A program made the position numbers and the translations under genes. The notes under the pieces were generated by a model. It was given only the letters and a program-made list of their open reading frames with translations, made no database searches and was not told the origin of the DNA. A stretch of 64,000 bases of DNA, taken from positions 96,001-160,000 of the forward strand of contig CAWCNJ010000006.1 in the NCBI GenBank assembly GCA_963796955.1, read 5' to 3'. Positions within the stretch are counted from its first letter, which is position 1; each line of letters starts with the position of its first letter. Below, one piece after another: positions 1 to 64,000 of the stretch. This DNA is from Endomicrobiales bacterium. GTDB lineage: Bacteria > Elusimicrobiota > Endomicrobiia > Endomicrobiales > JALOBY01.

Positions 1-1008
1 GCCGTTGAATCCTTTCAGTTTGGCGATGCGTCCGGCTTCGGCAAGAATAGAATCAATACTGCGCGAAATTACCCTTCTGCCCTGATGCACGGCTATAGCG
101 CAAAAATTGCACTGGCCGTAACAGCCGCGGTGTGTTGTGATGGATTGTTTAATAGTTTCTAAGGCGCGCACTTCGCCGTTCGCCTTGTAAAACGGGTGAA
201 CGTCGCGTTCAAATTCCATCGCGTAAACCTCGTCCAGTTCGGCGGTGGTCATAACGGGCTGTGATGGGTTATGGATCAGCCAGCGGGTGCCATGTTGCTG
301 CTGCAAACCGGGGCCCGGCTGGTCAATGCTGTTATAAAATTCTTCGAACATTTTCCGGAACGCTTCTTTGTCGGTTGAAACGTTCTCGTATGACGGCAGT
401 TCCTTGCGGCCTTCAACCATGGACGGTGAGATGTAGCAAATACCGGCGATATCGTGCCAGGGTTTGCCGTCTCGCAGGGCACCTGCCAGCTGCAAAACGG
501 CTTTTTCGCCCATGCCGTAAACAAGGATATCGGCTTTGGCATCAAATAGTATTGAGCGGCGCACCGCGTCGTCCCAGTAATCATAGTGGGCCACGCGGCG
601 CAGGCTGGCCTCAAGACCTCCCAACACGACCGGGACAGTATTTTTGAAATACTTGCGAATGAGATTGGTGTAGGCCATGGCGGCACGCGGCGGGCGGATA
701 TTGTTTCCGCCGGGTGTGTAATCGTCCTGGTTACGGAACTTTTTGAGAGGAGTGTAATTGGCAACCATGGAATCAATGCAGCCGCCGGTAACGCCCCAAA
801 ATAGTTTCGGCTCACCCAGGCGCGCAATGTCGGCATCAGCCGGCTGGGCAATGATCGCGACGGTAAAGCCGTGCGCTATCAGCCACTTCCCGACAACCGC
901 TACACCGATATGCGGGCTGTCTATGTACGTATCACCCGTTATCAAAATAACATCGGGCTGCATTATGCCTTGCGCGGTAAGTTCTTCTCTGGTCGTTGGG
1001 ATATACAT
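1..1008 (-). CDS. ygiQ: YgiQ (UPF0313) family radical SAM protein, N-terminal part; runs off the left edge of the window
   Basis: Absent from the ORF track because there is no stop in the window. Manual translation from ATG at 1008 gives MYIPTTREELTAQGIMQPDVILITGDTYIDSPHIGVAVVGKWL...LFWGVTGGCIDSMVANYT...THRGCYGQCNFCAIAVHQGR. This has the YgiQ N-terminal GDxYxDxP motif and a CxxxCxxC cluster motif. Confidence 0.88.
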   Translation of the reverse strand, partial: MYIPTTREELTAQGIMQPDVILITGDTYIDSPHIGVAVVGKWLIAHGFTVAIIAQPADADIARLGEPKLFWGVTGGCIDSMVANYTPLKKFRNQDDYTPGGNNIRPPRAAMAYTNLIRKYFKNTVPVVLGGLEASLRRVAHYDYWDDAVRRSILFDAKADILVYGMGEKAVLQLAGALRDGKPWHDIAGICYISPSMVEGRKELPSYENVSTDKEAFRKMFEEFYNSIDQPGPGLQQQHGTRWLIHNPSQPVMTTAELDEVYAMEFERDVHPFYKANGEVRALETIKQSITTHRGCYGQCNFCAIAVHQGRRVISRSIDSILAEAGRIAKLKGFNG

Positions 1009-1043
1009 TTAACTGATTATAACAAATTTGATAGAATGAACCT
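1009..1043. promoter_or_regulatory. Back-to-back extended -10 promoters for ygiQ and prmA, both probably leaderless
   Basis: Minus strand: TGtTATAAT (1024-1016), 7 nt before the ygiQ ATG. Plus strand: TGaTAGAAT (1029-1037), 6 nt before the prmA ATG. No SD sequence for either gene. Confidence 0.55.
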
Positions 1044-1889
1044 ATGAGTATTGTTCACGAAATATTAATTACAGCCGCCAGCGCTGCGCAAATCGCTGCA
1101 GCAGTTAAATGCCTTGCGAAACTTGGCATACCGGCAAGCGCGCTGGTGATCGGTCGTACGGAGGGGGGAAACACGATACAGTGTTATCCTGAAGAAGGTT
1201 TACTGCGGCAAGTCCGTACAGCAACATTCCCTGCGGGGGTCAAATTAGTATATCGCCGGCTTGTTCCCTCAGATTGGGAAACAAGGTGGAAACAGGATTT
1301 TAAGCCCGTAATGCTGACTAAAAAGATCAGGGTAGTGCCCGCCTGGTGCAAGGCTGCGGCCCATTATAACCTTAAACGCGATATCCTGCTTGATACAACT
1401 TCCGCCTTCGGTACAGGCCTGCACCCTACAACGCGTATGGTGGCGCAGTATATAGAGGATAATTCAAGCGAAGTTGATTCATTGCTGGATGTCGGCACAG
1501 GCAGCGGTATATTATCCGTCGTAGCCAGGAAGCGCGGTATAAAAACCGTCCACGCTTTTGACAACGACCCCGAAAGCGTAGTAACCGCTAAACTTAATCT
1601 TAAAGCCAACCATTGCAAAATAGCACGGTTGAATGCTTCCGGCATAGAAACATATCAGCCCGTGCGCTTATTCGATATGGTTGCCGCCAACGTCCTTGCC
1701 AAGCCATTGCTGGAAAACAAATCCCGCCTGGCATCGTGGGTTAAACCAGGCGGCTTACTGGCCGTCTCAGGAATATGGTCCGGCGACCGGCAACGCTTTA
1801 AAAAACAATTCGCCCACCCCGGTCTCCAATGCATTTCAGAATGCATCGAAAACGATTGGATGGGATTGTTGTATAAAAAACTGAACTGA
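1044..1889 (+). CDS. prmA: 50S ribosomal protein L11 methyltransferase
   Basis: Motifs DWETRWKQDFKP, AFGTGLHPTT, LDVGTGSGILS, DND, FDMVAAN and LAVSGI are typical of PrmA. Confidence 0.9.
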   Translation: MSIVHEILITAASAAQIAAAVKCLAKLGIPASALVIGRTEGGNTIQCYPEEGLLRQVRTATFPAGVKLVYRRLVPSDWETRWKQDFKPVMLTKKIRVVPAWCKAAAHYNLKRDILLDTTSAFGTGLHPTTRMVAQYIEDNSSEVDSLLDVGTGSGILSVVARKRGIKTVHAFDNDPESVVTAKLNLKANHCKIARLNASGIETYQPVRLFDMVAANVLAKPLLENKSRLASWVKPGGLLAVSGIWSGDRQRFKKQFAHPGLQCISECIENDWMGLLYKKLN

Positions 1890-1929
1890 TTTAGTGGTAT
1901 AGCTTTGGTTAGGTGGGGTTATGGCGTCC

Positions 1930-2124
1930 CAGCGAATTCGAATTTCCCCGGCCTCAATCGATGCATTTCAGGAATGTTTTCCGGCTGGCCCCAACTCGCC
2001 CCCGCGCCCCATTCAACTTCAACATCCATTTGAGCGGGGTCTCAAACACTAGGGGCCAGATGCAAGGAAATCATTCCTTCATTGGCGCATCGAGTTCGGA
2101 CCTAAGGGAAATCCGAATCCGCTG
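1930..2124 (-). other. Long rod-like imperfect inverted repeat (~195 nt); candidate structured RNA or MITE-like element
   Basis: Nested complementary arms. The 19-bp terminal stem (1930-1948 with 2106-2124) has two mismatches that become G-U pairs on the minus strand. Inner stems are tcgatgc/gcatcga, aggaatg/cattcct and ctggcccc/ggggccag. Confidence 0.5.
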
Positions 2125-2153
2125 AGCCGCGGTTTTCTCCGTAAAGCCATGGA

Positions 2154-2196
2154 GGTCTCGTCTGGTTGTCCCCTTGGGGGACAACCAGACGAGACC
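2154..2196. repeat. Perfect 20-bp inverted repeat with a 3-nt loop (REP-like hairpin)
   Basis: ggtctcgtctggttgtcccc-ttg-ggggacaaccagacgagacc, followed by gacccc. Confidence 0.75.
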
Positions 2197-2307
2197 GACC
2201 CCTACGCTTAAAAACTGCACTAAACGTACCGCAAACTTAAAGTTAATTTTTGCAGAACAGCTCGTAAAATCATATAATAATCAAAATAATTTATAAGGGT
2301 TACTACT

Positions 2308-4002
2308 ATGGAACCAATTAATACCGAAGAAAAGAAAGGGAAGAATTTTATTCAGTTGCAGATAGACGCCGATCTGGCCGAAGGGAAGAACGGCGGTCGA
2401 GTTGAGACGCGTTTTCCGCCGGAGCCTAACGGCTATCTGCATATAGGGCATGCAAAATCTATTTGCCTGAATTTTGGCATTGCCCGGGATTATAACGGGG
2501 TGTGTCACCTGCGCTTTGACGATACTAATCCTGAAAAAGAAGATATTGAATATGTTGAGTCCATACAAGAAGATGTTAAGTGGCTTGGTTTTGAGTGGGG
2601 TAAGCACCTTTATTACGCCTCCGATTATTACGAAAAATGCTATCAGTACGCCATTGAGCTTATAAACAAAGGCCTGGCGTATGTTTGCAATCTAACTGCC
2701 GATCAGATGCGTGAATACCGCGGCACACCGACCGAAGCCGGCAAGAACAGCCCTTTCCGTGAACGCACCGTCGCCGAGCACCTGAATTTGTTCGAACGTA
2801 TGCGAAACGGTGATTTTCCTGATGGTTTTTGCACCCTGCGCGCCAAAATAGACATGGCGCACCCGAACATAAATATGCGCGACCCGGCCCTCTACCGTAT
2901 TAAACGCGCCCACCACCACCGCACCGGCGATGCCTGGCTTATATACCCGATGTACGATTACGCCCACCCTATCGGCGATGCGCTGGAAAATATAACGCAT
3001 TCCATCTGCACCCTGGAGTTTGAGGACCACCGCCCGCTCTACGAGTGGGTGGTAAACAATATTTCTGTTCCTGCGAAACCGCGCCAGATAGAGTTCGCCC
3101 GCCTGAACCTGACCTATACCGTGATGAGCAAACGCAAACTACTGCAGTTGGTAAAAGACAAACTCGTCTCCGGCTGGGATGACCCCCGGATGCCCACTAT
3201 TTCCGGTATGCGCCGCCGTGGATATTCACCGGCAGCTATCCGCAACTTCTGCGACCGCATCGGCGTTGATAAGACCAACAGCACCATAGACCTGCAACTG
3301 CTTGAATTTTTCATTCGCGAAGACCTCAACAAGTCTGCCGCGCGTGTGATGGCCGTGCTTAAGCCGTTGAAGGTTATAATTGACAATTATCCTGATGGTC
3401 AGACGGAAGAATTCGACGCGGACAATAACCCGGAGGATCCTTCTGCCGGAACGCGCAAAGTTACCTTCTCAAAAGAAATATATATCGAGCAAACCGATTT
3501 TCTTGAAGTTCCGCCTAAAGGATATTTCCGCCTGTCGGTCGGCGCCGAAGTGCGATTGAAGCACGCCTATTACATTACCTGCACAAGCGTTGATAAAGAT
3601 GCCGCTGGAAATATCGTGGCCTTGCATTGCAGCTACGACCCGCAGTCTCGCGGGGGTGGTACGCCCGATAACCGCAAGGTGAAGGGAACGCTGCACTGGG
3701 TAAGCGCGGCGCACGCTCTGGACGCCGAGATACGCCTGTACGACACACTGTTCACCAAGCCAAACCCCGACGAAGTTGAAGAGGGGAAAAGCTTCACTGA
3801 TTTCATGAACAAAGATTCTCTGCAACTCCTTGCCGGCGCAAAGCTGGAATCAAGCCTGGTGAACGCAAAGCCCAATGTGGCTTACCAATTCCTGCGCAAC
3901 GCCTACTTTTGCCTGGATAAAGATTCTCACCCCGGCAAGCTGGTTTTCAACCGTACCATAACCCTGAAGGATACCTGGGCGAAAATCGAGAAAAAGAAAT
4001 AG
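2308..4002 (+). CDS. glnS: Glutamine--tRNA ligase
   Basis: [18 protein letters not shown] (HIGH), VMSKRKL (KMSKS-like), [19 protein letters not shown] and a GlnRS anticodon-binding C-terminus. Confidence 0.96.
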
Positions 4003-4016
4003 TATAAAGGGGAACT

Positions 4017-4838
4017 ATGCGCGCGCTTTTCACAGCTCTTTGTGTTAGTCTGTGTTCAGTTGCAATGTCATATGGCGTTGAAGGCTTTGGCGCTACCGTT
4101 ACTGCCTGCGAAAATTCCGTCGTGGTAAGCACCGCTGCGGGTGCGCCGTGGTTAAAGGCCGCCAAGGGCATGAGGCTGGTTCAGGGTGGCGCGGTTAGAA
4201 CGTCGGCTATGTCCGGCGCCGAGATAATGTATGACGACGGCACAGCGGTGCGCCTGGAAAGCAACTCGCACGCCGCCATAGAACAAGCCGTGCAAAAAGA
4301 CGGGATAAGCGAATATGTAATGTCTTTGTTCAACGGTCGCGCCTTGAATGCCATAAAACGTAATTTGAACGTTAACAAGAAAAATAAATTCACTATAAAG
4401 TCTCCGGTAAGCGTTGCCTCCGTGCGCGGAACGGTGTTCGTGATAGACGCCTCGACCGTAACTTCCACGGTGGCGGTTTACGAAGGCATGGTGGAAGCAA
4501 AATCTACGGACGAAAAATATCCGGAGCCGGTGCAGGTGGTCACCAACAGGCAGGTAAGCATTGACGACGGTATTATGCCCGGGCGCGTGCTGCCGGTAAC
4601 GGATGAATACGATGCATATCGCAGGAAGGTCGCCAACCTGTTCGTTAACCGCATAGAATGGTTCCGCGACCACATGGAAGAAGTGCGCCGCATGCACCAG
4701 GATTATATGGACGCCTGGCGTAAAGAGCAGGAAAAAGAGATGAAGGGTTTTCGCGACCAGCTGAAGGATGAGAAGAAGGACCGGGAAAATCTTAAAAAGC
4801 AGCAGGAAATGGAGCAGGAGATTGACCAGCAAAAATAG
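4017..4838 (+). CDS. Exported FecR-domain protein with a charged coiled-coil C-terminus
   Basis: Signal peptide-like N-terminus; FecR-type motifs AEIMYDDGTAVRL and SPVSVASVRGTVF...VAVYEGMVE; E/K/Q-rich tail. Confidence 0.72.
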   Translation: MRALFTALCVSLCSVAMSYGVEGFGATVTACENSVVVSTAAGAPWLKAAKGMRLVQGGAVRTSAMSGAEIMYDDGTAVRLESNSHAAIEQAVQKDGISEYVMSLFNGRALNAIKRNLNVNKKNKFTIKSPVSVASVRGTVFVIDASTVTSTVAVYEGMVEAKSTDEKYPEPVQVVTNRQVSIDDGIMPGRVLPVTDEYDAYRRKVANLFVNRIEWFRDHMEEVRRMHQDYMDAWRKEQEKEMKGFRDQLKDEKKDRENLKKQQEMEQEIDQQK

Positions 4839-6174
4839 CTTTTTATTCATACTAGTGTGCCTTGCCGGCACGGCCGTTTCGGTTTTCGCAGGTGACGCAA
4901 TGCAGCCCGACCCGGTGGATGTGCTGGCAAAAAGAGGGTCAACGCTTGCCTTCCGTTCGGGCGAGACGTGGCGCCAACTGGATACCAGGACCGGCAAGAT
5001 AAGCCCTATGCACCCGCTCGGCCTTGCCCCGGATATGCCCTGCGTCATAGGCGGTTTTACTGTCGTGCGCGGTCAGGTAAACGGCGCTGATATCCTGGAA
5101 AATTATCACCCGCCCTATTGCAGCGTGGTAGACCCTCACACGGTTATGATGGGCGGCAAGGGCCTGCCGGATACCATAGTGCAATGGCCCCTGAGCACTT
5201 CCGCGATCGCACTGGACCGTAAGCAGCATGCGGTGTATGACGAATCCAGATATTTCTCTTCGGACCATAATTATTACTGGGTCGCCTCTTCCATTACAGA
5301 CGATAAAGAATTCCCGACGGGCCAGTGGGTGCTGCAGCGCTACCCCGACGGCCTTACCGTACGCCCGCCGGCGTGCATAGCCACCTCGTTCGAGACCATG
5401 AATAATTGCGTTTTCCTGGGCACGACGAACGGCCTGCTTAAGATCTCCCTGCCTGCCGGGGTTTGCACCCTCTACGCCCAGGCGCCGCGCATAGAAGGCC
5501 TGGAGGGATTGCTGCGCAAAGATATAAACTGGATCCACGTGATCACCGGCGTGTTGCAGTTGAAGGGCCGCACCCTGTATTGCGGCTATTTCGACCGGCC
5601 CGGGGGCGGCACGTCGTTCATTATCAGCAGGGACAAACGGAGCGGTTATATGTCGTATCTTCCCGTGCCGATCGCGGGTTTGCAGCAGATGGTGCCGATA
5701 GACGGCAACAGGATCGCGCTTGCCGGCTGCGTGCTGAAAAATTATGAGACCGCCGAATACGCTTATTTCGGCGGCTTTGCGGTATACAATCTGCGCGCTT
5801 CCTCCATAAAGGTGATCAATACCGAACCGTCGTCCAACGTTACCGTCAGCAGCAGCGCTGTCATTGTGGAAAGGGTGCTGGGCGCCGGTGTTAATATGGC
5901 GCTGATGGAACGAGAAGTCGTTAAATATGACCCCTTAAAAATTATGGAGCTGGAAAGGGTCAACGAGGAATATGGCCTTGATGAGCCCGAAAAATATAAC
6001 GGGTTAAAAGCCATTCAGGATACGGTTCTCGCCCGGCGCGCCGCCCTTCCCGATGTTAAGCCCTCAGAGACAGTCCGCTACGTCTTGCCGCAAAAAGCGG
6101 TCATAAGCACCGAAGAGATCCCGTCGCGCGTAGTCCCCATCACCGACCAGTCAAGAAAAACGACTGAGCGGTAA
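4822..6174 (+). CDS. Secreted hypothetical protein (start uncertain; ORF is open from 4768)
   Basis: Long ORF in an operon-like position, overlapping the upstream gene end and ending 8 bp before the next gene. TTG at 4822 gives a signal-peptide-like start, MTSKNSFLFILVCLAGTAVSVFA. No family recognised. Confidence 0.6.
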   Translation: MTSKNSFLFILVCLAGTAVSVFAGDAMQPDPVDVLAKRGSTLAFRSGETWRQLDTRTGKISPMHPLGLAPDMPCVIGGFTVVRGQVNGADILENYHPPYCSVVDPHTVMMGGKGLPDTIVQWPLSTSAIALDRKQHAVYDESRYFSSDHNYYWVASSITDDKEFPTGQWVLQRYPDGLTVRPPACIATSFETMNNCVFLGTTNGLLKISLPAGVCTLYAQAPRIEGLEGLLRKDINWIHVITGVLQLKGRTLYCGYFDRPGGGTSFIISRDKRSGYMSYLPVPIAGLQQMVPIDGNRIALAGCVLKNYETAEYAYFGGFAVYNLRASSIKVINTEPSSNVTVSSSAVIVERVLGAGVNMALMEREVVKYDPLKIMELERVNEEYGLDEPEKYNGLKAIQDTVLARRAALPDVKPSETVRYVLPQKAVISTEEIPSRVVPITDQSRKTTER

Positions 6175-6182
6175 AGGAAATT

Positions 6183-7787
6183 ATGATATCCACTGAAAAC
6201 ATCACGCTGCAATACGGTAAACGCATCCTTTTTGAAGATGTAAGCATCAAGTTCGCTCCCGGTAACTGTTACGGGTTGATCGGCGCCAACGGCTCGGGCA
6301 AGTCCACCTTCATGAAGATACTTTCCGGCGAGATAGAGTCCACCCATGGGCACGTACATATTACGCCGGGCGAACGCCTGGCCATGCTGAAACAGAACCA
6401 TTTCGAGTTCGATGAGATACCCGTGCTGCAAACCGTGATCATGGGCCATAAGAGGCTTTTTGAGATCACGCAGGAACGCGACGCGCTGTATGCCAAGCCG
6501 GATTTTAGCGATGCCGACGGCGTGCGCGTCTCAACGCTGGAAGAAGAATTCACGCACATGAACGGTTATGAAGCTGATTCCGAGGCGGCGAAACTGTTAA
6601 GCGGTCTTGGCATACCCGACAGTATGCATGAGATGAAAATGAAAGAGCTGGACGGCAGCCAGAAGGTGCGCGTGCTGCTGGCGCAGGCGCTGTTCGGCAA
6701 CCCCGACATACTGCTGCTGGACGAACCGACGAACAACCTGGACGTTGAGACGGTAGAGTGGCTTGAGGACTTTTTGTATGATTTTAAGAACACCGTCATA
6801 GTAGTCTCGCATGACCGCCACTTCCTGGATAAAGTTTGCACGCATATCGCCGACATAGATTTCGGCAAGATAACGCTGTTTACCGGCAACTTCAGCTTCT
6901 GGAAAGAGGCGAGCCAGCTGGTGCTGAACCAGAAAAAAGATTATAACCGCAAGATGGAAGCGAAAGTTGATGAGCTGAAAGAATTCATTGCGCGGTTTTC
7001 CGCGAACCTTTCGAAATCGCGGCAGGCGACCTCACGTCGGAACCTGCTGGAGAAGATCACCCTTGAAGATATCAAGCCTTCCAGCCGCAAGTACCCTTTT
7101 GTCGGTTTCAAACCGGACCGCGAAGCGGGCGACCAGATCCTTTCGGTAACCGATCTTTCTAAAAAAGAATTGTTCAGCAACCTGTCATTTACCGTCAACA
7201 AAGGAGACAAGATAGCCCTGGTGGGCCGCAACCGCCTTGCCATCACGGCGCTGATGCAGCTGCTGGCCTGTGAAGAACAGGCGGATTCGGGTGAGATCAA
7301 GTGGGGCAGTACCATAACCAAATCCTATTTCCCTAAGGATAACACGAAATATTTTGAATCGAACGACAACCTGGTGGACTGGCTGCGGCAATATTCAAAA
7401 GAAAAAGATGAAGGTTTCATTCGAGGTTATCTGGGCCGAATGCTGTTTTCCGGCGAGGAAACGCAGAAAAAGTGCAATGTGCTTTCCGGCGGCGAGAAAG
7501 TGCGCTGTATGCTTTCCCGCATGATGCTGAGCGGAGCCAATTTTCTTATTTTCGACGAGCCGACGAACCACCTGGACCTTGAATCCATTACCGCCCTTAA
7601 CGACGGCGTCGCCGAATTCAAAGGGACGGCACTATTCTCCTCGCACGACCATCAATTCGTTCAGACCATTGCCAACCGTATCATAGAGATCGGGCCCGAC
7701 GGTATGCTGGACAAGAACGTTACCTACGACGAATTTTTACACGACGAACGCACCAAACAGCAGCGTGCCCAACTATATGGCGAGTAA
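6183..7787 (+). CDS. ABC-F family ATP-binding protein (YbiT/YkpA-like translation factor)
   Basis: Two ABC domains (GANGSGKST...LLLDEPTNNLD and LSGGEKVR...FDEPTNHLD), an inter-domain linker with KSRQATSR, and no transmembrane segments. Confidence 0.9.
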   Translation: MISTENITLQYGKRILFEDVSIKFAPGNCYGLIGANGSGKSTFMKILSGEIESTHGHVHITPGERLAMLKQNHFEFDEIPVLQTVIMGHKRLFEITQERDALYAKPDFSDADGVRVSTLEEEFTHMNGYEADSEAAKLLSGLGIPDSMHEMKMKELDGSQKVRVLLAQALFGNPDILLLDEPTNNLDVETVEWLEDFLYDFKNTVIVVSHDRHFLDKVCTHIADIDFGKITLFTGNFSFWKEASQLVLNQKKDYNRKMEAKVDELKEFIARFSANLSKSRQATSRRNLLEKITLEDIKPSSRKYPFVGFKPDREAGDQILSVTDLSKKELFSNLSFTVNKGDKIALVGRNRLAITALMQLLACEEQADSGEIKWGSTITKSYFPKDNTKYFESNDNLVDWLRQYSKEKDEGFIRGYLGRMLFSGEETQKKCNVLSGGEKVRCMLSRMMLSGANFLIFDEPTNHLDLESITALNDGVAEFKGTALFSSHDHQFVQTIANRIIEIGPDGMLDKNVTYDEFLHDERTKQQRAQLYGE

Positions 7788-7802
7788 TAGGAGGCAGCGA
7801 AG

Positions 7803-8174
7803 ATGCCGAAAGTTATTCTTGTGGCCGATGACGACGAAAATATCCGTACTTCAATAAAGGATATTTTGGAGCTGGAAGGTTACACCGTCTATGAGGCTGA
7901 TAACGGAATTAAAACGCTGGCTCTCTACGAGCAGGTGAACCCCGACCTGATGGTGCTGGATATCATGATGCCGGAAATGGACGGTGCTTCCCTTTCGTTT
8001 GAGTTGAACAGCAGGTTTTCCGCCAAGAAAGTACCGATCATTTTTATTTCGGGCATGGTCGCCAAGGATGTTAAAAAAGCGGATTCCTGGCCGGCAAACA
8101 CGGTGTATCTGCCGAAGCCGTTCGCGGTCCACGAACTTTTGGCGCTGGTGAAAAAAAGTCTGGGCGAAAATTAA
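7803..8174 (+). CDS. Single-domain response regulator (receiver, CheY-like)
   Basis: ILVADDD, DLMVLDIMMPEMDG, IIFISG and YLPKPF motifs; SD aggagg upstream. Confidence 0.9.
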   Translation: MPKVILVADDDENIRTSIKDILELEGYTVYEADNGIKTLALYEQVNPDLMVLDIMMPEMDGASLSFELNSRFSAKKVPIIFISGMVAKDVKKADSWPANTVYLPKPFAVHELLALVKKSLGEN

Positions 8175-8238
8175 TTTTAATTTTCCGTCGGGGAAATGGA
8201 AGATCGAAAAATAGTATTCTAATTACGCTAAAAAACTC

Positions 8239-8267
8239 TTGAATTCTATTTACGTTTGTGTCATACT
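8239..8267 (+). promoter_or_regulatory. Sigma70-type promoter upstream of the Lys-rich micro-ORF
   Basis: TTGAAT (8239-8244), 17-nt spacer, CATACT (8262-8267), with a TG extension. Confidence 0.5.
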
Positions 8268-8315
8268 AATGACAGATGAAAACACGATGCTTCGTCTACG
8301 AAATCGATCTTATTT

Positions 8316-8351
8316 AAAATCACGCTGCGAAAGCAGGCCGTGATTTTTTTT
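8316..8351 (+). terminator. Intrinsic terminator-like or attenuator hairpin
   Basis: aaaatcacg-ctgc-GAAA-gcag-gc-cgtgatttt, continuing into a T8 run. Confidence 0.55.
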
Positions 8352-8392
8352 GTTTCATGCCGTTCATCTTAACAAAAAGGGGTGATACAGAA

Positions 8393-8458
8393 ATGGCAGC
8401 CAAGAAAAAAGTAGCCAAGAAAGCCGTAAAGAAAGTAGCAAAAAAGAAAAAGAAATAA
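8393..8458 (+). CDS. 21-aa histone-H1-like Lys/Ala/Val micro-protein MAAKKKVAKKAVKKVAKKKKK
   Basis: SD-like ggggtga 7 nt before the ATG, a clean stop, and AKK/VKK repeats like those of bacterial H1-like DNA-binding tails. Below the size cut-off of the ORF track. Confidence 0.7.
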   Translation: MAAKKKVAKKAVKKVAKKKKK

Positions 8459-8653
8459 CTTTTTCTGTTCCATGGGGGCGTTTCTATAGCCTGATGCAGC
8501 ATTATAATTTTTCCGCTGCATGCCGATCGCCGTTAGACTTTTCAGGCGAATAGAAATGCCCCTCTAGTCATTGCCGCGCTAAATATGCTATAATCTTGCA
8601 ACCTTCACCCAGTAAGTACGGGTGGGGGATTATTTATTTTATAGGAGCAACCA

Positions 8654-10459
8654 TTGAAGACCATGCAAAAGAACGAAAAGATCCGTAACATCGCCGTTAT
8701 AGCCCACGTTGACCACGGCAAAACCACCCTGGTGGATTTTATGCTTCGCCAGAGCGGTACATTTCGCGAAAATCAGGATGTTAACGACCGCGTAATGGAC
8801 AATATGGATCTGGAAAAAGAGCGAGGTATCACTATTGCCGCGAAGAACTGCGCGATCTGGCATAAGGGCGTTCGCATAAATATCCTTGATACACCGGGCC
8901 ATGCCGATTTCGGCGGAGAAGTTGAACGCAGCCTTAAAATGGTTGATGGTGTTATCCTGCTTGTTGATTCTTCCGAGGGCCCGTTGCCTCAGACGCGTTT
9001 TGTGCTGCGCAAGGCGCTGGAAGGCGGCTTGAAAGTTATAGTTGTCGTCAATAAAATAGACCGCAAAGATGCCCGCCCCAAAGAAGTGCTGGATGAAGTT
9101 TATTCTTTGTTCATGGACCTGGACGCCAAAGACGATCAGATAGAATTCCCGATCCTTTACGCTATAGGAAGGGAAGGCATCGCGCAGAAGACTTTGGAAG
9201 AAAAAGGCGTTAACCTGCAGCCGTTGTTCGATTGTATCGTCGATGAAATTCCTGCCCCGACTTTTGACCCTGCCGAGCCCTTTCAGATGCTGGTTTGCGA
9301 CCTGGATTATTCGGATTATGTTGGCCGTCTTGCGATCGGACGCGTATTTAACGGCTCCATTAAAATGGGCCAGGACCTGGTTTGCGTCGGCGAAGACAAC
9401 CAGGTGGTGCCCTTGCGCGTAACAAAATTACAGGCTTACGACGGTGTAAGTATCCGGGAAGTAGAATCTGTCTCCGCCGGCGACATCACCATTATTGCCG
9501 GGATAGAAAATGTGCGCATAGGCGATACCGTTTGTACAAAAGAATCTCCAAAGCCGCTTAAGCGCATAAAAGTTGATGAACCGACATTGTCTATGATATT
9601 CACGATAAATTCTTCGCCGCTATCGGGCAAAGAAGGCAAATTTGTTCAGTCCAAAAAGATCGGCGAACGCCTGCAACGCGAAACCTTGCAGAACGTAGCC
9701 ATTGTTGTTGAGCCTATGGCTGACTCTGATAAGTTCATGGTCAAGGGCAGGGGCGAATTCCAGATGGAAATTCTGCTGGAGACCATGCGCCGGGAAGGTT
9801 TTGAACTGAGCGTAGGCCGCCCGAAAGTGATTTTCAAACAGATAAACGGCGCCAACTGCGAACCTATTGAACATCTGTTCGTTGACTGCGATGAAACTTT
9901 CATAGGTGTAATAACCGAGAAGCTTTCTCGTCGGAAAGGCCGCATGACGAACCTTATAAACCACGGCACCGGCCGCGTACGCATGGAGTTTTCCATACCC
10001 AGCCGTGGCTTGATCGGTTATCGCAGCGAGTTTCTCACCGATACACGCGGCACCGGCATAATGAATTCATATTTAAGCGGCTATGAAGAATTCCGCGGCG
10101 AATTCATTACCCGCCAGAACGGCTCGCTGGTCTCAGACCGCGCGGGTAATGGCGTCGCCTATGCGATATTCAACTTGGAGCCCAGAGGCATAATGTTCGT
10201 GGTGCCCGGTGACCCTGTTTATGAAGGCATGATAGTGGGCGAGCACAACCGCGAGAACAACCTGAACGTTAACCCCACAAAAGAAAAGAAACTCACCAAC
10301 ATGCGAGCGGCGGGAAGCGATGATAATGTGCTGCTTACCCCGGTACAGCCGATGTCCCTTGAACGCGCTATAATGTTCATAAAAGATGACGAGATGGTAG
10401 AGATCACTCCCAAATCCATCCGCCTGCGCAAAATGAAGCTTTCGATACATGATCGGTAA
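8654..10459 (+). CDS. typA: Translational GTPase TypA/BipA
   Basis: [37 protein letters not shown] and GRGE motifs, plus the BipA C-terminus [12 protein letters not shown]...[14 protein letters not shown] aggag at 8643-8647; the start is TTG 8654 or ATG 8663. Confidence 0.96.
10424..10459 (+). repeat. typA 3'-end direct repeat, copy 1 (the functional gene end)
   Basis: ctgcgcaaaatgaagctttcgatacatgatcggtaa matches 11664-11699 at 32 of 36 positions. Confidence 0.9.
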
Positions 10460-10474
10460 GGGAAATAACATTGT

Positions 10475-10522
10475 ATGTAATATGGAGTTGACAACATCCA
10501 AATATACATGTAAAATGGAAGT
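10475..10522 (+). promoter_or_regulatory. Near-consensus sigma70 promoter for a leaderless ATPase mRNA, overlapped by direct repeats 33 bp apart
   Basis: TTGACA (10488-10493), 17-nt spacer, TAAAAT (10511-10516), 6 nt, ATG at 10523. Repeats atgtaatatggag (10475) and atgtaaaatggaa (10508). Confidence 0.75.
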
Positions 10523-11662
10523 ATGTATTCCAGAATAATTAAACCACCGACGGATAAAAGCTTCTTTTTGTTCGGGCCGAGAGGCACGGGTAAGACAACG
10601 TGGGTAAAGTCTTGCTTCCCTGATGCGTTGTACATTGACCTTCTTGAGGCCGAAATGTATAACGATCTTCTGGCAAACCCGCAACGGCTTGAAAACTTTA
10701 TTCCCAAAGAGTCTAAGAATTGGGTGATAATTGATGAAATACAGCGCGTGCCGGAATTGCTAAATGAAGTACACCGGCTGATCGAAAAATACAAGTACAA
10801 ATTTATACTAACCGGATCGAGCGCACGCAAACTGAGAAAAAAAGGAAATAATCTGTTGGGAGGGCGCGCTCTCTCGTACTCAATGTATCCATTGGCTGCC
10901 GTCGAACTTGGAAAAGATTTTGTTTTGGCAAGCTCGCTGAAATATGGGTTCTTACCAAGCGTCTATCTTGAAAAAGAACCGAAGGCGTATCTTGAAAGTT
11001 ATGTGAAGACGTATTTGGATGAGGAAATACGCCACGAAGGGTTGACTAGAAATTTAGGCGCATTCGCAAGATTTTTAGAAGCCGCCAGCTTTTCACAGGG
11101 ATCAATATTAAGCGTATCCGCTATCGCTCGGGAGTGTGCGGTAGAAAGAAAAGTTGTTGAAAACTATTTTTCCATCCTTGAAGACCTTCTTATCGCCTAC
11201 AAATTGCCTGTTTTTACCAAAAAAGCCAAAAGGCGTATGGTTTCTCATCCAAAATTCTATTTTTTCGACGTAGGTGTATACAGGACACTACGGCCCATGG
11301 GACCATTAGACAGGCCGGAAGAAGTTGAAGGCATTGCACTTGAGACAGTACTGTACCAGCAATTGATCGCGGTTAACGAATCTCTGCGATTGGGCTATTC
11401 AATTTACTACTGGCGGACGGCCAACAACATGGAAGTCGATTTTGTTTTGTATGGCGAAAAGGGAATAATGGCGTTTGAGATCAAAAGAACCGGTAAAGTT
11501 TCGGGCTCAATGCTTTCAGGTTTAAAAGCATTTTTGAAAGACTATCCGATGGCAAAAGCATATTTTGTATATGGCGGAGATAGGTACATGAGGGATGGCA
11601 ATATAGAAATAGTGCCGGTTAACGATATGATAAAAAAGCTGCCATCTGTCCTGCAGCAATAA
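10523..11662 (+). CDS. AAA+ ATPase (AAA_14) with C-terminal DUF4143 domain
   Basis: Walker A GPRGTGKTT, Walker B IIDEIQRVP, LTGSS, LLGGRA, PKFYFFDVG, and YYWRT..MEVDFV...FEIK (PD-(D/E)xK-like). More AT-rich than the flanking genes. Confidence 0.88.
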   Translation: MYSRIIKPPTDKSFFLFGPRGTGKTTWVKSCFPDALYIDLLEAEMYNDLLANPQRLENFIPKESKNWVIIDEIQRVPELLNEVHRLIEKYKYKFILTGSSARKLRKKGNNLLGGRALSYSMYPLAAVELGKDFVLASSLKYGFLPSVYLEKEPKAYLESYVKTYLDEEIRHEGLTRNLGAFARFLEAASFSQGSILSVSAIARECAVERKVVENYFSILEDLLIAYKLPVFTKKAKRRMVSHPKFYFFDVGVYRTLRPMGPLDRPEEVEGIALETVLYQQLIAVNESLRLGYSIYYWRTANNMEVDFVLYGEKGIMAFEIKRTGKVSGSMLSGLKAFLKDYPMAKAYFVYGGDRYMRDGNIEIVPVNDMIKKLPSVLQQ

Positions 11663-11663
11663 G

Positions 11664-11699
11664 CTGCGCAAAATGAAGCTTTCCATACACGACCGGTAG
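11664..11699 (+). repeat. typA 3'-end direct repeat, copy 2 (orphaned [11 protein letters not shown] segment)
   Basis: ctgcgcaaaatgaagctttccatacacgaccggtag; all 4 differences from copy 1 are at third codon positions. Confidence 0.9.
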
Positions 11700-11727
11700 G
11701 CTTGAAAGGATTTTCCAGAATAAAAAC

Positions 11728-11880
11728 AAAAAAACACACACTTGGAATAATTGGTGTGTGTTTTTTGTTGCTTTTTTATTGAAAATTCAGTAAGATTTTG
11801 TGTTGCCAGCCTGAAAATACTGCAAAACGCATAAAAGAATTGATATTTATAGTATTTAACATATAATTTATAGTGACGAA
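11728..11880 (+). promoter_or_regulatory. Conserved upstream module of giant gene 1 (palindrome/terminator plus promoter)
   Basis: AAAACACACAC-N12-GTGTGTGTTTTTT hairpin, TTGAAAATTCAGTAA box, and TTGATA (11840) - 16 nt - TATAAT (11862). Homologous to 48583-48734. Confidence 0.7.
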
Positions 11881-11933
11881 TGAGCGTAACATTGCTCCGA
11901 TTCACGTTTTTTTTATTTTGCATGGGACCTGCA

Positions 11934-14900
11934 ATGCTCGGCCGCTCGATCTCGCGAATCGTACCATTCAAAAGCGCCATGGCCGCGATTATTTTTGCGG
12001 TTATCGCGCTGTTGTTTTTTTCAATAGTTTCCAACGCGGCCCCAAACGCTCCCAGTAACCTGACGCAGTGCAGTTCCACCGGCCTTAGCCTTTCGTCGTT
12101 TACCTGGACCAATTCCACGCTTATCACCTCATCCTTCACGCTGACAACTGCGAGCGTTCACTATCGTATTCAGGTATCAACGGTCACTGATGCAAACGGG
12201 GCGGCTGTTTGGAATAAAGGCTTATTCGTGGATGCTACCTCGGCGGCGTTGCTGCCTGCGGGCACTACCTGGTACGCCTGGACACCGGCCATTCCAGCTT
12301 TCTATTGGTGGCGTGTCTCCTGTTTCGACGGTTCGAATGTGTATTCCTCAACAACTTCGGTTTTGCAAAGCGGTGGCCCGGCGGTGGTTGCCTGGAATAC
12401 GCCCTTCGACCCGAAGTACCGGGAACCCATGCCGGGTGACGGTATCGGCGGCGGCGGCTCCAGTCTTGCCTGGGGCGACTTCGACGGCGACGGGTATCAG
12501 GATCTTGCCATACTTGGCAACAGCAATAGCAGCGGTGACATAACCAAAGTGTTTCCCGGCAAGAGCGACGGTACATTCAACGCGGCGGTAACCTTGCCTT
12601 CGGGGCAAACGTTCAGCTCTGGCGGTGTGGCCTGGGGAGATTTTAACAACGACGGTTTGCTTGACCTGGCCATTGCCGGCAAGAATAGTACTACGGGTAA
12701 TGGCTCAGTGCGCGTGTACCGAAATACCGGAGGCGCCTTCAGCGCCACATTTGTGTCGCCGGAAACCGTGGGATACAGCTTCTCCAATCTGGCCTGGGGC
12801 GACTATGACAATGACGGCTGCCTCAACCTGGTCGTAGCGGGGTGGACCGATAGCTATGCAATCGTGTCGCGGGTATATCACAATAATGGCAATGCCGGGT
12901 TCACCGTCGCCTACAATAATAACTTTGGAGTCGCCTCTACTGATGTCGGTTCTTGTGCCCCCTCGCTTCAGTGGCTGGATGTTGAAAATGATGGCGATCT
13001 GGATCTCGCGATGGCCGGCAACGCGGGCGGCACCTACAGTATGTCAATATACCGCAACCAGAACAGTACCTTTGCGTTCGGCTCGGCCCCGGTCTTCGAA
13101 TACGACCCTGTCTCCGCCGCCGCCTGGGGCGATTTTAACAACGACGGTTTTATGGATTTCGCGGGCGTTGACTCTAATTCCCGGGTAGCTGTTTTCCTCA
13201 ACACCGGTAATTTCACCTTCAATACCGTGTCTCCCATTGTACTGACATCCACTATCAACAATTTCACGAACGTCGCCGCGGGTGACGTTGATAATGACGG
13301 CCTCTCGGACGTATTTGTCGCCGGCAGCACCGGCACGGCATTGTATTACAATCGTAATGGAAGTTTTGTAAATCAACCCACCTTTCCATTCTGGCCGCTG
13401 TATGGTGACGAAAGTATTGCCCTTGCCGATTATAACGCCGATGGCGCCCTGGATGCCGCCTTTGCCGGCGGCGATCTTTTCAGTGCCGACTACCTCAGGG
13501 TTTTTAACGGCAAGCAGGCGAATGCCGCGCCGGTGCCGCCAACTATTTCCACGGTGACATTTAGCTATAGCGCTACCCGAAGCACATTTACCGTTGCCTG
13601 GGCCCCGGGATATTACGACGTAGGCCATTCTTCCAACTCGGTTTATTACAATGTGGAAGTCGCCACATACCCTACTACGCTGCAATCGGATAATAAACGT
13701 GTCGTAAATTCAAACAAGTTCGTGGAGTCCTGGGATTTCGGCAGCCCGAACCTTGGCAGTTACATCCGTCCCGCGGTTTCCACCAACTGGGCCGGTGTTA
13801 AAGGTACCCAGATGGTTGGTTATACGATCGCACCTTCAACAAGTAATTATCTGCTGAACGCCACAACATTCTATTTCCGCGTGCAAACCATCGATTCAGG
13901 CCTAATGCGCAGCGTCTGGTCGTCGGAATATGCCTGCATCGCCAGTTCCTATGTCGTTTTTACTAATCATGCTCCTGACGCACCCGCGAACCTCGTCCAA
14001 CTGGACGGCTCGTTTGTTTCACTCTCGTCTTTCAGCTGGACGAATTCCGGTACGATAATATCATCGTTTACGCTTACCGACCAGGATGCCGGCACTCAGG
14101 TGAAATACCATTTACAGATCACTACCGTCTCAGACTCCGGCCTTGCCACCTGGACCAGTGGTTACTTCCTGAATTATACGTCACCGTTGTTGAACCAGGG
14201 AACCACTACGTATACCTGGCCGGCATTAGCTGCGAATAAATTTTACTGGTGGCAGGTGTGGACGGAAGACGCAGGCGGTTTAGCTTCAACATCAACCTCA
14301 ACTTCACTGTTAAGCGGCGGCCCGGCGGCGCTGGCGTATAAAACGGTGTATGATCCGAACGCAATGGATGTGCTGCCCGGCTGGGGTGTTGGTTACACTA
14401 AAACGGAACTGGCCTGGGGCGATATGGATAACGACGGCTACGCGGACCTGGCCATTGCGGGCGATGGTGAATTCAGAGTATTCAAAAACAACAAAGACGG
14501 AACAATGGATCCCAACTCTATAGCGGTCGACCCTGCCTTGGGTGGCCTTAATACTGTTTCCGTTAAATGGGGGGATTTTAACAACGACGGTAAGCTGGAC
14601 CTGGTAGAAATGGGTGGTTGGTGGTATGGGACTGGATACAATTTACGTGTGTATTATAACAACGGCGCGGGCGGCTTTGATCCAAACTATGAAGAACCGG
14701 TACCCGATTGGGGGCTTGAAGGCGGCTGCGTGGCGCCGGGAGATTATGACAATGATGGAAATCTTGATATCGCTGTTATGGGATACGACGGATCGAACGC
14801 ATATTTTCAGGTATACCGTAACAACGGCGACGGTACTTTTGATCCCGATTACATAGAGCCTCAACCAGGCTGGGGCACCTATGCGGGAACACTTGCCTGG

Positions 14901-17900
14901 GGCGATTATAATAATGACGGAGACCTGGATATAGCGGTACATGGCACTGATAGCTATTTGCGCATATTTAAGAACAATGGCAATGGAAGTTTTGACCCCC
15001 ACCCAATAGAACTCGGTACCAGCGGTGATTGGGAGGCGCTTGCCTGGGGTGATTTTAATAATGACGGTAATCTTGACATATCTGGCCTGGATTCTTCCGA
15101 TTGGTTGTACTTATACACCAATAACGGCGATGGATCTTTTGATGACACGCGGGTAACTATAGACGGGGTAGCAGGTTCTAATAATAATACTTTGTGCGTT
15201 GGCGACTTCGACAATGATGGATACACAGACATAGCGGGATCTTATGGTGTGGGGAATTACCCTTATGTTGATAACAGGGCGTATATTTACCACAACAACA
15301 GCGGCGCAGGAACATTTGCAAAAAGCGAGATATTGCCCGGCTGGGGTGTTTCATTCGGCAGCCTTGCCTTTGCGGATTTTGACAACGACAACGACCTGGA
15401 TCTTGCGGTTTCCGGGCGGGAAAACAACTGCATAGATTATGCGACAGGTGGTTACAGAACATGTATCTACAAGAACAAAGAAGCCCAACTGGGCAACCCC
15501 AACACCCCGCCGACTGCGCCCACCGGCCTTACCGCGCTTTACGCCTACGACGTTAATACCTCAACGCTGACCCTGTGCTGGACGCCGGCGGCTTCTTACT
15601 ACAACATAGAGCTGAGCACATTCCCTACCACGCTTTCGGGCGGCAATTTACAGCTGGCCACCACCGGCCATTACGAAATGCCCTGGAACTTCGGCAGCCC
15701 CAACACCGGCAATTACACACGCCCGCCGTCAAAAACATGGCCCGGCTTGAGCGGCACTAAAGCAGGCCAGCTCTACACCGTGCCGGATTACGACATTGAA
15801 CCCGGCGCAACCTACTATTTCCGCGCACAGGCGATAAATGCCAGCCTGATAAAGGGCCAGTGGTCTTCTGAGTTCTCAATCTGCCCCCAGGGCGCTTTTT
15901 CGCCGAACCCGCCGACAGGCATAAGCCAGTACAAAGAAAACGGTGGTGCTGTTTACCTGAGCTCTTACAGTTGGGTACAGGGTTCCGATATCGTAGTGTC
16001 ATCTTTTACGCTCACATCGCCCAACGCCGGCATGCAGGTACGCTACCGTATACAAATAACGACAGTAACGCTGCCAAATACGGCCGCAGCCGACTGGGGC
16101 CATGGGATACTGGTAGACTACACCTCCGGGTTGTTAACGCAAGGAGCTACAAACTATCACTGGCAGTTGCCGGGCAGTGTTTCAAGCCTGTGCTGGTGGC
16201 GCATAAGCTGTATAGACCAAAACGGTTATAGCTCAGAGCCTGTTCCGGTATTAAATGATGGCGGTGCTGCGATGGTGGCATATAAAACCATTTTCGCGCC
16301 GAAGGCGCTTGACGTGATGCCCGGTTGGGGTGTCGTCTATTATAAAACAGGCCTGGCCTGGGGGGATATGAACAATGACGGCTGGCAGGATCTGGCTGCT
16401 ATAGGCAACAATAATTTTCTGTTGTTTAAAAACAAGAAAGATGGTACCTTTGACCCCATAACGGTTGATCCTGCCTGGTCCGGTGCGGCTACCTCGGCCG
16501 CACTTAAATGGGGGGATTTCAACAACGATGGTAATTTAGACCTTGTAGCGCTGGGCTATACCGGCGCAGGAAATCTGCGGGTGTACTACAACAACGGATC
16601 AGGCGGTTTTAGGTCCAGCTATCAGGAACCGATACCCGGTTGGGGGCTGTACAATGGTGATATAGCCCCCGGTGATTACAATAACGACGGCAACCTTGAC
16701 ATCGCGGTCATTGGAACAGACGGCTCGAACAACTATTTCCGCATATTCCGTAACAAAGGCGATGGGACATTCGATCCAAATCCGATAGAGCCTCAGCCTG
16801 GTTGGGGAACTTATGCGGGAGCGCTTGCCTGGGCCGATTATAACAATGATGGTGATCTTGATATAGCAGTAAAAGGTATAGATTCCGCTCTGCGTATATA
16901 CAAGAACAATGGTGATGGATCGTTTTACTCTCCGATGGATCTCAGTTCGGTGGCGTATGGTGACTGGAACGCAATGGCCTGGGATGATTACAATAACGAC
17001 GGTTACCTTGATCTATTCTGCCAGGATTATAACGGCCTGGATCTTTATCAAAATAAAGGTGATGGGACGTTCAATACGTCGGGTGTGAGTGTATATAACG
17101 GGGCATCAGCAAATACATTTGCGATGTGCATCGGAGATTTTGATAATGATGGATATGCCGATATTGCCGATCTCGGTTCTATCAACGCACATCTTTATCA
17201 TAATAACGGCGGTTCGGGAAGCTTTACCACAAGCCCGCTCAGGCCGGCCTGGGGAGTGCCAAACAACGTCAGCATTGCCTTTGCGGATTTTGATAATGAC
17301 AACGATCTTGATCTGGCGGTGTCCGGGCAAGACAGCACTTCCCAAAATTTATTCTGCATCTTTAGCAATGAAGAAGCCCAGATGGGCAACGCCAACACGG
17401 CGCCGGTGCCGCCTTCTGGCATACAATCGCAGACAGCCTACAACATAACAAAGTCGACGATGATCATAACCTGGCCGCCGGCCCAGTATGACATCGGCAA
17501 ATCTTCATGCACGCTTTCCTATCAGGTGGTTATCGCTACCTGTTCCATGACTCTGGCTGCGGATCAAAAATTAATAGCAGCACCAGGCTCGTTTATTACT
17601 ACATGGGCCGCTGAGGGGGATAGCTTTGGAAACTATAACCGGCCTCCTGTAAAGATATGGGGAACCGATTCAACGCCCAGGCAGGGGTTTGGGTTATGCC
17701 TCAGTACGGCTTCTATTAAAGCTGACACCACTTATTATTACCGGGTGCAAACCATTGACTCCTGTCTTGCCCGCAGTACCTGGTCGGTGGAAGGCATGGT
17801 CTACATGGGTGTGGGCGCGCCCCCCGCTGCGATAACTAACCTTACCGCTCTGAAAGGTTCATCCGGCGGAGAAATTAAATTAAGCTGGAGCTCGCCCGGC

Positions 17901-20900
17901 GCCGACGGCACAGCAAATAATATTATTAACGGCGCCTTTAAAATACGCTATTCCACATACACAACGGGTTCTGCAAATTTCTGGACGGATGCAGCATCCA
18001 ACTGGGTAGATCAAACCAATAAATATCAGATTACAATACCTACTAATTCCATACCAGGCGTAACGCAATCAGCCACGCTTGTCGGCCTTACACCGGGCGG
18101 AACGTATTACGTGCGCGCCTGGGCACGGGATGAAGTTGGCGTAGACAGCACCAGCTGGAACGGCAACTGGTCTGCATTGTCTAACGCAGCTACAGCCTAT
18201 TCGATGTCGGCAACAACGCCGCAGGTGATAAGCGATCTTGTGGCTACCAACAATAGCGCGCTCAGCGCGATAACCTTAACCTGGACAGCTCCGGGAAGCA
18301 ACGGGCAGACCGGCGACCTGAACGCCGGCTCGGCATTTAAGATAGAATACTCGACGGTAAATGTTATCAATACAAACAACTTTGCCGTTATGCAGGCCAC
18401 CATGGCAATACAGGGCGTAACAATTTCAACGGTTACAACGGCAATGAGCAGGCAGACCTATAATATAGGCGGACTTACAAACAACAAAAAGTACTGGTTC
18501 GCTATAGAGACGGAAAACTCCGGCGGTGTATGGTCAGCGTGGTATTCCTCGGCTCCCGAAGACGGTCATACTACCTACAACGTACTCGCAAGCACGGTTT
18601 GCTCATTCACCAATACCCCGCCGACCATATCCGCACTGGAACAACTGGATGGCTCACTGGTTTCCATGACCTCGTTTACATGGACCAACTCGGGAACCAT
18701 TATCTCATCATTTACTATTAGCGATGCTAATTACGGCCAGCTGGTGCATTATAACATTCAAATCACTTCTGTCGTTACAAATAATGGCGTCGATTGGACT
18801 AACATTTTTGCAAGTTCACGTTCAGCGTTAATAAGCCAGGGAACCGTATCCTACACCTGGCCGGCCTTGACTCCAAACGCCTTCTACGCATGGCGAGCAG
18901 GGCGGAGGATAGCTTCGGCCTGACTTCGTCAACTTCCACAGCACTGGTCTCCGGCGGCCTGGCGGTGCTGGCATATAAAACGCCTTTCGATTCAAGGTAC
19001 GTTGAGCCCACACCCGGCTGGGGTTGCGGACATTATGGATCGGCGCTTGCCTGGGGAGACCTTAACGATGACGGCTATCAGGACCTTGCAGTAAGCGGCA
19101 TCATTGGTACGACGCCCTATACCCGTATATATAAAAATAATAAAGACGGCACTTTTAGTGCATATTCCACCCTGCCCGGCGGTGTAGATGCCGGTTGTCC
19201 GGAACTACAGTTCAGCGACTTTAATAACGACGGAAAAATGGACCTTTTGGTTGCAGGCTGGCCAGGCAGCGATCCCGGTATAGAAAGAATTTATCTCGGT
19301 AACGGCGACGGAACGCTCAACCCGGCATACGTTGATGCAATGCCGGGGTTTGGACGGTATTGGGTCTCGGCTAAACTGGGCGATTATGACAATGACGGTA
19401 ACCTGGACATAGCAATAATGGGCGCCGATGATGCAGGGCCGGGGGTTTCAACCTTCAGGATATACCGTAATAACGGTAACGGTGCCTTTAGTCCAAATTA
19501 TATAGAACCTGAAACGGGCTGGGGTCTTTGCACGCAGGCGCCCGGCTGGAATTATGTCGGCGGCCGTCTGCTCTGGGGCGACTACGATAATGACGGCGAT
19601 CTTGACCTGGCCGTTTGCGGCGATGATGTTAACGATAATCAGTTAATGCGCGTATACCATAACAGCGGCAGCGGCAATCATTTTGGCCCGGCGCACGAGT
19701 TGCAGGTAAGCGATATAAACGATATCAGCTGGATAGATTATGATAACAACGGTTATCTGGATATAGCCGCCTTTTCTCAGGCAGCCCAAAAAACCCGGAT
19801 ATACCGCAATAACGGCAATGGCTCATTCAATACTACGCCGCTTGAGATCTTCCCGGGCATATCAATGCAGAATGTGGCGATCGCAGTCGGCGATTATGAC
19901 AATGACGGCAATTCCGATCTGTTCCTTACCGGTAACACCAATACGCAGGGTGATATAGCAGGCGTTTACCGTAACCGCGGTGACGGAACATTCGATCAGT
20001 CCATCGTCTCGCCGCTGCCGCTATGGGGCATAAACGGCTGTGGGTCGATCGCGTTGTCCGACTACAACAATGACGGCGGCCTGGATATGGCCGTTGACGG
20101 CTTCGGCTCAGGCGGCGATCTGAGCCTGCGCGTCTTCAAAAACATGGAAGCACAGCTGGGCAACGCAAACACCGCGCCCGTGCCGCCGGGTACGGCAAAC
20201 ATCAACTTTAATTACAGCGCGTCAAAGAGCACATTTACAATAACATGGCAGCCTTCGCAATATGACATAGGCCATTCGTCTAATTCTGTCTTCTTTAACG
20301 TGGAAGCCTCAACTTCGCCGACTACGCTTTCCACGGACAAAACGCGCATAACAGCCCCCGATCATTTTGTGGAACCCTGGAACTTCGGCAGCTCCAACCT
20401 GGGCAATTTCGTGCGCCCCGCGGTTTCCACTTCTTGGGCCGGAGTGACTGGCACATCAATGCATGGCTTTACCCTGGCGCCCTCGACAAACACTTGGTTG
20501 TTGAACACCACAACATTCTATTTCCGTATCCAAACAATAGATTCCGGCCTTATGCGCAGCACCTGGTCCGCCGAGTTTTCTTGCTTTGCATCTTCAACGT
20601 CGAACTTGGCGCCCAATGCTCCAACGAACCTTGCGCAGCTGGATGGGACGCATGTTTCGCTCTCATCCTTCGGCTGGACGAACTCGGGTACTATAATTTC
20701 ATCGTTCACCCTAACCGACCCAGACGACGGCCAGCAGGTGCGCTTTAACCTGCAGATAACTTCTGTTACCACTAACGGCGCGGCAGATTGGACAAGCATA
20801 TTCGCCAGCACGCGCTCCGCCCTGCTCAACCAGGGAACCACAACCTATAGTTGGCCGACGCTTAACCCGAATGCTTTCTACTGGTGGCGTGCCTGGACGG

Positions 20901-23900
20901 AAGATAGTTATGGTTTAACGTCGGCTACGTCAGCTGCGCTTGGAGTTAATGGAAGCAGTGGCACGGCTGTCCTTGCGTACGATACATTCTTCGATCCTCA
21001 TACGGTCCGGCTGGACCCGTCCGCCGGGACCGGATTGTGGGGTGGCAACATAATCAGCGGCGATTTTGATAATGACGGGTATCAGGATATCGCCACATGC
21101 GGAGCCAATGCTGTGGCATCTGCGGGGCATCTTGATGTCTTATTCTACGATCACGTCTCCGGCACATTCGGCAGCCCCGTAATTCAGGGCAATATGTGGG
21201 GCCATATTCAGACCGCGGATTTCAATAATGACGGATCGCTCGACATTGTGGCTATCGTTGAAGATTTCAATGACTATTCCAACAGGGTATACACGATAAA
21301 TAATCTCGGCGGGCGCGTGTTTGGTACGCCAACGGATATAAGCCCCGGGTTGTCGCCATCTATCACAAATGCCACCGTTGCCTGTGGAGATTACGATAAT
21401 GACGGCAGTCCTGATATCGCGGTTGCCGGCACTATAGGAGGCGGGGCTCACATGTACGCTTTGCATAATAACGGCAATGGCTCCTTCGACCCGACGCCCA
21501 GAGACATTCTATATCCCGGCAATGGCACGAGTGCTATTGGCGGATTAGCGTGGGGCGATTACAACAACGACGGCTATTTGGACCTACTGGCGACCGATAA
21601 CGGTTACAACTATTGTGTTTTCAAAAACAACAGCAATTGCACGTTCAACTACGTTTCCCTGAGCGCAGGCGCAGATCATTATGGGGCATGGGCAGATTAT
21701 GACAATGACGGTAACATAGACATAGTAATCTCGGGCGCTGTTGTGAGGAACAAAGGCGATGGCTCTGCGAATCCCTTCGATCCATCGCTCGTAGTTATTG
21801 ATCCCAATTGTTCTTTATATGCCGGAGATCTGGCCGTAGGCGATCTGAACAACGATGGCAACATAGATATGGCGATTTTTGGCGAATATAATTATCAGGC
21901 CAGCGATTGCCGCATGCAGGCATATTTAAACAAAGGCAATGGTAGTTTCGACCCTCAACAACATGCGTTTATGCCTGGTTTAGGCTTATACGATGGCGGC
22001 ATCACACTTGCAGATTTTGACGGGGATGGCGACCTGGATATGGCGGCGTGCGGCATGGATTCCAGTGGCAATCTCTTTTGTGGTCTCTTCACTTCAAAAT
22101 ATACACAGATGTTCAGCGCCAACACCGCGCCCGTGCCGCCCGCAATATCCAGTATGACGTTCGTCTACAGCGGCTACACGACGGCAAAAAGCACATTTAC
22201 CATAACCTGGCACCCGGCACAATACGATGTGGGCCATTCTTCCAACTCTGTTTACTTCAATGTTGAGGCGTCAACGTTCCCGACCACGCTTTCCACCGAT
22301 AGGCTGCGCCTGGCCACCACGGGCCACTATCAGGAGGCTTGGAACTTCGGCACACCCAACATGGGTAACTTCATTCGCCCATCGGTATCCACCAGCTGGG
22401 CCGGCGTAACCGGCACGCAGATGGTGGGCTACTTGTTCCAGCCATCAACCAGCGCATTTACGTTTAACACAACGTATTACTTCCGAGTACAGACCATAGA
22501 CAGTAGTCTTGCGCGCAGCACCTGGTCTGTGGAACAATCATACTATTGCGGCGACACCACGCCGCCCGCCGCTTTAACCAACCTTGCGGCGATAACCGGT
22601 TTCGGCCCTGGCACAATAAATCTTACATGGACCTCGCCGGGCGATGACGGCATAAGCGGCAACATAGTGGGTGGCGCTTACAAGATACGTTATTCCACTT
22701 ACACGCCGTCATCATGGAATGACGCGGCTTCAAACTGGACTGATTATCTAAATAAATACCAGATAACGATCGCCACAAATTCTACGCCCGGCGTAACGCA
22801 GTCGTACTTGTTAACGGGCCTGACGGGCGGTGTCACCTATTACGTCCGCGCCTGGACGCGCGACGAAGTGGGTGTAGACAGCACCAGCTGGAACGGCAAC
22901 TGGTCGGCGCTGTCGAATGGTGCGACATGCTGGGCGCAAATAAACCATGCGCCGAACGCCCCGACGAATCTAGCGCAACTTGATAGTTCACTGGTAAATC
23001 TTTCATCCTTCAGCTGGACGAACTCGGGCACTATAATTTCGTCGTTTACGATAACCGACCCCGACGCCGGCCAGCAGGTGAAATATCATATTCAGATAAC
23101 AACTGTTTCCAGCAGCGGCCTTGCCACGTGGACGAGCGGTTACTTCCTGAACTACACTTCGTCGCTGTTGAACCAGGGAACAACAACTTACACATGGTCC
23201 GCGCTTACGGCCGGCAACTTCTACTGGTGGAGGGTGTGGACTGAAGATGCAGGCGGCCTTACGTCGTCAACCTCAACATTGCTTGGTGTTAGCGGCAGCG
23301 GCGGCCCGGCGGTGTTGGCGTATAAAACTATGTTCGATCCTGTAGCGCTACAGCCGGATCCTGGGTTTAGTCCTAACGGCCAGGTTGATGTTAGCTCTGT
23401 GTGGGGCGATTTCGATAATGACGGATATCAGGACATTGCTGTAACAGGTAACAATTACACCGGGGAGGTTTTGTTCTATGACCATACCTCCGGCACATTC
23501 CCAGCTAAAACACAGATCGGGCAGTTAAGCGGACGCATACAGGCTGTAGATTACAATAACGATGGATCGCTTGATCTGGTGTTTGCGGGTTATGATAACA
23601 GCGTTTATGAGCAAAGATGCCGCGTTATTAAGAACCTTGGCGGCAAGGCATTCGCGGCGCCGGCTGATGTTGTGTCGGGCCTTACGGTAGGTAATTTTAT
23701 GATCGCCGCGGCAGATTACGATAACGACGGGTATGCCGATATCGCACTTTGCGGCGGCGGAACTGGTAACGCTTTGTTTGTTTATACCATTCACAACAAT
23801 GGCGATGCTACATTTGGCAACGTCGTGTTGTTAGACACCGGTGGTAACAGCTATTACGGTTATGTGCCAGTTGCCTGGGGCGACATTAATAACGATGGCT

Positions 23901-26900
23901 ACCTGGATCTGCTGGCGAACATGAGTAGTACCAGGGAACTATGCGTTTACAAAAATAATTGCAACGGTACGCTGAACCATACGCCGATAGTGCCCGTGCC
24001 GGCCATGTCATATAACAGCCAGGTTGCATTTGCGGATTTCAACAATGACGGCAACCTTGATATTGTGTTGACTGGTCAACCCGGGATTAATTTTATTAAG
24101 AACACCGGCAGCGGAAATAATCCGTTTGATCCTTCATATACCACAGTGGCAGGCAATGCCACCGGCGGCTATTTTGGGATTGGCGACCTTAACAATGATG
24201 GGTACCCCGATGTAATGCTTGAAGGCGAGAATAACTATCATAGTGACGACTTAAATTTCATGGCCTATTTAAATAAAAGCGGTAATTTCGATCAGGATTA
24301 CGTTGAAGTTGTCCCGGGCGGCGGTGTGGACAGAGGTAGTATAACTTTCGCAGATTTTGACGCTGACGGCGATCTGGATGTTCTCAGGCAGGGTATGGAC
24401 GCAAACAGTGTAACCTCGCTAAGTGTATTTAAATCTAAGTACGCCGATATGAATGGCGCAAATATTGCGCCAGTGCCGCCCTCCGGCCTTGCCTGCCAGC
24501 CGGTTTACGCAACAACGGGTTCAACCGTAACGGTAACCTGGCCTGTTGCGCAGTATGATGCCGGCATCTCTTCGTGCGCGTTGTCTTTTCAGGTTGTTAT
24601 ATCCTCCGTTCCAATGACGTTGGATACCTCTAAAAAACTTGTAACAGCGCCAGGAGCATTTCTAAACAGCTGGACCTCGGAAGGCGATGGCTACGGAAGT
24701 TTTAACCGGCCAGCTGTAAAAGCCTGGGGCCTGGAACCAGCCGTTAAGTTTGGTTACCAGATGCGTATTAGCACAACGCAAATTGCTGTGGCAACAACCT
24801 ATTATTACCGCGTGCAAACTATAGATTCCAGCCTGGCACGAAGCACCTGGTCTGCTGAAAGTATCATATACTTTGTGGCCAACAGTTCGCCGGCGGCTAT
24901 TACCAATCTTTCTGCGTTAACAGGCAATTCAGCCGGTGAGATAAGCTTAAGCTGGGCATCTCCCGGAGCAGATGGAGCCATGAACGATATTTACGGCGGG
25001 GCGTTCAAGATACGTTATTCCACCTATACCACGGCCTCCGCCGGTTTCTGGTTGGACGCGGCCTCTAACTGGACGGACCAGGCCAACAAGTATCAGGTGA
25101 CCATTAACACTAATACTACGCCAGGCGCAATCCAATACTATACACTTGTTGGACTGTTGCCGGGTGTGACATATTATGTGCGTACCTGGACGCGCGATGA
25201 AGTCGGCGTAGACAGCACCAGCTGGAACGGTAACTGGTCTACTCTATCTAATGGCGCGACGGCCTGGGCTATGACAACAACAATGCCTGCCGGTATTACC
25301 GACCTTGTGGCCACAAACAATAGTGCGCTCAGCACCGTTTTGCTAACATGGACGGCCCCGGGCGGTAACGGCCAGACGGCAGGCCTTCTAAGCGGTTCTG
25401 CTTTTAAGATAGCGTATTCCACCGTAAATGTGATATCCGCTGATAACTTTAACGTCTTGCCTTCGACCATGGCAATACAAACCATAACTATCTCAACGGT
25501 TGCCGCGGCCATGAGCCCGCAAAGCTATAATGTTGGCGGCCTTGTAAACAACACCAAATATTGGTTTGCCATAAAGACCATGAACTCGGTCGGAAATTGG
25601 TCTGTCTGGCAGTCGTCGGCAGATGTTGCCGCCGATAACACACTTGCCAGCACGGTGTGTTCTTACGCTAATGTTGCCCCTACTATATCCAGCCTGCAAA
25701 CGTTAAACGGTTCGTTCATTCCCATCAACTGGACAAACGCCGGCACCGTAATTTCATCGTTTACCATAAGCGATGCTAATGTTGGCCAGCTGGTAAGGTA
25801 CAACGTCCAGATAACATCGCTCACGACGAATGGGGCGGCGGACTGGTCAGGTATATTTGTCAGCACCCGCTCAGCTTTAGTCAACCAGGGCGTTGAAACC
25901 TTTACCTGGCCCGCTCTTAATTCCAATGCCACCTTCTACTGGTGGCGCGCCTGGGCGGAAGACATAAATGGGGCAGTATCTTCCACCACAACGGTTTCAG
26001 TTAGCGGCGACAAGGCCTTGGTGGCGAACAGGTCTATGTTTGATCCTGGTTACATCGCCCTTGACGCCGGCACACCGGCACCGGATTATGGAAAAACAGT
26101 CACTTTTGGTGATTTTAACGGCGACGGGTACCAGGACATAGCGACAGCGGGCTATCGCGATGCCGGCGGGTATACAGACATTACAAGAGTATTTCTAAAT
26201 AACGGCACGGGTGACGGTACTTTTAACGCGTCGTATATTACGCCGCCGCTACAAGCAGGCAATACCAGAAATATAATGAGATGGGGCGACTTCAATAATG
26301 ACGGTAATCTGGACCTGGTGCTTGGCGGATTCAACAAGCGCCTTGCTATTTGCCAGAACAACGGGGCCGGCGACTTTAACAACCCGCCGATCTACCTTGA
26401 TCCTGATGCCAGTTTCTGGTGTTGCAACGGTGCAGGTGCCGTTGGTGATGTGGATAATGACGGCCAGCTGGACATAGTGGTAAGTGGAAATACCAATACT
26501 TCCGTCCTGATGCGTATATACCGCAATAATGGCGACGGCACATTTACGCAAAGCGAGCCTCAGGCCGGGTGGGGTACCAATACAGGCGCATTGTCGTTGG
26601 TGGATGTTGATAATAACGGCAGTTTGGATATCGCGATGGGTGGTATTGACACCAACAGCGCTCCAGCATTCCGCATTTACAGGAATAACGGCAATGGAAC
26701 CTATACATCTTACATTACGCCGGAAACTATCGATACGCCGTTTACAAGCATTTATACTGCCTGGGCAGATTTTGACAACGATGGCTTGCTGGATTGCGCT
26801 TTGGAAGGCGATGGCGTAGTGCGGCAGTACCATAATAACGGCAACAACACTTTTACCAGGTCGTCAATAACAAGCGATGTGTATTATAACGGCGCTATTG

Positions 26901-29900
26901 ATGCCGCTGATCTTAACAGCGATGGTTTTGTTGATGTTATCGTTACCGGCCGTGACGCCGGCTTTATAAGAGACCTGAAGACCTATCTAAACAATGGTAA
27001 CGGAACATTTGCCGCAGGCGATAGTATTCTGCCCGGTTGGGGCGTAGGCGGCACAAATTATTATGATAACGGCAGTATGGAAGCTGCCGATACGAACAAC
27101 GACGGTTTTCCCGACCTGGCAGCATATGGAGAAGACACCGCTCATACCGTATCATTGCGCGTATTTACCAACAAAGAAGCTGCTTTAGGCAATACGAACA
27201 CGGCTCCCGTGCCGCCTGGAATTTCCAATATGACGTTTACCTACAGCGCCTCAAGAAGCACATTTACCGTAACGTGGCAGCCGTCTCGGTATGATGTGGG
27301 CCATTCCTCCAACTCGGTTTATTATAATGTGGAAGTTTCCACTTATCCCACAACACTGCGATCAGACAAAAAGCGCATCGTAAATTCAAACAAGTTCGTA
27401 GAAACCTGGGATTTTGGCAGCCCGAATCTGGGTAGTTTCATCCGCCCGTCTGTTTCCACCAGCTGGGCAGGCGTTAGCGGTACATCGATGGTGGGTTATA
27501 CGATCGCACCCTCAACAAACAATTACCTGTTGAACGCCACCACCTTCTATTTCCGCATTCAGACAATAGATTCCGGATTAATGCGCAGTACCTGGTCGGC
27601 GGAGTTCTCATGCCTTGCTTCAACGAACATTGCACCTGCTGGTCCTGCAGGCATAACGGATCTTTATGCAGCAAACAACGCCGGCATCAGCGGCATTTCG
27701 CTGACTTGGACAGCCTCCGGCGACGCTGGCCAAAGCGGCAACCTTACCAGCGGCTCGGCTTTCAAGATAGAATATTCGACAGTAGGAATAATTACCACCG
27801 GCAATTTCGATACGCCGCCTGCAAACCTTGCCGTGACAACGATCAATATCTCTACAACGACAACGGCACAAAGCCGCCAGAGCTGGAGCCTGCCCGGGCT
27901 GCTTAATAACACCACCTACTGGTTCGCGATTAAGACAGAAAACAGCGAAGGCCAGTGGTCAACGTGGCAGTCATCAGCTGATGTGGCGGCTTACAATTTA
28001 TTCTCAAGCACTGTTTGCCTCTATTCGAATGTTGCACCCGATGCGCCCGCAAATCTTGTTCAGATAGATGGCACACTGGGCAATGTATCTTCATTTACCT
28101 GGACAAGTTCCGGCAACATTGTTTCGTCGTTCACGATAACCGATCCAAATGGCGGCCAGCAGGTGCGCTACCACATACAGGTTTCAACGGTTTCGGATTT
28201 TGTGTCTGGCCTTGCCACGTGGACTAGCGGCTACTTCCTTAACTACACATCGTCATATTTGAACCAGGGAACAACGACATATGCATGGCCTGCCCTTACA
28301 GCCGGTAAATTCTACTGGTGGCGCGCGTGGGTGGAAGATGCTTATGGCCTTGCATCATCCACTTCTTCGGTGCTCTTAAGCGGCGGCACCGCGGCATTCG
28401 CTTACAAGACCTCATTTGATCCGCAGGGCAGCAATCCAATACCATGGACGGCGAACGCGTCAGCCAATGGCCAATTTACCTTTGGAGATTATAACAACGA
28501 CGGTTACCCTGACCTTGCAATATGGGGCGACGACCCTACGGCGAAACTGCACGTTTACAACAATTTGGGCGGTGGATCTTTTAACGCGACACCGGTGCAG
28601 CCAGCTTCCGGCTTTGGCGTCGATCACACTTCAAATGACGCTTGCAGCTGGGGAGATTTCAACAACGATGGTTACCTGGACCTTGCGGTTTCGGGCTGGG
28701 GCAGTGGGTCAGCATACACCTGTGAAGTTTTCAAAAATAACGGAAGCGGGGGTTTTGCAGCGACACCGATATTGCCAATAACCGGCTGGGGCGTTGCGTA
28801 TAGCCCATCTGTCGCCTGGGGCGATATTAATAATGACGGCAATCTGGATCTTGCTGTTATGGGTGGTTATAATGCTGTCAACTTCCTTCGTATCTTCAAG
28901 AACAAAGGAGATGGAACTTTTGACACGAATTATATTGAGCCAACCCCCGGCTGGTCGCCAAAATCGGGTTATATAAACGGAAGCCTTACTTTTGCCGACA
29001 TCAACAACGATGGAGCCATGGACCTTATTGTGGGCGTAGATGCTCCGGGCACGGAAGGAAGGGTTTACCTGAACAAGGGAGACGGCACCTTTAACCCGGC
29101 TTACGTATCGATAGACGCTGCCAAGACGGTCTGCGGTGATCTTGACAATGATGGATGGATAGATCTGGCTATGTCGGAATACAATAATATCAGGATCTAC
29201 ACCAACAACCACAGTGGCGGTTTTACCACAAGCACTTTGCCAAACTCAAACTATAATGACGGGATCCTTGCCTGCGGCGATTTTGACGGTGATGGTTTCC
29301 TGGATTTAGCGGCGGCGGGGCAGGTTCTTAACAATAATGCCAATTCTGCTTCATTGAAGATAATACGCAATAACGGCGCTGGAAGCTATGCGGCGGCTGT
29401 GGATGTTTTCCCGGGCTGGGGCCTGTTTAGCTCCTGCATAGGTGCCATCGATTACGAAAACGATGGAGACCTGGATATAGCCGTTTGCGGCACCGACAGG
29501 AACAACAGCAGCAATGTTTTCAGGATATTAAAAAACACACAAGCGCAGATGTCCAACGCCAATGTGGCGCCCACTCCGCCCGCAGGCATAACGGCTTTGT
29601 CTTCTTACGACCTTAATATCGCGTCCATAACCCTATGCTGGACGCCCGCGCAATATGATGTAAGCCATTCGTCTAACTCCATTTATTATAACGTGGAGAT
29701 GTCCACATTCCCTACAACGCTTTCCGGTGATAATCTGCGCCTGGCAACCAACGGCCGCTACACTTTGCCCTGGGACTTTGGCAACCAAACCCTTGGCTCA
29801 TACGTCCGCCCGCCGGTAAAACAGTGGCCGGGTTCGTCTCAGCCAACACACGGAACTGCCTTTAATGTTTCACTTGCCGCTTTAGGCGCGAACCCTACAT

Positions 29901-32900
29901 ATTATTACCGCGTTCAGACCATTGACAGCGGCCTTATGCGCAGCACCTGGTCGGCGGAATACCAAGTTTGTATTCCCGCGCCCTCTGCCCCCAATGCGCC
30001 CACAGGTTTAACGCAGTATATTGTCGGTGGCTCCACGCTTGTAACGTTTGGCTGGGCTGGCAAGACGGGCGATGTTGTAGCTTCGTCATTTACCATAACT
30101 GACCCTAACGGAAGCACGCAGGTTAAATACCATATTCAGATAACCTCCGTAACGCCGCAAAATTCGCCTCTTTGGAGCCAGGGTTTGTTCGTGGATTATA
30201 CTTCCGGCTGGCTTACTCAGGGCTCAACAACCTATTCCTGGCCGGCACCGCCCAATGGCGGCAGGTACTGGTGGCGTGTATACGCGATAAACCAGAGCAG
30301 CGTGGCATCCTCCGCCGCGACACTGCTTCTCGATGGTTCGAACCCAGTAATATCTTTAAAAACGGACATAGACCCGATAGGCGCCGACATTGTGCCCGGC
30401 CTTGGGGTTACAGACGGTTCTTTAGAGCTTGGTGATTTTGATAACAACGGAACGCTTGACCTTGCGGTTATCGGTTGGAACGGCACCGGCCAGATATGCC
30501 GCGTATATAAAAATAACGGGGACGGGACATTTAACCAGACACCGGTTTCACCGATCACAGGCTTTGGCGCCGAACGCGGCCAGGCCGCCTGGGGAGATTT
30601 CAACAATGACGGCTATTTGGATCTCGCCGTTTGCGGCAATGGCTCCACCCGGTCGTGTTATGTTTTCCGCAACAAAGGGAACAGCACGTTTGACTCTACA
30701 CCCATACAGCCACAAACAGGCTTCACAGCAAGATGGGCCGCTATAGCCTGGGGCGATTTCAATGGCGACGGTTACCTTGACCTTGCCGTAACCGGCAGGG
30801 ATGACTCGAACAATTACAAGTTCTATACATTTAATAATTTTGGCAACGGCAGCTTTAATCAAACGCCTGTAGAGCCCGATCCAGGCTGGGGCGTTGGCAA
30901 CTACCAATCAGGCCTGGCCTGCGCGGATTACGATAACAATGGCACCCTGGACCTTGCAATTACGGGACTGGCTCAAAATGGTAGCGGTTATGCGCGAATT
31001 TACAAGGGTTATGGCAATGGAACATTCAATCCTGCGTTCGTAAATCCCGACGTAAACAGCGATACGTTCCTTGGCACGAACGCATTCGCAGATTATAACA
31101 ATGACGGTAATCTGGATCTGGCGATAGCTGCCGGCACATTCAGGATAGATACAAACAAAGGCGACGGCACTTTTAACGCTACTCCAGTTATGCCTGAAGG
31201 CAGCGGCGGTTACCAACGTGCCGCTACCAATGGTTATATGGCAAGCCTTGCCTGGGGCGACCTTAACAATGACGGTAAGCCTGACTTGGTAATGAACGGC
31301 GCGACTATTGGCGGCACAAACACCTCACGCACATACACTAACAACGGGAACGGCACATTTACCGCGGCTGATATTTCTCCGGGTTGGGGTGTTAATGGCG
31401 CTGTGGCCATCGGAGATATTGACAACGACGGCGACGAAGATATTATTGCAGAGGGCACTCAGGCTTCTAACAGCGCAATATACTTGCGTGCCTTCCGTAA
31501 CAGAAACAACGATATGGGCAATGTTAACGTTGCACCCAGCGCCCCAAGCGGTATGTTGTCGCAGGTTTCGTATTCTGTAACATCATCCACCATAATTATC
31601 ACCTGGCCGCCATCTCAATACGACAGCGGCATGTCTTCCTGCTCGCTTTCTTATCAGGTAGCTGTTGCCACGATGTCTATGACGCTGGCCTCGAACCAGA
31701 CGTTGATACAATCCCCCACATCATTCATGACCCCATGGGCCAGTGAAGGCGACAGCTACGGCACATTCAACCGCCCGCCGGTAAAGGTGTGGGGAACAGA
31801 TGTTACGCCTAAACATGGCTACCAGCTGAACTTAAGCACCAACTCAATAAAAGCCAACACCACCTATTATTACCGCGTGCAGACAATAGACAGCAGCCTT
31901 GCAAGAAGCAACTGGTCAACGGAATTTACGTATTTCACGGGCACACCGCCCTCTGGCGTAACAGACCTGTATGCAACCGCCGGCGGAATCGGCACTGGTG
32001 CCGTAATGCTAACATGGACGGCCCCCGGCGATGCCGGCCAAATTGGTAACCTAGCCACTGGCTCAGCGTTCAAGATCGAGTATTCATCGGTTGGCATTAT
32101 CAATTCCAGCACGTTTACTTCGCCGCCGGCGAGCCTTGCCGTTAAGAGCATTACTATATCCACTAACACCACCGCCATGAGCCCGCAAAGCTACAACGTT
32201 ACGGGACTTATCGGCAGTACCACCTATTGGTTCACCCTGGAAACAGAAAACGCCGAGGGCGTGTGGTCTGTCTGGCAGTCATCGGCAGATGTCGCCGCCT
32301 ACAACGACTTTGCCTGGGCTTATACAAATTATGTAAATCTCGCCCCGAATGCGCCGTTCAACCTTGCGCAGATAGACGGCAGCCTCGGCAATATCTCGTC
32401 GTTTACGTGGACGAATTCCGGCAACATTGTTTCGTCGTTTACTATAACCGACCCCAATGTTGGCGATCAGGTGCGGTTTGATATTCAGATCACCTCGGTA
32501 ACAACAAATGAAGCCGCCGATTGGACGAGATTGTTCGTTAGCACTCGTTCAGCGCTGATGAACCAGGGAACCACAACCTACACCTGGCCAACGCTCAATC
32601 CCAACGCCTTCTACTGGTGGCGCGTCTGGGCGGAAGATAGTTTTGGCTTAACGTCGGCTACATCTGCCGCGCTTGGTGTTATTGGCAGCACGGGCCCTGC
32701 GGTAGTTGCATACAAAACGCCGTTTAATGCGGCTTACCTAGAGCCTACTCCCGGCTGGGGATTTGGGTGGTGGACAGCACTTGCCTGGGGCGACTTGAAT
32801 GGCGATGGTTACCAAGACCTTGCAGTGATCGGTACGGATGTTAGTTATACACGCACTCTGAGAGTGTATTTAAACAATGGCGATGGCACCGGATCCATGA

Positions 32901-35900
32901 ATCCATCTTACATAGTACCCGAGGCTGGTGTTGGCTTGGCCCTGGGAGATTTAGCGTGGGGTGATTTTAATAATGATGGAAATATGGACCTTGCGGTTAC
33001 CGGATTTAACGGCAGTGACCCCGGCCTGCTAAGAGTTTATGTTAACAACGGCTCCGGTGGCTTTAGTGCCAGCCACGTTGATCCCATCCCTGGCTGGGGC
33101 AGATACGGGAGCGCTGTTGCCTGGGGCGACTATGATAATGACGGCAACCTTGACCTGGCGATGATGGGTTCCGACGGCGGCCCTGTCAGCGACGGTGTAT
33201 TTAGAATATTCCGCAACAAAGGCGATGGAACATTTGACCCTAACTTTATTGAGCCGCAAACAGGCTGGGGTATGTCAAGTGGCCGTATGTGCTGGGCAGA
33301 TTACAACAACGACGGCGATCTGGATATATCTTTATGCGGCAATAACACAAGCGGTGCGACTGAGGTGCGTGTATATAGAAACAATGGCAATGGCACATTT
33401 AACCCGACGCCAGCCTTTGTAAAGAGCGGTATTGGTGACATAGCCTGGGGCGATTACAGTAATGGCGGTTTCCTGGACATGTGTGTTTATGATATGGCCG
33501 CTGGCATACAGATTTATTCAAACACTGGTAGCGGTTCTCTTAGCGGAACACCAACAAATATCTGTTCCGACGGCGGCGGCATGTGGAGCATAAAGCTAGC
33601 TGCTGCTGATTATGATAACGACGGCAACATTGATGTGGCGGCTTCAGGGCAAATTGGCAGCCTTAACATGGGCAACGTAAGATTCCTTCATAACAACGGA
33701 AATTCCACATTCTCAGGTTCACGTTCAACGCCCCTGCCTGGTTTGGGAATTAACGGTACTCTCGCGCTATCAGATAATAATAACGACGGCGATGTTGATA
33801 TAGCCGCAGCCGGTGTAAGTCAAGCCGGCGACAGATGTTTCCTTGGCATTTTCCAAAACATGGAAGCCCAGATGGGCAATGCCAATACACCGCCCATGCC
33901 GCCCTCTGCCAGCATAAACTTTAATTACAGCGGCTTTGCAACGCAGAAGAGTACCTTCACCATAACCTGGCAGCCAAGCCAGTACGATGTGGGCCACTCG
34001 TCTAACTCTATTTACTTTAATGTTGAAGCCTCCACATTCCCGACGACACTTGGCAGCGGCGACAAACGCATAGCCACCACCGGCCGTTTTGCACAATCCT
34101 GGAACTTCGGCAGCCCCAACCTTGGCAGCTTCATACGCCCGGCTATCTCCACCAGCTGGGCCGGCGCAACAGGCACAAGCATTGTGGGCTATACTTTCGC
34201 GCCCTCAACCAGCGCGTTCGTATATAACACCACATACTATTTCCGAATTCAGACAATTGATTCCGGCTTAATGCGCAGCACCTGGTCTGCCGAATGTAAA
34301 TGCCAATCCGCCGTGCCGCCAGCCGTTGTAACAGACCTTTATGCTACCGCCGGCGGCATAGGTTCTGGCGCGGTAATGCTTACCTGGACAGCCCCCGGCG
34401 ATGCCGGACAGACCGGAAACCTTACAGCAGGCTCGGCGTTTAAGATAGAATACTCCACTGTTGGCATTATCAATTCAAGCACATTCACTTCGCCGCCGGC
34501 AAATCTTGCGGTGAAGACGGTAACGATCTCAACCAACACCACCGCCATGAGCCTGCAAAGCTACAACATAACGGGCCTAATTGGCAGCACCACCTACTGG
34601 TTCGCCTTGGAAACTGAAAATGCCGAGGGTGGCTGGTCCATCTGGCAATCATCAGCCGATGTTGCCGCCTACAACCTGTACGCCAGCACCTGCACGGCGT
34701 TTATACCGCCCGCCATGATATATCGTTCCGTTGGGCCCGGCAGCACAACTGCATTAGTTACGGGCGCGGGAAATGGGCTTGTTATTTCCGGCAGTACCGC
34801 GACATTCGATAGCGGCCTTCCAAATAAAGTAGGCGTAGGTGATGCCATACAGTACGATGCTAACAACGATGGTACTGTTGATGCTATTCTCTTTATTTCA
34901 AGCAGAACGTCGGCGACAAGTTATACTGTGCAAAGCGCTGATGGCAAAACTGCACCAACTGCTACATCGGTAAAAACCAACACCTGGTCGGTATTTAGAT
35001 CGTACACATCTTTGCATAATGTGCTTCAGTCACTGACGGTAAACAGCGGCATTAGCGGCCTGGTAAGCGGTAGCGTTAACCCGGGCATAAACCTGGTGTC
35101 AAATAATGTGCAGCTGAATATCGCCTGTTACGGTGATGCGGCCGACACCACCAAGGTAGCTTTTAGCGGAATGTGGGTAACAAGCCCATCGAATAAGATC
35201 AGGATATTTACACCAGTTTCCAGCGGCGAGGCCGGCGTCAGTCAGCGCCATACAGGTATATGGGATACGGGCAAATATTACATTGAGAGTGGCAATGGGC
35301 ATATCCTCTTGTTAGAAGTTAACTATATAGTAGTTGATGGTTTGCAAGTACATCTTAACTCAACTAGCAGTTCCGATACACGAGCAATAGGAATGAGTAC
35401 ACCCGCAGGCGCTTGCGATATCACTGTTGAGAACTGTATAGTAAGAGGTTCTACGAGTACCAGTAATACATATGACTACTTCGGTGGCATTGTTGATGGA
35501 GGCGGAAGCGGAACTGGCGTGATAAAGATAGTAAACAATATAGTATATGATTTCGCTGCGGGTGGCGGGGGGATTACTCACGTTGGCATTGCAGGGGTTG
35601 ATGGCGGTGTCTGGTACTACGTTTATAATAATACGGTATATAATTGTAAGGATGGTTTATTTTTTGGCGGTAACGACACTCTTAAAAATAACATCTCGTA
35701 TGGAAACTCAGAGTCAAATTACAACAATGCCGGTGTTGGCAATAATAATAACCTTTCCGGCCCTACGCTGGCGGATGCACCAGGTACAAACCCCCTTAAC
35801 AGCGCTCCCGTGCAATTTGTTGATGCCAACCGCTACGACTTGCGCCTTAGTGTAAGCGAAAGCTCCGCTACCGATAAGGGCGCTAACCTTTCGTCCGACG

Positions 35901-38900
35901 CCAATTTGCCATTCTCCACCGATGTTCTCGGCAACGCCCGCCCATACGGCGCGGCATGGGACGTTGGCGCATTTGAAAATTATCAAAATGTTCTCGGCGT
36001 GCCGCAGACTCTTACGGTTACCAATGTATATTATAGTTCTGTAACAGTTACATGGAACCTTATCAACGGCGCGACAGGCTATACGCTGATCGCCTCTACA
36101 TCGTCCAATATTCCGGTTACCGTATCCGCTTCAACCACCACGACCGGTGTAAATGCAACATCCGCGACGGTATACTCTCCCGCATTAAGCCTAGCAACCA
36201 CCTATTATTTCTTCGTTCAGTCCACCGGCAACGCACTCGCAAGCGCCTGGTCGCTGCCGGTCTCAACAGTAACCTTGTCTGGCGACATCACACCGCCAGC
36301 CGCGATAACCAATCTTGCGGCAGTCACCGGTTTTGGCCCCGGCACCATTAACCTTTCCTGGACCTCACCCGGTGATGACGGCATAACTGGCAATATTACC
36401 GGCGGCGCGTATAAGATACGTTACTCCACCTATACCCCAACATCGTGGAATGATGCCGATACCAGCTGGGCTGACTACGTCAATAAATATCAGATAACGA
36501 TAGCCACAAATTCTGTTCCAGGTGTAACGCAGTCTTATCCGCTTACCGGACTTACCGCTGGCGTAACCTATTACATTCGCGCCTGGACGCGTGACGAAGT
36601 GGGCGTAGACAGCACCAGCTGGAACGGCAACTGGTCGGCGCTGTCAAACGGCGCCACAAGCTGGGCGCAGATGGATACGGCGCCAAACACCCCAATCAAC
36701 CTTGTGCAGATAGACGGCACGCTGGGCAATATCTCTTCATTTACGTGGACAAACTCCGGCGTAATAACGTCGTCGTTCACACTGAGCGACCCAGATAGCG
36801 GCCAGCAGATTAAATATCATATCCAAATAACCACTGTTTCCAGCAACGGTCTTGCCACGTGGACCAGCGGCTATTTCCTGAATTATACCTCGCCGTTATT
36901 GAATCAGGGCACAACCACTTACACCTGGCCCGCGATGACAGCCGGGAACTTCTACTGGTGGCGCGTCTGGGCGGAAGACAGTTATGGTTTAACATCTGCG
37001 ACAACAACTGCCTTGATGAGCGGCGGTCCGGCAGTCTTTGCTTACAAAACCGCGTATGACGCAAAATATATAGAGGTTAACCCGGGCTGGGGAGTTGGGG
37101 GCAACGCCCATGGATCTTCAATTAAGTGGGGCGATATAGAAAATGACGGTTACCAGGATCTGATGGTGGCGGGCGAAAATCAGATTGGAGGCGAAGAGTT
37201 CTGCATTTATGATAACGCCAAAAATGGTTCCTTTAATGCTTCACCAATACATCCTAAACCGGGTTTCGGGGTGTCATGGTCGCCTTCCTGCGCTTGGGGC
37301 GACGTTAACAACGACGGCATTCAGGATGTGGCGGTTATAGGCGCCTCCGCTGATGATGTTTCTGGTTATACATTCAGGGTCTTTGCGAGCAATGGGAACG
37401 GCACGTTTGGCGCCGCCCAGGAGCCTACTGCCAACTGGGGCGAAGAAAATGCGGGCATAGCTTTGGGTGATTTTGACAACGATGGCTGCCTTGATGTTGT
37501 TGTTAGCGGCGCGGACGATGCTAAGGTGTCGGCCAATTTTAGAATTTATCGCAATAACGGCGACGGCACTTTCGGCCCTAACTTTATAAGGCCGGATATA
37601 CCGCTTGAAAGCTCGGGTGATGAAAACGGCGGCGGCGACACATTGGCGTGCGGCGACTACAATAATGACGGTCTTATGGATATAGCGATTTCCTGGCCGA
37701 CAGGCCTTGTACGAGTCTATAAAAACAATGGCGATCTTTCATTTGCCCATTTGACCAATGATATTTGTTCGTTCTTTGATTCCAATATTGCCTGGGGGGA
37801 TTACAACAATGATGGATACCTTGACCTGTTTGTAGCAGGCCATGGTTTTACCGGCGTATTTCACAATAAAGGCGATGGCACGTTCGACTCTTCCGTAAAT
37901 ATTGCCGGTAATAATACTTTTACAGGAATTTCAGGCCAGGCGCCACTGTCACTTTGTGTCGGAGATTATGACAACGATGGCAATCTAGACCTTGCCGCCG
38001 CCGGCCTTGACTATGCTGCCGGTACTGCGCGGAAATTGTATTTGTTCCACAACAACGGCCATGGCGCGTTTGACAGCGGCCCCGTTGAGACGATGCCTGG
38101 CTGGGGTGTTGTAGATTGTTCGCTTGCCTTCGCGGATTACAACAACGATGGCGGCCTTGACCTGGCTGTTTCCGGGGCAGACAACAATAATATAGCCCGC
38201 TGCTGCGTCTTTAATAACATGGAAGCCCAGATGGGCAATGCCAATACGCCGCCCATGCCGCCCTCTGCCAGCATAAACTTTAATTACAGCGGCTTTGCAA
38301 CGCAGAAGAGTACCTTCACCATAACCTGGCAGCCAAGCCAGTACGATGTGGGCCACTCGTCTAACTCTATTTACTTTAATGTTGAAGCCTCCACATTCCC
38401 GACGACACTTGGCAGCGGCGACAAACGCATAGCCACCACCGGCCGTTTTGCACAACCCTGGAACTTCGGCAGCCCCAACCTTGGCAGCTTCATACGCCCG
38501 GCTATCTCCACCAGCTGGGCCAGCGCGCCCGGCACCTCAATGGTCGGTTATACGTTTGCGCCCTCCACCAGCGCCTTCTTGATGAACACAACATGTTATT
38601 TCCGTATTCAGACGATAGATTCCGGCCTTGCGCGCAGTACCTGGTCAACGGAGAGTTCGGTGTATGTGTGTGGTTCTCCTACGGTGCCTGTGCTTGTTTC
38701 GCCGTTAGACAATTATGCTACAAACCAAATGACCGTTACATTCAATTGGGCTGACTCAACGGACACGATCTCAAATTCCAATTACACACTCAGGCTATCA
38801 TCGTCTCCCGATTTCTCAGGAGTAACCTATTCATCTAATACCGTAAATATGTATGCCTCAATGGCCTTGACTACCAGTAAATGGTATTGGAGCGTTCGGG

Positions 38901-41900
38901 CGGGTAACCCGGTGGGCGCCTACAGCGCGTGGTCGTCAACGTGGTCGGTGGTGGTAGACACCCTAGCGCCGAGCGTGCCGATACTAACATCGCCACTAGA
39001 TAATTTCACAACCAACCAGATGGTGCTGACATTTGGCTGGAGCAGCGCGACCGATAACCTGACCGGTGTGAATGATTACACGCTGAGGCTTTCTACTGCG
39101 CCGGATTTCACGGGCGTAACGTATTCATCGATAACAGCGAACATTGTAGCCCAAATGTCGCTGACAACTGGCCATTGGTTCTGGGCAGTGCGTTCATTAG
39201 ATAACGTAGGAAATTATTCAGCCTGGGCCTCGACATACACGCTGATTGTTGACACAACACCGCCGACGGTGCCTATCCTTACCGGCCCTCTGGACGGCTC
39301 AACGACCAATCAGACGGTGTTGACGTTCAACTGGGGCATATCCACGGATGACATAACAGGCCTGGCTAACTACACGCTTACCTTATCAACAGCAGCTGAT
39401 TTCAGTGGGGTAATATATTCGTCAATTACGACGAACACATCAGCCGCGATGACTATCCAGAGCTCCGATAAATGGTATTGGACGGTGCGTTCAGTCGATA
39501 ATGCTGTAAATTATTCAGCATGGGCGAGCACGTGGTCGGTGGTCGTTGATACGCATGCTCCGACGGTACCGATACTTATAACGCCGCTTGATAACTTCAC
39601 AACGAACCAAATGACGCCTGCATTCGCCTGGCAAGGTTCAACGGATACGCTTTCAGGCATAGCGAATTATACGTTGCGCTTGTCGACCGCGCCAGATTTT
39701 AGCGGTACTATATACAGCTCAACAACAGCCAACACCCTTGCCAGCAGGGCGTTAGTTTCGTGCCGGTGGTACTGGTCGGTTCGAGCCGCAAACAATTCCG
39801 GCAACTACAGCGCCTGGTCGTCAACGTGGTCGGTGGTCATAGATACCGTATCCTCAAGCATACCGGTACTAACGGCGCCGTTAGATAACTATACTACGAA
39901 CCAAATGACGCTGACGTTTAACTGGAATATATCGATGGACAATCTGTCCGGCGTGAACGGCTATACGCTGCAGCTTTCAACGGCTCCCGATTTCACCGGC
40001 GTGACGTATTCGTCGATAACAGCGAACAATTCAGCCGTAATGGCGTTGACAACGAACAAATGGTATTGGACGGTGCGTTCGCAAGACAATGCGGCGAACT
40101 ATTCAGCGTGGGCTTCAACGTGGTCGGTGGTCGTGGACACGATAGCGCCGACAATGCCGATACTAACGACGCCGCTGGACAACTTCACCACGAACCAGAT
40201 GACACTGGCGTTTAACTGGGGAAGCGCGACGGACAACCTTTCCGGTGTGTCCGGCTATACGCTGAGGTTGTCGACAGCAGCCGATTTCAGTGGGGTGATA
40301 ATGTTGTCGGTAACCGATAACACCGCTGCCACAATGAACCTGACTTCTAACAAATGGTACTGGACGGTCCGTTCAGGCGACAACGCGGGCAACTACAGCA
40401 CGTGGGCATCCACGTATTCTCTGGTGGTGGACACGGTAGCATCAACCGTGCCGCTGCTGCTTTCGCCGTTGGATAACTTTGCGACGAACCAAATGACGCT
40501 GTCGTTCAGCTGGAGCAGCGCAACGGACAATTTAACGGGTGTGAATGATTATACGGTGCAGTTGTCTACAGCGGCGGATTTCACCGGTGTAACCTATTCT
40601 TCAATCACAGCGAACACGGCAGCTCAAATGGCGCTGACCTCCGACCGGTGGTACTGGACAGTACGCTCACTGGACAACGCGGCCAACTATTCAGCCTGGG
40701 CCTCGACATGGTCGCTGGTAATAGACACAACACCGCCAACGGTGCCTATCCTTACCAACCCGCTGGATGGTTCGACAACCAACCAGACGGTTTTAACGTT
40801 TAACTGGGGTGCCTCGACGGATGACATAACAGGCCTTGCCGGCTACACCCTGCGGTTATCAACAGCGCCTGATTTCAGTGGGGTGATATATTCGTCAGTT
40901 ACCGGAAACACCGCAGCAAGAATGACTATTCAGAGCTCCGACAAATGGTATTGGTCGGTGCGGTCAGTTGATAATGCTGAGAACTATTCAGCGTGGACGA
41001 GCACGTGGTCGGTGGTGGTAGACACGCGTGCGCCGACCGTGCCGCTGCTGCTTTCACCATTGGACAACTTCACCACAAACCAGATGACACTGGCGTTCAA
41101 TTGGCAGGGCTCAACGGACACGGTTTCAGGTATTACGAACTATACGCTGCGGTTATCGACGGCCCCCGACTTCAGTGGTACGACGTATAGCTCAACAACG
41201 GCCATCACCGCAGCCATCATGAACTTAACGACTAACAAATGGTACTGGTCGGTACGCGCCTTAAATAATTCGGGCAACTATTCCAACTGGTCGTCAACAT
41301 GGGCGGTGATTATGGATACTGTAGTGCCGAGCGTGCCGATATTGACCTCGCCGCTGAATAATTTCACAACGAACCAAATGACGCTGGCGTTCAACTGGAA
41401 CAGCGCGACCGACAATCTGACAGGTGTGAACGATTACACACTGCGGCTTTCTACCGCGCCAGATTTCACTGGTGTAACATATTCATCAATAACAGCGAAC
41501 ACCGCAGCCCAGATGGCAATGACCTCCGGCCGGTGGTACTGGACGGTGCGTTCGCTGGATAACGCGGCTAACTACAGCGCCTGGGCATCTACGTATACGC
41601 TGGTGGTGGACACAACACCTCCGACGGTGCCGGCCCTCACTGGCCCTCTGGATGGCTCAACGACCAACCAGACTATGGTAACATTCGGCTGGAATTCTTC
41701 AACAGATGACTTAACCGGTGTGGCATGCTATACCTTGCGATTCTCGACAGCGCCTGACTTTAGCGGGGCGATATATTCATCAGCCACGACAAATACTATT
41801 GCTGCAATGACAATACCTGCTTGTGCAAAGTGGTACTGGACAGTGCGTTCCAGTGACAATGCCGGGAATTATTCGGCGTGGGCTAGTACGTGGACGGTAC

Positions 41901-44900
41901 TCGTCGATACACGTGCCCCGACCGTGCCGCTGCTGCTGTCGCCGCTGGACAATTACACCACGAACCAGATGGCGCTGACGTTCAGCTGGCAGGGCTCAAC
42001 GGATACGCTTTCGGGTGTTGCGGATTATACGCTGCGAATATCTACCGCGCTGGATTTTAGCGGTACAGTATACAGTTCAACAACGGGCAATACTCTGGCC
42101 GGCATGACACAGGTTTCAAACAAATGGTATTGGTCGGTGCGTGCCGCAAACAATTCCGGTAACTACAGCGCCTGGTCGTCAACGTGGTCGGTAGTGATCG
42201 ATTCCACGCCATCAAGCGTACCGGTGCTGACGGCGCCGTTGGATAATTATACAACGAATCAAATAACGCTGGCGTTCAGCTGGAACAGTGCGACCGACAA
42301 TATATCCGGCGTGTCCGGTTATACGCTACGGTTATCTACTGCCTCAGATCTCAGCGGGGTGGTGTATTCATCGGTGACGGCAAACAATGCGGCTGTCATG
42401 ATGTTGTCGACGAACAGATGGTACTGGACGGTGCGCTCGGTGGACAATGCAGCGAACTATTCTGCCTGGGCGTCAACGTGGTCGGTGATCATTGACACCG
42501 TTGTGCCTAACGCGCTGAACGACCTTGCAGCCGCCCCGGGTTTTGCGCTGGGCAGCATAGCTCTGCACTGGACTTCGCCGGGTGATGACGGCCCAAGCGG
42601 CGCTATTATCGGTGGTTACTACAAAGTGCGGTATTCTACGTATACCACCGCCTCGGGAGCTTTCTGGACGGATGCGGCGGCGAACTGGGTGGACCCGGTC
42701 AACAAATATCAGATAACGATCGCAACTAATACGAATGTCGGCGATACACAATCGTACACCTTGAGCGGTTTAACGCAGGGCGTTACCTATTATATTCGTG
42801 CCTGGACGCGAGACGAAGTTGGCGTTGACAGCACGACTTGGACCGGCAATTGGTCGGCGTTGTCGAACGGGGCGACATGCTGGGCGGCCTGCGTGGGGAT
42901 ACCGCAGAATTTAACGGTGAGCAGGGTGTACCAGAGTTCCATAGCGGTTACCTGGGATATGATAGCCAACGCGACCGGATATACGCTGGCAGCATCGACG
43001 TCGCCTAACAATCCTGTTACTGTCTACGCCTCCACAACCACACTGGGTGTTAATGCGATCAGCGCAATTGTTCTGAACCCCGCGTTACAGCCGGCAACGA
43101 CGTATTACCTGTTCGTAAAGGCAAACGGCAATGGCGGGGAAAGCGGGTGGTCCACATCTGTATCGACAGTAACGCCGGATTATCTGCCGGGTGCTATAAC
43201 AAACCTTTCGGCGCTGACAGGACAAGGCGCCGGCTCGATAGATCTGAGCTGGACAGCGCCGGGGACGGATGGTTACAACGGAAACATCGTCGGCGGCGTG
43301 TACAAGATACGCTATTCAACCTATACAACGGCAGCCGGGACATTCTGGACGGACGCTGCAGGGAACTGGACTGACCCGGTGAATAAATATCAAATCACTA
43401 TTAACACGAACACGGCGCCCGGCGAAGCGCAATCGTACCTGTTGTCGGGTCTCGGCCAGGGTGTGACCTACTACATTCGCGCCTGGACGCGTGATGAGGT
43501 TGGGATAGACAGTACGACCTGGAACGGCAATTGGTCGGCGGTGTCGAATGGCGCGACCTGCTGGGCTATGCGGGTAAAGACCCTGCCGCCGCCACCGGTA
43601 ACTGACCTGACAGCCGTTAATGGTTTAAACGAGGGAAATGTGCTTCTTACCTGGACGGCGCCCTCGGCCTCTACATCCGCGCCGGTCACGGTGTCGTTGT
43701 ATGAAGTCAGGGCCGCCACGTTCAGCGTCGGCGCCCTTACCGACGATACAACGGCCTGGTGGAACGCAGCGCCCTTCATCCATACGTTCCCGGAGCCCGG
43801 AACGCCCGCGAACCCCGATGCCATCACTCTTACCGGCCTGGCGGTAAGCACCTCGTGGTATTTCGCTATTGAGAGCGTGGGTCTAGCCGGGACCGTTTCG
43901 TTGATAGACGCAAATTCTTCGACGCACAACAGCCAGGCGTTCGTATTCACCACTGATGTGCAACCGGTACCTCCTACAGGGCTGACGGTGGTTGCCAGTA
44001 CTTCGCCTATTGTTGTTCTAAAATGGGACGATATGAGAAGCTTCCAGGGATATCTGGACTTCGACCGTTATCAAATATGGCGTTCGTTAACTTTTGCGCC
44101 GCAATCGTCGTTCGCTTCCATAGGCACCAGTACGAATACGGTCTTTATCGACGAAGCTGTCAGCGCCGGCGCCACGTATTATTATTTCATAGTAGGGGTC
44201 GACAGCGCGCCGCAAGTGCTGGTCAGCAGCCCTTCGGCGGTTGTAACCGCGGTGGTAACGGTGCCGCGTAAGAAGACCGATATAACGCAGCCCCTGCCCC
44301 CTTCCGGCATACAGATAGCCGTTGTTGACGCGCATCCCGTTATTTCCTGGGATATGCCTCAATATAATACCGACGGCACGCAGTGTGTAGACCAGGCCTC
44401 AAGCGTTATTTATCGCACGACTGGTCTGGACGATCCGTGGGATAACGTTGCCGCCATACCCTATGCCGGCGGTGTCGGCTGCCAGTGGACGGATACCGCG
44501 ATCGACCTGAGTAACTCGGCTGTCTATTATTACAAGGTGCAATGCGTCGATACCAGCGGGAACGCCAGCGCCGCTTCCATGTATTGCGACACCAGCCGCG
44601 ACCTTAACCTGATCGTAGAATCGTCTGATAAACAGGTGAATCTTGTTATGCCTCAAAGTGAAGCAGGCCTGTTGTACAGGCGCGGTCCGAACAAGGAAAA
44701 TATCGATATCGTCGTGGATCAGGAAACAATGCCGGCGGATCCTGCCATTCTCCTGCAATTCGAATTTAAGGCCGTTACCGCCGGCACACGTCAAAAGATA
44801 AGCAGTTTTATGTTCGATAAGCCGCTTAACAAGGTCGTGTGGCAATTCTCGCAAAACCCTGTGTTCGGCTCAGGCAAACGCGTTAACTTAAGCGCTGCTC

Positions 44901-45343
44901 CCGTAAATATCGCGCAGGACATTTCCATGTTCTGGCACAGCGGCGTTGAATGGATAAAACTTAACAAATTAACGAATACGAATTCCATGCAAGTGTCGGT
45001 CAGACATCTGGGCAAATTCATGATCAAGCGTTCAATCGCCGCCACCAGTTTCTCAATGACAAAAGTTTTTCCGACGATATTTACCCCTAACGGTGATCAC
45101 CGCAACGATTATGTGGTATTCCAGTATGAAAACCCGAAAGATGACGCCGTTAGAGGAAAAATATATACTCCGGAAGGGGCTTTTGTAAGCAACCTGGTTA
45201 AATCCGATGATAACTCCTCGCTGATCTGGGACGGCACCAGAGACGGCGGCAAGGTAGCGGAGCCTGGTGCGTACGTCTATCAGATAGAGGTGATAGGCTC
45301 CGACGCGAAGGTGATCAACGGGGTAATAATATTGGCGAAATAA
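11934..45343 (+). CDS. Giant (~11,100 aa) secreted FG-GAP/VCBS beta-propeller and Fn3/Ig-like repeat protein with a T9SS type-B-like (CHU_C/FlgD-Ig-like) C-terminal domain; interrupted by a 1-nt frameshift near 18900 (track ORFs 11880-18923 and 18890-45343)
   Basis: Signal peptide ...AIIFAVIALLFFSIVSNA. Eleven clusters of about 7 WGD(F/Y)xNDGxxDLA repeats. C-terminal IFTPNGDHRND...IWDG...PGAYVYQI...GVIILAK. The paralog motif WRAWAEDS is restored by inserting one T at gca^gggcg. The start was chosen by alignment with gene 2. Confidence 0.85.
12372..13402 (+). repeat. ~1.03-kb block almost identical to 57404-58433 (nearly one whole propeller)
   Basis: By eye I found only two differences: an A/G substitution near 12825 (Asn/Asp) and a 1-nt deletion in the gene-2 copy. 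Confidence 0.9.
33857..34161 (+). repeat. ~305-bp near-identical internal repeat (post-propeller linker); second copy at ~38216-38521
   Basis: aacatggaagcccagatgggcaatgccaatac...ccagctgggcc is repeated with about 2 substitutions seen. The antisense ORFs 33770-34096 and 37985-38455 start almost identically. Confidence 0.85.
38675..42500 (+). repeat. 13 tandem 294-297-bp (98-99 aa) Fn3/Ig-like repeats inside giant gene 1
   Basis: Consensus PTVPxLxxPLDNxTTNQMTLxFxW...DxLSGVxxYTLRLSTAPDFSGxxYSS...WYWxVRxxDNAxNYSAWxSTWSVVVDT. Confidence 0.9.
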
Positions 45344-45346
45344 ATT

Positions 45347-47044
45347 ATGAAAAACACTATACAGCGCACCATTATCACGGGATTTCTACTTTGCGGGGCG
45401 GCTGCCGCCCACGCTGAATTCAACGAACTGGGCAGCAGCGCACGCTCTGCCGGCATGGGGGACTGCTATGTGGCTATCGCCGACGACGCGTATGCCACGT
45501 TCTATAACCCTGCGGGCCTTGGGCGGCTGCACCACAAAGAGATCGCGACCACCTCAAGCCGGCTGCTGATGGGTTTGAGCGACCTTAATACGATCGATGA
45601 GAACATCATAAGCGCGGTGTACGGGACGCAGCTGTACGGCGGCATCGGCCTGGGCATCCATACGTTCGACGTTTCCGGGTTGTACAAGGAAAGCACCTCA
45701 ATGCTCTCGTATGGAAAGCTCGTCGGTAAAGAAGTGTACCTCGGCGCCTCTATGAAATTCATGTCGAAAGACTACGTGCCTAATCTCTACACTGAAAACG
45801 CCATAGACTTTTCAGGCGAATCGTTCGGGCGCGACCCCGTGTTCGCCAACGGGTATTCCAAAGCTTTCATGTCCTACGATCTGGGCAGCTATTACCAGTA
45901 CAGCAAAAGGTTGGCCCTGGCCCTGGTGGCGAAGGATATAACCAGCCCCGATACCGGCCTTGCCGCCGCAAACCCGCTGCCCATGACGACAACCCTGGGC
46001 CTGTGCTACCAGGACGAAGGCCTGTTAATACCGCTTGAAATACAGACCAGAAGCGACGCGATAACATACGCGGCCGGCTTTGAAAGATGGCTATTCTCCG
46101 ACCAGCTGGCGCTGCGCGCGGGCCTGCAGGAAGGCAGCGGCAATCTGTCGGTGGTGTCGTGCGGCGTGTCATACAGCTATAACAATATCATCCGTTTTGA
46201 TTACGGTTTTTCCATGCCCTTGTCGGGTATAACGAACACCAGCGGCTCGCACCGGCTGAGCCTGGTGGTATCGATCGGCAAACCGAAAACGAACACTTTT
46301 GAGCTTGCGAAACAGCCGCGCGATTATATAGACGCGGTCACCGCCTTCGACAAAGGCCAGTACTTTACCGCCTACGATATGTTCGAGACACTGATAAAAT
46401 CCCTGGAGACCAGCCGGCAGTTAAAGGACCACGCCATCGCGTATGTCAAAGAGATCCTTTCCCGGATGCAGGCGAACATCAAGGCGAACGCGGCGCCCTC
46501 GGAAGTAGCCTACGCCAAGGGCCTTATGGCGTACAGCGTGCCGGATTACGAGGATGCTTTGAACGAACTGCAGGTGTTCGCGGGCATTATCCCCGGCAAC
46601 ACGGAAGTGAACTATTATATCGAGCTGCTGAAAAAGATGCTGGGTAAAGGATCGGCAAAGCCGCAGGAAAACCAGTCCGGTGAGAACGGCGGGGGCAAGG
46701 GCGGCAAAGGGTCTGACCAGAAAGACGAATTCCCCGGGCTCGACGATAAAGCGCCGGACCCGATGCTGTCGAACATGTCGCGGGACGAATATATCAATTA
46801 CAAACTGCGCAACGCGGTAACGGATTTCAACCAGGGGTATTACGACCTGTCGGCGAAAGACTGTTTATACGCCCTGCGCGCGGACCCGAACAAGGACCTG
46901 AGCTACGTGCGGCTTGGCTCGGCGTATTACGCGATGGGTATGCGCCAGTACGCGGTTAAAGCCTGGCAGAAGGCCCTGCAGCTGAACCCGGGCAACGCGG
47001 ACCTCAGGGAATTTATGCAGGAAAAAAATATACCGGTGAAATAA
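45347..47044 (+). CDS. PorV/PorP-SprF-like outer-membrane beta-barrel protein fused to C-terminal TPR repeats
   Basis: Signal peptide AAAAHA. N-terminal SARSAGMGDCYVAIADDAYATFYNPAGL (FadL/PorV-type plug motif). Barrel end LALRAG...RFDYGF...GSHRLSL. TPR segments such as LGSAYYAMG...AWQKALQLNPGN. Starts 3 bp after the giant gene stop. Confidence 0.78.
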   Translation: MKNTIQRTIITGFLLCGAAAAHAEFNELGSSARSAGMGDCYVAIADDAYATFYNPAGLGRLHHKEIATTSSRLLMGLSDLNTIDENIISAVYGTQLYGGIGLGIHTFDVSGLYKESTSMLSYGKLVGKEVYLGASMKFMSKDYVPNLYTENAIDFSGESFGRDPVFANGYSKAFMSYDLGSYYQYSKRLALALVAKDITSPDTGLAAANPLPMTTTLGLCYQDEGLLIPLEIQTRSDAITYAAGFERWLFSDQLALRAGLQEGSGNLSVVSCGVSYSYNNIIRFDYGFSMPLSGITNTSGSHRLSLVVSIGKPKTNTFELAKQPRDYIDAVTAFDKGQYFTAYDMFETLIKSLETSRQLKDHAIAYVKEILSRMQANIKANAAPSEVAYAKGLMAYSVPDYEDALNELQVFAGIIPGNTEVNYYIELLKKMLGKGSAKPQENQSGENGGGKGGKGSDQKDEFPGLDDKAPDPMLSNMSRDEYINYKLRNAVTDFNQGYYDLSAKDCLYALRADPNKDLSYVRLGSAYYAMGMRQYAVKAWQKALQLNPGNADLREFMQEKNIPVK

Positions 47045-47093
47045 GGCCGTTCCATGCAAACATGGTTGCATTTAGTATCCTTTTAAATTAATT

Positions 47094-47199
47094 TTGGATT
47101 GATATATTGTACATGTCAGTTAAATGTTGGCTTGATATTGTTGTCAAAATAGCTTAAACTTGACTTGACTATGTTAACATTAGTGTGTATAATTGTGGT
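47094..47199 (+). promoter_or_regulatory. Sigma70 promoter for a leaderless ATPase mRNA, with three direct repeats 33 bp apart
   Basis: TTGACT (47165-47170), 17-nt spacer, TATAAT (47188-47193), 6 nt, ATG at 47200. Repeats ttggattgat (47094), ttggcttgat (47127) and ttgacttgac (47160). Confidence 0.72.
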
Positions 47200-48522
47200 A
47201 TGGAAAGACACATAGATAGGCTTCTGTCTGAATGGAAAAATGACGATCATAGAAAAGTTTTGCTTTTGCGCGGCGCCAGGCAAGTTGGTAAAACGTATTC
47301 TGTAAGGGCGTTAGGGAAAACTTTTCCGCATTACCTTGAAGTAAACTTTGAGGAAGAAAAACCGGTTAAGGAATTTTTTAAGGGTTCCCTGAACCCGGAG
47401 ATGCTTTGTCAGAAACTTTCTGCGTATTTTAAGAAACCTGTAATCCAGGGTAAAACACTCCTCTTTTTCGATGAGATCCAATCCTGCCCGGAAGCCTTAA
47501 GTTCGCTGAGATACTTTTATGAAAAGATGCCTCGTCTTCACTTGATAGCAACCGGCTCATTGCTGGAATTTGCTCTTTCGCAAATACCGGCACAGGGAGT
47601 GGGAAGGATCACTTCATTATATCTCTATCCGATGTCATTTGATGAGTTTTTGATCGCTTTGGATGAACGTAAGCTTACTGAAATAAAAACCGGATCCAGT
47701 TATAAGTCTCCCCTTGATACCGCGTTCCATGAGAAACTGATCGATTATCTAAAGATTTTTTTTATTATCGGTGGAATGCCTGAGGTAGTAAAAGAATACG
47801 TCGAACGAAAAGATCTGTTAGCATGCCAAAAAAAAATAAATGATTTGATCGAAACGTTTAAAGACGATTTTGCAAAATATAAGAACCGGTCGCCTTCGCA
47901 GAGAATAAATGAGGTTTTCAGCTCGATAGTATATCAGTCCGGAAATAAATTTAAGTATTCAAACGTCGATTCCCATTCTTCGCATATCGCCATTAAAGAT
48001 GCTTTAGACATGATCGTTATGGCGGGGCTGGCAATTAAAGTATTCCATACTTCCGCGCAGGGCTTGCCTTTGGGCGCGGGTATCGACAGCAGAAAGTTCA
48101 AAGTTATTCTTTTTGATTTTGGACTTTATCAAAAATTGCTCGGGTTAGACATCTCGTCGATAATTGCGGATAATAATTTTACGGCGCTCAATAAAGGAAG
48201 CCTTGCGGAATTATTTGTCGGGCTTGAAATTATTAAAAATAATCCATCATCTTTACGAAGTGATTTGTATTATTGGCACAGGGAAAAAAGAGCAAGCAAC
48301 GCAGAAGTTGATTATGTTATACAGAAAGGGAATGATATTTTACCGGTTGAGGTAAAATCCGGCTATTCGGGACAAATGCAGAGCCTGAGATTATTCATGC
48401 AGGAGCACAACTCTAAAATGGGCATAAGAGTGTCGTTGGAAAATTTCGCAAAATTTGAGAAAATAGAAGTATATCCCATGTATGCGGTGAAAAACATTTT
48501 GCAAGGGAATAGGGGGGAGTAA
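47200..48522 (+). CDS. AAA+ ATPase (AAA_14) with C-terminal DUF4143 domain, longer subtype
   Basis: GARQVGKT, LFFDEIQ, ATGSLL, YPMSFDEFL, IGGMPEVV and YYWHRE...AEVDYV...PVEVKSG. AT-rich. Start moved from GTG 47185 to ATG 47200 on promoter geometry. Confidence 0.88.
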   Translation: MERHIDRLLSEWKNDDHRKVLLLRGARQVGKTYSVRALGKTFPHYLEVNFEEEKPVKEFFKGSLNPEMLCQKLSAYFKKPVIQGKTLLFFDEIQSCPEALSSLRYFYEKMPRLHLIATGSLLEFALSQIPAQGVGRITSLYLYPMSFDEFLIALDERKLTEIKTGSSYKSPLDTAFHEKLIDYLKIFFIIGGMPEVVKEYVERKDLLACQKKINDLIETFKDDFAKYKNRSPSQRINEVFSSIVYQSGNKFKYSNVDSHSSHIAIKDALDMIVMAGLAIKVFHTSAQGLPLGAGIDSRKFKVILFDFGLYQKLLGLDISSIIADNNFTALNKGSLAELFVGLEIIKNNPSSLRSDLYYWHREKRASNAEVDYVIQKGNDILPVEVKSGYSGQMQSLRLFMQEHNSKMGIRVSLENFAKFEKIEVYPMYAVKNILQGNRGE

Positions 48523-48582
48523 TACCCAAGTAACCTTGAGTACTAAAACGATGGCCGCGTTACGTATGATGGTGCATTGTTT

Positions 48583-48734
48583 AAAAACACACACTTAGAT
48601 TAATTGGTGTGTGTTATTTATTGCTTTATCGTTGAAAATTCAGTAATATTTGTTGTTACCTGCCATACAGACGCCCTTAAACGTCTAAATGTATTGATAT
48701 TCATACGATTCATCTTATAATTTATAGTGAAGAA
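48583..48734 (+). promoter_or_regulatory. Conserved upstream module of giant gene 2
   Basis: AAAAACACACAC-N12-GTGTGTGTT, TTGAAAATTCAGTAA, and TTGATA (48694) - 16 nt - TATAAT (48716) followed by TTATAGTGA. Homologous to 11728-11880. Confidence 0.7.
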
Positions 48735-48787
48735 GTTACTGTATACCTTTTTTACTCATGTATCACTATTTTCGCATGGAGAACGTC

Positions 48788-51700
48788 ATGGTCGTTCGAT
48801 TGTGTTTGCGAACAGTTAACTCTAAAAGCGCTACACTCGCGATAATTTTCGCGGTTGCTGCGCTATTATTTTTGCCCTCCGTTTCAATGGCTACCAGCGC
48901 GCCGACCAATGTAATGCAGCGTGTCAGCGGTTCTGTTACTCTTTCATCGTTCTCATGGACCAGCTCGTCTCTCATAGTCTCTTCGTTCACTCTTCCCGGC
49001 AGCAGCTCATACTGCATTCAGGCAACCTCCGCCACCGTTAACGACCAACCGGACTGGACAAAGTTATTGTGGGGCACCAAGCGTTCCAGCGTACTGAACG
49101 CCGGCACGACCTGGTATAACTGGCCCGCCCTTACTTCTCCCGGCATTTACTGGTGGCGCATCTGGGCGGAAAGCGCCGGTGTGGCTTCCTCGACGATCAC
49201 CGTGCTCTCCGCAGGCGGCCCGGCGGCATTCGCCTACAAGACTGATGTGGACCCGCGGGGCATCGATGTTTCGTCGGGTCTCGGTGTTGATTTTGGGGAA
49301 GGCAATGGGGTTTTTGGCGGCCTGGCGCTTGGCGATTATGATAATAACGGCACGCTGGATCTTGCCGTGGCCGGTTACACAGGGTCTCAGACCATATGCC
49401 GCGTTTATAAAGGCAATGGCGATGGAACATTTAACCAGGCGTTCGTTGAGCCGATCACCGGCTGGGGCTCCGATAACGGATCCATCAATTGGGGCGACTA
49501 CAATAACGATGGTTCCCTTGACCTGCTGGTGAACGGTAATGGTTCTGATGGCCCGGTACATTTGTACGTTTTTAAAAACAACGGCGACGGTACGTTCAAT
49601 TCAACGCCGATAGAGCCGAAACCTGGCTGGGGACTTCACTATGGAAATGCACAATGGGGAGATTATAACAACGACGGTTATCTGGACATAGTAACAGAGG
49701 GCCAGGATTATCCGGCATACCAAAATCGTTTCTATTTGTTCACGAATCTGGGCAATGGAAGCTTCAACCCTGTACCCATAGATCCCGATCCCAGTGACGC
49801 CTCAGGATATTCCACTGCAGGTTTTTTCGATTACAATAATGATGGTTACCTTGATATCTGCATGACCGGGACAGGAAGTTGGGACAACCGCATTTACAAG
49901 AACAACGGTGACGGTACCTTTACCAATTCAGGCAACGATGTGCCCTGGCCGTACGGCGGCGGGTATACCTACGGCGATTACGATAACGACGGCAATGTGG
50001 ATGTGTGCCTGCCCGACGGCATATGGCAGAACAACGGTAATGGCACGTTTTCCGGGGGCGTTCAGTTTGGTGGAAATGAGGGTACACCGGCTTTAGCAGA
50101 CATGAATAATGATGGTAAATTGGATGTAGTCGTTGTCGGAAGTTATCAAGGCAACTTCTTAAAGCTGATCGCTAATAATGGCGGCAGCAATTTTACGGCG
50201 ACAGACCTGAGCCCCGCGACCACCGGGCAGAATTTTTCCTACATAGTTTTGGGAGATCTTGACGGTGACGGGGATGCCGACATAGTTGTAGCCGGCCAGA
50301 AGAATGATGGTTCGAACGCCAGGTTCCTGAGCGTATACAAGAATAAGAATTACGAAATGGGCAACACTAATACCGCGCCGCAGCCGCCCGCCGGTCTTAC
50401 CGCCCTGTTTAGCTACAACGTTAACAGCGCCAGTATAACGCTGTGCTGGACGCCCGCCCAGTATGATGTGGGCCATTCCTCGTACTCGATCTATTACAAC
50501 GTGGAAATGGCGACCGCGCCCACAACGCTTACCGGCAGCAATATGAGGGTGTCCGGGGCTAACGGCTACAAAATACCCTGGGATTACCCTTCTGATCAAG
50601 GTAATTATATCCGCCCTGCGGTAAAACAGCGGGCAGGCCTTTCCCAAATTACACAGGGATCAAGTTATCAGGTTCCGTATGGCAATTTGCAGGCGAACGC
50701 CACCTATTACTTCCGCGTACAAACTATTGATGCCGGCTTGATGCGCAGTACCTGGTCTGCGGAAAGATCTATTTGTGCTGCGGCGCCGCTCCCGCCGAAC
50801 ACACCATCCGGGCTTATGCAATGCCTTGTGGGGGGTGCAACGGTATCGTCATACGGCTGGGTCGGCAAGGCGGGTGACGTTATATTTTCATCGTTCACGC
50901 TTACGGACCCCAACGGCAGTAGCCCGGTTAAATACCGCATTCAAATAACCTCGGTTACCGCCGCCGGCATTGCCCCGGTCTGGAACCAGGGCATTGCGGT
51001 AGACTACACGTCCGGCTGGCTGCCGCAGGGGGCGACCACCTATTACTGGCCTGGCTTGCCGGTCGGATTGTACTGGTGGCAAGTGTATTGCATAAACGGA
51101 AGCAGCGTTGCATCGTCCGTAGCAACCACTCTTGCCGACGGCAACAACCCGGTGCTATCCTACAAGACGAATTTCGACCCTACCGGAATTGATCTGGTGC
51201 CCGGCCTGGGTGTTAACAGCGGTTTTGTCTCTCTCGGTGATTTCGATAACAACGGCACGCTTGATATGGCGGTTATTGGTTATACCGGCTCAAGCTACAT
51301 TAGCAAGGTTTATAAAAACAACGGAGACGGGAGTTTTAACCAGATCGCAGTAGCGCCGAGCAACAGCGTGGGCGTTAATGGTTCCGCCGCCTGGGGTGAT
51401 TATAATAACGACGGCGACCTGGACCTTGCGGTAAGTGGTTACGATGGCGGCTCTCCACGCCTGCGCATTTACAAAAATAGCGGTCTCGGAACATTTAATT
51501 CTTCGCTGGACCTGATATCTGGCGGCGGTTTGGGTAGCAGCGGTGACCAAGGGGTTATTGCCTGGGGCGATTTCAACAATGACGGTTATCTTGACCTTGC
51601 AGGCGCAGGAACGGATGGTAGTGCGGAGCGTTTTTATGTGTTCATGAATAATGGCAATGGAAGTTTTAACACAACCCCTGTGCAGCCTGATCCCGGCTGG

Positions 51701-54700
51701 GGTGTAGACAACTGGTGGGGCGGGATATGTACCGTTGATTGCAACAACGACGGTAACCTGGATATAGCCGTCGCAGGTACCAGTGACGGCTTCGCGGGCT
51801 ATGCCAGAATATACAAAGGCAACGGCAACGGGAAATTTAATTCAGCTTTTACCACACCGGACGCGGGTTACAATGGGGGCGACCAGGGGTATGCCTCAAT
51901 GACGTTTGGGGATTATAACCTTGACGGCAACCTGGACGCAGCGGTAGGCGGTGTTGCGGGTTTCAGGGTGGATAAGGGCAATGGCGATGCGACCTTTACC
52001 GATACAACCCTTCAGCCTGACGGCGCCGGCTGGTTTGGCAGCGCCGACGGCGGTGCGGTAATCGCCTGGGCCGATATCAACAACGATGGTAAGCCCGATA
52101 TGGTAATTGGCGGGCTTCAGAATGGCAACGGCGGTAAGTTCAGGCTGGAACTGAACAATGGCAATGGCACGTTCACGTCCAGCGATATCCAGCCCGGCTG
52201 GAACAGTTTCTGCAATGTTGCTCTTGGCGACCTGGACAACGACGGCGATGCGGACGCTGTCGTGTCGAATCAAAATGGTAATGACAGCGGCCACTACTAT
52301 TTGAAAGCCTTCTTTAACAAAACCCATGAAATGGGTATCGCTACCAATGCGCCCGTCCCGCCGGGAAGTCTTACCTACCAGTCTTCATACGCGATAACCG
52401 GTTCCACGGTAATGATAACCTGGCCGGCAGCGCAGTACGACGCAACCGCATCGTCGCGCACGCTTTCTTTCCAGGTGGAAATATCAACGGCTCAAACGAC
52501 GCTTGCATCGAACAAAAAATTGATATCAGCGCCCTCGTCAGCCGGTGCATTCATAAATACCTGGGCGTCTGAAGGCGATGATTATGGAACGTTTTACCGT
52601 CCTGCGGCAAAGGTCTGGGGTACGGATCCCTCGCCGAAATTCGGCATTCAGTTGAATTTAAGCACTGCCACCATCCAGGGCGGAACATCGTACTATTACC
52701 GCATACAAACCATTGATGGCAGTCTTTTGCGCAGTACCTGGTCGGTGGAAGGCACACTGTATATGCCCATGGGCACGGCGCCGGCTGCTATCACCAACCT
52801 TACCGCATTGAAAGGCAACTCCGGTGGCGAGCTGAAACTAAACTGGACCTCCCCCGGCGCGGACGGAACCGCGAACAACATATACGGTGGTGTCTTTAAA
52901 ATACGCTATTCCACCTACACCATCGCATCGGCCGGTTTCTGGACGGATGCGGCATCTAACTGGACGGACCCGTTAAACAAATATCAGATAACGATACCTA
53001 CCAACTCCACGCCGAGCACAACACAGTCAACGACGCTTGTAGGGCTTACCCCAGGCGGGACCTATTACGTCCGTGCCTGGGTGAGGGATGAGGTAGGCGT
53101 AGACAGTACCAGCTGGAACGGTAACTGGTCGGCGTTGTCTAATGCCGCGACCGCGTATGCGATGACGGCGACAACCCCGCAGGTGATAAGCGACCTGGTA
53201 GCCACGAACAATGCGGCTCTGGGCGCCGTTAATCTTGCCTGGACGGCACCCGGCGGTAACGGGCAGACCGGCGACCTGAACGCAGGTTCCGCCTTCAAAA
53301 TTAAATATTCGACGGTGAACGTTATCACGACCGATAATTTTACGACCATGCAGTCTACTATGGCTATCCAGAGTATAACTATTTCAACGGTTGCTACTGC
53401 CATGAGCAGGCAGAGCTACAACGTAGGGGGGCTTACCAACGGCAAAAAATACTGGTTCGCGATCGAAACAGAAAATTCCCAGGCCGCCTGGTCGACATGG
53501 TACTCTTCAGCCACAGGGGACGGTCATACCACCTACAGCATACTGGCAAGCACGATCTGTTCGTACACTAACCATGCGCCGACAATATCCAGCCTGGAAC
53601 AGCTGAACGGTTCAATGGTTTCAATGACTTCGTTTACCTGGATAAATTCCGGCGCTATCATTTCATCGTTCACTATCATCGATACCGACCTGGGCCAGCA
53701 GGTGCGGTTCAATATCCAGATAACGTCAATAACAACTAACGATGCTGCCGATTGGACCAGTATATTCGCCAGCACGCGCTCAGCTTTGACCAGCCAGGGC
53801 ACGTTGAACTATACCTGGCCGGCGTTGAACCCGAATGTGTACTACTGGTGGCGCGCCTGGGCGGAAGATCAATTTGGCTTAACATCAGCTACCTCCACCG
53901 CGCTGGTAAGCGACGGTGCAGCGGTAATTGCCTATAAAACACCGTATGATCCGCATTTTATAGAACCTACCCCCGGCTGGGGAGTAGGATATTGGGGCGG
54001 CGGTACTGCCTGGGGCGACTTTAACGGTGACGGTAATCAGGACATCGCAGTTACCGGCTGCGGCTTTTGGGGCGGGAACGATTACCTCAGGGTTTATTTG
54101 AACAATGGTGACGGCACATTCAGTTCCTCGTATATAGAGCCGCAGATCGGCGTGGGTTTCCGCAGCGGCGCAGTGGCCTGGGGGGATTTTGATAACGATG
54201 GTGATCTGGATCTGGCGGCAACCGGCTCTGTCGACGGTGATGTTACCGGTATACTGAGAGTATACCGGAACAACGGCAATGGAGCTTCATTTAGTACAAC
54301 CTATACGGATGCGCCCGGTTGGGGCGGGTTCTACAGCTCAGTTGCCTGGGGCGATTATGATAACGACGGCAACCTTGATGTAGCTGTAACGGGGACGTTG
54401 GATGGGACGGCAGCTAACGGAAGATTCAGGATATACCATAACACCGGCAACGGGACTTTTGACACGAATTACCTGCAACCCACGGCCAATTGGGGCGTGA
54501 CTTACAGTAACACAACTCCACGTATTGGCTGGGCGGATTATGAAAATGACGGAGACCTGGACATTGCTGTCTGCGGCACTGATATCAGCAGCACGAATGT
54601 TTTGCGTGTATACAAAAACAACGGCGACGGAACGTTCGCCTCCTCCCCTGCTCTCCTGGTCAATGATGTTATTGATTTTACCTGGAGCGACTATGATAAC

Positions 54701-57700
54701 GACGGTTATCTAGACATTATAGGCGTAACCGCAACCGGCAGGGACGTGAGGGTTTTTCCCAATAACCGGAACGGCACTTTAAACGCGTCCCCGGTGATGA
54801 TTCTTCCCGGTCTCAATGTAGATTTTTATGCGCTTTGTGCAGGGGATTATGATAATGATGGCAATGTAGATGTGGTAGTTACGGGCCATGATTTGACCAG
54901 CGATAACGGTTGTCTCAGGCAATACCGCAGCCTGGGTAACGGAACCTTTGATCAGAAGCCTACAAACCTTCTTCCCGGATGGGGGCCGCGTGTTTCAGGT
55001 TCCCTTGCGTTGTCGGACTACAATAACGATGGCGCTCTTGATATTGCGGTTACGGGTTGTTACGATACGGGGTGGACACCCACCTGGTTCCGCATCTTCC
55101 AAAATATGGAAGCCCAACTTGGCAACGCCAACACCGCCCCGGTGCCGCCAACTATTTCCACCGCGACGTTTAGCTATAGCGCCACCAGAAGCACATTTAC
55201 TGTTGCCTGGGCACCGGGATATTACGACGTAGGCCATTCCTCCAACTCGGTTTATTACAATGTGGAAGTCGCCACATATCCTACCACGCTGCAATCGGAC
55301 AATAAACGCATCGTAAATTCAAACAAGTTTGTCCAGACTTGGGATTTCGGCAGCCCCAACCTTGGCAGTTACATTCGCCCCGCGGTTTCCACCAGCTGGG
55401 CCGGTGTTAAAGGCACCCAGATGGTTGGTTATACGATCGCCCCTTCAACAAACAATTATTTGCTTAACGCCACCACCTTCTATTTCCGTGTGCAAACCAT
55501 AGATTCAGGACTTATGCGCAGCACCTGGTCTGCTGAATATTCCTGCCTCGCCTCATCGTTTGTTGCTTCACCATCGGCAGGTATTATGATCGTAGCAGGG
55601 GCAACGGCCAGCAACCGGAACGACTCTGCGGGGACAGCCCTGACTGCCATGTTTGCCCAAGGCGTTCCGGCGGGAGATCTTCTGGTCGCCGCTGTAGCAT
55701 ATGAAGGTAACGGTGCAATTACCGTTGCTGACGGTAAAGGTCAGACCTGGCAGCCGGCGGTCACGAGATATGATTCCGGTAATACTACAACGTGGGCCAT
55801 ATATTACATCTACAACACGCAGGCGCTGTCTTCTACCGCTGAGAAAACCGTAACACTGACGACGGTGTCTGGAACAACGTACCGGTATATGGTGATAACT
55901 GAGTTTTCTGGGGCTCAGGCGAGTTCTGACCCGCTTGATAAAACTACTTCCGGCAACCGGTCTTTTTCTACAGGGGCGAACGGAATATTCACCGATGCCT
56001 CGCCTACCCCGTCGGTCAACGGTGAACTGTTATTTTGCAGTCTTATGCAGGATTCTAACACCCATGTACCGCAAACAGCCGGGACAGATTTTACGATGGT
56101 AACGAACGGTATTGTACCCAATGATAGTATCAGTTCCAACTATCATTTGCATACTGAATACTATGTACAGCCGACCGCTGCCGCTCATCTGGGAACGTAT
56201 ACCTGTTCAGGTTCAGACGCCGATACGTACGCTATAGCGATGGCTACGTTCAAGCCTGCAACAGCCGGCGATACTACTCCCCCTGCGGCGATAACGAACA
56301 TTTCAGCCGTTACCGGTCTCTCGGGCGGCAGTATAAATCTAACTTGGACTGCGCCCGGGGATGACGGCATTTCCGGCGCCATTTCCGGCGGCGCTTTCAA
56401 GATCCGCTACTCGTCCTATACCCCCACCTCTTGGACGGATGCCGCTTCCAACTGGACTGACTACCTGAATAAATACCAGATCACCTTGTCCACCAATGCC
56501 ACACCGGGCGCCTGGCAGGCACGTACTCTTACGGGCTTAACCGAAGGTGTTACCTATTACATCCGCGCCTGGAGCCGCGACGAAGTTGGTGTAGACAGCA
56601 CCAGCTGGAACGGCAACTGGTCGACGTTATCGAACGGGGCGACAGCCTGGGCAACGGTTTCGCCCAAGCCGTCCTGCATAACGGACCTTGTTGCGACAAC
56701 TAACGTTGCCGCGAACGGCATAACCCTTACCTGGACCGCTCCCGGCGATAACGGTCAAACCGGCAGTCTTACGGCCGGCTCCGTATTCAAAATAGAGTAC
56801 TCTACGGTGAACGTTATCAACGGCGCAGATTTTGCATTATTGCCCTCCACCATGGTGATCCAGAGCGTGACGATATCTACAACAACAACTGCCATGAGCC
56901 GGCAGAGCTATACCCTTCCTTCGTTGAGCAATAACACAAAATACTGGTGCGCCATAAAGACCTGCAATGCCGAAGGGGGATGGTCGGTGTGGCAATCATC
57001 CGCAGATGTCGCGGCGTATAACATGCTTGCCGCCACGGTCTGTGTAAACGGGCCGAATAGCCCCCCGAACGCGCCGGCGAACCTGGTGCAATACGACGGC
57101 TCTTTTGTAAATCTCTCGTCGTTCACCTGGACGAATTCAAGCACGATCATCTCATCGTTCACGCTTACCGACCCTGACGCAGGCCAGCAGGTGAAATACC
57201 GTTTACAGATCACCACTGTTTCCAGTAACGGCCTTGCCATCTGGACGAACGGGTATTTTATAGACTATACCTCGCCGCTTTTGAATCAGGGCACCACCAC
57301 TTATTACTGGCCCACGCTGACGGCCGGTAAGTTCTACTGGTGGCGCGTCTGGGCGATAGATGCGGCAAATGCAACATCTTCCACTTCGACCGTGCTCAGC
57401 TCGGGTGGCCCGGCGGTGGTTGCCTGGAATACGCCCTTCGACCCGAAGTACCGGGAACCCATGCCGGGTGACGGTATCGGCGGCGGCGGCTCCAGTCTTG
57501 CCTGGGGCGACTTCGACGGCGACGGGTATCAGGATCTTGCCATACTTGGCAACAGCAATAGCAGCGGTGACATAACCAAAGTGTTTCCCGGCAAGAGCGA
57601 CGGTACATTCAACGCGGCGGTAACCTTGCCTTCGGGGCAAACGTTCAGCTCTGGCGGTGTGGCCTGGGGAGATTTTAACAACGACGGTTTGCTTGACCTG

Positions 57701-60700
57701 GCCATTGCCGGCAAGAATAGTACTACGGGTAATGGCTCAGTGCGCGTGTACCGAAATACCGGAGGCGCCTTCAGCGCCACATTTGTGTCGCCGGAAACCG
57801 TGGGATACAGCTTCTCCAATCTGGCCTGGGGCGACTATGACAATGACGGCTGCCTCGACCTGGTCGTAGCGGGGTGGACCGATAGCTATGCAATCGTGTC
57901 GCGGGTATATCACAATAATGGCAATGCCGGGTTCACCGTCGCCTACAATAATAACTTTGGAGTCGCCTCTACTGATGTCGGTTCTGTGCCCCCTCGCTTC
58001 AGTGGCTGGATGTTGAAAATGATGGCGATCTGGATCTCGCGATGGCCGGCAACGCGGGCGGCACCTACAGTATGTCAATATACCGCAACCAGAACAGTAC
58101 CTTTGCGTTCGGCTCGGCCCCGGTCTTCGAATACGACCCTGTCTCCGCCGCCGCCTGGGGCGATTTTAACAACGACGGTTTTATGGATTTCGCGGGCGTT
58201 GACTCTAATTCCCGGGTAGCTGTTTTCCTCAACACCGGTAATTTCACCTTCAATACCGTGTCTCCCATTGTACTGACATCCACTATCAACAATTTCACGA
58301 ACGTCGCCGCGGGTGACGTTGATAATGACGGCCTCTCGGACGTATTTGTCGCCGGCAGCACCGGCACGGCATTGTATTACAATCGTAATGGAAGTTTTGT
58401 AAATCAACCCACCTTTCCATTCTGGCCGCTGTACGCAGACGAAAGCATTGCCCTTGCCGATTATAACGCCGACGGCGCTTTGGATGCCGCCTTTGCCGGC
58501 GGCGATCTTCTCGGTGCCGACTACTTCAGGGTTTTTAACGGCAAGCAGACGAATACCGCGCCGGTCCCTCCCAGCCCCAGCGTTACGCTTACCTATAGCG
58601 GGGCGGCGGTCAACCGCAGTACCTTTACCGTTACCTGGCCGCCCTCTCAGTATGATACGGGCAATTCTTCCAACTCGCTCTATTACCAGGTTGAGGTTTC
58701 CACTTTCCCGACCGCGCTTTCCGGCGATGCCCTGCGCATAACGACGGGAGGGAGGTACCAGAATCCGTGGAATTTCGGCACGCCCGGCCTGGGTGGTTTT
58801 GTGCGTCCGGCGGTTTCCACTAGCTGGGCCGGCGTAACGGGCAGCCAGATGCAGGGGTTCATGTTCAGCCCCTCAACGGCGACGCTGGCGGCGAGTACCA
58901 GTTTCTACTTCCGCGTGCAGACGATAGACGCGGGCCTTAAGCGCAGTACCTGGTCGGCGGAGTATATGTGCGTTATTGCCACCTACGCGCCGTCCGGCGT
59001 TACCGACCTGACTGCTACTACTAATATCGGCATAAATGGAATATCACTGGCCTGGACGGCGCCGGGCGACCACGCGCTTTCCGGGAATCTTACCAGCGGC
59101 TCGCAGTTCAAGATAGAGTACTCATCCGTCGGAATAATCAATACGGCAAATTTCGACTCTCCGCCCGCGAACCTCGCGGCAACCGCTATCTACATCTCCA
59201 CCGTTACTACGGCGCGCAGCCGCCAGAGTTGGAGCGTGCCGAACCTGCAGAACAATACGGTCTACTGGTTCGCCGTTAAAACCGAGAATAGCGCGGGCCT
59301 GTGGTCGGTGTGGCAGTCGTCCGCGGACGTGGCAACATACAACCTGCAAGCCAGCACCCGCTGTGTTGCTGTTAACCATGCCCCGAACGCGCCGGCGAAC
59401 CTGGTGCAATACGATGGCTCTTTTGTAAGCCTCTCGTCGTTCACCTGGACGAATTCAAGCACGATCATTTCATCCTTCACTCTTACCGACCCGGATGCAG
59501 GCCAGCAGGTGAAATACTGTTTGCAGATCACCACCGTTTCCAGCGCCGGTCTTGCCACTTGGACGAGCGGCTATTTTTGGAATTATACTTCCCCGCTTTT
59601 GAACCAGGGCACAACCACGTATTACTGGCCCACACTGACGGCCGGTAAGTTCTACTGGTGGCGCGTCTGGGCGATAGACGCGGCAAATGCGACATCTTCC
59701 ACTTCTACCGCCCTCAGTTCGGGCGGGGCCGCAGTATTAACCTATAAAACCGATTTCGACCCTAATGGAATACGCATTGTACCCGGCCTCGGTTTATACG
59801 GAAATGACGTTTATAGCCAGCTTGCCCTTGGTGACTTTGACAACAACGGCACCCTTGACCTTGCTGTTACTGGTGAGGATATTAATTCGCTTTTTGATTT
59901 TAGAGTATACTCAGGCAATGGCGATGGAACATTCAACTTCTTGCCTGCACTGCGTAATGATGGTACCTATTTCGCATCGTTGGCATGGGGTGATTACAAT
60001 AATGACGGCGATCTGGATATCGCGCTCAGTGCGGGTAACATAGAAAACACCATAGGACTGTATGTTTACCGTAACAAGGGAAACGGCACATTTGATACTA
60101 CGCCGCTGCAGCCTGCCGGAGCCGGTGTCGGTATAGGCGGCGGGCTTGCCTGGGGAGATTTTAACAACGACGGCTTTTTAGATCTTGCTGCCTCCGGGTG
60201 GATAAATGCAACGACTGAAAAATTCTACATTTACAAAAACAATTGCAACGGCAGCTTCAATACAACCCCCGTTCAGCCTGACAGCGCAATGCTATTTGGC
60301 GGCTACGAAGGTTCGCCCATCAGCTGCGCGGACTTTAACAATGACGGTCTTTTGGATATAAGTGTGTGTGCGGATTATTGGCAGTCCAGGCTTTACAAGA
60401 ATGACGGTGACGGCACATTTACGATAACGAACGTCGGCGTTACGGATGTACCGTACGGCCAGGCCTACGCGTTTGGCGATTATGATAATGACGGCAGCCT
60501 GGACATCGCATCTCCCGGCGGAGTATATCAGAACAACGGTGCCGGATCATTTTCAATGGGGCCAGCCCTTCCGTCTAATGGCGACTATTACTGCCCTTCA
60601 AGCTGGGCGGATTTTAATAATGATGGTAAGCTGGATCTTGTTGAAAGCGGCGGGTTCGATTATGAATATTTGATCGAGCTGACAAACAACGGCAGTAGTG

Positions 60701-63700
60701 GTTTTTCCGGGACTGAAATAATGCCTGGTTTCGGGCTCGGCGATGCGTCATTAGCTGTCGGGGATGTGGATAACGATGGCGATACCGATATTATTGCCAG
60801 TGGCGGTAACGGCGCTGCCAATTTGCTTTTGTTCAAGAATAAAAACAGTGAGATGGGCAATGCCAACATCGCTCCAGTGCCGCCGTCAGGCTTGTCATAC
60901 CAGTCTTCATATTTCATATCAAATTCAACCGTCATTATAACCTGGCCTGCCGCCCAATATGATACCGGCATGTCATCGCGCACATTGTCCTTTCAGGTGG
61001 TTATCGCTTCCGCCCCCATGATGCTTGCCTCTAACCAGTCGCTGATAACATCGCCGGGGGCTTTTATAACCACCTGGGCGGCCGAGGCAGACGGTTTCGG
61101 CACCTTTAACCGCCCCGTGGCAAAGATCTGGGGCTCGGATATATCGCCCAAGTTCGGTTATCAGCTGAATTTAACCACAGCATCTATTACCGGCGACACG
61201 TCGTACTACTACCGCGTGCAGACGATAGACGGAGACCTCAAGCGCAGTACCTGGTCTGCGGAAAGTAAGTTGTATATACCCATGGGGCCTGCGCCGGCAG
61301 CCATTACGAACCTTACAGCGCTTACCGGCGCTTCCGGCGGAGAAATAAAGCTGAGCTGGACGTTCCCTGGCGCGGACGGCACAGCGAACAACCTAGTCGG
61401 CGGCGTATTTAAGATACGCTACTCATCCTACACTACCGGGTCAGCCGGGTTCTGGACCGATGCGGCCTCTAACTGGGTCGATCAGGTCAATAAATATCAG
61501 GTAACCATAGCAACGAATGCCACATTGAGCAAAACGCAATCAGCCACGCTGGTCGGTTTAACTCCCGGCGTAACGTATTATGCCCGCGCCTGGACCCGCG
61601 ACGAGGTTGGCGTTGACAGTACCAGCTGGAACGGTAACTGGTCGGCGTTGTCTAACGGCGCGACCGCCTGGGCGATGACGGCAACATCACCGCAGGTAGT
61701 AAGCGACCTGGTGGCTACGAACAACAGCGCGATAGGCGCCGTTAAGCTTACCTGGACGGCCCCCGGCGGCAACGGGCAGACCGGCGACCTGAACGCAGGT
61801 TCCGCCTTTAAGATAGAATATTCGACGGTCAATGTCATCACCACCAATAACTTTACCGCAATGCAGTCCACCATGGCTATCCAGAGCATAACTATTTCCA
61901 CGGTTACCAGGGCCATGACCACGCAAACCTATAACGTCGGCGGTCTGACGAACAATAAGCAATACTGGTTTGCGATCGAGACGGAAAACTCCCAGGGCAA
62001 CTGGTCTACATGGTATTCCTCCGCCACGGGAGACACACACACTACCTACAATATACTCGCAAGCACCGTTTGTTCCTTCGCCAATCATCAGCCCGCTATA
62101 TCCAATCTGGAACAGTTGAATGGCTCACTGGTCTCCATGACTTCGTTTACCTGGACGAACTCCGGCACGCTTATGTCGTCTTTCACGATCAGCGATGCTG
62201 ATTACGGCCAGCAGGTGCGGTTTGTTGTACAAATAACTTCCGCCACTAACAACGCCGGCGCCGCTAACTGGGCAACGCTATTCCAAACCGCCCGCTCAGG
62301 CCTGATTCCTCAGGGAACAACGACGTATATTTGGCCCGCATTGAACCCGAACGCATTCTACTGGTGGCGGGCGTGGGCGGAAGATTCGTACGGGTTATCC
62401 TCCACCACATCAACGGCGCTCGTCAGCGGCGGCTCGGCCGTGCTCGCCTACAAAACACCGTTCAATCCGGCTTTTATAGAGCCGCAGCCCGGCTGGGGAA
62501 TTGGTTGGCATGGCCCGGCCGTTTCATGGGGAGATTTCAACGGTGACGGTTATCAAGACCTTGCCATCGGCGGTAACGATAGCAACAATCAGTATATGAG
62601 GGTGTACATGAACAACGGCGCGGGGGGCTTTAATTCTTATGTGGAGCCGCAGCCCGGCCACGGTGTGCGTCTGGGGGAGATGCAGTGGGGAGACTTTAAT
62701 AACGACGGAAAACTGGACCTGGCCGTTACCGGTTACGATGGTGATCCAGGACTTTGCCGGGTTTATATAAACGCAGGCAACGGCACATTCAGTGCAAGTT
62801 ATGTGGACGCAACCTCGGGCTGGGGAAGGTATTACGGCAACCTTGCCATGGGAGATTATAACAACGACGGCAACCTGGACCTGGCCGTTATCGGTACCGC
62901 CGACATAAACCCGCTGCGCGTTTTCAGGATATACCGTAATAAAGGCGACGGCACCTTTGATACCAATTTTGTCTCGCCGCAATCAGGCTGGGGTATCAGC
63001 GGTGATGACAGTAACAGCACGGATTATACCCGTGTGGCCTGGGGTGACTTTGAGAACGACGGCGACCTGGATATAGCCACTTGCGGTATTGATACCAACA
63101 ACACGCAGGTTATGCGCGTTTACAAAAATAACGGGGACGGTTCCTTTAATTCGACTGCGGCTTTGATAACGAACACCGTCTATGATCTGGCCTGGGGCGA
63201 TTACGATAACGACGGCTTTCTGGATGTTATTGCCGCATCGGCAACGACCATCTGCGCCTTCCGAAATAACGGCAACGGCACATTGAACGCAACGCCGGTA
63301 AATATACTGGGGAATCTTAACATTGCCAACACCAGGATATCCCTGGGAGATTATGATAACGACGGCAATATCGATATAGCTGCTACCGGCCAGGATATCG
63401 CGTCGGGTCAAGGTATGCTGCGGTTTTACCACAGCCTCGGCAACGGTAACTTCGATCAGTCCCCTGTGAATATACTGCCAGGGTGGGGAATGTACCAATG
63501 CGGGGCGATGGCGCTGGCGGATTATGACAATGACGGAGGTATTGATATCGCTGTAGCCGGCCAGGGAAGCGGAACGGCCACCGATTGTTATCTGCGCGTC
63601 TTCAATGATATGCAGGCACAGCTCGGGAACGCAAATACTGCGCCGACGGCGCCGGCCATATCCAGTATGACCTTCAGCTACAGTGCGCCACAGAGCACTT

Positions 63701-64000
63701 TCACTATAACCTGGCTGCCCGGCCAGTACGATGTAAGCCATTCATCCAATTCAGTTTATTATGAGCTGGCAGTTTCAACATTTTCCACAAGCCTTTCTGC
63801 CGACAGTAAACGGCTTACGACTGGCGGCTGCTACCAGTCTCCCTGGAATTTCGGAACCCCGAACCTGGGCAGTTTCATCCGTCCCGCTGTCTCCACCAAC
63901 TGGGCAGGCGTTAAGGGCACCCAGATGGTTGGCTATACCATTACGCCCTCAACAAATGATTATCTGCTGAACGCCACAACGTTCTATTTCCGAGTTCAGA
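48788..64000 (+). CDS. Second giant FG-GAP/Fn3-like secreted protein (>5,000 aa, runs off the right edge); 1-nt frameshift near 57985
   Basis: Signal peptide homologous to gene 1 (AIIFAVAALLFLPSVSMA). The track ORF 48758-58219 leaves the paralog frame at GS^VPPRF. In the new frame the repeats continue to 64000 with no stop that I could see (...YLLNATTFYFRVQ). Six propeller modules lie in the window. Confidence 0.85.
57404..58433 (+). repeat. Copy of 12372-13402 inside giant gene 2
   Basis: Sequence identity seen directly; the small ORFs in the track are also duplicated (12497-12787 = 57529-57819 and 13034-13336 = 58065-58367). Confidence 0.9.

Follow-up and report, generated by a model that had tools for sequence, protein, structure and literature searches.

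Type IX secretion systems (T9SSs) have been called specific to the Bacteroidetes or the FCB group in the available portions of two articles (PMC7463736, PMC9170169). As far as the accessible text of PMC12618676 goes, the cognate shuttle of type B C-terminal domains (CTDs) is encoded directly downstream, as in SprB-SprF and Fjoh_3952-Fjoh_3951. The accessible part of PMC10994853 states that release from the translocon of F. johnsoniae needs the GldLM motor; since this is so, a system lacking the motor would have to be energized in some other way. A motor-less precedent is reported in the available text of PMC7323717 for Bacteroidetes "Incertae sedis," which have Sov/SprA and PorV without PorK, L, M, and N; these reduced sets retain PorU, PorZ, and PorQ, and their hosts belong to the Bacteroidetes under the definition of that time. 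Among pili, the available text of a preprint (bioRxiv 10.64898/2026.10.17.759780) describes the Elr/WxL pilus of Enterococcus faecalis, in which ElrA is the tip, ElrC/D are the pilins, ElrE is the chaperone, and ElrB is the base; this system, which follows a tip/pilin/chaperone/donor-only-base logic, is reported there as confined to Bacillota. Our literature search retrieved no report of a T9SS or of an usher-less donor-strand pilus in Elusimicrobiota, and a mention in supplements or subscription papers is possible.

We analyzed a window of 64,000 nucleotides that ends at position 160000 of its contig (C6) and in which two giant genes are found in tandem; all features given here for this contig are encoded on the forward strand. 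As originally predicted, the host is not a member of the Bacteroidota: named SprA-like neighbours, kinship tables, and Atlas taxa place it in the Elusimicrobiota, and we infer its position within this phylum at the order level. The host genome is 81.5% complete. We consider it rather probable that the two giants, which are built of the same FG-GAP/Fn3 modules, exploit a single type-IX-like anchor differently, the CTD being part of the chain in one case and carried by a donor-strand base protein in the other, and that the barrel-bound CTD passes through an SprA-like pore. Giant 1 is likely an adhesin fused to the anchor and giant 2 a likely pilus-mounted one on the same anchor, because giant 2 ends in an acceptor domain and a predicted complex pairs this domain with the donor strand of the base. 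Both are likely to be exported via a type-IX-like pore without a recognizable type-IX motor, and surface adhesion is the likely job of both.

The gene of giant 1 spans 33,464 nt in two frames. The first (positions 11880 to 18923, 2347 aa) encodes a signal peptide, FG-GAP repeat units, and Fn3-like domains, and the second (18890 to 45343, 8817 aa) encodes more FG-GAP units, a nonrepeat insert, 13 tandem Ig/Fn3-like repeats, and the anchor region. The size of about 1.2 MDa initially proposed for this adhesin holds provided that the change of frame is erroneous (about 11,150 aa, 1.19 MDa), but the protein is not encoded by a single ORF. Its tail contains the motif FTPNGDHRND...WDG...GAYVY that had been noticed before, and the profile search suggested for the CTD (45071 to 45328) returned a match to PF13585 (CHU_C) with 29.6 bits against a cutoff of 27; TIGR04131 scored 26.2 to 28.7 bits (E of 1e-6), under its cutoff of 35. 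The profile of the CTD family also matches the GhpA C terminus and FlgD-like domains, and the CTD call is weakened by a profile comparison in which C5a peptidase and FlgD Ig-like domains score above every T9SS CTD. A Pfam search with four unique stretches of the giants gave no match.

As had been seen previously, a barrel gene (45347 to 47044, 565 aa) starts 3 bp after giant 1. It encodes a PorV/PorP-family outer membrane barrel, extending to about 46285, and a C-terminal arm of TPRs found by domain search. It matches NF033709 (PorV_fam) with an E of 7.8e-17, below the cutoff, which is exceeded in the host genome by seven single matches and one split match to shuttle barrels. All 30 family members compared match NF033709 and 18 of 30 match TIGR03519, and the family profile matches F. 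johnsoniae PorV (6h3i_F) with an E of 1.2e-6. The assignment as a PorV/SprF-like barrel was thus right as to the PorV/PorP family, but the scores are closer to PorV/PorQ than to PorP/SprF. The proposed dedicated pairing of CTD and barrel extends beyond this locus: the host genome contains 22 CTD genes according to a custom CTD profile, and a PorV-like gene lies directly downstream of 11 of these, compared to 17 of 1531 genes overall, a background that includes most of these 11. Among relatives, a CTD gene ends at most 500 bp upstream of the barrel in 23 of 26 loci, 3 of 29 having been dropped for a missing flank. The original prediction had named beforehand two findings that would speak against it, namely, the lack of any CTD or barrel match and an ordinary Bacteroidota or Chlorobiota genome with a canonical T9SS; found instead were matches for both parts and a genome of another phylum.

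Giant 2 comprises 23,610 nt overall (about 7,870 aa). Its first frame (48758 to 58219, an ORF of 3153 aa of which the true frame is left near 57985) encodes a signal peptide and FG-GAP units, and its second frame (58042 to 64000) continues past the window to C6:168367. It had been asked whether this gene also ends in a CTD followed by a barrel gene; there is no CTD, and no barrel gene lies directly downstream. The C terminus is instead a pilin-like acceptor domain (C6:167936-168364), which is followed by three pilin-like genes of 190 to 192 aa (C6:168523-170297), a putative PapD-like chaperone of 308 aa (C6:170311-171237), a base protein of 633 aa consisting of a donor strand, Fn3, and CTD (C6:171302-173203), and a second barrel (C6:173207-174904). 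Residues 47 to 633 of the base protein share 58% identity (blastp) with the last 590 aa of giant 1 (43574 to 45343), which are the in-cis equivalent of the base without the donor strand, and the second barrel is 99.3% identical to that in the window. In 20 chaperone loci taken from 40 positive relatives, a pilin was present in 19, a CTD protein plus barrel in 18, and all three in 17; 11 of the 20 also contain a larger protein that ends in a pilin domain.

A division of labor between these proteins is reflected in their N termini. The N-terminal extension is present in 30 of 30 free pilins and absent from 12 of 12 aligned tip domains, and when base N termini were compared with the pilin extension, 15 of 17 exceeded the 95th percentile reached by control 16-mers. 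In the pilin model (pLDDT 83.9), residues 1 to 16 lie outside the sheets. The best Foldseek rows for this model were the TasA fibre, CfaB, and FimG, none with an E under 0.001, and fold matches were weak, the best Z of 7.4 being to a hydrolase domain. The chaperone, for which neither Pfam nor other sequence searches gave a match, was modeled with a PapD-like fold (Z of 10 to 11.6 to YadV, CsuC, and FimC), although the nonchaperone ASH/HYDIN domains match equally. For the acceptor domain of giant 2 and the base N terminus, a complex was predicted with a score of 0.74, compared to 0.01 for the best of 3 controls; of 157 solved complexes, 116 attained the mark used for this score, as did 2 of 215 mismatched pairs. 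The runs share at least 85% of contacts, the partner pLDDT is at least 86, and the interface is formed by base residues 1 to 14. This prediction used custom alignments and base start sites picked by eye, and its score may reflect likeness to solved donor-strand pairs. Sequences and models point to a donor-strand pattern with predicted incomplete-Ig subunits that carry an N-terminal donor strand, an acceptor-only tip, and a donor-only base.

Compared to the Elr/WxL pilus, as described in the available text on that system, the module shares a tip whose C-terminal acceptor domain lacks a donor strand, pilins with an N-terminal extension, a base that has only a donor strand, the lack of an usher, and a chaperone whose model resembles WxLIP (Z of 11.4). 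It differs in its diderm host, in an anchor made of a CTD and an outer membrane barrel instead of LPxTG and sortase, in a chaperone without a C-terminal membrane anchor, and in that no WxL Pfam match was obtained for 45 aligned members; an Atlas lead to WxL reached only 0.84. With chaperone-usher pili (FimH/FimG, CfaB, Csu) and TasA fibres, it has in common an Ig-like subunit with a free N-terminal extension, a predicted PapD-like fold of the periplasmic chaperone, and an adhesin with a C-terminal pilin domain. In contrast to chaperone-usher pili, it has a tip of several thousand residues, a secretion tag on the base, and two tandem PapD-N-like domains in the chaperone, and a search for the usher (PF00577) gave no match in the host genome, the E. 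coli control being matched.

The search for sprA that had been recommended revealed an SprA-like gene at C8:81443-86905, with homologues in 180 of 201 genomes of the phylum; records labelled Clostridia also contain the SprA-like gene. A profile of 24 SprA-like homologues matches F. johnsoniae SprA (6h3i_A) with an E of 7e-32, and Atlas neighbours of the protein carry SprA_N. TIGR04189 matched it in pieces (E of 9e-16 to 0.02), far under the cutoff; the single sequence had no match in the PDB, and a single-sequence search for relatives in named genomes returned none, whereas the alignment-based search did find them. Of the motor, for which a search for PorL, PorM, and PorN counterparts had likewise been advised, GldL, GldM, and GldN were not detected. 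GldL gave no match in a profile search of the host genome. GldM gave a single fragment there (E of 0.008) and none in 151 genomes of the phylum at 1e-4, and GldN was found in 0 of 101 genomes; five genomes tried as controls for these two profiles also yielded 0, and because no Bacteroidota positive control was matched, a very divergent GldM is still possible. PorU (PF01364, C25) was absent from the host genome and present in 2 of 101 genomes of the phylum, which sets the Elusimicrobiota apart from the "Incertae sedis" sets. With the type B T9SS of Bacteroidota and its SprA-PorV translocon, as presented in PDB 6H3I and the available part of PMC10994853, the locus shares a Sec signal peptide and a type-B-like C-terminal domain. 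Further common features are a shuttle-family barrel gene directly downstream, a very large adhesin-like cargo, and a genomic SprA homologue. It differs in its Elusimicrobiota host, its barrel nearer to PorV/PorQ with a TPR arm, its shorter SprA-like protein (1820 versus 2403 aa), the undetected GldL, GldM, GldN, and PorU, and a CTD that, according to the prediction, a donor-strand base can contribute in trans.

These data are consistent with the following route. To judge from the signal peptides, the proteins would enter the periplasm by Sec export, where the PapD-like chaperone is predicted to prime the acceptor domain of giant 2 and the pilins; donor-strand exchange would then chain the tip to the pilins and these to the base, and the acceptor of giant 2 could take its donor strand either from the pilins or directly from the base protein. 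By analogy with type B cargo of Bacteroidota, the CTD would dock on its cognate barrel in the SprA-like translocon and exit with it. The CTD would stay uncleaved and the barrel would remain as the surface anchor, as inferred because PorU is absent. The weakest step is the last: extraction would not be powered by GldLM, and the TPR arm of the barrel may couple to an orphan motor consisting of an FliF-FliG fusion, MotA, and two MotB proteins (C6:179161-182817), whose link to the system is a candidate only. At the threshold used, this rotor is mostly absent from the families f2 (1 of 44 genomes) and f19 (0 of 45), which retain SprA (46 of 64 and 56 of 58, respectively), and is absent from 5 of 41 chaperone-positive genomes; this distribution rejects it as a universal energizer of SprA and leaves it as a candidate for TPR-armed barrels.

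We propose, tentatively and at somewhat less than even chances, a broader generalization, namely, that Elusimicrobiota have a type-IX-like export that dispenses with the gliding motor and allows the secretion tag to be lent in trans; that a chaperone-assembled donor-strand pilus without an usher, exported and anchored through the CTD of its base and a dedicated barrel, carries an untagged 0.8-MDa adhesin; that the tandem locus is a fused-versus-split pair; and that a FliF-FliG/MotAB rotor without a flagellum may replace GldLM in pulling the TPR arm. If true, the presence of an SprA-PorV-CTD core throughout the Elusimicrobiota in the absence of GldLM would uncouple pore and gliding motor and would test the proposal, made in the accessible text of PMC12635249, that an ancestral gliding track powered export. 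It would be a new route of assembly if a pilus exited a cell with two membranes by means of a borrowed secretion tag and no usher. The locus allows a direct test of this idea, since it contains the same anchor in two forms, one fused to an adhesin and the other a separate donor-strand base.

Other readings of the locus were weighed against export through the SprA-like pore. The CTD-barrel pair might be an anchor only, with cargo and pilus subunits crossing by another route (a secretin/type II-like one or the barrel itself), the fibre assembling outside, and the SprA-like pore doing, e.g., envelope or LPS work. We regard this as unlikely, although several observations fit it. Two secretin genes over the cutoff in the host genome offer a possible other exit; the search for TpsB/ShlB gave no match there, and no control was matched. 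The SprA-like gene is head to head with lptF/lptG, not beside these adhesins, and SprA-like genes persist in families in which searches for the chaperone, the orphan rotor, and barrels of this subfamily mostly gave no match. Several PorV-like genes also lie in a polysaccharide cluster (C11) and are not immediately preceded by a CTD gene. The co-occurrence of SprA, PorV-like barrels, and CTDs argues for the export role, as does the presence of a barrel and a CTD-tagged M6 protease 2.3 kb from the SprA-like gene. SprA is not known to have a function besides the export of CTD cargo. We see little chance that the small proteins are one-to-one linkers or periplasmic folding aids instead of a pilus, giant 2 then being a split giant 1 joined to its base by a single donor strand. 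The complex of giant 2 and base is predicted well without a pilin, and in 1 of the 20 loci no pilin accompanies the chaperone, base, and barrel in the stretch examined; however, free pilins, which are often present in 2 or 3 copies, carry both the extension and the acceptor domain, pilins occur in 8 examined loci without a visible tip protein, and their fold neighbours include many fibre subunits.

The frame changes raise a third reading, which we consider highly improbable, namely, that the frameshifts are real and the giants are decaying or phase variable, in which case the cell would produce just shortened N-terminal portions of them and use the anchors for different cargo. There are three frame changes in 57 kb: one near 18890-18900 in giant 1, and two in giant 2 (3153 + 3531 + 1238 aa), near 57985 and about 4.6 kb past the window. 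The reads, from one DNA run (share 0.07; no RNA run was listed), provide no coverage of the frame change near 18890-18900, the sole break checked. Against decay, a similar rate was seen elsewhere in the assembly, where a bulk comparison of 57 conserved genes covering 66 kb scored 5 as frameshifted; the break at 57985 corresponds to one missing base relative to an intact copy in giant 1 that is 98.8% identical; and the open frames, which reach 26 kb and 10 kb in length, are free of stops, both in-window breaks lying outside long homopolymer tracts. The frameshifts are probably assembly errors.

The original prediction also described a repeated unit of ATPase, shared module, and giant gene. Two tandem giants are indeed present, and upstream of both lie an ATPase gene and a homologous module, but neither ATPase is a copy of the other: ATPase 1 (10523 to 11662) and ATPase 2 (47185 to 48522), both AAA_14/DUF4143 proteins by Pfam match, share only 28% identity over 132 aa. 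As unrelated bystander paralogues, they were rejected as the export motor. A riboswitch in the shared module was rejected, as an Rfam search gave no match at gathering scores. The two modules (11730 to 11880 and 48583 to 48734; ~150 bp), of which copy 1 consists of an inverted repeat with a T-run followed by an AT-rich, putatively promoter-like stretch, are 78% identical (E of 3e-29).

The window (positions 96001-160000 of contig C6) carries two tandem genes for giant surface proteins, an arrangement that we consider real. Giant 1 (11880-45343, + strand) is read in two frames of 2,347 and 8,817 aa and, if continuous, encodes about 11,150 aa (1.19 MDa). Giant 2 (+ strand) extends from 48758 to C6:168367, on the same contig beyond the window end, in three frames that total about 7,870 aa. 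Both have a signal-peptide-like N terminus and are composed of FG-GAP repeat units and Fn3-like domains; a motif count gave 10 FG-GAP unit ends in giant 1 and 9 in giant 2. The original prediction of a twice-occurring unit of ATPase, promoter module, and giant gene stands for the tandem giants and for a 150-bp module upstream of both (78% identity between copies) but not for the ATPases, which are distantly related AAA_14/DUF4143 proteins (28% over 132 aa) and bystanders. At the start of the module (11730-11775 and 48583-48625), T-runs come after an inverted repeat, ACACACAC ... GTGTGTGT; this element could be the terminator of the ATPase gene or an operator.

As anticipated, giant 1 ends in a type B T9SS-like C-terminal domain (CTD), which scores above the Pfam CHU_C cutoff, with a TIGR04131 match below cutoff. 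The gene behind it encodes the expected outer membrane barrel, of the PorV/PorQ family and with TPRs. In an alignment of this family, all 30 members matched NF033709 and 18 of them also PorP/SprF, and the family profile matches Flavobacterium johnsoniae PorV. The genome contains 22 CTD genes, 11 of which have a barrel gene at most 13 bp downstream and two more a barrel gene directly upstream, as well as 30 PorV family matches in about 24 genes. In relatives, a CTD gene lies just upstream of the barrel in 23 of 26 barrel loci. This order matches that of type B cargo in F. johnsoniae, where a shuttle family barrel gene is described directly behind the cargo gene (PMC12618676). Elsewhere in the genome, a polysaccharide biosynthesis cluster (C11:69928-102854) holds four PorV-like genes that all lack a CTD gene immediately upstream. 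In an operon at C2:70510-82293, two CTD proteins and a barrel that matches PorP/SprF are encoded together with a CBM30/CBM11 protein and one of 1,727 aa.

The suggested check of whether giant 2, too, ends in a CTD followed by a barrel gene showed a different arrangement: its C terminus is a 143-aa pilin-like domain related to the three 190-aa proteins encoded next. Beyond these lie genes for a 308-aa protein, for a 633-aa protein carrying the CTD (the base), and for another barrel that shares 99.3% identity with the first one. The base is 58% identical to the last 590 aa of giant 1 and has in addition only a signal peptide and a short N terminus similar to the extension with which the small subunits begin. 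The window offers a fused-versus-split comparison on one near-identical anchor.

The gene order, homologies, and distribution of these parts were observed directly. The gene for the 308-aa protein, a predicted chaperone, is present in 41 of 151 phylum genomes, and the protein has 619 relatives at 50% clustering. Twenty loci were picked from the best matches in the 40 positive relatives: 19 of them encode a small subunit, a CTD protein accompanied by a barrel is found in 18, and in 11 a larger protein (tip) has a subunit-like domain at its C terminus. The N-terminal extension is absent from 12/12 tip domains and present in 30/30 free subunits. When 17 bases were aligned (that of relative locus L182 was left out), 15 N termini, with starts picked by eye, exceeded the 95th control percentile of similarity to the subunit extension. 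CTD-only mini-proteins of 120 to 140 aa occur behind the pilus operons of relatives (loci L184, L186-L191, L197, and L200), in most cases with a barrel gene immediately after them.

Structure modeling predicts a pilin fold, a chaperone fold, and a donor-strand contact. In the subunit model, residues 1 to 16 are free, and the fold weakly resembles TasA, CfaB, and FimG; the model of the 308-aa protein has two PapD-like domains, near YadV and WxLIP but also ASH/HYDIN domains. For giant 2's domain with the base N terminus, the predicted complex scored 0.74, versus 0.01 for the best control (the mark is attained by 116/157 solved complexes and 2/215 mismatched pairs), with contact agreement of at least 85% and partner pLDDT of at least 86. 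In this model, base residues 1 to 14 fit between the acceptor's first and last strands; the pair may have passed the mark through likeness to solved donor-strand pairs.

We propose that the giants and their partners would be exported by Sec, that each CTD would be bound by its barrel, and that the proteins would pass through a SprA-like pore and stay at the surface with the barrel as anchor and no cleavage of the CTD, probably serving adhesion. The search for sprA suggested by the original prediction returned, on contig C8, the gene for an 1,820-aa protein that is a SprA homologue by profile comparison (E value of 7e-32 to 6h3i) and is present in 180/201 phylum genomes. GldL had no match in this genome, and GldM (0/151 phylum genomes) and GldN (0/101) were missing in searches in which no positive control gave a signal. 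A PorU-type peptidase was found in 2/101 phylum genomes, this one not among them. The SprA-like gene (in the region C8:76115-87603) is neighbored by a barrel gene and by the gene for an M6 protease that carries a CTD; as in many relatives (L011-L039), it faces lptF/lptG head to head, and a ComF-like gene lies downstream of it.

The system would work like type B T9SS export but differs in motor and sortase, and like a donor-strand pilus but without an usher (none was found in this 81.5%-complete genome), WxL, or sortase anchor. Its pilus part follows the logic of the Elr pilus (bioRxiv 10.64898/2026.10.17.759780), with CTD and barrel replacing LPxTG and sortase. In F. johnsoniae, GldLM is required for release from the pore (PMC10994853). 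The reduced set of Sov and PorV without PorK-N reported in Bacteroidetes Incertae sedis (PMC7323717) is a precedent for a motor-less type IX-like system; we found no literature report of one, or of such a pilus, in Elusimicrobiota.

The predicted non-Bacteroidota, Elusimicrobiota-like host is supported by the neighbors of the SprA-like protein and by the pilin clusters in Atlas, which are Elusimicrobiota for the most part. A search with an alignment of the SprA-like protein reached 80 named loci, of which 67 bear the label Elusimicrobiota, 8 that of Clostridia, 1 that of Ignavibacteria, and 4 only "bacterium"; the ten best (45 to 52% identity) are all Elusimicrobiota, including three "Endomicrobiales bacterium." Records labeled Clostridia or Ignavibacteria in which the SprA-like gene occurs at 32 to 42% identity (L075, L085, L093, L095, L098, L107, L108, L114, and L050) are either mislabeled or reflect a wider range.

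A 1.16-kb segment (12372-13534 in giant 1, 57404-58565 in giant 2) is 98.8% identical, versus 75 to 90% in the remaining aligned segments; together with the near-identical barrels, this points to recent module shuffling or gene conversion. Within it, the break at 57985 is a single base missing relative to the intact copy at 12935 in giant 1. The first break, in giant 1, has no read cover. The giants have three breaks in 57 kb, and elsewhere in the assembly (2.10 Mb, 11 contigs) 5 of 57 conserved genes are split, about one per 13 kb; the frame changes are likely assembly errors. Further giant genes, often frameshifted (2,300 to 6,900 aa per frame), occur at C4:114232-167995, C8:303744-343339, and C6:1-41734 and on C3, C5, and C7; in some of these clusters the last genes are for a CTD protein and a barrel, whereas others are of a different type that lacks this ending. 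Very large genes in Elusimicrobiota have been noted before (bioRxiv 10.1101/2023.11.21.568195, in the part available).

FlhA had no match in this genome. The genome has three FliF-FliG fusions, each about 4.3 kb or less from a long PorV-like barrel gene, and among 36 genomes that have both, the listed matches, read by eye, place fusion and long barrel within 10 kb of each other in at least 18. The fusion was found in only 1/44 and 0/45 genomes of two SprA-keeping families and had no match in 5/41 chaperone-positive genomes, which argues against a general role in powering export. Directly upstream of the orphan FliF-FliG/MotAB genes, C6:177596-179167 encodes a TolB-like PD40 propeller and Fn3 protein. 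Near the window start, a FecR domain protein (4017-4838) is followed by a 468-aa exported-looking protein without a Pfam match (4768-6174).
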